This document shows, one piece after another, positions 1 to 64,000 of a DNA stretch of 64,000 nucleotides. Each line of letters begins with the position of its first letter. Positions within the stretch are counted from its first letter, which is position 1. The translations under genes were made by a program, and so were the position numbers. Under the pieces are notes generated by a model, which saw nothing but the letters and a program-made list of their open reading frames with translations, did no database searches and had not been told where the DNA came from. This stretch comes from Macrostomum lignano. Lineage: Eukaryota. The stretch covers positions 1-64,000 of the forward strand of contig NIVC01001205.1 of NCBI GenBank assembly GCA_002269645.1, in the 5' to 3' direction.

Positions 1-439
1 CTTCGCGACAGTTTTACGGACATGAGCAAATATTCTTTTATTGTCAGGACACTGCCCATTTAACCAGTTTAACCAATGCTAATTGCTTAAAAATTTTAAG
101 TTGTCCTTAGTTCCCAAAACTGAAAGGAATAATAATTAAGGTGACACAACTCCAAAGCCTATAGAATCTGTATCCGCCTATATTAATATAGAATCTGTGC
201 CCAAAGCTGCTAAGGGTATAGACTTGACAAGACTTTGATTATTCCATCGACTGTTTTGCCCGGCCACATACAATCTTTACTTTTGCTAATATGGGGCCCA
301 TTCAAATGAAACAGGCGTATTAAAGAAGAAAAGAGTATATTTTCAGAAGTTAAACACGTTCGTGTACTACTTATAACTTACTTCGCGATGCCAAAAAATG
401 TTTTAGATGAAGACTCTGTTCGTCAGCAGAGAGCTGATT

Positions 440-1240
440 TCAGTCTTCGTTAGCAACAAGATGTTAGGTCCATCCTCGCTGCAAATTGTAATCCCCAGAG
501 CCGTGAAGTGCGGATTCGTCAGCAGCAAACTCTAATTTGATACGCGATTTAAACTCTGACAGTGCGTCTGTGACAAGTCTCTGGTGCTCACGAACACGAA
601 ACGCTTTCAAATCGCGATTGAGTCGTTCCTGGCGTTGTTGCCATGCAGAATTTAGGCCGGCTTCAGAAAGGCGAAATCGGTGGCTTTCTGCTTTAATGTG
701 TCCGCCGCCTTTTTCTGAAATAACGAAAAGGTAGGAAGTAATGCAGCGTACACTTTACACACAATGTTAGTTTTATCAACCCAATTCGTCTTGCTTCTGT
801 TACATCTTTTAGTACATCATTAAATTTATTTAATACATCTAATACATCTTTTAAAACTTACTACAGAGTGCTAGGTTCATGAAGAGAATGTTACGAGTAA
901 TTGAATTATTCAAATAAGTGTCGATGGAGTCTTTACCTTGATATACTGGAACATGACGGCGCCTACTGGGCCCTGCGATGGCCACTCATTCTCAATGTCC
1001 GACAGCTTCCTATCGAAATAGCCAGAATCCGGCGACTCTAAGGTGTCATTGCAAAGCTGAGAAGAAGTCAAGAAGTAATAGAAGTTTCAGAGCAAATGAT
1101 TGAAGCATAGAGACGGAGCGATAAGTCAAAGATTTGGTTGGTCCTGGTACGGATGATGAATGACTCACGGAAAGCACACTTTGGAAGCAGATATCCCGGG
1201 AAATACAAAAGTCCGACATGTGTCATTGCAAAGCTGAGGC
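440..1240 (-). pseudogene. Possible degenerate Mutator (MULE)-like transposase remnant
   Basis: Minus-strand segments read ...SPDSGYFDRKLSDIENEWPSQGPVGAVMFQYIK|gt (about 1051-937). After an acceptor near 717 they read KKAADTLKQKATDFAFLKPA*ILHGNNA-(frameshift)-ERLNRDLK, which resembles the MULE NNxxESxNxxLK motif. There is an in-frame stop and a frameshift. Pattern recognition only. Confidence 0.3.
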
Positions 1241-1504
1241 ATGCGTCAAGAAACTGACAAAAAATTCATTGCTACCGTTACTTCATAAGTTCTTTGGCGT
1301 GAGAATTTTTTTGTAAGGAATGTGTGATAAAATTCGTTTTGACACACTTTGTATTCGTACCAATATTTTTTCTTAAGACAAAACTTTTGTCTACAAAATT
1401 TTAAAGCTGAATACGGCGTCAGGGTAAGTAATGCATCCCGAAACATAAATTCATTTTTTTGTTTGAATTATCCGTTCGAAGGAGAAAATATCTGTCGGGG
1501 AACC

Positions 1505-3450
1505 CTCGTGAGGTGGGTGGAGAAGAAAATTAAGAGAAAATGTGCTTTTCAAATAGGTTAGATGTCGGTTTCGCTGTCGTTAGCAGAACACCGGAAAATC
1601 TTCGCGCGGTCTTAGACTTGAATTGCGCTTGTGCTGTCTCGGCACTCGTAAAGCCGGAAAATGCACGAATTGATGCACTGACTCTTCTCCTTGGATAGTC
1701 CGTCTGCCGGGTCCTCATTCCGGGGGGAGGTAGTCGTAATCGTAGTCGAGTGGTCTTGTAGCGGCCCGTGTCGTTCAGAAGGGGTCCTCAGACACCGTAA
1801 ACTCGTAATTCGTCGAGATTGCTAGTTGTGTTACTCTCAGTAGTAAAGTAGCGCTGCCACCACCGTAAATGTCGTTTTACGGAACGTTGAGGGTCTCAGA
1901 GCTTTCTTTGAGTTGAGACTGAGACTGATTGGTTATTTTACGCCCCGCTGGCAAATGACTCAATAGAAAACTAAAGGCTTCGAATCGGAACAACTGAATA
2001 AATATTATTGTTATTGGAGAAATTATTATTATTAGTTATTATTCCTGCCGTCAAATGTTAAAGAAAAGAAACACCTCGAGAGACGGATTCGGCTGTGCCG
2101 AGGGCGAGCTAAATTATTAGCGTTTTAGTCGCAAACTAAATATTAAGGAGCAAAAAACAAAACACACAAAAGAAGGGGAGGGGGAGAGAGAGGAACAAAA
2201 GGAAAGACGAACCAAAAGATTTTTACATCAACTTTATAAATATTAAATTAACATGAAAAAACCCAGGGGTGGGACAAAGGATGGGGCAAGGGAAGGGACA
2301 ACGAAGGAAAAGGGAAAAACCCGGCCACTGGAAGCACTAAAACAACAGAGGCCACGGGAGGGAACAACAGAAGGAGCAAACGAAGGAGCAAGGGCGGGGA
2401 CAACCGGGGAACAAACAGGGGAGCAAAAATTGAAAAAAAATGACGTCAATCCGTCATCCTAGGGAATTGAGCTGATCGTCCCGCCGTTGTCCGCGCTGGA
2501 GGCCTGCCGTCGTTCACCCCAGTGGTAGTGAGGTGGGGGCGGAGAAAGAAAATAAAATTTGAAAAAATAAAAAAATGGGTTGTCCGGGTTTCTTCGAAAC
2601 CGGTTGGCGTCGTGTTCGCACGAATTAAATCCGGAAATCGCGCAGACGAATCACCACGAAAATCTTTTCTCCTGTTTTACTCCGACTGCCGGGGTCCTCA
2701 ATTCCGGGGGAGGGTAGTCGTATTCGTAGCAGAGCGGTCGTTGAGCGGCACGGTCGTTCCGATGGTAGACACCGAATATTCTGACACCGTAAAATAGCGT
2801 GTGTCGTTTAATCGAATTGGTACTATCAGTAGGGTAGTTGCTGCCACCACCGTAATTTACGTATTACGGAACGTTGAATTCTCAGAGCTTTCTTTGAGAT
2901 GAGAACTTTTGGTTGTTTTACGCCCCACGGGCAAATGACTCAATATAAAAACTAAGGGTTTAATGAACAAACGATTAATTATAAATTGACGGTTTATTAT
3001 TAAACTAGCAAACAATAGCTAAATATTAGAGTCTGAGACGGCCTTCCTCGACTGATGGGTCCGGCGTGCCGGGTGCGGGATAAATTTAATTACAACTTAA
3101 CGTAAAACTATAGTACCAAAGAAAACGAGCGAGAAACGAAGAAGTAGTAGAAGACAAAGACGAAAAGGAACAAAACAAACAACAGCAGAAGAGAAAATAC
3201 GGGCACCAAACAGCGCGGTATAAATAAAATAAAAATTCTTCTTGCCAGAGGGCGGGACACCCGCGGACCCAGTGGATGGAGAGCAAATTGCCATCCTGGA
3301 GTTCCTTGGCTGGCAGCTACGCAAAATTATAAGAAACAACATTATTAAAAGGGGAAATTACATCGCTTGGGGCAGTGATTGGGGCACAGAACGGAGGCAA
3401 AACTTTTGATGGGGCAGCGATTGGGGCAGACGGTGGCATGACGTCAAGAT
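1505..3450. repeat. Diverged ~1-kb tandem duplication (two units, about 1505-2520 and 2525-3450)
   Basis: Collinear shared blocks: GTGAGGTGGG (1508/2528), GTCCTCA..TTCCGGGGG (1711/2694), CTCAGAGCTTTCTTTGAG, GCAAATGACTCAATA (1951/2931), GAGACGG (2080/3035), TGACGTCAA (2441/3439). Offsets are 955-1020 bp. Confidence 0.75.
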
Positions 3451-4828
3451 TACAACGGTGGCAATTTCACGAAACTAAGCAAATTATCGTAAAAATATTA
3501 TTAGCCTTAAGTAGAGGAATTGTCATAGACGGAGCAAAATTATTATTAATAAGGTAAATTATGCAGGTGAATTAAAAGGGGGGTGAATGAAGGCAACGCA
3601 CAAATTAATTTCAGTTTAAGCGATCTCACTCAGTGGTAGACGCACTACCACAGTAGACCGGCCTACCACACTCACATAGTCCCGACTCCCATAGGGACAG
3701 TGCTAGGTGATCGTAAAACGAAAGAATGCCATAGTTCCTATATTTTACATTTTATGCATAGACAGCAGAGGCTTATGGCATAGGGGACACATGTCTCCCA
3801 AAATAGAGTCATGTTGTCAAGAATTTTAACAGAACCCTTTAAAAAGAAAAGTCTCACTGTTGTGTTGGTACTAATTTAGTATACTTAATATACAAATTTG
3901 ATAATCAAATGAAATATTTTTTGTTCTCATTTTAAATTATATATATATATATATGCTATGAAAACATCTTGGTAGGTATTATTTAAATACAATGTTCAAG
4001 TGTTTTCTATATAACTAAGCTAGGCCTACCAACTTTTAGATCTATATTTTCCTGAAATTTTAAAACATTCATGCATAGCACAAATATAATAACTTGCTGA
4101 ACATAACATATACAGTCCAATTTCCAGTTTATATTTTTGGTCTTCACAGTGGTCTTCATCCTCATAAGGAGCCACATCTGAGAAATTGCCATTATTTATG
4201 CAAGTAGAAACTTGCTAAGAAAAGATGACACATGGCAATGATAAACTGCAAGACAGGAAAAGCTTCCCATTTCATGATTGATTTAGATAGATTGTCTTGG
4301 CGCAAGCCTGTCAAGTAGTAGTAGTAGGCCTTACACTATTTAATTTTTTCATACGCACACATGATGGAGAGGTAAGATCGCTTCTAAAATAAGACCTGTA
4401 AACTGTTGAAATGAATATAAATTGGTCGTCATAGTACAGTCAACATAGCAAAGAAGCTCAAAACATTTACTTGAAACAACAAATGAACTAATATTAAGAT
4501 AATTGACAAATTCACGGCCCGGCCCGGGCTGGGCCGGGCCACAAAATAGCAATACCCTATCCCGCCTGCCACACTTTTCTCCGCCCCACCTCAATAGCCA
4601 AGTAATATTTAGAAGTTTGCATATGTTAAGGCTATAAGCATTTTAAATATGCATAAAAAGCATTTAAAAACTATCAAAAGTCGAAAATAAAATATTAATA
4701 CTAAATTAAAAACAATGAAATCATTAGTATAATCTAACTTTAATTTTGTAAACTAGGATAATAAATTTTCACTAAGTGCTTAAACTGGAGCAATAAAGGG
4801 TATTATATAGTTTTTTTAATATTAAAAC

Positions 4829-5203
4829 TAGGGGTAAGATAGGATCCTGATCCCAATCCCAAGGGCCAAAGGGGTAGTTGGGATCCCCATCCCAATGATA
4901 ATAATCCTGACTCCCAAAATTGAGTAAGGGGTCTGTGGGGATTACATTTTTTCAAGTTTTTTCATTGAAGACGAGCTTATATTTTTATACCAAATATGTC
5001 AAAGTAAATAATAGTAGTCATATAAATAAGTAGTTTGTTGTCAATTTTGTTTATAACATTTTATTAAAATGTTATAATATGAGAAATAACTAAATTCTTA
5101 TCTGTATACTTATAATATTATTTCCTAAATCCAAATAATAATTCCAAAAAATTGAATCCCAATCCCAATCCTGCCCAAAAATTTTGATCCTATTCAAGCC
5201 CTA
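4829..5203. mobile_element. hAT-like MITE (375 bp)
   Basis: Imperfect TIRs TAGGGGTAAGATAGGATC / rc TAGGGCTTGAATAGGATC (14/18 match). Flanks ATTAAAAC and ATCAAAAA look like a decayed 8-bp TSD. Subterminal ATCCC repeats occur at both ends. Confidence 0.5.
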
Positions 5204-5669
5204 ATCAAAAAATTAAAAAATCTAGTTTAAAATCTAATGCAATATGCAATAGCAGCTTAATAAATAATTAGCAACCATTTTTTCATATTGCCTTATAAAG
5301 TGTACTAACAAAATGATTGTTTTGATCTTGATAAGAACCCAATCATTTTGTCTTGACTTAGATTTTTTAAGCTTTTTAGTTTCTTTTGCTTTTGAATGCC
5401 AACAATTTAGAATAATAATGCTTTTTAAAATATTAGTTAGCTTTTTAAATATTAGTTTAGTTATTATCAAATATTGATATTGAAATTTGACAGGCTGAAA
5501 AGTGTTACTACTTAGCTGCAGGGCAGTCCAAAGAGAAAAGTGTTACTAATAAATAGAAAAAAAATCATTTTAATGACAATGTATTGAATATTTGTTAATA
5601 TCCATGGTAGCTTATTTCAAACTTAGGAAGCATAGTGGGTGGCACCCACAAACTAGTACTACTAAAGGC

Positions 5670-6110
5670 TCAAGGAGAGTAGTGGCACCTGTTAAATGCT
5701 CAGGAATGGTAATAGAACCCATTGAAGGCTCAGGGAAGGTAATGGCACCCATTGAAGGCTCAGGGAAAGTAGTGGCATTCATTGAAGGCTCAGGGAAGGT
5801 AGTGGCATTCATTGAAGGCTCAGGGAAGGTAGTGGAACTGGTTGAAGGCTCATGGAGGGTAGTGGCACCCATTGAAGGCTCAGGGAAAGTAGTGGCACCC
5901 ATTGAAGGCTCAGGGAGGATAGTGGCACCCATTGAAGGCTCAGGGAGGGTAGTAGCATTCATAGAAGGCACAGGGAAGGTAGTGGCATTTATAGAAGGCT
6001 CAAGGAAGGTAGTGGCACCATTGAAGGCTCAGGGAGGGTAGTGGCACCCATTGAATGCTCAGGGAGGGTAGTGGCACCCATTGAAGGCCCAGTTGCACTG
6101 GTTGAAGGCT
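5670..6110. repeat. 30-bp minisatellite (GGTAGTGGCACCCATTGAAGGCTCAGGGAR), about 14 copies, just upstream of MTMR14
   Basis: Direct tandem units; source of the spurious VVAPIEGSGK ORF. Confidence 0.95.
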
Positions 6111-6240
6111 ACTAGCTGTGTTAAATTTGCATTTCTACAAAGGATTTAGAAAGAAATTTTAAACCAATTGTTGCCAATATTCCTGCATACCAACATTTTA
6201 TATATCTATACTTATCAATCAATAGCATCAAATAATTTGG

Positions 6241-8567
6241 ATGGCTCAGGTGAACTCCAAGCAGCATGAGCAGAGCCTGCTTATAACTCACCTGCTAAGC
6301 CGCATGCAATCAGCTGAGTACAACGCCTCGCTAATAGGGGAATGGCCAGAGTTCATTGCTCAATTGAGCAGCAGTATTGAGCAGATTATATTGCGAGATT
6401 ATCGGCTATGCGATGCCGCATTGGATAATGAATCTGGCCAGGTCTGCGCCACCTATCCGCCAAGGATTTTCCTGCCTACGGGGCTGGCTACTAAGTTGCT
6501 TACCTCGTCTGCTTCGAAGCAGTTTCGCTATCCCCGCCGACTCTCCGATCTGTGCTGCTCAGCGGCTGGGGCTCGAGTCCGGGGCCGCCTGCCACTGCCC
6601 GCCTTGATCTGTCAGGGCCGCCTCCTTTGCCGTTCGGCCACTCTGAGCGCCTGGCCGACTGGCGAGGAGGCTCGCGGGTCAGATAAGATTCTGTTAGACT
6701 CGCTGTGTGTCAGTCATATCGTGGATTTGACTACGGAATCTCGGCCGCTGCTTGTGCCCGGCACACAAGTGCGCGTGCCTCTGTGGACTGCCGAGCTCTG
6801 GCTGAGCTGGTAGGTATGAGATTAGATCTGAATAGAAGTTTGTAGATATGGGATTAGATCAGAATAGAAGCTTGTAGATATGGGATTAGATCAGAAAAGA
6901 AGCTTGTAGATATGGGATTAGATCAGAATAGAAGCTTGTAGATATGGGATTAGATCAGAATAGAAGCTTGTAGATATGAGATAAGATCAGAATAGAAGCT
7001 TGTAGATATGGGATTAGATCAGAATAGAAGCTATTAGATATGAGATTAGATCAGAATAGAAGCTAGTAGTTGTGAGATTAGATCAGAATGGAAGCTATTA
7101 GATATGAGAGCTGCTAGGAAGGCCGGGCGGGAGTGAGCCTGTCCAAATCCCAATTTCCCATCAGCTACGCGGACTTTCGCCGGCTCCACCTGCCCTATCC
7201 CGGCTGCGACTTCTTCAACAACTGGCCAGCTGTCGACGGCGCCCCGCTGCGCTACGACTGGACTGGGCAGGCGGCCACCCTGCGGCTGAACGGCCGGCTA
7301 CCATCCTGCGCTGCCGCCATCGCCTGGCAGGAGTACCGCAGCTGGGATCTGGACAGGCTCACCGCAAACTACCTGCTCATCATGCTGGGCTACCTGACGG
7401 AGAGCGGCCTGGCTGAGATGCCGGGCGCCGGCGGAGATGGCGGTACAGAGTGGGCGCTGACTTCTGACTGGGGATTATTGGGATCTGTCACTCCCCTCAT
7501 CAACAGTCACTTCCCTCATCACTCACCACAGTCACTCCCCTCATCGCCCCACTGTCACTCCCCTTATCACTTCACTGTCACTCAGCTCATCACCCCACTG
7601 TCACTCCCCTCATCACCCCACAGTCACTCCCCTCATCGCCCCACTGTCACTCCCCTTATCACTTCACTGTCACTCAGCTCATCACCCCACTGTCACTCCC
7701 CTCATCACCCCACAGTCACTCCCCTCATCACCCCACAGTCACTCCCCTCATCACCCCACAGTCACTCCCCTCATCACCCCACAGTCACTCCCCTCATCAC
7801 CCCACAGTCACTCCCCTCATCACCCCACAGTCACTCCCCTCATCACCCCACAGTCACTCCCCTCATCACCCCACAGTCACTCCCCTCATCACCCCACAGT
7901 CACTCCCCTCATCACCCCACAGTCACTCCCCTCATCACCCCACAGTCACTCCCCTCATCACCCCACAGTCACTCCCCTCATCACCCTACAGTCACTTCCC
8001 GCATCACCCCCTGTCCGTCCTGCACCCTCAGCAGACGGTCAGTGCAGCGGGCTGCTGCTTCACTGCCTGAGCGGCTGGGACCGAACTCCTCTATTCGTCT
8101 CGCTAATCCGCTTACTGCTGTGGTCGGAGGGCCTGGCGCATGCGAGCCTCAGTCCTAGCGAGATTCTGCGCCTCTGCTTAGGCTACGACTGGTTCCTGTG
8201 GGGCCACCGCCTGCCCGACAGGCTGGCCAAGGGCCAGAGAATCCTGGAGTATTGCTTCCACTTTGTCGGCCTGGCTGCCGACCTGCCAGAACTGTCGATG
8301 GTGTCGCACTATCCTCTCATCGCTGGCGGTAGTGGTGATCATTGTTCGAATCCCAACGGCATGACCAGAGCTGAGAAGTTGCGCTGCGTGTCAGCCATGT
8401 TCGCCGGGGCGCTGCGTCGATCATCGGGCAGTGCCGGTGTTGATGAGGCAGACGGACCAGGCCGCGAGGTTGCTGGTTCCGACCGCGGCGTCTCATTGGC
8501 TGGCGCTGCTGCCGGGGCCGTCCTGGGCGTCCTGTCTGCGGCACTGTTTAATAACTCGCTGCCCTGA
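6241..8567 (+). CDS. MTMR14: Myotubularin-related protein 14 (Jumpy/EDTP-type phosphoinositide phosphatase), 3 exons
   Basis: Exons about 6241-6809, about 7118-7442 and 8032-8567; the exon1/2 junction phase is ambiguous. Matches MTMR14 hallmarks: RDY..N..G.VC..YP, ARVRGR.P.P...G..LCRSATL, YADF....PYPGC.FF, W..Y..WDL...T.NYL. The intact catalytic loop GLLLHCLSGWDRTPLF (CX5R) lies in exon 3, followed by YDWFLWGH.L.DRL.KG. Confidence 0.93.
6810..7110. repeat. 32-bp minisatellite making up MTMR14 intron 1
   Basis: Unit GTAGATATGGGATTAGATCAGAATAGAAGCTT, about 9.5 copies. The first unit starts at the GT donor. Confidence 0.95.
7486..8010. repeat. 23-bp minisatellite in MTMR14 intron 2
   Basis: Unit CAGTCACTCCCCTCATCACCCCA in tandem. 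Confidence 0.95.
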
Positions 8568-8600
8568 GGCTTGAGAGCGCCATTTTCCTTTTTTCCCGGT

Positions 8601-9155
8601 GGGATGCCATTTCCTCATTTGGGATGCCATTTCCTGAATTGAGACGCCATTTCCTTAGTCAGGATGCCATTTCCTTAATTAGGATGCCATTTCCTCAATT
8701 GGGATGCCATTTCCTTTATTGGGATGCCATTTCCTCAATCGGGATGCTATTTCCTCAATTGGGATGCCATTTCCTCAATTGGGATGCCATTTCCTCAATT
8801 GGGATGCCATTTTCTCAATTGGGATGCCATTTCCTCAATTGGGATGCCATTTCCTTTATTGGGATGCCATTTCCTCAATTGGGATGCCATTTCCTTTGGG
8901 ATGCCATTTTCTCAATTGGGATGCCATTTCCTTTATTGGGATGCCATTTCCTCAATTGGGATGCCATTTCCTTTGGGATGCCATTTTCTCAATTGGGATG
9001 CCATTTCCTTTTTTGGGATGCCATTTCCTCAATTGGGATGCCATTTCCTCAATTGGGATGCCATTTCCTCAATTGGGATGCCATTTCCTTTATTGGGATG
9101 CCATTTTCTCAATTGGGATGCCATTTCCTCAATTGGGATGCCATTTCCTCAACCA
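8601..9155. repeat. 20-bp minisatellite downstream of the MTMR14 stop (3' UTR or intergenic)
   Basis: Unit GGGATGCCATTTCCTCAATT with occasional short variants. Confidence 0.95.
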
Positions 9156-9741
9156 GAATGCAATTTCTTTACTGGGGTTTCCTAATTGTCCTAATTCTTC
9201 TGCCCAGTCGCTAAAGGAATGTTACATTTCGAATCATGTCATTCACTTTTAAAAGTGCATTGGTTACTTTCCTTTAGTTTATTACTATAGCCGTTTCTGT
9301 TAGACGAAGTCAAATCGCGTATTTATTGATTAATTTAGTTGTAATAATGATCATATAGTTTGTATTTCTGTTTCTCAAACGTTAAACGCATGAAGTTTTT
9401 CATATTTTTATTGTGCTACTAAAGTCAGTTGTGTTAGTAGTGTAATGCGCATGCATAATTATAAATCAGAATTATTTTTAAATATATTATATATACTAAC
9501 TAGTTACTGTAAAAGACATTTAAAAAAAGATTATGGTTCCAAACTAACGCATACTCTAATCTATTCAATCTTCTAAGTGTGCGTAGCTTTATTTACTTTT
9601 AATTTAACTTTAATTACGACTAGTTTAAGCAATTATTTGAGTCTGTTTTATATTTCGCTCACACGGACTTATAACAAAGCAAGCAATCGTACAGTATGCG
9701 ACCAAGTTTTCCTGCATCATGCTGGATGATGCAGCATTCTC

Positions 9742-11716
9742 TACCTGTCAGGTAATTCCTCACCAAACGATTCCTGCCTGTCAGACACAACCTTCCACCT
9801 GTCAGGTAATTCCTCACCAAACGATTCCTGCCTGTCAGACACAACCTTCCACCTGTCAGGTAATTCCTCACCAAACGATTCCTGCCTGTCAGGCACAACC
9901 TTCCACCTGTCAGGTAATTCCTCACCAAACGATTCCTGCCTGTCAGGCACAACCTTCCACCTGTCAGGTAATTCCTCACCAAACGATTCCTGCCTGTCAG
10001 GCACAACCTTCCACCTGTCAGGTAATTCCTCACGAAACGATTCCTGCCTTCAGGCACAACCTTCCACCTGTCAGGTAATTCCTCACCAAACGATTCCTGC
10101 CTGTCAGACACAACCTTCCACCTGTCAGGTAATTCCTCACCAAACGATTCCTGCCTGTCAGGCACAACCTTCCACCTGTCAGGTAATTCCTCACCAAACG
10201 ATTCCTGCCTGTCAGACACAACCTTCCACCTGTCAGACACAACCTTCCACCTGTCAGGTAATTCCTCACCAAACGATTCCCCGCCTGTCAGACACAACCT
10301 TCCACCTGTCAGACACAACCTTCCACCTGTCAGACACAACCTTCCACCTGTCAGACACAATTCTTTACCTGTCAGACACAACCCCCACCTGTAAGACACA
10401 ATTCCCCAACCTGTCAGACACAATTTCCCTCCTGTCAGACACAACCCTTAACCTGTCAGAAACAATTTCCCACCTGTCAGACACAATTTCCCACCTGTCA
10501 GACACAACCCCCACCTGTAAGACACAATTCCCCAACCTGTCAGACACAATTTCCCACCTGTCAGACACAACCCTTAACCTGTCAGAAACAATTTCCCACC
10601 TGTCAGACACAATTTCCCACCTGTCAGACACAACCCTTAACCTGTCAGAAACAATTTCCCACCTGTCAGACACAATTTCCCACCTGTCAGACACAACCCT
10701 TAACCTGTCAGAAACAATTTCCCACCTGTCAGACACAACCCCCAACCTGTCAGACACAACTCTCCACCTGTCAGACACAATTCCCCACCTGTCAGACACA
10801 ACTCTCCACCTGTCAGACACAATTCCCCACCTGTCAGACACAATTCCCCACCTGTCAGACACAATTCCCCACCTGTCAGACACAACTCTCCACCTGTCAG
10901 ACACAACCCTTAACCTGTCAGAAACAATTTCCCACCTGTCAGACACAACCCCCAACCTGTCAGACACAATTCCCCACCTGTCAGACACAACTCTCCACCT
11001 GTCAGACACAACCCTTAACCTGTCAGAAACAATTTCCCACCTGTCAGACACAACCCCCAACCTGTCAAACACAACTCTCCACCTGTCAGACACAATTCCC
11101 CACCTGTCAGACACAACTCTCCACCTGTCAGACACAATTCCCCACCTGTCAGACACAATTCCCCACCTGTCAGACACAACTCTCCACCTGTCAGACACAA
11201 TTCTCCACCTGTCAGACACAATTCCCCACCTGTCAGACACAACTCTCCACCTGTCAGACACAATTCCCCACCTGTCAGACACAACTCTCCACCTGTCAGA
11301 CACAATTCTCCACCTGTCAGACACAACTCTCCACCTGTCAGACACAATTCCCCACCTGTCAGACACAACTCTCCACCTGTCAGACACAATTCCCCGCCTG
11401 TCAGACACAATTCCCCACCTGTCAGACACAATTCCCCACCTGTCAGACACAACTCTCCACCTGTCAGACACAATTCTCCACCTGTCAGACACAATTCCCC
11501 ACCTGTCAGACACAACTCTCCACCTGTCAGACACAATTCCCCACCTGTCAGACACAACTCTCCACCTGTCAGACACAATTCTCCACCTGTCAGACACAAC
11601 TCTCCACCTGTCAGACACAATTCCCCAACCTGTCAGACAACCCTCCACCTGTAAGACACAACTCCCAACTGTCAGACACAACCTTCCACCTGTCAGACAC
11701 AACCCTCAATCTGTCA
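9742..11716. repeat. Composite minisatellite: a 54-bp unit grading into a 21-bp unit
   Basis: From 9742 to about 10280 the unit is ACCTGTCAGGTAATTCCTCACCAAACGATTCCTGCCTGTCAGACACAACCTTCC. After that it is CACCTGTCAGACACAAYYYYC, ending about 45 bp from the nAChR stop. Confidence 0.95.
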
Positions 11717-11760
11717 GGTACATGTACAAAACCAACTTCAAGTTAAGCTTGCTCGCACTG

Positions 11761-14700
11761 CTAGGCCACCTCCTTGAACAGCGGCATGATGACCAGGATG
11801 ACGATGGTGGATCCAAACGCGGCCACCAGGAACAACCAGAACAGCATTCTGTCAACAATGAAGGCCAGCATTCGCCAATCGTTAATTAACAATTGGGCAG
11901 CCTCTTCTTCAACCTGGCGCCTGATGAGGCGTCTCAGATGCCGGTAGACATGGTCGTACTCTTGGTACTTGCGTCCGAGCAGCAGAGAAGCCGGTTGCTG
12001 CTGCTGGGGCCTCGCTAAGCCGCTGGGTCCGGCTGCTGTGGCTGCCGAGGCGGTCGGGCTGTCATCGGTGGCTCCCCGGTTGGCGATGGTGCCGCGTCGG
12101 TTGTCCTCCTCCATGATGGCGTCGTCTGCCGCCGTCAGGAACTGCCCGTTGCAGCTGCCGGGACTGCCTGCGACTTTTCTCGGCTGCTGGTCAGCTACTG
12201 CTGGTTGTGGCGATGTCGAGGTGCCGAGTAGTTCGACCTCTTCCGGCTGTTGCTGCTGCTGGCGGCACTCTTCGAACTTTTGACGCCTTTTTCGGGCGCG
12301 TTTCTGGTATCGAGCGACAGAGCTCATGCAGAGCATCCGGGCTGCCAGGTTGAAGAAGAAATGCTTCAGCCTTGGCGGCACCGGTTTGTCGTTCGGCCCG
12401 ATGTGGTGCAGATGGAGCACGAATACCGTCAGCACGATTGACAGCGATGTGGTGGACATGGTCACCGTCAGGTAGATGCCTGCGTGTGTTGATATTATAT
12501 TGAGTATTTTACACTGTGACAGAGTATTGCTGCTAGTGAAAAACTTGATTTACACAATTGTTAATGTTTTTATAGAATCATATATATGAATCACGAAGTT
12601 ATCTAATTCACACAATTTTTATTTTGTTCACACACTTATCTTACGCACACAGTTATCTTATTCACACAAACATCTTATTCACACAGCTGTATTGTTCACA
12701 CAACTATCTTGTTCACACAGTTATCTGATTCACACAACTATCATATTCACACAAGCATCTTATTCACACAGCTGTATTGTTGACACAGCTACAGTGTTTA
12801 GACAACTATCTTGTTCACACAAGTTTCCAACTCACAAATAAAACAGATTCACACAAGGAAGTACATGTAGATTTTCAAAACAATCGCAAATTTCATAGCA
12901 CCATAAGTCAGCTGATTAATAGAAGAACTTCACGTTCACTCAAGCCATTAATTCACACTAAGGTGGGTCGCTCACCAATAAGCGGCACGAACTCGCTAGT
13001 GGCCGGCATGTTCTCAGCGATGAGCAGCATGAAGACTGAGAAGGCCAGCAGCACTGTGATACCCAGGGTGATCTTCTCCCCGAGTCGGGTGGCAACCAGA
13101 ATCCCAGCAGGCTGAGTACGGTGAGCCACAGGCAGGGGAAGATGATGTTGAACAGATAGTACAGGGTGCGCCTGCGGATCACTATGTGGAACTTGATGTC
13201 CGGGTAGGGCACCGGGCTGATGGGGTAGACGGTCTGGAATGGTTTTGGAGAGGTAGAGGTTTTTATTTATTGGCTGGTGACATTTGGGTTAGATTTAGCT
13301 GAGACAGCTGAGATTAGATTTAGCCTGAGACAGCTGAGATTAGATTTAGCCTGAGCCAGCTGAGATTAGATTTAGCCTGAGCCAGCTGAGATTAGATTTA
13401 GCTGAGATTAGATTTAGCCTGGGACAGCTGAGATTAGATTTAGCCTGAGACAGCTGAGATTAGATTTAGCCTGAGACAGCTGAGATTAGATTTAGCTGAG
13501 ATTAGATTTAGCCTGAGACAGCTGAGATTAGATTTAGCCTGAGACAGCTGAGATTAGATTTAGCCTGAGCCAGCTGAGATTAGATTTAGCCTGAGACAGC
13601 TGAGATTAGATTTAGCCTGAGACAGCTGAGATTAGATTTAGCCTGAGACAGCGGAGATTAGATTTAGCTGAGATTAGATTTAGCCTGAGCCAGCTGAGAT
13701 TAGATTTAGCCTGAGACAGCTGAGATTAGATTTAGCCTGAGACAGCTGAGATTAGATTTAGCCTGAGACAGCGGAGATTAGATTTAGCTGAGATTAGATT
13801 TAGCCTGAGCCAGCTGAGATTAGATTTAGCCTGAGACAGCTGAGATTAGATTTAGCCTGAGACAGCTGAGATTAGATTTAGCCTGAGACAGCGGAGATTA
13901 GATTTAGCTGAGATTAGACTTCGCTGAGATTATATTTGTCTGATACAGCTGAGATTAGCCCCCGATCGATGAGAATAGATCCTTAGCAGACCGGAAATTA
14001 GACTAGATCAACAAGCATCCGAGCTGAAAAAATTTGCAATGCAGTAACAGAACTCAAAGCAGACTTATTGAACCTTTTGCTCAAGGCTCCAAGGCTCCTA
14101 TCAAGTTCATGATCTGCTCTGCTCTCACTCGACACCATCTGGAGCGGTCCAGACAAAATTCTACTTCACAAATATTGAGAGCTCGGCCGCTGCAGCAGCA
14201 CCCTTCCCAGGCAGAAATTTGATTAAAGAGACTTGGGCGGCCGCTGGACTGCCCACTACAATCCCCTGGGGTACTCGGGCGTTAATAAGTTTACTAGGCT
14301 CTGTAAACTTATAAATTTTGTTGGCCTTGTTTAGTCAAACTAAATAAAATTACGAGATACGCGTCAATACTTGCTAACATGTAAGACTCCTAACGAAGTA
14401 CCCTGGTGTTTCGAATAGATTTATTGCAGTATTTCACTCCCGTTAAGTATCTATTTCCATCAGTTCCATGTCTATTTCCATCAGTTCCATGTCTATTTCC
14501 ATCAGTTCCATGTCTATTTCCATCAGTTCCGTGTCTATTGCCATCAGTTCCATGTCTGTTTCCATCAGTTCCATGTCTATTTCCATCAGTTCCATATCTA
14601 TTTCCATCAGTTCCATGTCTATTTCCATCAGTTCCATGTCTATTTCCATCAGTTCCATGTCTATTTCCACCAGTTCCATGTCTATTTCCATCAGTTCCAT

Positions 14701-17700
14701 GTCTATTTCCATCAGTTCCATGTCTATTTCCATCAGTTCCATGTCTATTTTCATCAGTTCCATGTCTATTTCCATCAGTTCCATGTCTGTTTCCATCAGT
14801 TCCATAGCTATTTCCATCAGTTCCATGTCTATTTCCATCAGTTCCATGTGTATTTCCATCAGTTCCATGTCTATTTCCATCAGTTCCATATCTATTTCCA
14901 TCAGTTCCATGTCTATTTCCATCAGTTCCATGTGTATTTCCATCAGTTCCATGTCTATTTCCATCAGTTCCATGTCTATTTTCATCAGTTCCATGTCTAT
15001 TTCCATCAGTTCCATGTCTATTTCCATCAGTTCCATAGCTATTTCCATCAGTTCCATGTCTATTTCCATCAGTTCCATATCTATTTCCATCAGTTCCATA
15101 TCTATTTCCATCAGTTCCATATCTATTTCCATCAGTTCCATGTCTATTTCCATCAGTTCCATGTCTATTTCCATCAGTTCCATGTGTATTTCCATCAGTT
15201 CCATATCTATTTCCATCAGTTCCATGTCTATTTCCATCAGTTCCATGTCTATTTCCATCAGTTCCATGTCTATTTCCATCAGTTCCATATCTATTTCCAT
15301 CAGTTCCATATCTATTTCCATCAGTTCCATGTCTATTTCCATCAGTTCCATGTCTATTTCCATCAGTTCCATATCTATTTCCATCAGTTCCATGTCTATT
15401 TCCATCAGTTCCATGTGTATTTCCATCAGTTCCATGTCTATTTCCATCAGTTCCATATCTATTTCCATCAGTTCCATGTCTATTTCCATCAGTTCCATGT
15501 GTATTTCCATCAGTTCCATGTCTATTTCCATCAGTTCCATGTGTATTTCCATCAGTTCCATATCTATTTCCATCAGTTCCATGTCTATTTCCATCAGTTC
15601 CATATCTATTTCCATCAGTTCCATGTCTATTTCCATCATTTCCATGTCTATTTCCATCAGTTCCATGTCTATTTCCATTAGTTCCATATCTACTTCTTAA
15701 GGTTCCACATCAATTTCCTTAGGTTCCAAATCCAGGTCACTGATCTCACCTCCTGCCGTTCCACATCGATTCGAATCAGATTCCACTCTCCGCTTTGAAC
15801 ATAATTTTGAAAGTCCACTTCCTCGCGCCTGAAAGTGTTGTCAAGATGTCACGTGATTTAAATAAAAAATTCTCGATGGTTGAACAGAAGATCGAACCAA
15901 CTTCTTGGTGATGTTCACTTGATAACCATCGTAGGTCCACGAGCCGAACTTCATGGTGCAAATCTGATCGTCAAACGGGAAATACGTGATGTCGATCTTG
16001 CAGGTGGATCGCAGCTTGGCGGGTGGGGGCCAAAACACGGTGCCGTTCGCGTCCACCATCGCCTTGCTCTGCATGTAGCCTGTGGTGAAGTCATCAGCAC
16101 TGCGTCAGGTGTAGGGGTTGGGGGTCACGGTTGACTTTGATGTGTCAGTGTCTGTAGAATCAGTGTGTCAGTGTCTGTAGAATCAGTGTGTCAGTGTCTG
16201 TAGAATCAGTGTGTCAGTGTCTGTAGAATCAGTGTGTCAGTGTCTGTAGAATCAGTGTGTCAGTGTCTGTAGAATCAGTGTGTCAGTGTCTGTAGAATCA
16301 GTGTGTCAGTGTCTGTAGAATCAGTGTGTCAGTGTCTGTAGAATCAGTGTGTCAGTGTCTGTAGAATCAGTGTGTCAGTGCCTGTAGAATCAGTGTGTCA
16401 GTGTCTGTAGAATCAGTGTGTCAGTGTCTGTAGAATCAGTGTGTCAGTGTCTGTAGAATCAGTGAGTCAGTGTCTGTAGAATCAGTGTGTCAGTGTCTGT
16501 AGAATCAGTGTGTCAGTGGTGTCTGTAGAATCAGTGTGTCAGTGTCTGTAGAATCAGTGTGTCAGTGCCTGTAGAATCAGTGTGTCAGTGTCTGTAGAAT
16601 CAGTGTGTCAGTGTCTGTAGAATCAGTGTGTCAGTGTCTGTAGAATCAGTGTCACCTGTTGTACAGCACAATGTCAGGCAGCCAGATTTTCTGACACGGC
16701 ACTCGCAGCACTTCCAGCCCGTTGTAGTCCTTCGGGTCCCAATGCAGCCTCTCGTCGTGCCACTCCTGTTTTGATTGACAGGTGGACAGGTCTCTATGTT
16801 TAATTTGTGATAATCAGTAATTGATTCTTAGGATATGTCAGGACATACAGTAAAATTGAATTCTGTGTTTTGACGGACACATACTGACACATCTACTTAA
16901 GCGGTACTGTGTACTGACACATCTACTTAAGCACTACTGACACATCTACTTAAGCACTACTGACACATCTACTTAAGAACTACTGACACATCTACTTAAG
17001 CACTACTGACACATCTACTTAAGAACTACTGACACATCTAATTAAGCACTACTGACACATCTACTTGAGCACTACTGACACATCTACTTAAGAACTACTG
17101 ACACATCTAATTAAGCACTACTGACACATCTACTTAAGCACTACTGACACATCTAATTAAGCACTACTGACACATCTACTTAAGCGCTACTGACACATCT
17201 AATTTGAATCCTAACAATCGATTTTATGACTTCATGAATCCAAGGTAAAAAAAATCAACCTTAAGTTTCATTCAGTTTTCAAGTTCCCAAACTTTAAAGA
17301 TTCGAAGATCGAACTTTCGAACTGTTTGTAAGTCACGACTCAATCCCTTCAAAAGCCGCTCCTTCATCTCTTTTTAGGCAGCTGGATTCTCAAGTGAAGT
17401 GGCGGCGGCGGTGAAGCACTCGCTAAACTCGAACAGCGACAGAGCAGATCGGGCAGTCTCGCATCCCAGCTGCTCCCCTAATAGGAACACGAAATTCCCT
17501 AAGCCTATGCACATTAGCAATCATTAGGTTCTGCATAGACAAAAAGTACATGTTTATACATTTCATTCTCTCTAGAAAATTGAGTTTCAGAATCGAATTC
17601 TGCGAGAGAAGTTATAGAAAGCAATCCTGCTTCTCTTTAAGGATAAAACTTTTCTTCTTCTTTTTATCTGTCAATGCCTTTTTTGCCGCCTATAGTTGGA

Positions 17701-20559
17701 AAGTGCAAGATGTTTTATTAAATATTTATAATTTATCTTATGGTCACCAAACCATGATAAAATCGTCTTAGTCCCCCCTCTGACCAACCATATATTACTG
17801 CTAAGATGTCAGCAGCAGTGTTGCTAGGGAGGTTGAAAATATTATCTGTGAATTTTTAAGCTTGCAGTCTGGTTTGGTCAGCAGGGCTGGCCATAGACTA
17901 TCGCTGCCCAGTTTTGGGCTGGTCAGCAGGGCTGGCCATAGACTATCGCTGCCCAGTTTTGGGCTGGTCAGCAGGGCTGGCCATAGAGTATCGCTACCCA
18001 GTTTTGGGCTGGTCAGCAGGGCTGGCCATAGACTATCGCTACCCAGTTTTGGGCTGGTCAGCAGGGCTGGCCATAGACTATCGCTACCCAGTTTTGGGCT
18101 GGTCAGCAGGGCTGGCCATAGACTATCGCTACCCAGTTTTGGGCTGGTCAGCAGGGCTGGCCATAGACTATCGCTGCCCAGTTTTGGGCTGGTCAGCAGG
18201 GCTGGCCATAGACTATCGCTACCCAGTTTTGGGCTGGTCAGCAGGGCTGGCCATAGACTATTGCTACCCAGTTTAACACACTCTGCTATGCACACAGTGG
18301 TCTCAAACTTATTTCTAAGATAAATCGCTTTTAGTGTCTCTATTATACTGCACTTTTCTAAAGATACACCGCGATATGTGATATGTGATTATCAGAATGT
18401 CTTCAAGGACTTTAAGTCAGTGCTATGACGGATCGCTCATTTCTAAAAGTACATTTCAAGCTAACCTGTTCAAGCCAAACGTTTGTCGTTAGAACCTGGT
18501 TGACCTCGTCCTGAAACAGAAAGAAAACAATAATGGATAATATTATTCAGAAGCTTTCAGTTGCTTTCAAGTTAGATAATTAAGGTATAAAAAATCTTGA
18601 TAAATGACTGCAGGTATGGCAAACCATATCCGTGATGAGGATCAGTGCGAAGCCGAACGTCACCGTGACCTGATCGGACGCGTTGATCACCGGACGAACG
18701 GAGGCGTCGTAACGCTGCATCATCGCCTCCATCAGTCTCTGTTCGTCCGGTTTAACCCGACCAGGCCTGGGTTCGAGCGCTCCTGCTGGGGTGGTGATAG
18801 ATGGGGAATCAGGGAGGATAAACCAAACTCACCAGCTGAGAGATCTGCACCATGGCTATCTGGAATCGAACTTCAACAGTTTTTCCAGCATGAATTGTCG
18901 GCCTGGATGCCGGATCGTACGAGGACAATATTCGATGCAGAAGTCTTTGTTCGTCAGTCCAAGTGGACTGATTGAACGCAGAGCATTCGCTACATCTGCT
19001 GGCTACAAAGACTATGATGGAACAAAGAGTTAAGAGTCCAGTTGGTCTGCCGTGCATGTCTGTAATGTCCGTTGTTCGAGAAGCGTGTAGCTAAGGGAAT
19101 CCACAAGCGACGGTATGGCCTTTTTAGTAGAGATTCGCCACTCGCAATTCGTCAGTTGATTTGTCAACAGACCATGGGGAAGAGAGAGACAGACTCAGCT
19201 CGCAGCTTGTCTCTCTATTCTCAGCCTTCCTCCCGCCCTGGTCGAATTTGTGGAGCAGCTCGAAGCAAGAACTCAAAACGCCACGTCGCCTCGCATTGTA
19301 ACACGCCTCAGCGGCCCTTTGCTCTACCTCTGATCTATATTGACTGGGATAACTTCGTTATTCAGACTGTGGTGAGCTTTTAGGCCTCTCCTGATCATCG
19401 GCTTGCTGCCTACTGGGTGCACGCGAGCATCAAAATATGTTTTTCTTTTTTGACAAAAAACACTTTTTTATGCAGGTGTTTTTCTGCGTTAATTATAATT
19501 AATTTTCGCTGTCAGAGAAATTCTTTATTTCGATTTTTTACAATTAACTACGAGTAATAAAATCGTCGTTATTATTCTTTTTTTACTACTGACAGTAGAC
19601 TGTTGAGGTATTTGTTGAATTTTTCTAGTTGGGAATCTTTGAGAAGTTTTTCTTCGAATCGTAGAGTTTTCAGTTAATCCTCATGATCCAAGCTCCAGCT
19701 CAATGCACACTGAAACGGATTAAGGGAGCTTTCTAGGAAACACCTGCTCAGATTCGATGATAAATTGATGCTGCTGAGTTGAAAATGCATCAAACCCTGG
19801 TAAAGGATTATTTAAAACTTTCCTGAGTTTTACGGCTTAACAGGTTTTGCTAGTTGGGTTACAGTTTGCAGGCTTTGAGCTCCACTGCTCAGTAGTAGTT
19901 TTTGTAGTTTGTGAGAGTTTCTGTAGTTTGTGAGAGTTTCTGTTTAGTTTGTGAGAGTTTCTGTTTAGTTTGTGAGAGTTTCTGTTTAGTTTGTGGGAGT
20001 TTCTGTAGTTTGTGAGGGTTTCTGTTTAGTTTGTGAGAGTTTCTGTTTAGTTTGTGAGAGTTTCTGTTTAGTTTGTGGGAGTGTCTGTTTAGTTTGTGAG
20101 AGTTTCTGTTTAGTTTGTGAGAGTTTCTGTTTAGTTTGTGAGAGTTTCTGTTTAGTTTGTGAGAGTTTCTGTTTAGTTTGTGAGAGTTTCTGTTTAGTTT
20201 GTGAGACTTTCTGCTGTTAAAAAATCTTTCAAAACGCAATTAGAAACTATTCTAAATTAAAAGTGGTCAATTTAGTCCCTAGGAAACTGCTCAAAATGTC
20301 ATTGCTGTGACATCCTAAAAAAGAGTTTTCCCACGAAGTACACGTAACACCGAATCAAATTACCTTCACTTTAACTAACTTTTGGCTTTCCAGTGCCCCA
20401 ACAAAACAACTAAGAAAGTTAATCAAATCAAGCTCACTCAACCCTACCTGAGACTTGAGTAGCTACAGTGCCAGAAACCAGAAGCAGACTTGAAGAAGCA
20501 GCAAAGATTAAAAGCAGGCTTTTCTTCAACAAGAAGTTGTCGAGTGCTTTAAGAGCCAT
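11761..20559 (-). CDS. Nicotinic acetylcholine receptor (Cys-loop, cation-type) subunit, non-alpha-like, 8 exons; one-base frameshift in this assembly
   Basis: join(20559-20448, 18782-18625, 18510-18466, 16765-16656, 16099-15902, 15828-15750, 13233-12976, 12479-11761); all junctions are GT-AG and phase-compatible. Has a signal peptide, [33 protein letters not shown], Cys-loop [23 protein letters not shown]1-M3 ([11 protein letters not shown]; [12 protein letters not shown]) and M4 ([15 protein letters not shown]). Confidence 0.95.
12605..12835. repeat. Degenerate ~17-18-bp repeat (TTCACACAGTTATCTTR) in the last nAChR intron
   Basis: Recurrent TTCACACA cores in tandem. Confidence 0.75.
13290..13960. 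repeat. 26-bp minisatellite with 16-bp truncated variants (nAChR intron)
   Basis: Unit CAGCTGAGATTAGATTTAGCCTGAGA. Confidence 0.95.
14449..15695. repeat. 21-bp minisatellite, about 59 copies (nAChR intron)
   Basis: Unit TCTATTTCCATCAGTTCCATG; source of the spurious MELMEID and SISISSM ORFs. Confidence 0.97.
16141..16652. repeat. 23-bp minisatellite filling nAChR intron 16655-16100
   Basis: Unit TGTGTCAGTGTCTGTAGAATCAG; runs to within a few bases of the donor. Confidence 0.97.
16880..17200. repeat. 23-bp minisatellite (nAChR intron)
   Basis: Unit TACTGACACATCTACTTAAGCAC. Confidence 0.95.
17871..18275. repeat. 45-bp minisatellite, about 9 near-identical copies (nAChR intron)
   Basis: Unit GGTCAGCAGGGCTGGCCATAGACTATCGCTACCCAGTTTTGGGCT. 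Confidence 0.97.
18833..19057 (-). CDS. Alternative nAChR N-terminal exon (paralogous to exon 18782-18625)
   Basis: Encodes [27 protein letters not shown]...[42 protein letters not shown] and ends at a phase-0 GTGAGT donor (18832) compatible with exon 18510-18466. Confidence 0.8.
19905..20212. repeat. 21-bp minisatellite (nAChR intron 1)
   Basis: Unit GTTTAGTTTGTGAGAGTTTCT. Confidence 0.95.
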
Positions 20560-20859
20560 TCTGAACTGCTGTTCAACTCAATTTTCTGTTGATAAAAACC
20601 TTGAAGATTTTCAGCCTCTCTGCTTCAGCTGCGGTTACCATGGTGGGGGGAAGTGATCTTATGCTCTCGAAGGAAGCTGGGAACAGATGGAGCAGCTAAA
20701 TTCACTGCCATTGGTTGCCACGGTGCAGAAACTTCGTAAGAATTTTCAGCTAGCAAAGAGGCAAAAGAGTTCTTGTCTGAGTGTGAATTTAATTTAATTC
20801 AGTATGTTCAGACAGTGATCAAAGCAGCGCTCAAGTCAGTGACATAAGTCTCTCATCAG

Positions 20860-21610
20860 TGACCTTGAGGCTGAAATCTGTGACCTTAACACTTAAATCA
20901 GTGACCTTGGGGCTGAAAGAAGTGACCTTGACCCTCAAATCAGCGACATTGACCCTCAAATCAGTTGACATTTACCCTCAAATCAGTTGACATTGACCCT
21001 CAAATCAGTGATATTGACCCTCAAATCAGTGACATTGACCCTCAAATCAGTTGACATTGACCCTCAAATCAGTGATATTGACCCTCAAATCAGTTGACAT
21101 TGACCCTCAAATCAGTGACATTTACCCTCAAATCAGTGATATTGACCCTCAAATCAGTGATATTGACCCTCAAATCAGTTGACATTGACCCTCAAATCAG
21201 TGATATTGACCCTCAAATCAGTTGACATTGACCCTCAAATCAGTGATATTGACCCTCAAATCAGTGACATTGACCCTCAAATCAGTGATATTGACCCTCA
21301 AATCAGTTGACATTGACCCTCAAATCAGTGATATTGACCCTCAAATCAGTTGACATTGACCCTCAAATCAGTGATATTGACCCTCAAATCAGTTGACATT
21401 GACCCTCAAATCAGTGATATTGACCCTCAAATCAGTGACATTGACCCTCAAATCAATGACCTTGTCCATCAAATCAGTGAAATTGTCCCTCAAATCAGTG
21501 ATATTGACCCAAAAATCAGTCCCCTTGACCCTCAAATCAGTGACATTGTCCCTCAAATCACTGACCTTAACACTCAAATCAGTGACCTTGAGGCTGAAAT
21601 CAGTGACCTT
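20860..21610. repeat. 21/22-bp minisatellite upstream of the nAChR gene
   Basis: Mixed units GATATTGACCCTCAAATCAGT and TGACATTGACCCTCAAATCAGT, with degenerate edges. Confidence 0.95.
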
Positions 21611-22004
21611 GACGGTAATGTCAGTGAAATTAGCAAATTTTCAAATCGACATTTTTCATCAACTGAGCTGATCACATCGATTGGTATATCACATTGGCAT
21701 AAAAACATTTGGGCGGTTCACTTCACTTATAGCTTCATTACAGCCTTACGGTTTAAGATACATTTTATGATCTTTCGTGCGCAATTTCGCACTACGAGCT
21801 TAAAGTCTTCCTAATTGGATTGGATTTTTATGGCTTCCGGTATAATTTTTTTCGGGGTTGAACGCGTCTGTTTTCTTGACTTGTCTGTGCCTGTCTGATA
21901 GTACTCGTAGGTTCACCAATGGCAGACCGCAATGTCCCTTATGGCTGAAGCTAAATATGCTGCCAGTTGCCATTAGTTAAGAATTCTCGCTTCTGCCGTA
22001 ACAA

Positions 22005-23360
22005 CTCTCCCTTCTCTCCCTCTCAACTCCTCCCTCTCCCTTCTCTCCCTCTCACCTCCTCACTCTCCCTTCTCTCCCTCTCAACTCCTCCCTCTCCCTT
22101 CTCTCCTCTCCAGTCTCTCCCTCTCACCTTCTCCCTCTCCCTTCTCTCCCTCTCACCTCCTCCCTCTCCCTTCTCTCCCTCTCACCTTCTCCCTCTCCCT
22201 TCTCTCCCTCTCACCTCCTCCCTCTCCCTTCTCTCCCTCTCACCTCCTCCCTCTCCCTTCTCTCCTCTCCAGTCTCTCCCTCTCACCTCCTCCCTCTCCC
22301 TTCTCTCCCTCTCACCTCCTCCCTCTCCCTTCTCTCCTCTCCAGTCTCTCCCTCTCACTTCTCTCCCTCTCACCTCCTCCCTCTCCCTTCTCTCCCTCTC
22401 ACCTCCTCCCTCTCCCTTCTCTCCCTCTCACCTCCTCCCTCTCCCTTCTCTCCTCTCCAGTCTCTCCCTCTCACCTCCTCCCTCTCCCTTCTCTCCTCTC
22501 CAGTCTCTCCCTCTCACCTCCTCCCTCTCCCTTCTCTCCTCTCCAGTCTCTCCCTCTCCCTTCTCTCCTCTCCAGTCTCTCCCTCTCCCTTCTCTCCCTC
22601 TCCCTTCTCTCCTCTCCAGTCTCTCCCTCTCCCTTCTCTCCTCTCCAGTCTCTCCCTCTCACCTCCTCCCTCTCCCTTCTCTCCTCTCCAGTCTCTCCCT
22701 CTCCCTTCTCTCCTCTCCAGTCTCTCCCTCTCCCTTCTCTCCCTCTCCCTTCTCTCCTCTCCAGTCTCTCCCTCTCCCTTCTCTCCTCTCCAGTCTCTCC
22801 CTCTCACCTCCTCCCTCTCCCTTCTCTCCTCTCCAGTCTCTCCCTCTCCCTTCTCTCCTCTCCAGTCTCTCCCTCTCCCTTCTCTCCCTCTCCCTTCTCT
22901 CCTCTCCAGTCTCTCCCTCTCCCTTCTCTCCTCTCCAGTCTCTCCCTCTCCCTTCTCTCCCTCTCCCTTCTCTCCCTTCTCTCCCTCTCACCTCCTCCCT
23001 CTCCCTTCTCTCCCTCTCACCTCCTCCCTCTCCCTTCTCTCCCTCTCACCTCCTCCCTCTCCCTTCTCTCCTCTCCAGTCTCTCCCTCTCACCTCCTCCC
23101 TCTCCCTTCTCTCCTCTCCCTTCTCTCCCTCTCCCTTCTCTCCTCTCCAGTCTCTCCCTCTCACCTCCTCCCTCTCCCTCTCTCCCTCTCCCTTCTCTCC
23201 CTCTCACCTCCTCCCTCTCCCTTCTCTCCTCTCCAGTCTCTCCCTCTCCCTTCTCTCCCTCTCCCTTCTCTCCCTTCTCTCCCTCTCACTTCTCTCCCTC
23301 TCCTCCTCCTCCTCTCTCTCTGTCTCTCTCTCTCTCTGTCTCTCTCTCTCTCTCTACCTT
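22005..23360. repeat. Polypyrimidine/polypurine (CT-rich) low-complexity tract
   Basis: About 1.35 kb of almost only C/T, built from CTCTCCCTCTCACCTCCTCC and CTCTCCAGTCT modules. Confidence 0.95.
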
Positions 23361-23891
23361 CTCCCGTCCTTACGTTTATTAGCTAAAAATGAACTTATAT
23401 TTCGGTTGCAAAATCTGCCTGCCAGCCACGCCAAGCCCCCCCCGCACTGCATATTTCTATAAAACTGTCTGGGCTACCCGCTATCACACTGCATCTGGCA
23501 TCCTTGTGTCTGACAGACTCTCAGCCAAGCTCAACTCCGCAGCCCCTTACTCGCTGTCTTTTTGTCCTGAGTTGAATAGACAATACTCGTATGCATTCAG
23601 TTTGGCCCGTTTTCTGTACAAGTGCTTCTGCACTTACGAGTATAATATAGTATATATACTTTTGAATATCGCTAATATTAATTAAAATCCTGAATCGTAA
23701 TGGGGCACACTGAAGTCCCTTTTTACAAGGCAGCAATATGACTCACCCTGCGCTACTATATTTAGATTTATTTTATAGCTATCCTTGATGCCAAAAAAAT
23801 TCTTCATCTACTTAACCTAAACACATCGGAGCTATAGGAGCCTGGCTTGGCAAATTTGAGAACCCTAATTCACTGCAGGGCCCGTGTTTTC

Positions 23892-26800
23892 ATGGCTGCA
23901 ATTAACGTTGTCAGCTGGCTCCTGATTCTGGGGCTGTTCTCTCACTGTTCAGCCACAAATATTCGACTCAATACCGATTACAGGCTTGATAACATTCTGA
24001 TTTTAGTTCAGAATGAAAACTTTGCCTCGGTTGATAACATGAAGGCGCTTAAAGTGAGTCAGGCTATTTTCAGAATAAAAAATATTTGTTATCGTATTTT
24101 CTATGGTAACTGCCACATACAGACTCTCATCCCATCTCACCTCCACTCTCACCCCGGTCCCCATCTCACCTCCACTCTCACCGCATCTCTCCTGCACTCT
24201 CACCCCATCTCTTCTCTACTCTCACTCAATCTCACCTCCACTCTCACCCCATCTCTCCTCCACTCTCACCCCATCTCTTCTCTACTCTCACCCCATCTCT
24301 ACTTCACTCTCACCCAATCTCACATCCACTCTCACCCCATCTCTCCTCCACTCTCACCCAATCTCACCTCCATTCTCACCTAATCTCACATCCACTATCA
24401 CCCCATCTCTCCTCCACTCTCATCCCATCTCACCTCCACTCTCACCCCATCTCACCTCCACTCTCACCCCAAGTCACCTCCACTCTTACCCCATCTCACC
24501 TCCAACCTCACCCCTTCCGTCCGCAGGGCTATCTAGCCTATGTTTCGCACCAGATGGCCCGAGCAACCGAGGCTGTTGGGCGGCGCATTTCCATTAATAC
24601 TGTCCGCCTGCTGGTTCCGCCAAGTAAAATCGCTGAGCTAAAGAATGCTGGCGTCTTCCCGTCCATGCCCGCCACCTGGGAATCCGAGGTCTCCGCCGAT
24701 GTCGTGCTGGAGAATCCTGGTGGAAAAGTGAAGACCATCCCGGCCGATGAGTGCTACGGGCCAAACAAATGGATTAAAATGCCCGAATACACGGTTCGGA
24801 GGAACGGTGAGTGACAAGTTCGCGTCTCGCTTCCATATGAGAGCTGAAGGGTAGGCGAACTGGGCCTGAGCCCTCTCCAACCTGTCCCTGTCTGTCTGTC
24901 TGACTGTCTGTCCCCGTCTCCAACCTGTCCCTGTCTGTCTGTCTGACTGTCTGTCCCCGTCTCCAACCTGTCCCTGTCTGTCTGTCTGACTGTCTCCAAC
25001 CTGTCCCTGTCTGTCTGTCTGACTGTCTCCAACCTGTCCCTGTCTGTCTGTCTGACTGTCTGTCCCCGTCTCCAACCTCTCTCTGCCTGTCTGTCTGTCC
25101 CTGTCCTCGACATGCCTGTCCGTGTCCCCAACCTCTCCCTGTCTCCCTGTCCCTGTCTCCAACCTCCCCCTGTCTGTCTGTCCCTGTCCCCGACCTCTCC
25201 CTGTCTGTCCGTCCCTGTCTCTGACCTCTCCCTGTCTGTCTGTCCCTGTCTCCAACCTGTCCCTGTCTGTCTATCCTTGTCTCCAACCTGTCCCTGTCTG
25301 TCTGTCCCCGTCTCCAACCTCTCCCTGTCTGTCTGCCCATGTCTCCAACCTCTCCCTGACTGTCTGCCCATGTCTCCAACCTCTCCCTGTCTGTCTGTCC
25401 CCGTCTCCAACCTCTCCCTGTCTGTCTGTCCCCGTCTCCAACCTCTCCCTGACTGTCTGTCCCTGTCTCCAACCTCTCCCTGTCTGTCTGTCCCTGTCTC
25501 TAACCTCTCCCTGTCTGTCCCTGTCTCCAACCTCTCCCTGTCTGTCTGTCCCTGTCTCCAACCTCTCCCTGTCTGTCCCTGTCTCCAACCTCTCCCTGTC
25601 TGTCTGTCCCTGTCTCCAACCTCTCCCTGTCTGTCCCTGTCTCCAACCTCTCCCTGTCTGTCTGTCCCTGTCTCCAACCTCTCCCTGTCTGTCCCTGTCT
25701 CCAACCTCTCCCTGTCTGTCTGTCCCTGTCTCCAACCTCTCCCTGACTGTCTGTCCATGTCTCCAAACTCTCCCTGACTGTCTGTCCATGTCTCCAACCT
25801 CTCCCTGTCTGTCTGCCCATGTCTCCAACCTCTCCCTGACTGTCTGCCCATGTCTCCAACGTCTCCCTGTCTGTCTGTCCCCGTCTCCAACCTCTCCCTG
25901 TCTGTCTGTCCCCGTCTCCAACCTCTCCCTGACTGTCTGTCCCTGTCTCCAACCTCTCCCTGTCTGTCTGTCCCTGTCTCCAACCTCTCCCTGACTGTCT
26001 GTCCATGTCTCCAACCTCTCCCTGACTGTCTGTCCCTGTCTCCAACCTCTCCCTGTCTGTCTGCCCATGTCTCCAGCCTCTCCCTGTCTGTCTGCCCATG
26101 TCTCCAACCTCTCCCTGACTGTCTGCCCATGTCTCCAACCTCTCCCTGTCTGTCTGTCCATGTCTCCAACCTCTCCCTGTCTGTCTGTCCCTGTCTCCAA
26201 CCTCTCCCTGTCTGTCTGTCCCTGTCTCCAACCTCTCCCTGTCTGTCTATCCCTGTCTCCAACCTGTCCCTGTCTGTCTGTCTGACTGTCTGTCCCGTCT
26301 CCAACCTCTCTCTGCCTGTCTGTCTGTCCCTGTCCCCGACATGCCTGTCCGTGTCCCCGACCTCTCCCTGTCTCCCTGTCCCTGTCTCCAACCTCCCCCT
26401 GTCTTTCTGTCCCTGTCCCCGACCTCTCCCTGTCTGTCCGTCCCTGTCTCTGACCTCTCCCTGTCTGTCTGTCCCTGTCTCCAACCTGTCCCTGACTGTC
26501 TGCCCATGTCTCCAACCTCTCCCTGACTGTCTGTCCATGTCTCCAACCTGTCCCTGTCTGTCTGTCCGTGTCTCCAACCTCTCCCTGTCTGTCTGTCCCT
26601 GTCTCCAACCTCTCCCTGTCTGTCCCTGTCTCCAACCCCCGTCCCTTTCTCAAAAGCAGAGAAAGCAATGCTGTTTACTTTCCTTGATTCATCTATTGAT
26701 TTAATTCCAGCAACTGCCAATAGTTTTCTCCGCGAGCTGTCCATCTACCTGTGGGGCCTGCTGTCAGAGTCGGTCAGCGGAGTGCAGTTCTATCAGGATG

Positions 26801-29800
26801 GTAGCGGCACTTTCCAGCCCTCCGTGTGCAGCTCGAACATGCCAGGGCAGTACAGGTTGCGCAACAGCATCTCCAGCGGTGCAGACAGCAGCAGCATCTG
26901 TCTCAGCGAGCTGGTACGCCTTGAGAACTTTTCGCTGGCTAAAATGCAGGAGATCTGCGAGTTCACCCCGAAGCCCAGCCCAACGGGAAACAATTGGGGC
27001 AGCATACTGAGCCAGCCGGTCAGTCTGTTCTGCGACAGCAAGTCGTTCAACAACGACACGAGAGTTCACCACAGCAGCCAAGTGCCGAATCCATTCAACA
27101 GAGCCTGCGGCGGTCTGTCAGCTGGTGAAGTACTTCGAAAGCATCTGCATTTTCTGCCCACCACACCTGGTGCATCGGTGCAAGAAACCCAGCCAACGGT
27201 GCTACTCGTGGAAAAGAGCGCATTCAGGGATGTCGTGCTGGTGTTGGACGTGTCTGGGAGCATGTCTGGGGTGAGCTTGTTTGGGCAAAGTATAACGTAC
27301 CGACATTGACCTTGGCTGCTATGTGACCTTCAGAATCCATATGACCCATATGACTCATCATGACTATAGTGACCGACTAGCAATCTAGTGCGGCCCCCCT
27401 TCGGGGCGCCCAATAAGAAAGGAGCAAAAATAGTTCATGGAAAACAATAAAAAAACACATTTTCTTAAACACCAATTCCTTCTTCACATTTTAAAAATCA
27501 CCTTATTCGTGTAAAATTGTCACGGACTAAGATGTTTGCAAAATTAAAAAATCACTTTTTCTCTAAAATTAACAAACAGTCAACAAAATATCGTTTCCCT
27601 AAATAGAAAATATTCCCAAGACAGCAAGCAACCCCCTCCAAAAGTGAACAATCGCAGATAGCAAGCATCCTCTAATGCTCATAGCAAGAATCACCACAGA
27701 TAGCAAGCATCTGCAGATTAGCAAGCACCCCCCAGATATTATAGAAGCATCCACCCAGATAGCAAGCATTCTGCAGATAGCAAGCACCCCCCAGATATTA
27801 TAGAAGCATCCACCCAGATAGCAAGCATCCTGCAGATAGCAAGAATCCCTAAATAGCAAGCATCCCTGGATAGAAAGAATCCCATGCATGTAGCCAGTAC
27901 CCCCTCTCCCAAATAGCAAGTATCCCCCTCGAGAGCAAGCATCCACGAGACAGCAAGTAGCTAGTGCAAATGTTACTTCCGCTAATGCAATAATCGCTTT
28001 CTCAGGTTGTGCAACAATCCACGTCTCAGCGAGCGCAATAATCTCTTTTTTAGACAGCGCAGTAATAAGCTTCTCAGCTAGTGCAATAATCCTTGGTTTA
28101 TTAATAGCAATAATCCTTGATTAATCAAGTGCAATAATCCTTGGCTTATCAAGTGCAATAATCCTTGGTTTATCAAGTGCAATAATCCTTGGTTTATCAA
28201 GTGCAATAATCCTTGGTTTATCAAGTGCAATAATCCTTGGTTTATCAAGCGCAGTAATCTTTGGCCTATCAAGTGCAATAATCCTTGGTTTATCAAGTGC
28301 AATAATCCTTGGTTTATTAAGTGCAATAATCCTTGGTTTATCAAGTGCAATAATCCTTGGCTTATCAAGTGCAATAATCCTTGGTTTATCTAGCGCAGTA
28401 ATCCTTGGCTTATCAAGTGCAATAATCCTTGGTTTATCAAGTGCAATATTTGTTTATCAAGTGCAATAATCCTTGGTTTATCAAGTGAAATAATCCTTGG
28501 TTTATCAAGTGCAATAATCCTTGGCTTATCAACTGCAATAATCCTTGGTTTATCAAGTGCAATAATCCTTGGTTTATCAAGCGCAGTAATCCTTGGCTTA
28601 TCAAGTGCAATAATCCTTGGTTTATCAAGTGCAGTAATCCTTGGTTTATCGAGTGCAGTAATCCTTAGTTTTCCAAGTGCAGTAATCCTTGGTTTATTAA
28701 GAGCAATAATCCTTGGCTTATCGAGTGCAGTAGTCCTTGGTTTATTAATAGCAATAATCCTTGAATAATCCAGTGCATTAATCCTTGGCTTATCAAGTGC
28801 AACATTCTTTACTATCAAGTGCAATAATCCATGGCTTATCAAGCGCTGTAATCCTTGGCTTATCAAGTGCAATAATCCTTGGTTTATCAAGTGCAATAAT
28901 CCTTGGTTTATCAAGTGCAATAATCCTTTGTTTATCAAGTGCAATAATCCTTGGTTTATCAAGCGCAGTAATCCTTGGCTTATCAAGTGCAATAATCCTT
29001 GGTTTATCAAGTGCAATAATCCTTGGTTTATCAAGCGCAGTAATCTTTGGCCTATCAAGTGCAATAATCCTTGGTTTATCAAGTGCAGTAATCCTTGGCC
29101 TATCAAGTGCAATAATCCTTGGTTTATCAAGTGCAATAGTCCTTGGTTTATCTAGTGCAGTAATCCTTCGTTTCCAAGTGCAATAATCCTTGGCTTCTTG
29201 AGTGCAGTAATCCTTGGTTTGCCAAGAGCAATAGTCCTTGGTTTGCCAAGAGCAATAGTCCTTGGTTTATCGAGTGCAGTAGTCCTTGGTTTATTAATAG
29301 CAATAATCCTTGGCTTATCGAGTGCAGTAATCTAAGTGTTTTTATTTAGTCCTTTAATAAAATCTTTTAATAAAAAATTTTACACTACTACTTTTAAACT
29401 ACTTAGATTCGAACCTAGGTCGCTGCATTAGCAGTCTGGTCTGTTCAGCTCTAGGCTAGCTCTCATCGAAGTTATCAGTGATGTTGTACCAATTATATAA
29501 TTCAACACTCACACCAAGTCAGGTAGAGTAAAAAGTCACACGAAGCAGTTATGACATAATCAATTTCTTAGGCAAGTCAGTACCAGTGTCTATGAAAGTT
29601 TACAATATGGTTACGTAATATAAATTCAGTACTGCGCTATGCTTTCACACTCAAAGCTGTGACGCAATTCAATTGAGTGTCAAATTCAGCCAGTACACAG
29701 ACGATAAATAAAGTGTATTGTGATGCAATCTATTTCAGAATCAGAATTCAACTAGTCAGTTTTTCTGCTAGCATTCTTACAATGCATTTCAAGTCGAAAG

Positions 29801-32800
29801 AGCTGCTTGACCTTTGCAAAAAAGCATGTTTTTCGAATATTTAATCCCTTTATTATTGAGCAATTTCTTAGCCAAGATGCATGTACAGTCACGGGAAAAT
29901 TTCTGATCGAACAGTGCTAGTTCGAACAAAATCGGTCCAGCCATTTTTTCTCTAATCGATCACATAGACACAGACAGACCATTTTTAGTATATAGGACTA
30001 GCAATCTTTGCCCCCCGATGGGGGACATCTGGATAGAACTTCTGTTCTCTACAAGTAAAAAAAAACCGCCAAATAGAGTCTTCACAAAGACAACAGAAAA
30101 ACTGCTCAAATGAAGCGCAATGCAAAAAGAAAACATCCCACGACAGCAAGCATCCCCCCTCCTCCCAGATAGCAAGCATCCCCCGATAGCAAGCACCCCC
30201 AGATAGCAAGCACCCCCAGATAGCAAGCACCCCCAGATAGCAAGCACCCCCAGATAGCAAGCACCCCCAGATAGCAAGCACCCCCAGATAGCAAGCACTC
30301 CCAGATAGCAAGCACCCCCAGATAGCAAGCACCCCCAGATAGCAAGCATCCCTCAGATAGCAAGCACCCCAGATAGAAAGAACCCCCAGATAGCAAGTAT
30401 CTATCCTTAAATAGCAAGCATCCACCAGACAAAAAGTATATAGTGCAACATTTCCTTTTAGCTTTCTAGGGGCTCCTTTATGATTGGCATGACGCTTCTT
30501 ATTACGTTTGAAAATGTCTCTCCTGTGGTTGAAATGGTGACTATTTTATGTTTGAATTGGTGGCTTTTTAATGTCTGGCATGGTGACTCTTTAATGTTCT
30601 ACATGGTGGCTCTTTAATGTTTGACATCGTGCCAGTTTTATGTTTGTCATGGTGGCTCCTTAATGTTAGAAACGGTGGCTCTTTAATGTTTGACATGGAG
30701 TCACATATATGTTTCACATGGTGGCTCTTCTATGTCTAACTTAGTAGCTCTTTTATGTTTGACATCGTGGCTCGTTAATGTTCGACATGGTGGCTCTTTA
30801 ACGTTCGACATGGTGGCTCTTTAATGTTCGACATGCTGGCTCTTTAATGTTTGACATGGTGGCTCTTTAATGTTCAACATGGTGGCTCTTTATTGTTTGA
30901 AATGGTGGCTCTTTAATGTTCAACATGGTGGCTCTTTATTGTTTGACATGGTGGCTTTTTAATGTTTGACATGGTGTCTCTTTATTGCTCGACATTGTGG
31001 CTCTTTATTGTTCTACATTGTGGCTCTTTAATTTTCTACATTGTTGCTCTTTAACGTTTGACATGGTGGCTCTTTAATGTTCTACATGGTGGTTCTTTAA
31101 TGTTTTACATTGTGGCTCTTTAATGTTCTACATTGTGGCTCTTTAATGTTCGACATGGTGGCTCTTAAATGTTCAACATGGTGGCTCTTTATTGTTTGAC
31201 ATAATGGCTTTTTAATGTTCGACATGGTGGCTCTTTACTGTTAGAAATGGTGGCTCTTTAATGTTAGACATGGTGGCTCTTTACTGTTAGAAATGGTGGC
31301 TCTTTAATGTTAGACATGGTGGCTCTTTAATGTTCTACATGGTGGCTCTTTAATGCTCTACATGGTGGCTCTTTAATTCTTGAAATGGTGGCTCTTTAAT
31401 GTTCGACATGGTGGCTCCTTTATGTTTAACATGGTGCTCTTAAATGTTCGACATCGTGGCTCTTTAATGTTTGACATGGTGGCTCTTTAGTGTTTAACAT
31501 GGAGTCACGTATGTGTTTGACATGGAGTCACGTATATATTTGGCATGGAGTCACGTATATGCTTTACATGGTGGCTCTTTTATGTTTGACATAGTGGCTC
31601 TTTAATGTTTGACATGGTGGCTCTTTAATGTTTGACATGGTGGCTCTTTTATGTTTGACATGATGGCTCTTTAATGTTCGACATGGTGGCTGTTTAATGT
31701 TTGTTATGTAGTCATATGTATATGTTTTACATGGTGGCTCTTTTATGTGTGACATGGAGTCACGTATATATTTGACATGGATTCACATATATCTTTGACA
31801 TGGTGGCTCTTTAGTGTTCGATATGGTGGCTCTTTAATGTTTGACATGGTGGCTCTTTTATGTTTGACATAGTGGCTCTTTAATGTTTGACATGGTGGCT
31901 CTTTTATGTTTGACATGATGGCTCCCTAATGTTCGACATGGTGGCTGTAAATTGTTTGTTATGTAGTCATATGTATATGTTTTACATGGTGGCTCTTTAT
32001 GTGTGACATGGAGTCACATATATATTTGACATGGAGTCACATATATGTTTGACATGGTGGCTCTTTAGTGTTCGATATGGTGGCTCTTTAATGTTTGACA
32101 TGGTGGCTTTTAATGTTCGACATGGTGGCTCTTTAATGTTAGACAGTGAGTCACGTATATGTTTGACATGGTGGCTCTTTAATGTTTGACATGGTGGCTC
32201 TTTAGTGTTTGACATGGCTCTTAAATGTTTGACATGGTGGCTCTTTAATGTTAGACATGGTGGCTCTTTAATGTTCTACATGGTGGCTCTTTAATGCTCT
32301 ACATTGTGGCTCTTTAATGCTCTACATGGTGGCTCTTTAATGTTCTACATGGTGGCTCTTAAATGCTTGACATTGTGGCTCTTTAATGTTCTACTTATTG
32401 TGGCTCTTTAATCTTCGACATGGTGGCTCTTTAATGTTCGATATGGTGGCTCTTTATTGTTTGACATGATGGCTCTTTAATGTTTGACATTGTGGCTCTT
32501 TAATGTTCTACATATTGTGGCCCTTTAATGTTCGACATGGTGGCTCTTTATGTTCTACATTGTGGCTCTTTATTGTTTGACATGATGGCTTTTTAATGTT
32601 CTACATTGTGGCTCTTTAATGTTTGACATTGTGGCTCTTTAATGCTCTACATGGTGGCTCTTTAATGCTTGACATTGTGGCTCTTTAATGTTCTACTTAT
32701 TGTGGCTCTTTAATCTTCGACATGGTGGCTCTTTAATGTTCGATATGGTGGCTCTTTATTGTTTGACATGATGGCTCTTTAATGTTTGACATTGTGGCTC

Positions 32801-35800
32801 TTTAATGTTCTACATGGTGGCTCTTTAATGTTTGACATAGTGGCTCTTTTATGCTTGAAATGGTGGCTCTTTAATGTTCGACATGGTGGCTCTTTAGTGT
32901 TTGACATGGTGGCTCTTTTATGTTTGACATGATGGCTCTTTAATGTTCGACATGGTGGCTGTTTAATGTTTGTTATGTAGTCATATGTATATGTTTTACA
33001 TGGTGGCTCTTTTATGTGTGACATGGAGTCACGTATATATTTGACATGGATTCACATATAAGTTTGACATGGTGGCTCTTTAGTGTTCGATATGGTGGCT
33101 CTTTAATGTTTGACATGGTGGCTCTTTTATGTTTGACATAGTGGCTCTTTAATGTTTTACATGGTGGCTCTTTTATGTTTGACATAATGGCTCCTTAATG
33201 TTCGACATGGTGGCTGTTAATTGTTTGTTATGTAGTCATAGGTATATGTTTTACATGGTGGCTCTTTTATGTGTGACATGGAGTCACGTATATATTTGAC
33301 ATGGAGTCACATATATGTTTGACATGGTGGCTCTTTAGTGTTCGATATGGTGGCTCTTTAATGTTTGACATGGTGGCTTTTAATGTTCGACATGGTGGCT
33401 CTTTAATGTTAGACAGTGAGTCACGTATATGTTTGACATGGTGGCTCTTTAATGTTTGACATGGTGGCTCTTTAATGTTTGACATAGTGGCTCTTTAATA
33501 TCTGACATGGTGGCTCTTTAATGTTTGACATGGTGGCTCTTTTATGTTCGACATGGTGGCTCTTTAATGTACGACATATTGGCTCGTTTATGTTCGACAT
33601 GGTGGCTCTTTAATGTTTGACATGGTGGCTCTTTTATGCTTGACATGGTGGCTCTTTAATGTTCGACATGGTGGCTCTTTTATGTTTGACATGGTGGCTC
33701 TTTTATGCTTGACATGGTGGCTCTTTAATGTTTGACATGGTGGCTCTTTAATGTACGACATAATGGCTCGTTTATGTTCGACATGGTGGCTCTTTAATGT
33801 TTGACATGGTAGCTCTGTTATGTTCGACATGGTGGCTCTTTTATGTTTGACAATGTGGCTCTTTAATGTTTTACATGGCGGCTCTTTTCTGTTCGAAATG
33901 GTGGCTCTTTAATGTTCGACATGGTGGCTCTTTAATGTTTGACATAGTGCTCTTTAATGTTCGACATGGTGGCACTTTAATGTTCGACGTGGTGGCTCTT
34001 TAATGTTCGAAATGGTGACTCTTTTATGTTTCACATGGTGGCTCTTTGATGTTTGACATAGAGTCACGTATATGTTTTACATGGTGCCCATGTAATGTTT
34101 GACATGGTTCCTCTTTTATGTTTGACATTGTGCTTTTTTATGTTTAGCAGTTTCGTGTTTTCAAGGTGTTTTATAAAAAAATTATTTTGCACTACTAAGA
34201 TTCGAACCCAGGTCGCTACGTTGGCAGTCCAGTCTGTTCGTATCTAGGCTATCTCTTTTCAATTGGAGTACATGAATTGTGGCCCTTATAATTCAATAGT
34301 TACAGCAAGTTGGTTAGAGTAAAAAGTTATGACATAATCAATTTCTCAGTCAGCCAGATTCAGTCTCAATTTAGGTTTGCAATATGGTTACGCAATTTAA
34401 ATCAAGTCGTGTGCACATTTCTTCGACACTGTTTTCAACTGGTTGTGATGCAATCTTTATCAGAATTGAAATTCATTCAGCAAGTTTTTTCTCTAGCATT
34501 CTGACAATGCATTTCAAGTTGAAAACTTTGCTTGACCTTTGCAAAAAAGCATGTTTTTCGAATATTTAATCCCTTTAACATTGAGCAATTTCTTAGCCAA
34601 GATACATGTACCGTCCCAGGAAAATTTCTGATCGAATGGTGCAAGTTTGAAAAAAATCGGTTGAGCCAATTTTTCTTAAATCAGTCGCATACCCATATAC
34701 ATACATACATACAGACAACTCATTTTTAGTATATAGGACTAGCAATCTTCGCCCCCCGATGGGGGACATCTGGATAGAACTTCTGTTCTCTACAAGTAAA
34801 AAAACCCGCCAAATAGAGTCTTCACAAAGACAACAGAAAAACTGCTCAAATGAAGCGCAATGCAAAAAGAAAACATCCCAAGACAGCAAACATCCCCCCT
34901 CCTCCCAGATAGCAAGCACCCCCAGATAGCAAGCACCCCCAGATAGCAAGCACCCCCAGATAGCAAGCACTCCCAGATAGCAAGCACCCCAGATAGCAAG
35001 CACCCCCAGATAGCAAGCACCCCCAGATAGCAAGCACCCCCAGATAGCAAGCACCCCAGATAGCAAGCACCCCCAGATAGCAAGCACCCCCAGATAGCAA
35101 GCACTCCCAGATAGCAAGCACCCCCAGATAGCAAGCACCCCCAGATAGCAAGCACCCCCAGATAGCAAGCACCCCCAGATAGCAAGCACCCCCAGATAGC
35201 AAGCATCCCTCAGATAGCAAGCACCCCAGATAGAAAGAACCCCCAGATAGCAAGTATCTATCCTTAAATAGCAAGCATCCACCAGACAAAAAGAATATGG
35301 TGCAACATTTCCTTTTAGCTTTCTGAGGGCTCCTTTATGATTGGCATGACGCTTCTTATTACGTTTGAAAATGTCTCTCTTGTGTTTGAAATGGTGGCTA
35401 TTTTATGTTTGAATTGGTGGCTTTTTAATGTTTGGCATGGTGACTCTTTAATGTTCTACATGGTGGCTCTTTAATGTTTGACAATTTATGTTTGTGCCAG
35501 TTTTATGTTTGTCATGGTGGCTCCTTAATGTTAGAAACGGTGGCTCTTTAATGTTTGACATGGAGTCACATATATGTTTCACATGGTGGCTCTTCTATGT
35601 CTAACTTGGTAGCTCTTTTATGTTTGACATCGTGGCTCGTTAATGTTCGACATGGTGGCTCTTTAACGTTCGACATGGTGGCTCTTTAATGTTCGACATG
35701 GTGGCTCTTTACTGTTTGACAATGTGGCTCTTTAATGTTTGACATGGTGGCTCTTTAACGTTCGACATGGTGGCGCTTTAATGTTCGACATGGTGGCTCT

Positions 35801-38800
35801 TTACTGTTTGACACGAAGGCTTTTAAATGTTTAACATGGTGGCTCTTTAATGTTTCACATGATGCTCTTTAATATTTTACATGGCGGCTCTTTTATGTTC
35901 GAAATGGTGGCTCTTTAATATTCTTCTTGTTATAGCTCTTTCATGTTTGACATGATGGCTCTTTAATGTTCGAAATGGTGGCTCTTTAATGTTCAAAATA
36001 GTGGCTCTTTTATGTTCGACATGGTGGCTCTTTAATGTTCGACATGGTGGCTCTTTGATGTACGACATAATGGCTCTTTAATGTTTGACAATGTGGCTTT
36101 TGAATGTTTGACATGGTGGCTCTTTAATGTTTTACATGGTTGCTCTTTAATGTTTTACATGGTGGCTCTTTTATGTTTAACATGGTAGCTCTTTAATATT
36201 TTACATGGCGGCTCTTTTACGTTCGACATGGTGGCTCTTTAATATTCTTCATGTTATAGCTCTTTCATGTTTGACATGGTGGCTCTTTAATGTTCGAAAT
36301 GGTGGCTCTTTAATGTTTGACACAAAGTCACATATATGTTTGACATGGTGGCTCTTAAATGTTTGACATGGTGGCTCTTAAATGTTTGACATGGTGGCTC
36401 TTTATGTTTGACATGTTGGCTCTTTTATGTTTGACATGGTGGTTCTTTTATTTTTGACATGGTGGCTCTTTTATGTTCGAAATGGTGGCTCTTTTTATGT
36501 TCAAAATAGTGGCTCTTTTATGTTCGACATGGTGGCTCTTTAATATTCGAAATGGTGGCTCTTTAATGTACGACATAATGGCTCTTTAATGTTTGACAAT
36601 GCGGCTTTTGAATGTTTGACATAGAGGCTCTTAAATCTTTGACATGGTGGCTCTTTAATGTTCGAAATGGTGGCTCTTTAATGTTCGACATGGTGGCTCT
36701 TTACTTTTAGACATGGTGGCTCTTTAATTTTCTTCATGGTATAGCTCTTTTATGTTAGACATGGTGGCTCTTTAATGTTCGACATAGTGGCTCTTTAATG
36801 TTTTAAATTGTGGCTCTTAAATGTTTGTCATAAAGTCACATATACGTTTGACATGGTGGCTCCTAAATGTTTTACATGGTGGCTCTTTTTTGTTCTACAT
36901 GGTAACTCTTTTATGTTTGATACGGTGGCTTTTTAATGTCTGACATGGTACGGCTCTTTAATGTTCTACATGGTGGCCCTTTAATGTTCGACATGGTGGC
37001 TCTTTACTTTTAGACATGGTGGCTCTTTAATGTTCGATATGGTAGCACTTTAATGTTTGACATCATGCCAGATTTATGTTTGACATGGTGGCTCTTTTAG
37101 GTTTGACATGGTGGCTCTTTAATGTTAGACATGGAGGCTCTTTAATGTTTGACATGGTGGCTCTTTAATGTTAGACATGGTGGCTCTTTAATGTTAGACA
37201 TGGTGGCTTTTTTATGTTTGACATGGTGGCTCTTTTATGTTCGAAATGGTGGCTCTTTTTATGTTCAAAATAGTGGCTCTTTAATGTTCAAAATGGTAGC
37301 TCTTTAATGTTCGAAATGGTGGCTCTTTAATGTTCGAAATGGTGGCTCTTTAATGTTCGACAAAGTGGCTCTTTAATGTTTGACATGGTGGCTCCTAAAT
37401 GTTTGACATGGTGGCTCTTTAATGTTTAAAATGGTGGCTCTTTAATGTTCAAAATGGTAGCTCTTTAATGTTCGAAATGGTGGCTCTTTAATGTTCGAAA
37501 TGGTGGCTCTTTATTTTCGACATGGTGGCTCTTAAATGTTTGACATGGTGGCTCCTAAATGTTTGACATGGTGGCTCTTTAATGTTTAAAATGGTGGCTC
37601 TTTAATGTTCGAAATGGTGGCTCTTTTATGTTCGAAATGGCGGCTCTTTAATGTTCGACATGGTGGCTCTTTAATGTTCGACGTGGTGGCTCTTTAATGT
37701 TTGACAAAGAGTCACGTATATGTTTTACATGGTGCCCATGTAATGTTTGACATGGTGCCTCTTTTATGTTTGACATTGTGCTTTTTTATGTTTAGCAGTT
37801 TCGTGTATTTAAGGTGTTTTAATAAAAAAATTATTTTTCACTACTAAGATTCGAACCCAGGTCGCTACGTTGGCAGTCCAGTCTGTTCGTATCTTTTTTC
37901 AATTGGAGAACATGAATTGTGGCCCTTATAATTCAATTCTTACAGCAAGTCAATTAGAGTAAAAAGTTATGACATAATCAATTTATCAGTCAGCCAGTAC
38001 CAGTCTCAGTTCAAGTTAGCAATATTGGTTACGCAATTTAAATCAAGTCGTGTGTGCATTTCTTCGACACTGTTTTCAACTTGTTGTGATGCAATCTTTA
38101 TCAGAATTGAAATTCAGTCAGTCAGGTTTTTCTCTAGCATTCTTACAATGCATTTCAAGTCGAAAATTTTGCTTGACCTTTGCAAAAAAAGCATGTTTTT
38201 CGAATATTTAATCCCTTTAAAATTGAGCAATTTCTTAGCCAAGATGCATGTACCGTCCCAGGTAAATTTCTGATCAAATGGTGCAAGTTTGAAGAAAATC
38301 GGTTGAGCCAATTTTTCTGAAATCTATCGCATACCTACCTACCTACCCACATACAGACAACTCATTTTTAGTATATAGGATCTTTTGGCGAAAACACGAT
38401 CAAAATCGGTGAAGAATTGCAATCTCTAGAGCGTTATGGACATTCAAGCATACAAACCTTAGAGATTTAGTATATTTAGATTTTTTAAAATGGTCCACAC
38501 TGCGAATGACCCATCTCCCATGACCCATATTGCCAATGACCCATCTCCCATGACCCATATTGCCAATGACCCATCTCTTATGACCCATATTGCCAATGAT
38601 CCATCTCCCATGACCCATATTGCCAATGACTCATCTTTCATGACCCACATTGTAAATGACCAATCTCCTATGACACACATTGCGAATGACCCAAATTGCG
38701 AATGACACAAAATGCGAATGACACAAAATGTGAATGACACAAAATGCGAATGACACAAAATGCGAATGACACAAAATTCGAATGACACAAAATGCGAATG

Positions 38801-41800
38801 ACACAAAATGCGAATGACACAAAATGCGAATGACACAAAATGCAAATGACCCATCTCCCATGACCCAAATTGACATGAACCATCTCCAATGACCAGCATT
38901 TGTAATGACACCATTCTGCAATGACCAGCATTTGGTAAAATTCTGCAAAACAATGCAATGCAACAAAGCTTCATTTCTGTCCCATTTCAGGATCGAATAA
39001 AGAACGAGATTCGCTCGGCAACCATCTATGTGAAATACTTCTTGGAAACCGGTGCCCGACTTTCAATTGTGAGCTTCAGCGCGACAGCTCGGGAACTGCA
39101 AACGCTGCTGAAGGTCACGGATGACTCAGTGAGAGAGCAGCTGGCCAAGAAAATTCAAAGCTTGGCGGCGGGAGGATCGACAAATATTTCTGGAGCCATC
39201 TACGAGGCGATGTCTGTAAGACCAAAATTTTTTGTCGGGATAAGTTCTCTATGGTTCAAATTGGGTCAAATGATGCTGGATTCCCACAATGTACAAGTTT
39301 TGGTAGTTTAGAATGTAGGGAATGCAAGCATTGAAAAGAGTGCAGGGAGTGCAGGGAGTGCAGGGAGTACAGGGAGTGCAGGGAGTGCAGGGAGTGTAGG
39401 GAGTGTAGGGAGTGTAGGGAGTGCAGGGAGTGTAGGGAATGTAGGGAGTGCAGGGAGTACAGGGAGTGTAGGGAGTGTAAGGAATGTAGGGAGTGCAGGG
39501 AGTGCAGGGAGTGTAGGGAGTACAGGGAGTGTAGGGAGTTCAGGGAGTGTAGGGAGTGCAGGGAGTGTAGGGAGTACAGGGAGTGTAGGGAGTGCAGGGT
39601 GTAGGGAATGTAGGGAGTGCAGGGAGTGCAGGGAGTGCAGGGAGTCCTGTGGACTGCAGCAGTGCGAATGTCGTGAAGTGCCTGAGGACATCACTGACCA
39701 GAAGAGTCGCACCCGACCTACTCCGCATCAAAACGCAGATCCTCGGTGCCACCGCTCCGTACACCAAGTCGCAGACTGGTTTCGTAGTTCTGATCACGGA
39801 CGGCGAGCACAACACAGGCCCGAACTTGACTGTTGCTATCGAACAGGCTGCTAAGACCAGCATTGTATTTGACACCATCAGCATCAGCAGATACGCTGAC
39901 GAGAGAATGGCCCGTCTAGCTAACCTGACCAACGGGCGCAGTACGTTCGTGTCGGAGAACACTCCCGCGAATGTTGAACTGGAGGTCTCCTTTGCAGATC
40001 TGGTGAAGCGGAGCGTTGGAGGCGGCGAGAATGCCGTTCTGGTGAGTTTTGAGAGACTCAGAAGGATAACGGCCTCTAGTAAGTGACTCAGAAGAACAAA
40101 GAGCTCCATTAGGTGACTCAAAAGGACAAAGACCTCCATTAGGTGACTCAAAAAGACAAAGACCTCCATTAGGTGACTCAAAAATACAAAGACCTCCATT
40201 AGGTGACTCAAAAGGACAAAGACCTCCATTAGGTGACTCAAAAGGACAAAGACCTCCATTAGGTGACTCAGAAGGACAAAGACCTCCATTAGGTGACTCA
40301 AAAGGACAAAGACCTCCATTAGGAGACTCAAAAAGACAAAGACCTCCATTAGGTGACTCAAAAAGACAAAGACCTCCATTAGGTGACTCAAAAGGACAAA
40401 GAGTTAGAATAAGTGACTCAGAATGCTAAAGACATTTTTTCTTCCGACTTTCGCAGCTTCAAACGTCCGCAATCACATTGCCAACCACAAGCGGCTCCGT
40501 GTCAGTGGGGGACACGGACATTCTGTACTTCATGATTTCCCTGCCAGGTACGACTTTGTCCACGGTGAACTTCACGGCTACCAGTCCTACAGGGACTGTC
40601 TATGGCAGGTTCAGTCCCGACCCCGGTGTGTACCAAATCGATACAGCCGTCAACACCATAGTGATCAAGATCCCTCCGCATGAAGTTGTGGTAAGTGAAG
40701 CTTATAAATTCTCATTACCATAATTTTTCGTAAGCTCAGATGAGAATTCTCAAGATTTTATATTTTAATACATGAGCAGCCGGGGACCTGGAACTGGTGG
40801 CTGACAGGAGCCAGCACTAGTGGAAGAAGAAAACGGAGTGCCGAGGAACTGGTGAGAACTGCCTGTGTCCGGTGTCTAACACAGTCCCATGTCTAACAGT
40901 CTCCGTGTCTAACAGTCCCGTGTCTAACAGTCTCCGTGTCTAACAGTCCCCGTGTCTAACAGTCCCGTGTCTACCAGTCTCCGTGTCTAACAGTCCCGTG
41001 TCTAACAGTCCTCGTGTCTAACAGTCCCGTGTTTAACAGTCCCGTGTCTAACAGTCTCCGTGTCTAACAGTCCCGTGTCTAACAGTCCCGTGTCTACCAG
41101 TCTCCGTGTCTAACAGTCCCGTGTCTAACAGTCCCGTGTCTACCAGTCTCCGTGTCTAACAGTCCCGTGTCTAACAGTCCCCGTGTCTAACAGTCCCGTG
41201 TTTAACAGTCCCGTGTCTAACAGTCACCGTGTCTACCAGTCTCCGTGTCTAACAGTCCCCGTGTCTAACAGTCCCCGTGTCTAACAGTCCCCGTGTCTAA
41301 CAGTCCCGTGTTTAACAGTCCCGTGTCTAACAGTCTCCGTGTCTAACAGTCCCGTGTCTAACAGTCACCGTGTCTACCAGTCTCCGTGTCTAACAGTCCC
41401 GTGTCTAACAGTCACCGTGTCTACCAGTCTCCGTGTCTAACAGTCCCCGTGTCTAACAGTCCCCGTGTCTAACAGTCCCGTGTCTAACAGTCCTCGTGTC
41501 TAACAGTCCCGTGTTTAACAGTCCCGTGTCTACCAGTCTCCGTGTCTAACAGTCCCCGTGTCTAACAGTCCCCGTGTCTAACAGTCCCGTGTTTAACAGT
41601 CCCGTGTCTAACAGTCTCCGTGTCTAACAGTCCCGTGTCTAACAGTCACCGTGTCTACCAGTCTCCGTGTCTAACAGTCCCCGTGTCTAACAGTCCCCGT
41701 GTCTAACAGTCCCGTGTCTAACAGTCCTCGTGTCTAACAGTCCCGTGTTTAACAGTCCCGTGTCTAACAGTCCTCGTGTCTAACAGTCCCGTGTCTAACA

Positions 41801-43817
41801 GTCCCGTGTCTACCAGTCTCCGTGTCTAACAGTCCCCGTGTCTAACAGTCCCCGTGTCTAACAGTCCCGTGTCTAACAGTCCCGTGTATAACAGTCTCCG
41901 TGTCTAACAGTCCCGTGTCTAACAGTCCCGTGTCTACCAGTCTCCGTGTCTAACAGTCCCTTGTCTTACAGTCCCATCTCTAACAGTCCCATCTTTAACA
42001 GTCCCCGTCTCTAACAGTCACATGTCTAACAGTCTTCAAAACCACTCCTATCAGCTCCTGATTCGTCGCGCTCGAAGTACATCATCTGGCAGCCTCATCG
42101 TGATTGGTGGAACCGGTAGCGCCAATTCCACCGTGCTGCTGGACACCTGGCTGCGAGTCTCCAGTTTTCCGCAGGTGAACCAATTCAGCGTGCAGAAGAT
42201 CTACGCCTACGTGACCAACAACAGCGCGCCTTTGACGGGCGCCATTCTGGAGGCCATGGTGGCGCCGTCAAGTGGGTCTCCTTTCACTGTCCAGCTCAAA
42301 GATGACGGGCTCGGTGAGTGAAGTTCATCTGTTCCAGGAAGAGTGATGAAAGGGCTTGAATTTGCTTCCCTATGAGTGTTTGAAACCGCCACAATTCCTT
42401 AAACAGGTGCCGACCTAACGGCCAACGATGGCATTTACGTGGCTCTCGTTCTGCCCGAGAAAATGACCTCGCAGGGTGACTACGGAGTGACGGTCACGAT
42501 GACGTCACCCGTAAGTCGCACGTCTACGGCCGGCAAGTTTCGCGTGGAGAATGTGGCCGCAGCGCCAGTGACTCTGCCACCGGGCCGCATCACGGATCTG
42601 GCCGTGGAAAGCTCGGTGAAGCATCAGTACGTTCGAGTTCGCTTCACCTCGCCTGGCAACCAAGCCTACGAAGGAGTTCGTGAGTGAACTACTCGTAACT
42701 GAGTTTAAATATGCAGGTTTTCAGGATGTTAGGGGCAACATTAGACACGGGGGAATTAGAGGCGACATTAAACACGGGGGGAATTAGGGGTGACATTAGA
42801 CACGGGGGGAATTAGGGGTGACATTAGACACGGGGGGAATTAGGGGTGACATTAGACACGGGGGAATTAGAGGCGACATTAAACACGGGGGGAATTAGGG
42901 GCGACATTAGACACGGGGGGAATTAGGGATGACATTAGACACAAGGGGGAATTAGGGGCAACATTAGACACGGGGGGAATTAAGGGCGACATTAGACACG
43001 GGGGAATTAGGGATGACATTAGACACAAGGGGGAATTAGGGGCAACATTAGACACGGGGGGAATTAGGGGCGACATTAGACACGGGGGGAATTAGGGGCA
43101 ACATTAGACACGGGGGGAATTAGGGATGACATTAGACACGGGGGGAATTAGGGGCGACATTAGACACGGGGGGAATTAGGGGCGACATTAGACACGGGGG
43201 GAATTAGGGGCGACATTAGACACGGGGGGAATTAGTGATGACATTAGATACGGGAATTACAGATCATATTAGACTCGGGAATTACAGGTGACATTAGACA
43301 CGGGGAATTTACATGAACAAGAGAAATCAAGTGTAGAGTGAAGCTAAAAGAGACAAAATGCACCCGGCACCCCGCAGCGGCAGCCTACGAGATCCGAGCG
43401 TCGAACTCATTCGACCAGCTGACAGCAAACTTCTCCTCCTGCGCCCTGGTCGGCCGGATTACTGGCCAGCCGGCCGGTTGGCCACTGCAGTTCGACCTTC
43501 GACCGGAGAACCTGACCGCTATTCGCATCAACGTCACCTTCTTCCTGTCGGCAGTCGCCGTGTCCACCACCGGCGTGTCTGGGGAGCCGTCATTTCCAAT
43601 GGGCGGCGTCCTGACTTATCCGGCTATTCAAGCTGGAGGCGAAGAAGTCGTCCAGACTGAGCCGCCGCCAATCAGGACCGACGAGTCGGACAAGACGGAT
43701 GCGCCGGAGCAGCAGGAGAGCCAGTGGACGCCCGAACTGATCGCTGGTGTCGCGGTGACAGCCGTTGTCAATGTAGCCGAGTTCGTTGCTATTGTACTGG
43801 TGGCTGTCAAATTCTGA
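23892..43817 (+). CDS. CLCA: CLCA-like protein, paralogue 1 (signal peptide, degenerate MH domain, vWA, beta/FnIII region, C-terminal hydrophobic anchor), 10 exons
   Basis: join(23892-24053, 24527-24806, 26711-27270, 38991-39215, 39739-40041, 40457-40690, 40780-40851, 42055-42313, 42407-42679, 43378-43817); all GT-AG with consistent phases. CLCA motifs: AT.RR....V..LVP, WG...E, VVLVLDVSGSM, GGSTNI, VLITDGE, L.DDGLGAD..ANDGIY, PPGRITDL, FTSPG, YEIRAS. Confidence 0.93.
24125..24515. repeat. 22-bp C/T-rich minisatellite (CLCA-1 intron 1)
   Basis: Unit approximately CTCACCCCATCTCACCTCCACT. Confidence 0.9.
24870..26640. repeat. Complex ~27-31-bp minisatellite (CLCA-1 intron 2) with an internal block duplication
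   Basis: Units like CTGTCTGTCTGTCCCTGTCTCCAACCTCTCC. A distinctive block (…GACATGCCTGTCCGTGTCCCC…) recurs at 25112 and 26341. Confidence 0.93.
27377..29997 (-). mobile_element. Non-autonomous Helitron unit A (2.6 kb) carrying a 24-bp minisatellite
   Basis: Minus-strand 5' end TCCTATATACTAAAAATG at 29997. The 3' end has a GC hairpin (27393-27407) followed by CTAG (27380-27377) and a flanking T. Internal GATAGCAAGCA repeats (about 27615-27960) and a TCAAGTGCAATAATCCTTGGTTTA array (about 28075-29335). No ORF. Confidence 0.85.
29998..34738 (-). mobile_element. Non-autonomous Helitron unit B (4.7 kb) carrying 17-bp and 23-bp minisatellites
   Basis: 5' TCCTATATACTAAAAATG at 34738; 3' hairpin CCCCC-CGAT-GGGGG (about 30011-30024) then CTAG, joined directly to the TC of unit A. 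17-bp GATAGCAAGCACCCCCA array at about 30140-30425; 23-bp TTTGACATGGTGGCTCTTTAATG array at about 30570-34140. Confidence 0.88.
34199..34253 (-). promoter_or_regulatory. tRNA-derived Pol III-like cassette (A-box-like + B box) inside Helitron B; homologues at 29406-29460 and 37848-37895
   Basis: Minus strand reads GATAGCCTAGATACGAACAGACTGGACTGCCAACGTAGCGACCTGGGTTCGAATC. GGTTCGAATC is a B-box match, TAGCCTAG is A-box-like, and a T-run lies about 20 nt downstream. Confidence 0.5.
34739..38380 (-). mobile_element. Non-autonomous Helitron unit C (3.6 kb), close sibling of unit B
   Basis: 5' TC at 38380 is preceded by A on the minus strand; hairpin at about 34752-34765 plus CTAG joined to the TC of unit B. 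Unique terminal segments are near-identical to B, with the same 17-bp (about 34880-35285) and 23-bp (about 35430-37795) arrays. Confidence 0.88.
38495..38905. repeat. Adjacent 30-bp and 16-bp minisatellites (3' end of CLCA-1 intron 3)
   Basis: AATGACCCATCTCCCATGACCCATATTGCC, then GCGAATGACACAAAAT; the two share an AATGAC core. Confidence 0.9.
39340..39645. repeat. 9-bp G-rich minisatellite (CLCA-1 intron 4)
   Basis: AGGGAGTGC / AGGGAGTGT tandem units. Confidence 0.95.
40080..40420. repeat. 30-bp minisatellite (CLCA-1 intron 5)
   Basis: Unit AGGTGACTCAAAAGGACAAAGACCTCCATT. Confidence 0.95.
40880..42030. repeat. 15/16-bp minisatellite (CLCA-1 intron 7)
   Basis: Unit CGTGTCTAACAGTCC(C). Confidence 0.96.
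42735..43310. repeat. 28-bp G-rich minisatellite (CLCA-1 intron 9)
   Basis: Unit ACATTAGACACGGGGGGAATTAGGGGCG. Confidence 0.95.
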
Positions 43818-45337
43818 CAAAGTGATAAAGTGATATTGATTCGTAAAACATAGCATCGAGATTGAGATCTGAAAAAAATATTTTGGTGAGAGGCAGGAAA
43901 ACCAATTCACTGAAAAAAATTAGTGATAGTTGGCAAGGAATTATCTAAAACAAAAACGGCCCTTTTCGGGGTCAGGGCGCATATAGCTATTGCAGAGGAC
44001 AAGTTTCAGAACAACTGCCAATTATCTTTGTTTTTATTCCTTTATCTGCTTACCAGTATCCCATTTTCTTATCTATCCAATCTTCCTCATATTTTGGGTG
44101 TCGCTCGTGTCATAATAAACAAATAATTCCATTGTACATAAATTGGAATAAAAATCTGTAGTTATAACAAAACAGAACTAATTAAATATGAGAAGTTGAT
44201 AAAAGAACAAGTGTAGTATTAAAAAATAATATTGGGAACAAAGAGGGATAGTTTCATTTTTACAACTTAAAGAGGGCCTTTTAAGGACCCACATATCTTA
44301 ATATAAAAATGCTAACCAGCATTGATTTATTGATCTCTTTCGTTCTCTAATTTTTGTTATGCTCCTATTGTTTTCGAATTTATCATACCTAAATGTTATT
44401 AATTCCTGGCCTACAGCTAATCATTAGAATAGATCTGATGTGATTGATAGCTATAGTTTTATTTTAGGTGTCATCGCGGCAAATTTAAAACGGCCCTTTT
44501 AAGGCCTTAGAAAGAGAAAATTGTTTAATTATTACATTGAGTCAATCAGCTCTTTCATTTTATTTCATTTTAACTCTTTTGGAGATTTTTAATTAAATGT
44601 CTACATTATTTACTTATTCATTTTTTAAACAGAAGAGCTATAATTGTTAACATTGAAAATCATGTTTTTCGTTGCCGTTATTCAAGACTACTAAGGTTTG
44701 CCCAAGGCGCTTGTTGCTTAATTTAGAGATATACTATTTTTTAAATTTTTTCTACACTGAGTTAAAAATTAAAGCTCTGAGTTAAAAATTTCTTAAGGTA
44801 CATTTTAACCTCCCGGAGACCTGTCTGGCGGACTACTAGTATTTATAACAAATACGTCAGAATTTGAAATAATGTTACAAATAAATGACATCAGTAGCTT
44901 TGCTACCAGTAAAAGAAAACTTCTCTCTAAACTTCTATACTTTTTTCTCTTTTGCAGTTGCATTAGGAGAGTGGTAGGTGCTACAGGACTCGCAACTCGC
45001 TTAATGCGCACTTACACACACACTGTCTGTAGGAGCCTACAGTAAAAAATTGTATAGCAATTACGGGCTACAATTATAATCGCGGATCCTGCCAGGGTAA
45101 TTTATCATCTACAGTTGCTCTTTAGAACTATCGTTGTCTATACTTCTTAAGCTTATAATTCTGTCTCTCGTAAAGTCCTGGATGTCTATAGTATATTTAT
45201 TGAATAAAACTCGCTGTCTCAACTCGACAGCTACAGCTATTATTTATAAAAGTGAGCATAGACTCAAAATACGGATAAAAGACTTCGAACTTCTGAAGCT
45301 GTTCTCTGGAAAAAAAATTTGTTAAAGCGCAATTAAG

Positions 45338-56095
<10,758 letters not shown>

Positions 56096-56664
56096 CTGAA
56101 GGCTGACGTTCAGTCTTGTTAATCTTACCAAAGAGATACCATACCGATTTTGTACCGAACCGAAACTCATTCAAAACTTTATTGTTTTATATTTTATTTT
56201 ATTGAGTAAGTTTAGAAAGTAGAATAAAGCTGTGCTTATATCATGCTGTGGGACACCCTGGGGCACACTATCCTGCCCATTCCGCGCTGAGCTACTGAGC
56301 ACATGTATTCAAGCGGTCAGGCAGGTACACGCTCTCATGGCCTCATGGCTGATGTAGATACACTTGTGATAGCTTTGGTTATCTGTATGTAATATTTACA
56401 CAGAAAATCTTTTAAGTAAAATTGAAATTTGTTTTTTTACTATAAACTCTGCTTACTCTGGATTTGTTTATTTGTTTTAATTCAATTGCGATGGACCATG
56501 AAACTGTCTAAAAAAATATGCTATCCATCCAGATTTTGAATTTTACTTGCATATATGACTTTTATACTGTACTTCACAAACTTTCGTCTGGGTACCCCAG
56601 TGGCATAATGTCAATGTTGAAAACTGGGAAAAGATAAATTCCCTCCTTGAATTCCCCTTCCACC

Positions 56665-57470
56665 AACTGAGAGAATTCTCCTCGGCAACTGTGTCTGAGA
56701 AAAATCCCCTGGGCAACTGAGAGAATTCTCCTGAGCAACTGAGAGAATTCCCCTGAGCAACTGAGAGAATTCTCCTGAGCAACTGAGAGAATTCTCCTGA
56801 GCAACTGAGAGAATTCACCTGAGCAACTGAGAGAATTCACCTGAGCAACTGAGAGAATTCTCCTGAGCAACTGAGAGAATTCACCTGAGCAACTGAGAGA
56901 ATTCTCCTGAGCAACTGAGAGAATTCACCTGAGCAACTGAGAGAATTCTCCTCAGCAACTGGGAGCATTCTCCTGAGCAACTAAGAGAATTCTCCTGAGC
57001 AACTGAGAGAATTCTCCTGAGCAACTGAAAGAATTCTCCTAAGCAACTGAGAGAATTTCCCTGAGCAACTGAGAGAATTTCCCTGAGCAAATGAGAGAAT
57101 TTCTCTTTAATAAAATGTGAGAATTCTCCTCAGCAACTGAGAGAATTCTCCTGAGCGACTGAGAAAAATCCCCTGAGCAACTGAGAGAATTCCCTGACAT
57201 ACTGAGAGAAATCCCCTGAGATGCTGAGAGAATTCCCCTGAGATACTGAGAGAAATCCCCTGAGATGCTGAGAGAATTCCCCTGAGATACTGAGAGAAAT
57301 CCCCTGAGCAACTGAGAGAATTCCCCTGAGATACTGAGAGAAATCCCCTGAGCAACTGAGAGAATTCCCCTGAGATACTGAGAGAAATCCCCTGAGATAC
57401 TGAGAGAATTCCCCTGAGATACTGAGAGAATTCTCCTCAGAAATTGGGAGAATTCTCCTGAGCGGCTGAA
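56665..57470. repeat. 22-bp minisatellite between the convergent CLCA-2 and calmodulin-like genes
   Basis: Unit CTGAGAGAATTCTCCTGAGCAA, with the palindrome GAGAATTCTC. Confidence 0.95.
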
Positions 57471-57876
57471 AGAAATCCCCTCCAAGCAACAGACAAAAGT
57501 CAACGTCACAGTTGAAAAAATCTCTTTTATACCCGCAAAAGATTCCCTTGTAAGGCGGATAAGACATTCCTGAGACATTCTGGAGCGACTCCTGTAAAAA
57601 AATTCTCATGAAATTTATTAAAGCTTACAAATAAGTGAACTCGAGTTACCCGATGCTTATATAAAAAAGCGAAATCATAATTTTCAATTGAATTTGCATT
57701 TCGAATTTACAATACAATTGAAATTTGCAGTAAATAAAAATTTTTAGATCGCATTACTAAAACACGCAGAGATCGCGAATATAAAGTACTTTATGAACTT
57801 GTATTTCAGTTCGCAGTGTCATTCCCAGCAGCAATAAAATGCAAGCCTCTTGGAGAAGGCGCAGGCCTGGCGCCCC

Positions 57877-59710
57877 TCACTGCTTGGCCATCATGGCCAT
57901 GAACTCCTGGAAGTCAATCTCTCCATCACCGTTCATGTCGGCCTCTTTAATCATCTCTTCCACCTCTTCATCGGTGAGTTTCTCGCCCAGGTTGCACATC
58001 ACCGCCTTGAGCTCGGCAGGGGAGATGAAGCCGTTGCCGTCTTTGTCGAACACCTGGCAATTTGATTATATGGATACAGGTTGAGGTGTGAGATCGCCGT
58101 GTACTGATTCAATATCGCTTTAGCTTTAGCACCAGAGGCGCCAGCACCAGAGGCGCCAGCACCAGGGGCGCCAGCACCAGGGGCGCCAGCACCAGGGGCG
58201 CCAGCACCAGGGGCGCCAGCACCAGGGGCGCCAGCACCAGGGGCGCCAGCACCAGGGGCGCCAGCACCAGGGGCGCCAGCACCAGGGGCGCCAGCACCAG
58301 GGGCGCCAGCACCAGGGGCGCCAGCACCAGGGGCGCCAGCACCAGGGGCGCCAGCACCAGGGGCGCCAGCACCAGGGGCGCCAGCACCAGGGGCGCCAGC
58401 ACCAGGGGCGCCAGCACCAGGGGCGCCAGCTCTAGGGGCGCCAGTAATATAGTAATGTTTACCACTTTTATAGTTTTCTATAATAATAAGAATGTAATTT
58501 TTTAATATTAACAGCCCGAGGGCTGCAGGCGCCTATGGCGCCATCGTTCTACAACCAGCGCTGACTGCAATTCGGCCCATTCTGCTGACTCCTGATCACA
58601 TTCAAGGGCGCCAATACTGTACGCAGGCACAGCACTCGTGCACCCGCTCACACAGGGTGTACAACGGCCTTGAGTCGGACGCGTTTACGCTGATCTGCTT
58701 CGCACCATAGGATGCGTGATTTACGCAAATAATGCTTACTGGCACTTCGTACTCATGTCACGTTGAAACTTAATTCTAATTAGATACCCAAGCATCTCTG
58801 CATTACTGCTAGAGTATTGTTACTCTCGCTGTTTACTCAAGAAAATGAGCAATGGAAGATAAAAAACTTTGTATCAATAACTTGTAAAATAATTTTCATT
58901 GTCTTCCCGACTGCCATTTGAGTGTCAGTAAGCCCTGAGTTGAGTGTCAGTGAGCGCTGATTTGAGTGTCAGTAAGCACTACTGATTTTAGTGACAGTGA
59001 GCGCTGATTTGAGTGACAGTGAGCGCTGATTTGAGTGACAGTGAGAGCTGATTTTAGTGACAGTGAGCACTACTGATTTGAGTGACAGTGAGCGCTGATT
59101 TGAGTGACAGTGAGCGCTGATTTGAGTGACAGTGAGCACTACTGATTTGAGTGACAGTGAGCACTACTGATTTGAGTGACAGTGAGCACTACTGATTTGA
59201 GTGACAGTGAGCACTACTGATTTGAGTGTCAGTAAGCCCTGATTTGAGTGTCAGTAAGCCCTAATTTGAGTGTCTGTAAGCGCCAATTTGAGTGTCACTA
59301 AGCGCCAGTCTTAAGCTCCAATTCAAGTCTCAAAATACCTAGCCAGTACTCAAACACAGAATTGCAATTTTTCTCACCCTGAACGCCTCTTTGAGCTCCG
59401 CCTCCGTGTCCGTATCCTTGATCCTCTTTCCCATGAGGATGCAGAACTCCTCAAAATCAATAATCCCATTCCCATCGATGTCGATCTCCCCAATCATGTC
59501 CTGCAGCTCGGCCTCCGTGGGATTCTGGCCGAGAGCTCGCATCACAGTTCCCAACTCCTGGGTAGTGATGGAGCCAGAGTTGTCTTTGTCAAACAGACCG
59601 AACACTTCCTTCATATCGTTCACCTGCTCCTCCGTCATGTCTTCGATGCCTCGGAATGTGTTCGAATCGCCTGCCGCAGGCGACTCTTCTGCCGCTGCAA
59701 AGTCTGGCAT
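57877..59710 (-). CDS. Calmodulin-like protein (4 EF-hands, ~20-aa N-terminal extension), 169 aa, 2 exons
   Basis: join(59710-59378, 58053-57877), phase 0. EF loops [48 protein letters not shown]; [14 protein letters not shown] and [15 protein letters not shown]. Too diverged to be the canonical CaM. Confidence 0.95.
58126..58445 (+). repeat. 15-bp GC-rich minisatellite (calmodulin-like intron)
   Basis: Unit GCACCAGGGGCGCCA, about 21 copies. Confidence 0.97.
58925..59310. repeat. 22/25-bp minisatellite (calmodulin-like intron)
   Basis: TTTGAGTGACAGTGAGCGCTGA, with CTA-insertion variants. Confidence 0.93.
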
Positions 59711-61286
59711 TGCTGAAGAGTTGTTGCTGCTTTGAGAGCGAGAGAGCTTCTTCTACAGTCTGCCTAACCGCTACCAGGGACTCCGTTGGTTTTTTTACTC
59801 TCAGGCCAGAATTTTGTTTATGCATCTGCGCAGCTATACGGGTGATGATGAGCATGGAGGTGCATTTTAGTGTGCTTTTCATTTCGTTCGAAGCTGTGCG
59901 AATTGTGGGAGGGTCGGTTGGCTTCTTTGAACCGCTGCCCCCAACCTAGCCTACCCCTACACCCCCCGACCGTAATTCGCTGGAAGTGCAAACAATGTCC
60001 ATGGACCTCATGCAGCGAGATCTGGACTGAAAGACGAACTTGATCCGTTCGATAAGTAAATCAGTCTAGCAAATTCTCTGCAATCCAGTGAATAATATTG
60101 AAGGATCCTGATGAAAGATCCGGGAGTTGAATTAGCTCAACGGTAATTTGGTGTTTTTGTGCCAAAATTGACCCATTGGGTTGCCAGACATGAGGGCCAA
60201 CCCCAAAACGCATGTATGAGAGAATGCTTGTATGAGTATTCATGTAAATTTTGGAGTCTAGATGGACATCCAACCGATGCAAGATTATTTTATTTTTTTT
60301 TCCAATCCAAGAATCCAGAGGTCCTTGCAATAGCGCTTCGCTCCGCTGCAGTGTACGTTTTTTCTGCATTTTTCTTTTCATTGTCCTGAGAGAACAGCTT
60401 TAAGCATAGCCTCGCCAATATGCCAAGCGTGCGCCACTCATAAAAGTGAACCTCTATATAGAGCAATTCTATTTAGAATAAAATAAAAATGCAAACGAGG
60501 TGGGACAAGTTTTATTACCAAGCTGCACTACTCTTCGAATATATAAGTAGCTATTTAGGAAAGCAGATTATCTACAACACTAAAAGAGGATAATTTTATC
60601 CAGATTTACAATGTTTGTTCATTTAACACCGGAAATTTAACGCAAAACAATAGTTTGTACGAGTATAAAGTAATCGATAACCGGATGCGTCTAAAACAAG
60701 TTATAAATGTTAAAATTAAAATTACAACGAAAGAAAACCCTTTTTAAAAATAAAATATAGCAGTTATAATGTTTGTTTAGATCTATAATACTACGGAGTA
60801 AGAATACAGTACAATAAGTTTCCTAGAAAAAGGTTTGAAAAAAAATCATGGCTTTACACGAAAAGGTACACGATCAACATAGAAATTGTTTCTTTATGAC
60901 AAAGAAAGAATAGATAATCATTATCGTTGATTTTCAAATGCTGGTCTTAATTAAGCTGAATTGTCAGCTTTTATCGCTTCATTATTTTAAATTTTATGCA
61001 AAAAAAGATTTATAGTATACATTTTAATGAGCATTTTGTTTTTATGAGTCAGAAAATATTTCTATTTTTACGTCTAAAAAAATTTGATAGTGTAATTTCT
61101 AATTTTTTGCTTAAAACGCCAGCATTTAAAGGGTTTTCGAAAAATCGTTCGGATTTACCTTCTTTGCTTTGACTTTATGACGTCTAGCTGTACGAGTACA
61201 ATAAGCTTGAATTCACACGCAGGTTAGTCTGAGAACAATTAGGAACTTAATTAGGCAGCGCATGGTTTGCCTGTTGGAGTCAGTTG

Positions 61287-62980
61287 TCATGGTAACCTGC
61301 CGAAGCAGTGCAGACTGTCGCGTCCTTGGCTACCTGCGGCGACCACGCAGATTCCGTTGGCTGGCGAGCCGCTGCAGGCCAGGCCGCGCGGTCTCCAGGC
61401 TGCGGTCTCCGCAGATTCCGGCTTGATTTGCCCGCCGCTGATTGGCGCGTCAACGAAGGCGCCCTCCAGGCTGTGCCGCGCCACCCGGTGCGCGCCGGAG
61501 TCGCAGAGCAGCACGTGACGTCCAGAGGCGTCGAATCTCAGACCGAATGGCTGCTGCGGCTCGTCCTCGGTGCTGGCGGCCCACAGGAAGGCGAGAAGGT
61601 CGCCGCGTGGATTCAGCACTGCGGCTCTGCCGTTCTCAATGTCTGACACGGCTATGAAGCCGTTGTCATGGCAACAGTCGACGTAGCTGGGTCTTAACGG
61701 TCGGTCGCCTTTGCCCAGCTCGATCGTGGCCAAGTGACGTCCTTCAGCGTCGAGTCTGTAGAGCCTACTGGAGCTCAGGTCGGTGAGCAGCAGGTGGCCC
61801 TCCCTGGTGGAGCAGATGTCTGCTGGGGAGCGACAGGCGCCGTCAGGCAGAGGCGGCGCGCGGCCCAGCGAGTGGCCGAAAACGCTGCGACATTCGATGC
61901 GACCGAGGCGCCAGTCGGTGACCCAAAGCGCATGGTTGGTCACCTTGATTGGGAACAGGAGTGTGGGAGGGCAAAGACAATAATTCAACTACGCGCACAA
62001 ATTCATACATATTAGGGAATACAGAGGGAATTGCAGAGATTTTTAGGCTCACAGGGGGAATTGCTGAGATGCCAAGACTCACAAAGGGAATCGCAGAGAT
62101 GTTAAGGCTTACAGGGGGAATTACTGAGATGTCAAGGCTTACAGGGGGAATTACTGAGGTATCAAGGCTTACAGGGGGAATTACTGAGATGTCAAGGCTT
62201 ACAGGGGCAATTACTGAGGTGTCAAGGCTCACAGGGAGAATTGCTGAGATGGCAAGGCTCATATAGGGAGAATTGCTGAGATGGCAAGGCTCATATAGGG
62301 AGAATTGCTGAGATGGCAAGGCTCATATAGGGAGAATTGCTGAGATGGCAAGGCTCATATAGGGAGAATTGCTGAGATGGCAAGGCTCATATAGGGAGAA
62401 TTGCTGAGATGTCAAGGCTAAGGTCAGAAGCTGCGACATGTAGTTTATTAAAAAATTGTTTTTCATTCTTTGTTAGCTACTATATAATAGTTCTAAAACT
62501 TTAATAAATTCCAATTAATGCGTTGTGCATACATATGGAAGGTGCAATGCCCTTGTGGGATGTCTTGTGAAGGTTTGATGACCTGGGAAGGGACGATGTC
62601 CTCAGGGGGACAAACTAGTCTCTAATAATAGTCTCTATAAACTAGTCTCTAATTCAGGTCCGCACTCATATATGTTTCCTGGAAACTGGAAAACTCACCT
62701 GACAAACTCCAGCAGGAGAGAAGTCAAATCCCAGTCGGACCTGATAGTCCCATTGGGGCAGCCCGGAAGCTGAGAAGTAGACCAGTCGGTGTTCAGCAGC
62801 GTCAGGCACCAGCCAGTCAAGTCCTGGCAAGTCGCTGATTGCACAGGCGCTGCGCCAGAGCACCGCCGAGCCAGACGGAGGCCTGTAGGTCCAGCGCCAT
62901 TGCAGATCGGCCTGCATGGTGCAGTCTGCAGAGAATTCAATACGAGAGCCTACAGTAGCTTTCTTCTGCACTTGTGGCAT
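61287..62980 (-). CDS. NHL-repeat (six-bladed beta-propeller) protein, at least 2 exons
   Basis: join(62980-62699, 61943-61287), phase 0, about 312 aa. NHL-like blades: SPADIC...GHLLLTDL...RLYRL, RPSYV....NGFIAVSD.ENGR..V, QPFGL.FD..G..VLLCDSGAHRV, RPRGLA. Upstream exons are possible. Confidence 0.8.
62025..62420. repeat. 30-bp then 32-bp minisatellite (NHL gene intron)
   Basis: GGGGAATTACTGAGATGTCAAGGCTTACAG grading into AGGGAGAATTGCTGAGATGGCAAGGCTCATAT. Confidence 0.93.
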
Positions 62981-63327
62981 CGGCTGTGAGAGCAGTCAGT
63001 TTTGTTTTAACTGGATTATAGCAGAAGGCAAGTGTACTTCGAGAACGGTTACTGTACACAGTTTTAGAGGGGTGTGTACTCCTCTATTTGTAGTGGCTGA
63101 GGGTAGAGAGAAAGGTACAATAGAGAGTCTAGAGATGCCAAACAGCTGGGAGTGAGCTGCAGCAGCTCTTACTTTTCTCTGCCCATACTGTGTTCATCCA
63201 AGGAGAACTACGTGTAGGACCTGTGATAGCAATTAACTTCTATTTAGTAGTCCCTGATCCTAGCATGCAGTGTTACCTAGCTACAACTTCATATACATAT
63301 ACGGTACAGGTAGCTATTGCTTGCACT

Positions 63328-63505
63328 GGGCGCCCCTGGTGCTGGCGCCCCCTGGTGCTGGCGCCCCCCTGGTGCTGGCGCCCCCTGGTGCTGGCGCCCC
63401 CTGGTGCTGGCGCCCCCTGGTGCTGGCGCCCCCTGGTGCTGGCGCCCCCCTGGTGCTGGCGCCCCCTGATGCTGGCGCCCCCCCCCTGGTACTGGCGCCC
63501 CCTCT
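63328..63505 (-). repeat. 15-17-bp GC-rich minisatellite, inverted copy of the 58126-58445 family
   Basis: TGGCGCCCC(C)TGGTGC units are the reverse complement of GCACCAGGGGCGCCA. Confidence 0.93.
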
Positions 63506-64000
63506 CGCTAAAGTTACGTGACTAGCTAAACGTTAACATAATAGTTTGGTTTAACCAATTCTGATACGCTCTGGTGTCATTTTGGACTTAAGTAATATCT
63601 TCGCATTTAAAGTAAGTTGAACACACTATTGGCAACAATAGGCTATGGAGCTAGTGCTGACAGAAGCTACTAAAACATAGGATCTGCTTGATGGATTGAA
63701 TGGATTTCGGGCTTCGTTTATACGGAGCCAGCCAATTTTATTCAACAATGAACTCTGCCTCTGCCTTCAATATTCGTAATTGCAGCTTCCATCCTGCAAA
63801 AAAGTTCTTTTTTAACGGATGCTTAAAATTGATAAATCTTTAAAAAATTGCGATAAACAAAATTACGCTTAGAAAACTGACATCCTACTTTATCTTTTTT
63901 TGCACGACTTGCAGTATTAAAATAAAAAAACTAGCTTTACTAGCTATAAAGCTCTACCTTAACTTTTTTCTTAAAAAGTCGTTTCGTCTGACGGCAGACG

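Follow-up and report, generated by a model that had tools for sequence, protein, structure and literature searches.

In nematodes and tunicates the spliced leader (SL) acceptor typically lies within a few nucleotides of the AUG, as it does in Caenorhabditis elegans with its outrons and SL1 acceptors, where an unpaired 3′ splice site near the start codon marks a trans-spliced gene. Acceptors at the locus described here may be of the same kind, although C. elegans belongs to another phylum, the flatworm Macrostomum lignano has a single SL and we know of no SL2-type operon specialisation in M. lignano. The outron and SL1 work on C. elegans is that of Conrad 1993 and Allen 2011, as cited in PMC8629364; for SL trans-splicing in M. 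lignano the sources are Wasik 2015, as cited in PMC8629364, and the relevant parts of Wudarski 2017 (PMC5730564). The M. lignano SL is 35 nt long and ends in ATG (...TTGCATG); its sequence is CGGTCTCTTACTGCGAAGACTCAATTTATTGCATG, with the 3′ end ...AATTTATTGCATG (PMC8629364, PMC5730564). Between 30 % (PMC8629364) and 38.8 % (PMC5730564) of the genes, or roughly 30-39 %, carry it, the top motif of the acceptors is [T/C]TNCAG (PMC8629364, PMC5730564), and published work found the trans-spliced genes to be enriched among conserved and stem-cell genes. Operons are documented as well, with about 15 % of the genes assigned to them (PMC8629364). The criteria of Ustyantsev & Berezikov 2021 (PMC8629364) place the genes of an operon side by side on one strand, uninterrupted by a gene of the other strand, require the downstream gene to be SL trans-spliced, and apply a cut-off of 1 kb after repeat subtraction to intercistronic distances that have their mode at about 100 bp. 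The published M. lignano pipeline cuts transcripts at SL peaks, and SL, T-fill and RAMPAGE tracks exist for the NIVC01001205.1 scaffold. Flatworms commonly use their SL acceptors for cis-splicing too, at 20-95 % of sites (PMC12582326, MBE 2025), and the 3′-terminal AUG of the SL has been described as an initiator (Cheng et al. 2006, as cited in PMC12582326 and PMC9851317).

The window, by which we mean the whole stretch of 64,000 nucleotides that was analysed, corresponds to NIVC01001205.1:1-64000 in the Mlig_3_7 assembly of M. lignano. Its positions 51287-64000 match NIVC01001205.1 with 100 % DNA identity at the same coordinates, and BOX15_Mlig034509g1 and BOX15_Mlig020900g2 are 100 % identical to the NHL exon and the CaM-like exon, respectively. 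A first-pass annotation of the unlabelled sequence had guessed at an SL-trans-splicing animal such as a flatworm, which was correct, and its reservation that the species might lack SL RNA falls away with the published SL trans-splicing of M. lignano (PMC8629364, PMC5730564). Within the 64-kb window itself neither an SL RNA gene nor any Rfam family was found. The locus resembles the described M. lignano system in species and assembly, in its [T/C]TNCAG acceptors, in exons that begin a few nucleotides before the AUG and in the presence of same-strand neighbouring genes. It differs in that two of the sites first proposed are off the motif and a third stands before the wrong ATG, and in being known here from its sequence. 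The features are collected in Table 1.

Table 1. Coordinates of the features discussed, in window positions (a slash marks the end of the AG)
Feature	Position	Strand	Detail
nAChR common exon 3	18466..18510	-	15 residues; strong polypyrimidine acceptor tttctgtttcag
nAChR exon Y	18625..18785	-	no ATG; paralogous to 3′ part of exon X
nAChR exon X	18833..19061	-	ttacag/ac ATG; consensus acceptor TTACAG (AG 19061-19060), 2 nt, ATG 19057
nAChR exon A	20448..20562	-	ttcag/a ATG; acceptor-like ttcAG (20562-20561), 1 nt, ATG 20559
CLCA-1 start	23873..23894	+	CTGCAG 23873-23878, 13 nt, ATG 23892; signal peptide MAAINVVSWLLILGLFSHCSA
CLCA-2 start	45333..45340	+	ttaag/ATG; ATG 45338; non-consensus AG (AAG), purine-rich tract upstream
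Lectin start	52204..52214	+	ctcag/caa ATG; ATG 52212; off TNCAG
CaM-like exon 2	58053-57877	-	
CaM-like exon 1	59378..59714	-	cttcag/ca ATG; consensus acceptor CTTCAG (AG 59714-59713), 2 nt, ATG 59710; donor G 59377
NHL to CaM-like intergenic	59715..61286	-	unique sequence
NHL last exon	61287..61943	-	NHL repeat; stop codon 61287-61289
NHL exon 2	62699..62931	-	consensus acceptor CTGCAG 62931-62926; exon start 62925; donor G 62698
NHL start first proposed	62980..62985	-	cacag/ccg ATG; ATG 62980; annotated intron 1; not start codon

The six AG-to-ATG contexts quoted in the first-pass annotation are all present in the window exactly as given, and cactgcag is seen before the ATG of CLCA-1, where a CTGCAG had been noted 13 nt upstream. 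The chance rate of about 3/64 given there is also correct: of the 2196 ATGs that the window contains, 4.8 % are preceded by a CAG at 0-3 nt (21.6 % for any AG). A CAG at this distance from five of eight starts has P = 1.2e-5. After correction of the starts, TNCAG is found no more than 13 nt upstream at five of seven of them against a background of 3.7 % (P = 1.4e-6), in a sample of seven to eight genes whose start codons were picked by eye, which brings some selection bias. The full YTNCAG is found at four starts, those of nAChR exon X, CaM-like, CLCA-1 and NHL, and nAChR exon A has TNCAG without the full [T/C]TNCAG; the motif is missed at CLCA-2 (ATTAAG), at the lectin (ACTCAG) and at the NHL site first proposed (TCACAG). 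Thus the claim that an AG lies 0-3 nt before six of eight start codons holds in its contexts and in the enrichment, which is real, and gives way at the NHL ATG, which was the wrong one, and at CLCA-2 and the lectin, which are off-motif. Moving the NHL start to 62917 makes the acceptor pattern stronger, in a more specific form.

It could be argued that these AGs are not splice sites at all and reflect chance or a translation-initiation context. Any AG is frequent next to an ATG, the ATGs were chosen by eye, a lectin transcript model reads through the proposed AG, and a plain AG at two of the three remaining starts (P = 0.12) is compatible with chance; the AGs of CLCA-2 and the lectin are probably chance occurrences. 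For the other five starts, each with TNCAG within 13 nt (P ~1e-6), such an origin is very improbable. The distance from TNCAG to ATG varies, being 1 nt at nAChR exon A, 2 at exon X, 2 at CaM-like, 8 at NHL and 13 at CLCA-1, which fits a splice site better than an initiation context of fixed position, and the NHL acceptor is used in a model derived from RNA-seq. It tells against splice sites that the polypyrimidine tracts are weaker at the acceptors near the ATG than at internal acceptors of the same genes, and in their favour that the acceptor and ATG contexts of CaM-like and NHL are conserved in three copies in the assembly that are otherwise about 96 % identical.

Most of the AGs near an ATG would accordingly be understood as genuine 3′ splice sites, with the first coding exon starting 1-13 nt ahead of the AUG, at nAChR exon A, nAChR exon X, CaM-like, CLCA-1 and the corrected NHL start. 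[quoted passage not shown] As in other flatworms, cis-splicing from a non-coding exon further upstream could make use of the same acceptor as well. We consider it probable that the TNCAG acceptors are 3′ splice sites, most likely SL trans-spliced and possibly used in cis as well; that an SL is actually added at any of them is what we infer.

The NHL gene shows both sides of this question. Its start had been placed at ATG 62980, a site inside annotated intron 1, and that ORF is broken in both paralogous copies, where a 2-nt indel gives ATG CCA CAA GTG CAG AAG AAA GCT ATC TAG. Conservation in both copies begins instead at CTGCAG/ACTGCACC ATG CAG, and the conserved start is the ACC ATG at 62917, 8 nt past the CTGCAG acceptor. 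In the deposited annotation exon 2 is joined in cis to an exon at scaffold positions 65446-65374, outside the window, with the donor GCAG/GTGAGT (scaffold 65373) and an AT-rich, TATA-like sequence upstream. Splicing in cis to an upstream exon had been named beforehand as evidence against an SL, and it is what the deposited annotation shows at the real acceptor. All of the acceptors might in this way be explained by cis-splicing only, with a 5′-UTR intron, an upstream non-coding first exon and its own promoter for each gene, and no SL. The deposited NHL model, Mlig034509.g1, has exactly such an upstream exon, and for nAChR the acceptor before both ATGs would be accounted for by a common non-coding exon 0 that is spliced either to exon A or to exon X. 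However, both paralogs lack the upstream exon of NHL and still retain the acceptor and the ATG, and in nematodes and tunicates it is typically the SL acceptor that lies so near, within a few nucleotides, to the AUG. We regard cis-splicing only as rather unlikely. The NHL acceptor resembles the dual-use acceptors of parasitic flatworms in being annotated as a cis site and yet having the SL consensus just before the AUG; in the parasites, unlike here, dual use has read-level evidence, and at this locus it is what we infer from the acceptor. Upstream in-frame stops proved uninformative as a guide to where the transcripts of the NHL paralogs begin, and a Logan contig considered as a transcript (L003, a 68 % NHL relative) was rejected as genomic, an intron acceptor preceding its exon.

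The first-pass annotation had further proposed that NHL and CaM-like form an operon, with SL addition at CTTCAG/CA ATG. The two genes are adjacent, NHL then CaM-like, on the same strand in all three copies, CaM-like has the full consensus acceptor 2 nt before its ATG, and about 15 % of M. lignano genes are assigned to operons in the published work (PMC8629364). The spliced CaM-like product has 169 aa and is identical to P0003. Against an operon stands the distance from the NHL stop to the CaM-like acceptor, 1.57 kb of unique sequence in contrast to the mode of ~100 bp and the 1 kb cut-off of described M. lignano operons; the gap contains neither tandem nor dispersed repeats, so there are none to subtract, and it would fall to 1 kb or less only if the NHL 3′ UTR exceeded ~570 nt. 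Poly(A)-signal hexamers are found 258, 770 and 992 nt past the NHL stop, the first of them telling against an operon, and the CaM-proximal half of the gap, which is GC-richer (44 %, against 30 % in the NHL-proximal half), could hold a promoter of its own. The proposal is thus left unsupported, and a two-gene operon appears unlikely to us.

The N-terminus of the nAChR gene (P0123, Pfam Neur_chan_LBD and Neur_chan_memb) exists as two alternative modules, exon A with exon Y, or exon X; either one supplies a signal peptide together with the first helix and strand of the ligand-binding domain. Exon A encodes the signal peptide only and ends at the donor TCAG/GTAGGG (G of GT at 20447, phase 1). Exon X encodes its own signal peptide and the start of the ligand-binding domain, with the donor CTG/GTGAGT at 18832, and the acceptor of exon Y, ccccag/CAG, lies 47 nt past that donor. 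The reading frame continues from exon A into exon Y, the same protein segment is encoded alternatively by exon X or exon Y, both modules join exon 3 in phase 0, and the remainder of the gene extends to a stop codon at ~11761. Alternative SL trans-splicing may be what picks the N-terminus, by way of SL to exon A to exon Y or of SL to exon X. TNCAG stands 1-2 nt before both ATG-bearing exons, X and Y are paralogous alternatives that continue into exon 3 in the same phase, and in flatworms it is common for SL acceptors to be internal and for one acceptor to be used both in cis and in trans (PMC12582326). The structure would be explained equally well, however, by an intronic promoter or by a non-coding exon common to both modules; of the two M. 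lignano nAChR models among the matches, for which UniRef is the only source, one concatenates exons X and Y and the other lacks the N-terminus; and joining exons A and X in cis would keep the frame too. We therefore put the alternative use of the SL forward as a tentative possibility. A more specific form, in which SL addition at the exon X acceptor (TTACAG/AC ATG) is in competition with a cis join between exons A and Y and so chooses the paralogous N-terminal module, is doubtful, and it recalls the dual-use acceptors of parasitic flatworms in that the exon X acceptor could be joined either to exon A, in cis and in frame, or to the SL.

The CLCA genes contribute one site to the pattern, that of CLCA-1, whose downstream exon has a Pfam CLCA match. 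For CLCA-2 it had been suggested that the lectin nested in one of its introns is released from the CLCA-2 pre-mRNA by SL trans-splicing at CTCAG/CAA. The lectin is indeed nested in CLCA-2 and shares its strand, a lectin CDS on a paralogous scaffold lies, in the same orientation, within the annotated range of a CLCA-2-like gene, and an SL added at this site would have its AUG in the lectin frame. The acceptor, on the other hand, is off TNCAG and lacks a pyrimidine tract, the ~600 nt of unique, GC-rich sequence in front of the lectin could be a promoter, and poly(A) cleavage of the lectin would truncate the host CLCA-2 transcript. The lectin copy in the window is frameshifted. In its paralog a 5′-partial CDS derived from RNA-seq begins 36 nt upstream of the ATG (equivalent to window position 52176), at no AG, and reads through CTCAG/CAA; given that the published pipeline cuts at SL peaks, this continuous CDS means that the transcript was not cut there, although the evidence is indirect, coming as it does from how a paralogous copy is annotated. 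Release of the lectin in this manner is very unlikely.

We also considered whether the AUG at the end of the M. lignano SL could discriminate among the sites, as in the initiator role described for flatworm SLs. At the sites of CLCA-2 and the lectin this AUG would share the frame of the ORF, at the consensus sites it would not, and all of the genes here have an AUG of their own. At the consensus sites it would give short overlapping uORFs at nAChR exon A (MNGS and a stop), exon X (10 codons) and CaM-like (26 codons), and at NHL an overlapping frame open for > 77 codons. The reading frame was dropped as a discriminator: among the trans-spliced mRNAs of Schistosoma mansoni only ~28 % have the SL AUG in frame (PMC9851317), and since an out-of-frame SL AUG is tolerated there, the mixed frames seen here are no objection.

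The only transcript-derived information speaks against an SL, at two sites, through the cis-spliced NHL exon and the read-through of the lectin paralog. Exact-protein look-ups among Logan/ENA transcript contigs for CaM-like, NHL and lectin ORF1 returned genomic NCBI scaffolds or nothing, and the portion of Supplementary Table 2 of Grudniewska 2018 (PMC5816591) consulted for its {TRANSSPLICED} flags has no rows for Mlig034509 or Mlig020900. Only some of the genes at this locus belong to the classes in which trans-splicing is enriched, conserved and stem-cell genes.

The pattern described here is already known M. lignano biology, and in biological terms it adds nothing beyond the published SL work on this species. 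What it shows is that someone reading raw sequence can recognise a genome with SL trans-splicing by the acceptors right next to its start codons, a useful heuristic for genomes that are unannotated. Its practical value lies in corrections to gene models, namely the NHL start at 62917, the CaM-like protein of 169 aa, the frameshift in the lectin and the alternative modules of nAChR. If competition between cis- and trans-splicing does operate at the nAChR gene, a Cys-loop receptor subunit would be diversified by the choice between the two kinds of splicing and not by alternative promoters, and the locus would offer a concrete case of such competition making protein isoforms in a free-living flatworm.

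Macrostomum lignano adds a single 35-nt spliced leader (SL), CGGTCTCTTACTGCGAAGACTCAATTTATTGCATG, to its transcripts at acceptors whose top motif is [T/C]TNCAG (PMC8629364, PMC5730564), and the share of genes given the SL has been put at 30% (PMC8629364) or 38.8% (PMC5730564). About 15% of the genes are assigned to operons, with an intercistronic distance whose mode is about 100 bp and a working cut-off of 1 kb after repeat subtraction (PMC8629364); several SL sites occur in about 7% of transcriptional units. The first-pass annotation guessed rightly that this DNA came from an SL-trans-splicing flatworm or nematode, a biology already known and published for this very assembly. Positions 51287-64000 are identical to NIVC01001205.1 at the same coordinates (locus L004, the database locus on that scaffold; GCA_002269645.1, Mlig_3_7), and the window is therefore its first 64 kb. 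The NHL and CaM-like exons are 100% identical to BOX15_Mlig034509g1 and BOX15_Mlig020900g2 of M. lignano, and Pfam backs the gene labels (a Cys-loop receptor, two CLCA-like genes, a double C-type lectin, an EF-hand protein and an NHL protein). The NHL, CaM-like and lectin layout recurs on NIVC01001950.1 and NIVC01000255.1 in copies about 96% identical.

Tandem repeats (minisatellites with units of 12-60 nt) make up 47% of the window, almost wholly in introns and intergenic DNA. They break the deposited transcript models, as in the paralogous CLCA-2-like CDS, which begins directly after an array. A 15-16-mer AGCACCAGGGGCGCC array and its reverse complement, at 58128-58444 within the CaM-like intron and 63329-63482 upstream of NHL, bracket these two genes in inverted orientation; a comparable inverted pair lies in CLCA-1 introns (GTCCCGTGTCTAACA at 40867-42034, a related array at 42729-43254). 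A CLCA-1 intron also holds a segmental duplication of about 5 kb, with near-identical unique blocks at 29960-30425 and 34593-35289, each followed by a long array of the 23-mer satellite TTGACATGGTGGCTCTTTAATGT (30529-34145 and 35383-37793).

All six AG-before-ATG contexts on which the first-pass annotation had built were found verbatim on the implied strands, as was the CTGCAG 13 nt before the CLCA-1 start (cactgcag, ATG 23892). As background we took all 2196 ATGs of the window on both strands: an AG of any kind ends 0-3 nt upstream of 21.6%, a CAG of 4.8% (in agreement with the proposed chance rate of 3/64), TNCAG of 1.3-1.4% and YTNCAG of 0.7%. A CAG near the start in five of eight genes has P = 1.2e-5 and the enrichment is therefore not due to chance, although selecting the start codons by eye qualifies this result. 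With corrected starts, TNCAG lies 1, 2, 2, 8 or 13 nt upstream in five of seven start codons, four of them with YTNCAG; TNCAG within 13 nt precedes 3.7% of background ATGs, so P = 1.4e-6, or 3.7e-6 when the count includes the gene at 6241, close to whose start no AG lies. The uneven spacing fits splice sites and does not fit a Kozak-type context. The observation stands in part, as to the contexts and their non-randomness, but one start was mis-assigned and two AGs are off motif.

Positions of the features discussed (lectin and upstream NHL coordinates also in the database loci L005, the paralogous copy, and L004)
Feature	Position	Strand	Description
nAChR exon A	ATG 20559 through 20448	minus	signal peptide only; ends in phase 1
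nAChR exon X	acceptor TTACAG, ATG 19057 through 18833	minus	own signal peptide plus first helix and strand of ligand-binding domain
nAChR exon Y	18785-18625	minus	no ATG; in frame with exon A
nAChR exon 3	18510-18466	minus	phase-0 join from exon X and exon Y alike
C-type lectin copy	window 52212-54156 versus L005 14597-15565	plus	indel/frameshift and 24-nt-scale insertion
CaM-like	57877-59712	minus	annotated on this scaffold as a 123-aa intron-retaining ORF
NHL exon 2	acceptor CTGCAG 62931-62926, exon start 62925, ACC ATG 62917	minus	consensus acceptor and conserved ATG; annotation and conservation
NHL upstream exon	scaffold 65446-65374, outside window (L004 10001-10073)	minus	donor GCAG/GTGAGT; deposited annotation

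The mis-assigned start is ATG 62980 of NHL. In both paralogous copies a 2-nt indel breaks the ORF, which becomes ATG CCA CAA GTG CAG AAG AAA GCT ATC TAG; conservation covers all sequence from CTGCAG/ACTGCACC ATG CAG on, and the paralog annotation (291 aa) begins at the same conserved ATG. The corrected start has its consensus acceptor 8 nt upstream. In the first-pass annotation, cis-splicing to upstream non-coding exons would speak against SL addition, and the deposited 318-aa model cis-splices the upstream exon to this acceptor, the sole transcript-derived evidence there. That exon is absent from the homologous region of either copy; most likely it is a non-coding leader peculiar to this scaffold's copy, with an ORF that arose by chance. 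It (MVLALGLQLSSINLAFLEYATNVA) is AT-rich, with a TATA-like sequence 20-30 nt upstream.

The CaM-like acceptor, CTTCAG/CA ATG, is a full consensus site kept in all copies, and the two-exon spliced protein (169 aa) is identical to the matched protein model P0003 and differs at no position from what the paralogs encode. An operon with NHL had been suggested. Between the NHL stop (61287) and the CaM-like acceptor lie 1.57 kb of unique, repeat-free sequence, with 30% GC in the NHL-proximal half and 44% GC in the CaM-proximal half; poly(A) hexamers follow the stop at +258, +770 and +992. By the published distance criterion the operon is borderline to negative. CLCA-1 (stop about 43817) and CLCA-2 (ATG 45338), tandem plus-strand paralogs about 1.5 kb apart, form a second operon-like candidate that had gone unmentioned, with a non-consensus CLCA-2 acceptor.

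The two off-motif AGs belong to CLCA-2 (TTAAG/ATG, an AAG after a purine-rich tract) and the lectin (CTCAG/CAA ATG, conserved in three copies). Two plain AGs among the three remaining starts are compatible with chance (P = 0.12). The lectin is indeed nested in CLCA-2, since the paralog lectin CDS lies within the range of a CLCA-2-like gene on the same strand. Its release from the CLCA-2 pre-mRNA by SL addition is disfavoured, because the published TBONE pipeline splits a transcript wherever an SL peak falls (PMC5730564), yet the paralog CDS, 5'-partial and beginning 36 nt before the ATG with no preceding AG, runs through the proposed acceptor. The gene is unannotated on this scaffold, and its two overlapping ORFs correspond to one continuous ORF in the paralog; either the copy is pseudogenised or the assembly contains an indel.

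The nAChR 5' region is more than a pair of alternative ATG exons. Two alternative paralogous N-terminal modules, exon A plus exon Y or exon X, occupy 18625-20562 (minus strand); exon Y starts 47 nt past the exon X donor, and its paralog is the 3' portion of exon X, which supplies the same ligand-binding-domain segment. Given the shared A/Y frame and the common phase-0 joins, the predicted isoforms are A+Y+3... and X+3.... Splicing exon A to exon X in cis would likewise keep the frame. The nAChR matches listed name UniRef alone as source, and one of these protein models, P0123, merges exons X and Y. Alternative trans-splicing, as had been proposed, is possible, and conventional explanations do equally well; that cis- versus trans-splicing selects the module seems to us unlikely.

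Exact-protein look-ups returned no transcript contigs or SL-containing sequence for these genes, the portion covered of the supplementary tables that carry {TRANSSPLICED} flags lists none of them, and the 64-kb window holds no SL gene or Rfam family. The first-pass interpretation was sound on the biology of the species, and its gene-specific extensions are contradicted in part (the lectin and the NHL site). We take the TNCAG sites before these starts to be real 3' splice sites leaving 1-13 nt of gene-encoded 5' UTR. SL addition at them is the likeliest mechanism; cis-splicing from upstream non-coding exons, of which the NHL annotation shows a case, may be a rival or an added use of the same sites. 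Of the SL acceptors of parasitic flatworms, 20-95% take part in cis-splicing as well, and internal SL acceptors exist (PMC12582326). Every reported flatworm SL has AUG as its last three nucleotides (PMC9851317). Were the SL added here, our frame computation would place this AUG in the reading frame of CLCA-2 and of the lectin; at the consensus acceptors overlapping out-of-frame ORFs would arise, short at nAChR exons A and X and CaM-like, and open for >77 codons at NHL. In Schistosoma mansoni, only about 28% of the mRNAs that receive the SL have its AUG in frame (PMC9851317), and judging by such flatworm data an out-of-frame SL AUG would be tolerated.

What the first reader, a model, noticed from the sequence alone, without database searches (positions are those of the whole stretch)
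18625..20559. nAChR has two duplicated, mutually incompatible N-terminal exons (helix to beta1)
Seen: exon 19057-18833 ([41 protein letters not shown]) and exon 18782-18625 ([41 protein letters not shown]) are homologous, and both end at phase-0 donors that fit exon 18510. Only 50 nt separate them and the second starts in phase 1, so joint inclusion would frameshift. The downstream copy needs the signal exon 20559-20448 (phase 1). The upstream copy has its own ATG and signal-like peptide, and also a phase-1 TTTGTAG acceptor at 19003 that could take exon 1. Known: insect alpha4/alpha6 subunits use mutually exclusive versions of the next (45-bp) exon. I am not aware of duplication of this exon, which affects the subunit interface and assembly. 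Inference: one locus makes two or three receptor isoforms.
Basis: partly seen in the sequence, partly recalled or inferred. Interest (0 to 1): 0.75.

Follow-up and report, generated by a model that had tools for sequence, protein, structure and literature searches.

The report
Ancient alternative first exons, flatworm nicotinic receptor
A nicotinic acetylcholine receptor gene of the flatworm Macrostomum lignano carries two homologous, mutually incompatible versions of its first extracellular coding segment, and the same paired-exon layout is found in molluscs, a nemertean, a brachiopod and another flatworm, where transcripts use one or the other.

Summary
In detail: every coordinate, reading frame and splice phase checks out. 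The setting is wrong, because the gene belongs to the flatworm Macrostomum lignano, not an insect.

- **Upstream copy (19057-18833, "S" exon):** it has its own ATG and signal peptide.
- **Downstream copy (18782-18625, "B" exon):** it has a phase-1 acceptor and needs signal exon 20559-20448.
- **Incompatibility:** the copies lie 50 nt apart, and joining them gives a stop codon.

The layout e1 – S – short spacer – B – 45-nt exon 3, with the same phases, recurs in five other species. The spacers are 29 nt (Cichlidogyrus), 37 (Lineus), 56 (Biomphalaria), 60 (Patella) and 191 (Lingula).

In eight mollusc, nemertean and brachiopod species, RefSeq isoforms differ only in this segment. Assembled oyster transcripts show both forms. 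Schistosoma keeps only the S exon, and M. lignano's S exon is 59% identical to it, so the upstream copy is not a dead duplicate.

I conclude that this is an old pair of alternative 5' coding exons. A third isoform is unsupported. I found no M. lignano transcripts. This copy also has a 1-nt frameshift in exon 7, which is either an assembly error or a sign of a pseudogene. I found no published description of the exon pair.

The parts
20448..20559 (-). Exon 1 (e1). It encodes the signal peptide [37 protein letters not shown] plus 1 nt, with a phase-1 donor CAG|GTAGGG. It serves the B exon only. A CAG lies 1 nt upstream of the ATG (gttCAGaATG).
   Evidence: Phase-1 signal exons sit in the same position in Lineus, Lingula, Patella and Biomphalaria.
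19060..19065 (-). TTACAG, 2 nt upstream of the S-exon ATG. It matches the M. lignano spliced-leader trans-splice acceptor motif [T/C]TNCAG and is a candidate SL acceptor. If exon 1 used it in cis, the product would also be in frame.
   Evidence: Sequence. Motif from PMC8629364. Background frequency of the motif is 0.002 per nt on this strand. Function is inferred only.
18833..19057 (-). Exon 2a, the 'S' exon. It is an alternative first coding exon with its own ATG, a signal-like peptide, the N-terminal helix and strand beta1, and it ends at a consensus phase-0 donor CTG|GTGAGT.
   Evidence: It is 59% identical to the corresponding exon of three trematodes, compared with 36% to 2b.
19003..19009 (-). 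It is in frame but has a weak pyrimidine tract, and none of the RefSeq isoforms read in other species matches it.
18783..18832 (-). The 50-nt spacer between the S donor and the B acceptor: gtgagtttggtttatcctccctgattccccatctatcaccaccccagcag. Branch-point-like CTGAT and TCTAT lie 24 and 34 nt from the donor. An alternative donor A|GTTTGG, 4 nt further downstream, would join the two exons in frame across a 46-nt intron.
   Evidence: The UniRef model P0002 uses the 46-nt version. Homologous spacers measure 29-191 nt.
18625..18782 (-). Exon 2b, the 'B' exon. It has a phase-1 acceptor, a short basic pre-helix stretch (RPGRVKP), the helix and beta1, and a phase-0 donor ATG|GTTTGC.
   Evidence: It is 45% identical to the downstream exon of Cichlidogyrus. 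It scores 7 bits higher on the B profile than on the S profile.
18466..18510 (-). Exon 3, 45 nt, [15 protein letters not shown] (beta1-beta2 loop and beta2). Both versions share it.
   Evidence: The exon is identical or nearly so in all orthologues examined.
16656..16765 (-). Exon 4.
15902..16099 (-). Exon 5. It contains the Cys-loop [15 protein letters not shown].
15750..15828 (-). Exon 6.
12976..13233 (-). Exon 7 (loop C without vicinal cysteines, TM1, TM2). The run of 4 G at 13078-13081 is one base short of the conserved reading ...PPDSGEKITLG..., so the frame breaks here.
   Evidence: Near-identical M. lignano proteins P0001 and P0004 read through intact.
11761..12479 (-). Exon 8 (TM3, intracellular loop, TM4, stop codon TAG at 11763-11761).

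Best explanation
The two exons are an old pair of alternative 5' coding exons of a flatworm nicotinic-receptor subunit gene. The gene is the Macrostomum lignano orthologue of the Lymnaea 'type G' / 'alpha-10-like' group of spiralian animals.

**The two transcript types (inferred for this species).**
- One type starts at exon 1 (signal peptide) and splices to the B exon 18782-18625. The S exon is then simply part of intron 1.
- The other type starts at the S exon 19057-18833, which supplies its own start codon and signal peptide, and splices straight to exon 3, skipping B.

**Why both exons cannot be used together.**
- S is a first exon.
- The S donor lies only 50 nt from the B acceptor, and 24-34 nt from B's likely branch points. 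That is near or below the size of a workable intron.
- The phases clash (0 into 1), so a joint product stops after 17 codons.

**Result.** One subunit is made with two different N-terminal tails, helices and beta1 strands. The segment ends at the loop that couples binding to gating. The two forms probably sit under separate 5' control.

**What is shown and what is inferred.** Shown: the anatomy, its conservation, and either/or use in other species. Inferred: use in M. lignano, the steric block, and any functional difference between the forms.
For: - **Anatomy and frames:** verified.
- **Organism and family:** the top hits are M. lignano proteins at 78-96% identity, followed by spiralian 'alpha-10-like' subunits at 54-57%. 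Both Pfam receptor domains are present.
- **Isoforms elsewhere:** in Haliotis, Lineus, Patella, Octopus, Lingula and Biomphalaria, RefSeq isoforms are identical from DEVNQ onward. They differ only in the preceding segment, each with its own Met. Crassostrea virginica shows the same N-terminal difference.
- **Same gene layout:** e1 (phase 1) – S (own ATG, phase-0 donor) – spacer – B (phase-1 acceptor, phase-0 donor) – 45-nt exon 3 is found in Lineus (37-nt spacer), Biomphalaria (56), Patella (60) and Lingula (191). The S – spacer – B – exon 3 part is also found in the monogenean Cichlidogyrus (29-nt spacer), where no e1 was sought in the short contig.
- **Transcripts:** two oyster transcript contigs are 99.4% identical from the exon-2/3 border onward and unrelated upstream. 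cDNA-derived entries exist for the B form in Lymnaea (type G) and the S form in Aplysia.
- **The S exon is conserved:** Schistosoma has only the S exon. M. lignano 2a is 59% identical to the trematode exons and shares their unusual ...FQ...QI(S/N)QL ending.
- **No sign of repeated recent duplication:** S-to-B identity within a species (61.4%) equals S-to-B identity between species (61.4%), while S-to-S identity between species is 69.2%.
- **Known mechanisms:** sub-minimal intervening introns and frameshift plus mRNA decay are established ways to keep exons mutually exclusive (PMC4165533).
Against: - I found no M. lignano transcript or junction read. The protein searches returned none, and they also missed the known model P0002, so they are not exhaustive.
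- A 50-nt intron may be spliceable in this species; its minimum intron size is not known to me. The shortest intron in this gene is 73 nt. A donor 4 nt downstream would join the two exons in frame.
- 2a has lost the conserved NAS glycosylation site and is the more divergent copy.
- Sequence alone assigns the S and B types only weakly: +3.7 bits for 2a and +7.0 bits for 2b. By mean identity, 2b matches the two types equally well.
- This copy has a frameshift in exon 7, so this particular locus may not make a functional protein.
Confidence: 0.75

Rival explanations
1. Both exons are included together. A donor 4 nt downstream of the consensus one (A|GTTTGG, with the exon ending at 18829) removes a 46-nt intron. 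The product is one protein with a tandem duplicated helix-beta1 segment.
For: The frame works. The UniRef model P0002 is built this way. Similar fused models exist for Octopus vulgaris, Nucella, Batillaria and Cichlidogyrus.
Against: - The fused models are all outside RefSeq, and I take them to be ab initio predictions.
- In Cichlidogyrus the fusion would need an intron of under 30 nt.
- In the species with RefSeq annotation, the isoforms read carry one exon or the other and never both.
- The donor is a poor GTTTGG placed next to a consensus GTGAGT.
- A second helix-beta1 in front of the ligand-binding domain has no counterpart in the solved receptor chains matched.
Confidence: 0.05
2. In M. 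lignano exon 2a is a decaying, unused remnant, and only e1 plus 2b is expressed.
For: 2a is the more divergent copy: NAS has become HAG, KFG has become RFQ and DM has become QL. It averages 47% identity to non-flatworm S exons. No transcripts were found.
Against: - The reading frame is intact, with an ATG, a hydrophobic signal-like segment and a consensus GTGAGT donor.
- The 'odd' residues are shared with trematode exons that are the only N-terminal exon found there. Identity is 59%, and the ...FQ...QL ending is shared. They are therefore lineage features rather than decay.
Confidence: 0.1
3. Three isoforms are made. In addition to the two above, exon 1 splices into the S exon, either at 19002 as the reader proposed or at the TTACAG acceptor at 19059.
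For: Both junctions are in frame. If TTACAG is a working acceptor for the spliced leader, the exon 1 donor could also use it in cis.
Against: - No such isoform appears among the RefSeq isoforms read in full for seven species.
- TTTGTAG has a weak pyrimidine tract, whereas the enriched M. lignano acceptor motif is CAG (PMC8629364).
- The 19059 product would carry two hydrophobic signal-like segments in a row.
Confidence: 0.1
4. The whole gene copy in this window is a young pseudogene of the recently duplicated M. lignano genome, so its exon choice has no consequence at this locus.
For: There is a 1-nt frameshift in exon 7, upstream of TM2. The published DV1 assembly is highly redundant, with 180 Mb in non-repetitive blocks of at least 95% identity (PMC5730564).
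Against: - This is the only defect in 1.68 kb of coding sequence, and all splice sites are canonical.
- It lies in a G homopolymer, a typical long-read error site. The published M. lignano assemblies were built from PacBio reads and only polished afterwards.
- The near-identical copies P0001 and P0004 read through it.
- The older M. lignano models show different frame errors in each copy, which looks like sequencing error.
Confidence: 0.3

Closest known systems
RefSeq isoform pairs of 'neuronal acetylcholine receptor subunit alpha-10-like' in Lineus longissimus, Haliotis spp., Patella vulgata, Octopus spp., Lingula anatina, Biomphalaria glabrata and Crassostrea virginica; Lymnaea stagnalis nAChR subunit type G
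   Same: It is the same orthologous gene. The exon order e1 – S – B – exon 3 is the same, the intron phases are the same, and the 45-nt exon 3 (DEVNQVLT...) is the same. One exon or the other is used.
   Different: - In M. lignano the two exons are much more diverged from each other: 36% identity, compared with 48-73% elsewhere.
- The subunit has lost the loop-C cysteine pair.
- The species uses spliced-leader trans-splicing, which may replace a second promoter.
- These isoforms exist only as automated annotation. I found no paper describing them.
Mutually exclusive exons of insect nAChR alpha6 (exon 3a/3b, exon 8a-c) and alpha4 (exon 4/4')
   Same: These are tandem homologous exon duplicates inside the extracellular domain of a nicotinic subunit, and one is chosen per transcript (PMC1919356).
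   Different: - The insect cases are internal cassette exons, each with an acceptor and a donor, and they affect the next exon (beta2 / loop D) or TM2.
- Here the pair is the first coding segment. One member is a first exon with its own start codon and signal peptide, and the clade is a different one.
Mutually exclusive exons kept apart by a too-short intervening intron or by frameshift plus mRNA decay (C. elegans let-2 exons 9/10, egl-15 5A/5B; mammalian alpha-tropomyosin 2/3)
   Same: The distance between the upstream donor and the downstream acceptor is very short: 29-60 nt in five of the six species examined. Joint inclusion breaks the frame (PMC4165533).
   Different: Here the upstream exon is also an alternative first exon, so exclusivity does not rest on the spacer alone. 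Lingula, with a 191-nt spacer, shows the short spacer is not essential.
Alternative first exons / promoters of vertebrate Cys-loop receptor genes (for example GABA-A subunit genes)
   Same: Alternative 5' exons allow separate transcriptional control (PMC1934366).
   Different: From my own knowledge, those mostly change the 5' UTR or the signal peptide. Here about 41 residues of the mature, folded extracellular domain change as well.

Membership tests
Cys-loop (pentameric) ligand-gated channel, nicotinic type | Ligand-binding domain plus four-helix membrane domain | tested here: met
   Neur_chan_LBD E = 1e-67 and Neur_chan_memb E = 3.5e-44. The best solved relatives are human alpha4, alpha3 and alpha7, E about 1e-89.
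Cys-loop (pentameric) ligand-gated channel, nicotinic type | Cys-loop: two cysteines separated by 13 residues | tested here: met
   [15 protein letters not shown] in exon 5.
Nicotinic alpha-type subunit | Vicinal cysteines (YxCC) in loop C | tested here: not met
   Loop C reads ...[13 protein letters not shown], aligned against YECCAEIYPD of human alpha4. Mollusc, nemertean and brachiopod orthologues do have CC.
Functional gene at this locus | Uninterrupted reading frame across all exons | tested here: not met
   One base is missing in the G-run 13078-13081 of exon 7. I could not tell whether this is real or an assembly error.
Spiralian 'type G / alpha-10-like' gene with S/B alternative 5' exons | Order e1 – S – B – 45-nt exon 3, with e1 donor in phase 1, S with its own ATG and a phase-0 donor, and B with a phase-1 acceptor and a phase-0 donor | tested here: met
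   Window. Four other species show the full pattern, and Cichlidogyrus shows the S – B – exon 3 part (no e1 sought).
Spiralian 'type G / alpha-10-like' gene with S/B alternative 5' exons | Transcripts contain S or B, never both | not testable with these tools
   This holds for the other species, from the RefSeq isoforms read and the oyster contigs. I could not retrieve M. lignano transcripts.
Spiralian 'type G / alpha-10-like' gene with S/B alternative 5' exons | Each exon is closest in sequence to its own type in other species | tested here: inconclusive
   - Profile scores: 2a favours S by 3.7 bits and 2b favours B by 7.0 bits. The leave-one-out test was right for 21 of 23 exons.
- By plain identity, 2b matches both types equally.
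- Within flatworms the assignment is clear: 2a is 59% identical to trematode S exons, and 2b is 45% identical to the Cichlidogyrus B exon.
Mutually exclusive exons by steric hindrance | Intervening intron shorter than the species' minimum spliceable intron | tested here: inconclusive
   The spacer is 50 nt, with branch-like motifs 24-34 nt from the donor. I do not know the M. lignano minimum. The shortest intron in this gene is 73 nt. The spacers of 29 and 37 nt in Cichlidogyrus and Lineus are below the roughly 40-nt minimum reported for C. elegans.
Mutually exclusive exons enforced by frameshift and mRNA decay | Double inclusion or double skipping creates a premature stop | tested here: met
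   2a plus 2b gives a stop after 17 codons. e1 joined directly to exon 3 gives a stop after 13 codons. The decay step itself was not tested.
Insect alpha6-type exon 3 alternative splicing | The duplicated exon is the 45-nt exon encoding beta2 / loop D | tested here: not met
   The 45-nt exon is single here (18510-18466). The duplicated exon is the one before it.
Spliced-leader trans-spliced 5' end (M. lignano) | [T/C]TNCAG acceptor directly upstream of the start codon, with SL-containing reads ending there | tested here: inconclusive
   TTACAG lies 2 nt before the 2a ATG, and GTTCAG lies 1 nt before the e1 ATG. The motif comes from PMC8629364. SL reads were not available.

The most novel reading that the evidence does not exclude
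A single nicotinic-receptor gene has kept a two-way N-terminal switch since before flatworms, molluscs, nemerteans and brachiopods diverged. An alternative first exon is nested immediately upstream of its homologue, usually closer than a workable intron.

In M. lignano the switch may not be set by two promoters. It may instead be set by competition, on a single pre-mRNA, between spliced-leader trans-splicing at TTACAG|AC (19060-19065) and cis-splicing from exon 1. The two N-termini would give receptors with different assembly partners, trafficking or gating.
Probability: 0.25. Interest if true: 0.75.

Novelty: new variant of a known kind. Interest (0 to 1): 0.6.

Why it matters
From general knowledge of these receptors, the N-terminal helix and beta1 strand of nicotinic subunits influence folding, assembly and surface expression. 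The segment ends at the beta1-beta2 loop, which couples ligand binding to channel opening.

A deeply conserved either/or choice for exactly this segment suggests that two functionally different receptors are made from one gene in many invertebrate phyla. These include parasitic flatworms and mollusc vectors, in which nicotinic receptors are drug targets.

There are also practical consequences.
- **Annotation:** several public gene models (M. lignano, Octopus vulgaris, Nucella, Batillaria, Cichlidogyrus) wrongly fuse the two exons.
- **Splicing mechanism:** the locus offers a natural series of spacers from 29 to 191 nt for testing how short spacers enforce exon exclusivity.
- **An experimental system:** M. 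lignano can be made transgenic, so the switch can be tested there.

Tried and rejected
- **M. lignano transcripts, protein database:** I searched three times. Nothing with 2a or 2b came back except old UniRef models. The N-terminal searches also missed P0002, which contains both exons, so the absence of hits means little.
- **M. lignano transcripts, exact look-ups:** P0002, the Dimorphilus protein P0013 and the Owenia protein P0028 are not on record, so annelids could not be checked.
- **Haliotis locus:** the gene range was too long to fetch.
- **Structure prediction:** single-sequence AlphaFold2 models of both isoforms had mean pLDDT of 33 and 34.5. They are unusable, so I made no fold comparison.
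- **Type assignment by plain identity:** it does not separate S from B for exon 2b. I rely on position, phase and the flatworm comparisons instead.
- **B exon in Schistosoma:** tblastn found none in the 29-kb intron. A very diverged one cannot be excluded.
- **Insect reading:** rejected, because no arthropod is among the close hits.
- **Literature:** searches found no description of this exon pair. Subscription journals are not covered, for example the original Lymnaea subunit paper.
Full report
**1. The observation**

- **Exon 2a (19057-18833):** an open frame of 75 codons. It starts with ATG and a hydrophobic signal-like segment, continues with the nicotinic-receptor N-terminal helix and strand beta1, and ends at a consensus donor CTG|GTGAGT in phase 0.
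- **Exon 2b (18782-18625):** it starts in phase 1 behind a C-rich tract and CAG, encodes a homologous helix-beta1 segment, and ends at ATG|GTTTGC in phase 0.
- **Common exon 3 (18510-18466):** both copies join it in frame. It is 45 nt and reads [15 protein letters not shown].
- **Exon 1 (20559-20448):** 112 nt, so phase 1. It joins 2b in frame.
- **Spacer:** exactly 50 nt.
- **Forbidden combinations:** joining 2a to 2b gives a stop after 17 codons. Skipping both gives a stop after 13 codons.
- **Homology:** the copies are 16/41 identical (BLASTP E = 2e-11). Either one completes a full-length Pfam ligand-binding domain.

**2. The gene and the organism**

I rebuilt the rest of the gene:

| Exon | Coordinates |
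|---|---|
| 4 | 16765-16656 |
| 5 | 16099-15902 |
| 6 | 15828-15750 |
| 7 | 13233-12976 |
| 8 | 12479-11761 |

- **Domains:** the protein has both receptor domains and the Cys-loop.
- **Solved relatives:** it aligns from DEQ onward with human alpha4, alpha3 and alpha7 structures at E about 1e-89.
- **Subunit type:** loop C lacks the vicinal cysteines, so it is not an alpha-type subunit.
- **Frameshift:** the run of four G at 13078-13081 is one base short of the conserved ...PPDSGEKITLG... reading, so the frame breaks in exon 7.
- **Organism:** it is not an insect. The best hits are Macrostomum lignano proteins at 78-96% identity, followed by 'alpha-10-like' subunits of molluscs, nemerteans, brachiopods and parasitic flatworms at 54-57% over the full length.

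Two facts about M. lignano matter here, both from PMC5730564. Its published DV1 assembly is highly redundant because of additional large chromosomes. About 39% of its genes receive a 35-nt spliced leader. The leader's acceptor motif is given in PMC8629364.

**3. The same exon pair elsewhere**

*Isoforms.* RefSeq lists isoforms of the orthologous gene in Haliotis, Lineus, Patella, Octopus, Lingula and Biomphalaria. They are identical from DEVNQ onward and differ only in the segment before it, each with its own Met and signal peptide. Crassostrea virginica isoforms show the same N-terminal difference.

*Transcripts.*
- Two assembled transcript contigs from different sequencing runs come from an oyster close to C. 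virginica. They are 99.4% identical from the exon-2/3 border onward and unrelated upstream.
- A full-length S-form oyster protein is seen on 28 contigs.
- cDNA-derived entries exist for the B form in Lymnaea (subunit type G) and the S form in Aplysia.

*Gene layout.* I fetched five orthologous loci that carry the exon pair and mapped the exons. The order is always the same:

- a signal exon e1 with a phase-1 donor;
- then, thousands of bases downstream, an 'S' exon with its own ATG and a phase-0 donor;
- then a spacer;
- then a 'B' exon with a phase-1 acceptor and a phase-0 donor;
- then, again thousands of bases downstream, the 45-nt exon 3.

For Cichlidogyrus I mapped only the S – spacer – B – exon 3 part. 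I did not look for an e1 in that short contig.

| Species | Spacer (nt) |
|---|---|
| Cichlidogyrus casuarinus (monogenean flatworm) | 29 |
| Lineus longissimus | 37 |
| Macrostomum lignano (this window) | 50 |
| Biomphalaria glabrata | 56 |
| Patella vulgata | 60 |
| Lingula anatina | 191 |

M. lignano 2a corresponds to S, and 2b corresponds to B.

**4. Is 2a alive?**

- **Schistosoma:** in the sixth locus fetched, S. intercalatum has only the S exon. tblastn finds no B exon in the following 29-kb intron.
- **Identity to trematodes:** M. lignano 2a is 59% identical to the S exons of Schistosoma, Fasciola and Cryptocotyle, compared with 36% to 2b.
- **Shared oddities:** it shares their departures from the general consensus, namely ...(R/G)FQ... 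and a Q-L ending instead of D-M. These are lineage features kept across flatworms, not decay.
- **The B exon:** 2b is closest to the downstream exon of Cichlidogyrus, at 45%, sharing VTFG...LILI(S/T)DM.
- **Profile test:** profiles built from non-flatworm S and B exons place 2a with S (+3.7 bits) and 2b with B (+7.0 bits). The leave-one-out test was right for 21 of 23 exons. This signal is modest.
- **One old duplication:** outside flatworms, S-to-B identity within a species (61.4%) equals S-to-B identity between species (61.4%). S-to-S identity between species is higher, at 69.2%. This fits one old duplication rather than repeated recent ones.

The strongest argument for common origin is the shared order and phases.

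**5. How it most likely works**

*Shown.* The anatomy, its conservation, and either/or use in other species.

*Inferred for M. lignano.*
- Transcripts that begin at e1 splice to B, and S is then intronic.
- Transcripts that begin at S splice to exon 3.
- Joint use is prevented in three ways. S is a first exon. The S donor sits 24-34 nt from the likely branch points of the B acceptor (CTGAT and TCTAT in the spacer). The phases clash.

Short intervening introns, and frameshift with mRNA decay, are established ways of keeping exons mutually exclusive (PMC4165533). The 191-nt spacer of Lingula shows the short spacer is common but not required.

*Possible trans-splicing.* In M. lignano a CAG lies directly upstream of both start codons: ttaCAGacATG for 2a, which matches the [T/C]TNCAG trans-acceptor motif, and gttCAGaATG for e1. 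The S form may therefore begin by spliced-leader addition rather than, or as well as, from its own promoter. This is a lead, not a result.

*What changes in the protein.*
- About 41 residues of the mature domain change: the helix, a loop and beta1, up to the beta1-beta2 loop.
- The tail in front of the helix also differs. B exons of most species carry a strongly basic stretch there, for example RHRRKK, KKKRRNK and RRHRRHH.
- In M. lignano this stretch is only RPGRVKP.

**6. Rivals**

- **Both exons included via a donor 4 nt downstream:** this is in frame and is what the UniRef model P0002 does. The same fusion appears only in models outside RefSeq from other species. In Cichlidogyrus it would need an intron under 30 nt. 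The RefSeq isoforms I read never join the two exons.
- **A third isoform (exon 1 into 2a):** it is in frame at 19002 and at 19059, but none of the RefSeq isoforms read in other species matches it.
- **A dead 2a:** section 4 argues against this.
- **The whole copy as a pseudogene:** this stays open. The frameshift is the only defect, it lies in a homopolymer, and the near-identical copies P0001 and P0004 read through it. Only reads can decide.

**7. Comparison with what is known, and novelty**

The closest described systems are these:

- the insect alpha6 and alpha4 mutually exclusive exons (PMC1919356), which affect other, internal exons;
- sterically enforced exclusive exons in C. elegans and mammals (PMC4165533);
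- alternative first exons of vertebrate receptor genes (PMC1934366), which from my own knowledge mostly change untranslated or signal sequence.

The S/B pair itself is visible in automated RefSeq isoforms. I found no paper describing it, including the survey of lophotrochozoan nicotinic receptors (PMC6896357), which mentions no isoforms. I rate it a new variant of a known kind.

The main gaps are direct M. lignano transcript evidence and the status of the frameshift.

Noticed in passing
window 13078-13081 (minus strand, exon 7): A run of four G is one base short of the conserved reading PPDSGEKITLG, so the frame breaks before TM2. Near-identical M. lignano proteins P0001 and P0004 are intact here. 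It is either an assembly error or a young pseudogene.
   Followed up: partly
window 12976-13233 (loop C region of exon 7): The subunit lacks the loop-C cysteine pair ([11 protein letters not shown]), as do the more distant M. lignano paralogue models P0006, P0043 and P0133. The mollusc, nemertean and brachiopod orthologues keep YxCC. The flatworm gene seems to have changed from an alpha-type to a non-alpha subunit.
   Followed up: partly
window 19058-19065 and 20560-20565 (minus strand): A CAG lies 2 nt and 1 nt upstream of the two start codons (ttaCAGacATG and gttCAGaATG). These may be spliced-leader trans-splice acceptors for both 5' ends.
   Followed up: partly
window 8600-23350: Six of the seven introns of the B-form transcript, and both flanks of the gene, hold long minisatellite arrays. 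Examples: 21 nt x 15 at 19905-20213; 45 nt x 9 at 17875-18274; 23 nt x 22 at 16141-16652; 21 nt x 59 at 14450-15696; 42/63 nt arrays at 10276-11717; and a CT-rich array at 22005-23350. This fits the repeat-rich M. lignano genome.
   Followed up: partly
B exons of orthologues (L003 19903-20069, L004 10598-10770, L006 59106-59380; proteins P0008, P0019, P0021, P0157): B-type exons in most phyla carry a strongly basic stretch just before the helix (RHRRKK, KKKRRNK, RRHRRHH, RSRRIRKGR, GRGRRS). This could be a proprotein-convertase site or a binding motif. S-type exons lack it, and in M. lignano it is only RPGRVKP.
   Followed up: no
proteins P0002 (M. lignano), P0162/P0185 (Octopus vulgaris), P0034 (Nucella), P0132 (Batillaria), P0186 (Cichlidogyrus): These public gene models join the S and B exons in tandem. 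In Cichlidogyrus that requires an intron under 30 nt. They are very likely annotation errors caused by the tight exon pair.
   Followed up: partly
L008 10001-39399 (Schistosoma intercalatum): Only the S exon is found. No B exon is detectable in the 29-kb intron before exon 3, so schistosomes appear to have lost one arm of the switch.
   Followed up: partly
L001 and L002 (oyster transcript contigs): Both contigs keep the same 113-nt intron between exons 4 and 5, which interrupts the reading frame. This is either a frequently retained intron or unspliced precursor.
   Followed up: no
window about 26500-27300, 38900-43800 and 46300-56100 (plus strand): There are three stretches with CLCA-like (calcium-activated chloride channel regulator) and weak VWA matches, probably a tandem gene family. 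A C-type lectin domain lies at 52017-52754.
   Followed up: partly
window 59342-59752 and 61290-61988 (minus strand): A calmodulin-like EF-hand pair (E = 3e-16) and an NHL-repeat ORF. These are neighbouring genes unrelated to the finding.
   Followed up: partly
window about 6400-8600 (minus strand): The old M. lignano models P0003 and P0004 run from the receptor's last exon into ORFs here (for example ...TPRSEPATSRPGPSASS...). There may be a separate downstream gene, or the models may be wrongly fused.
   Followed up: no
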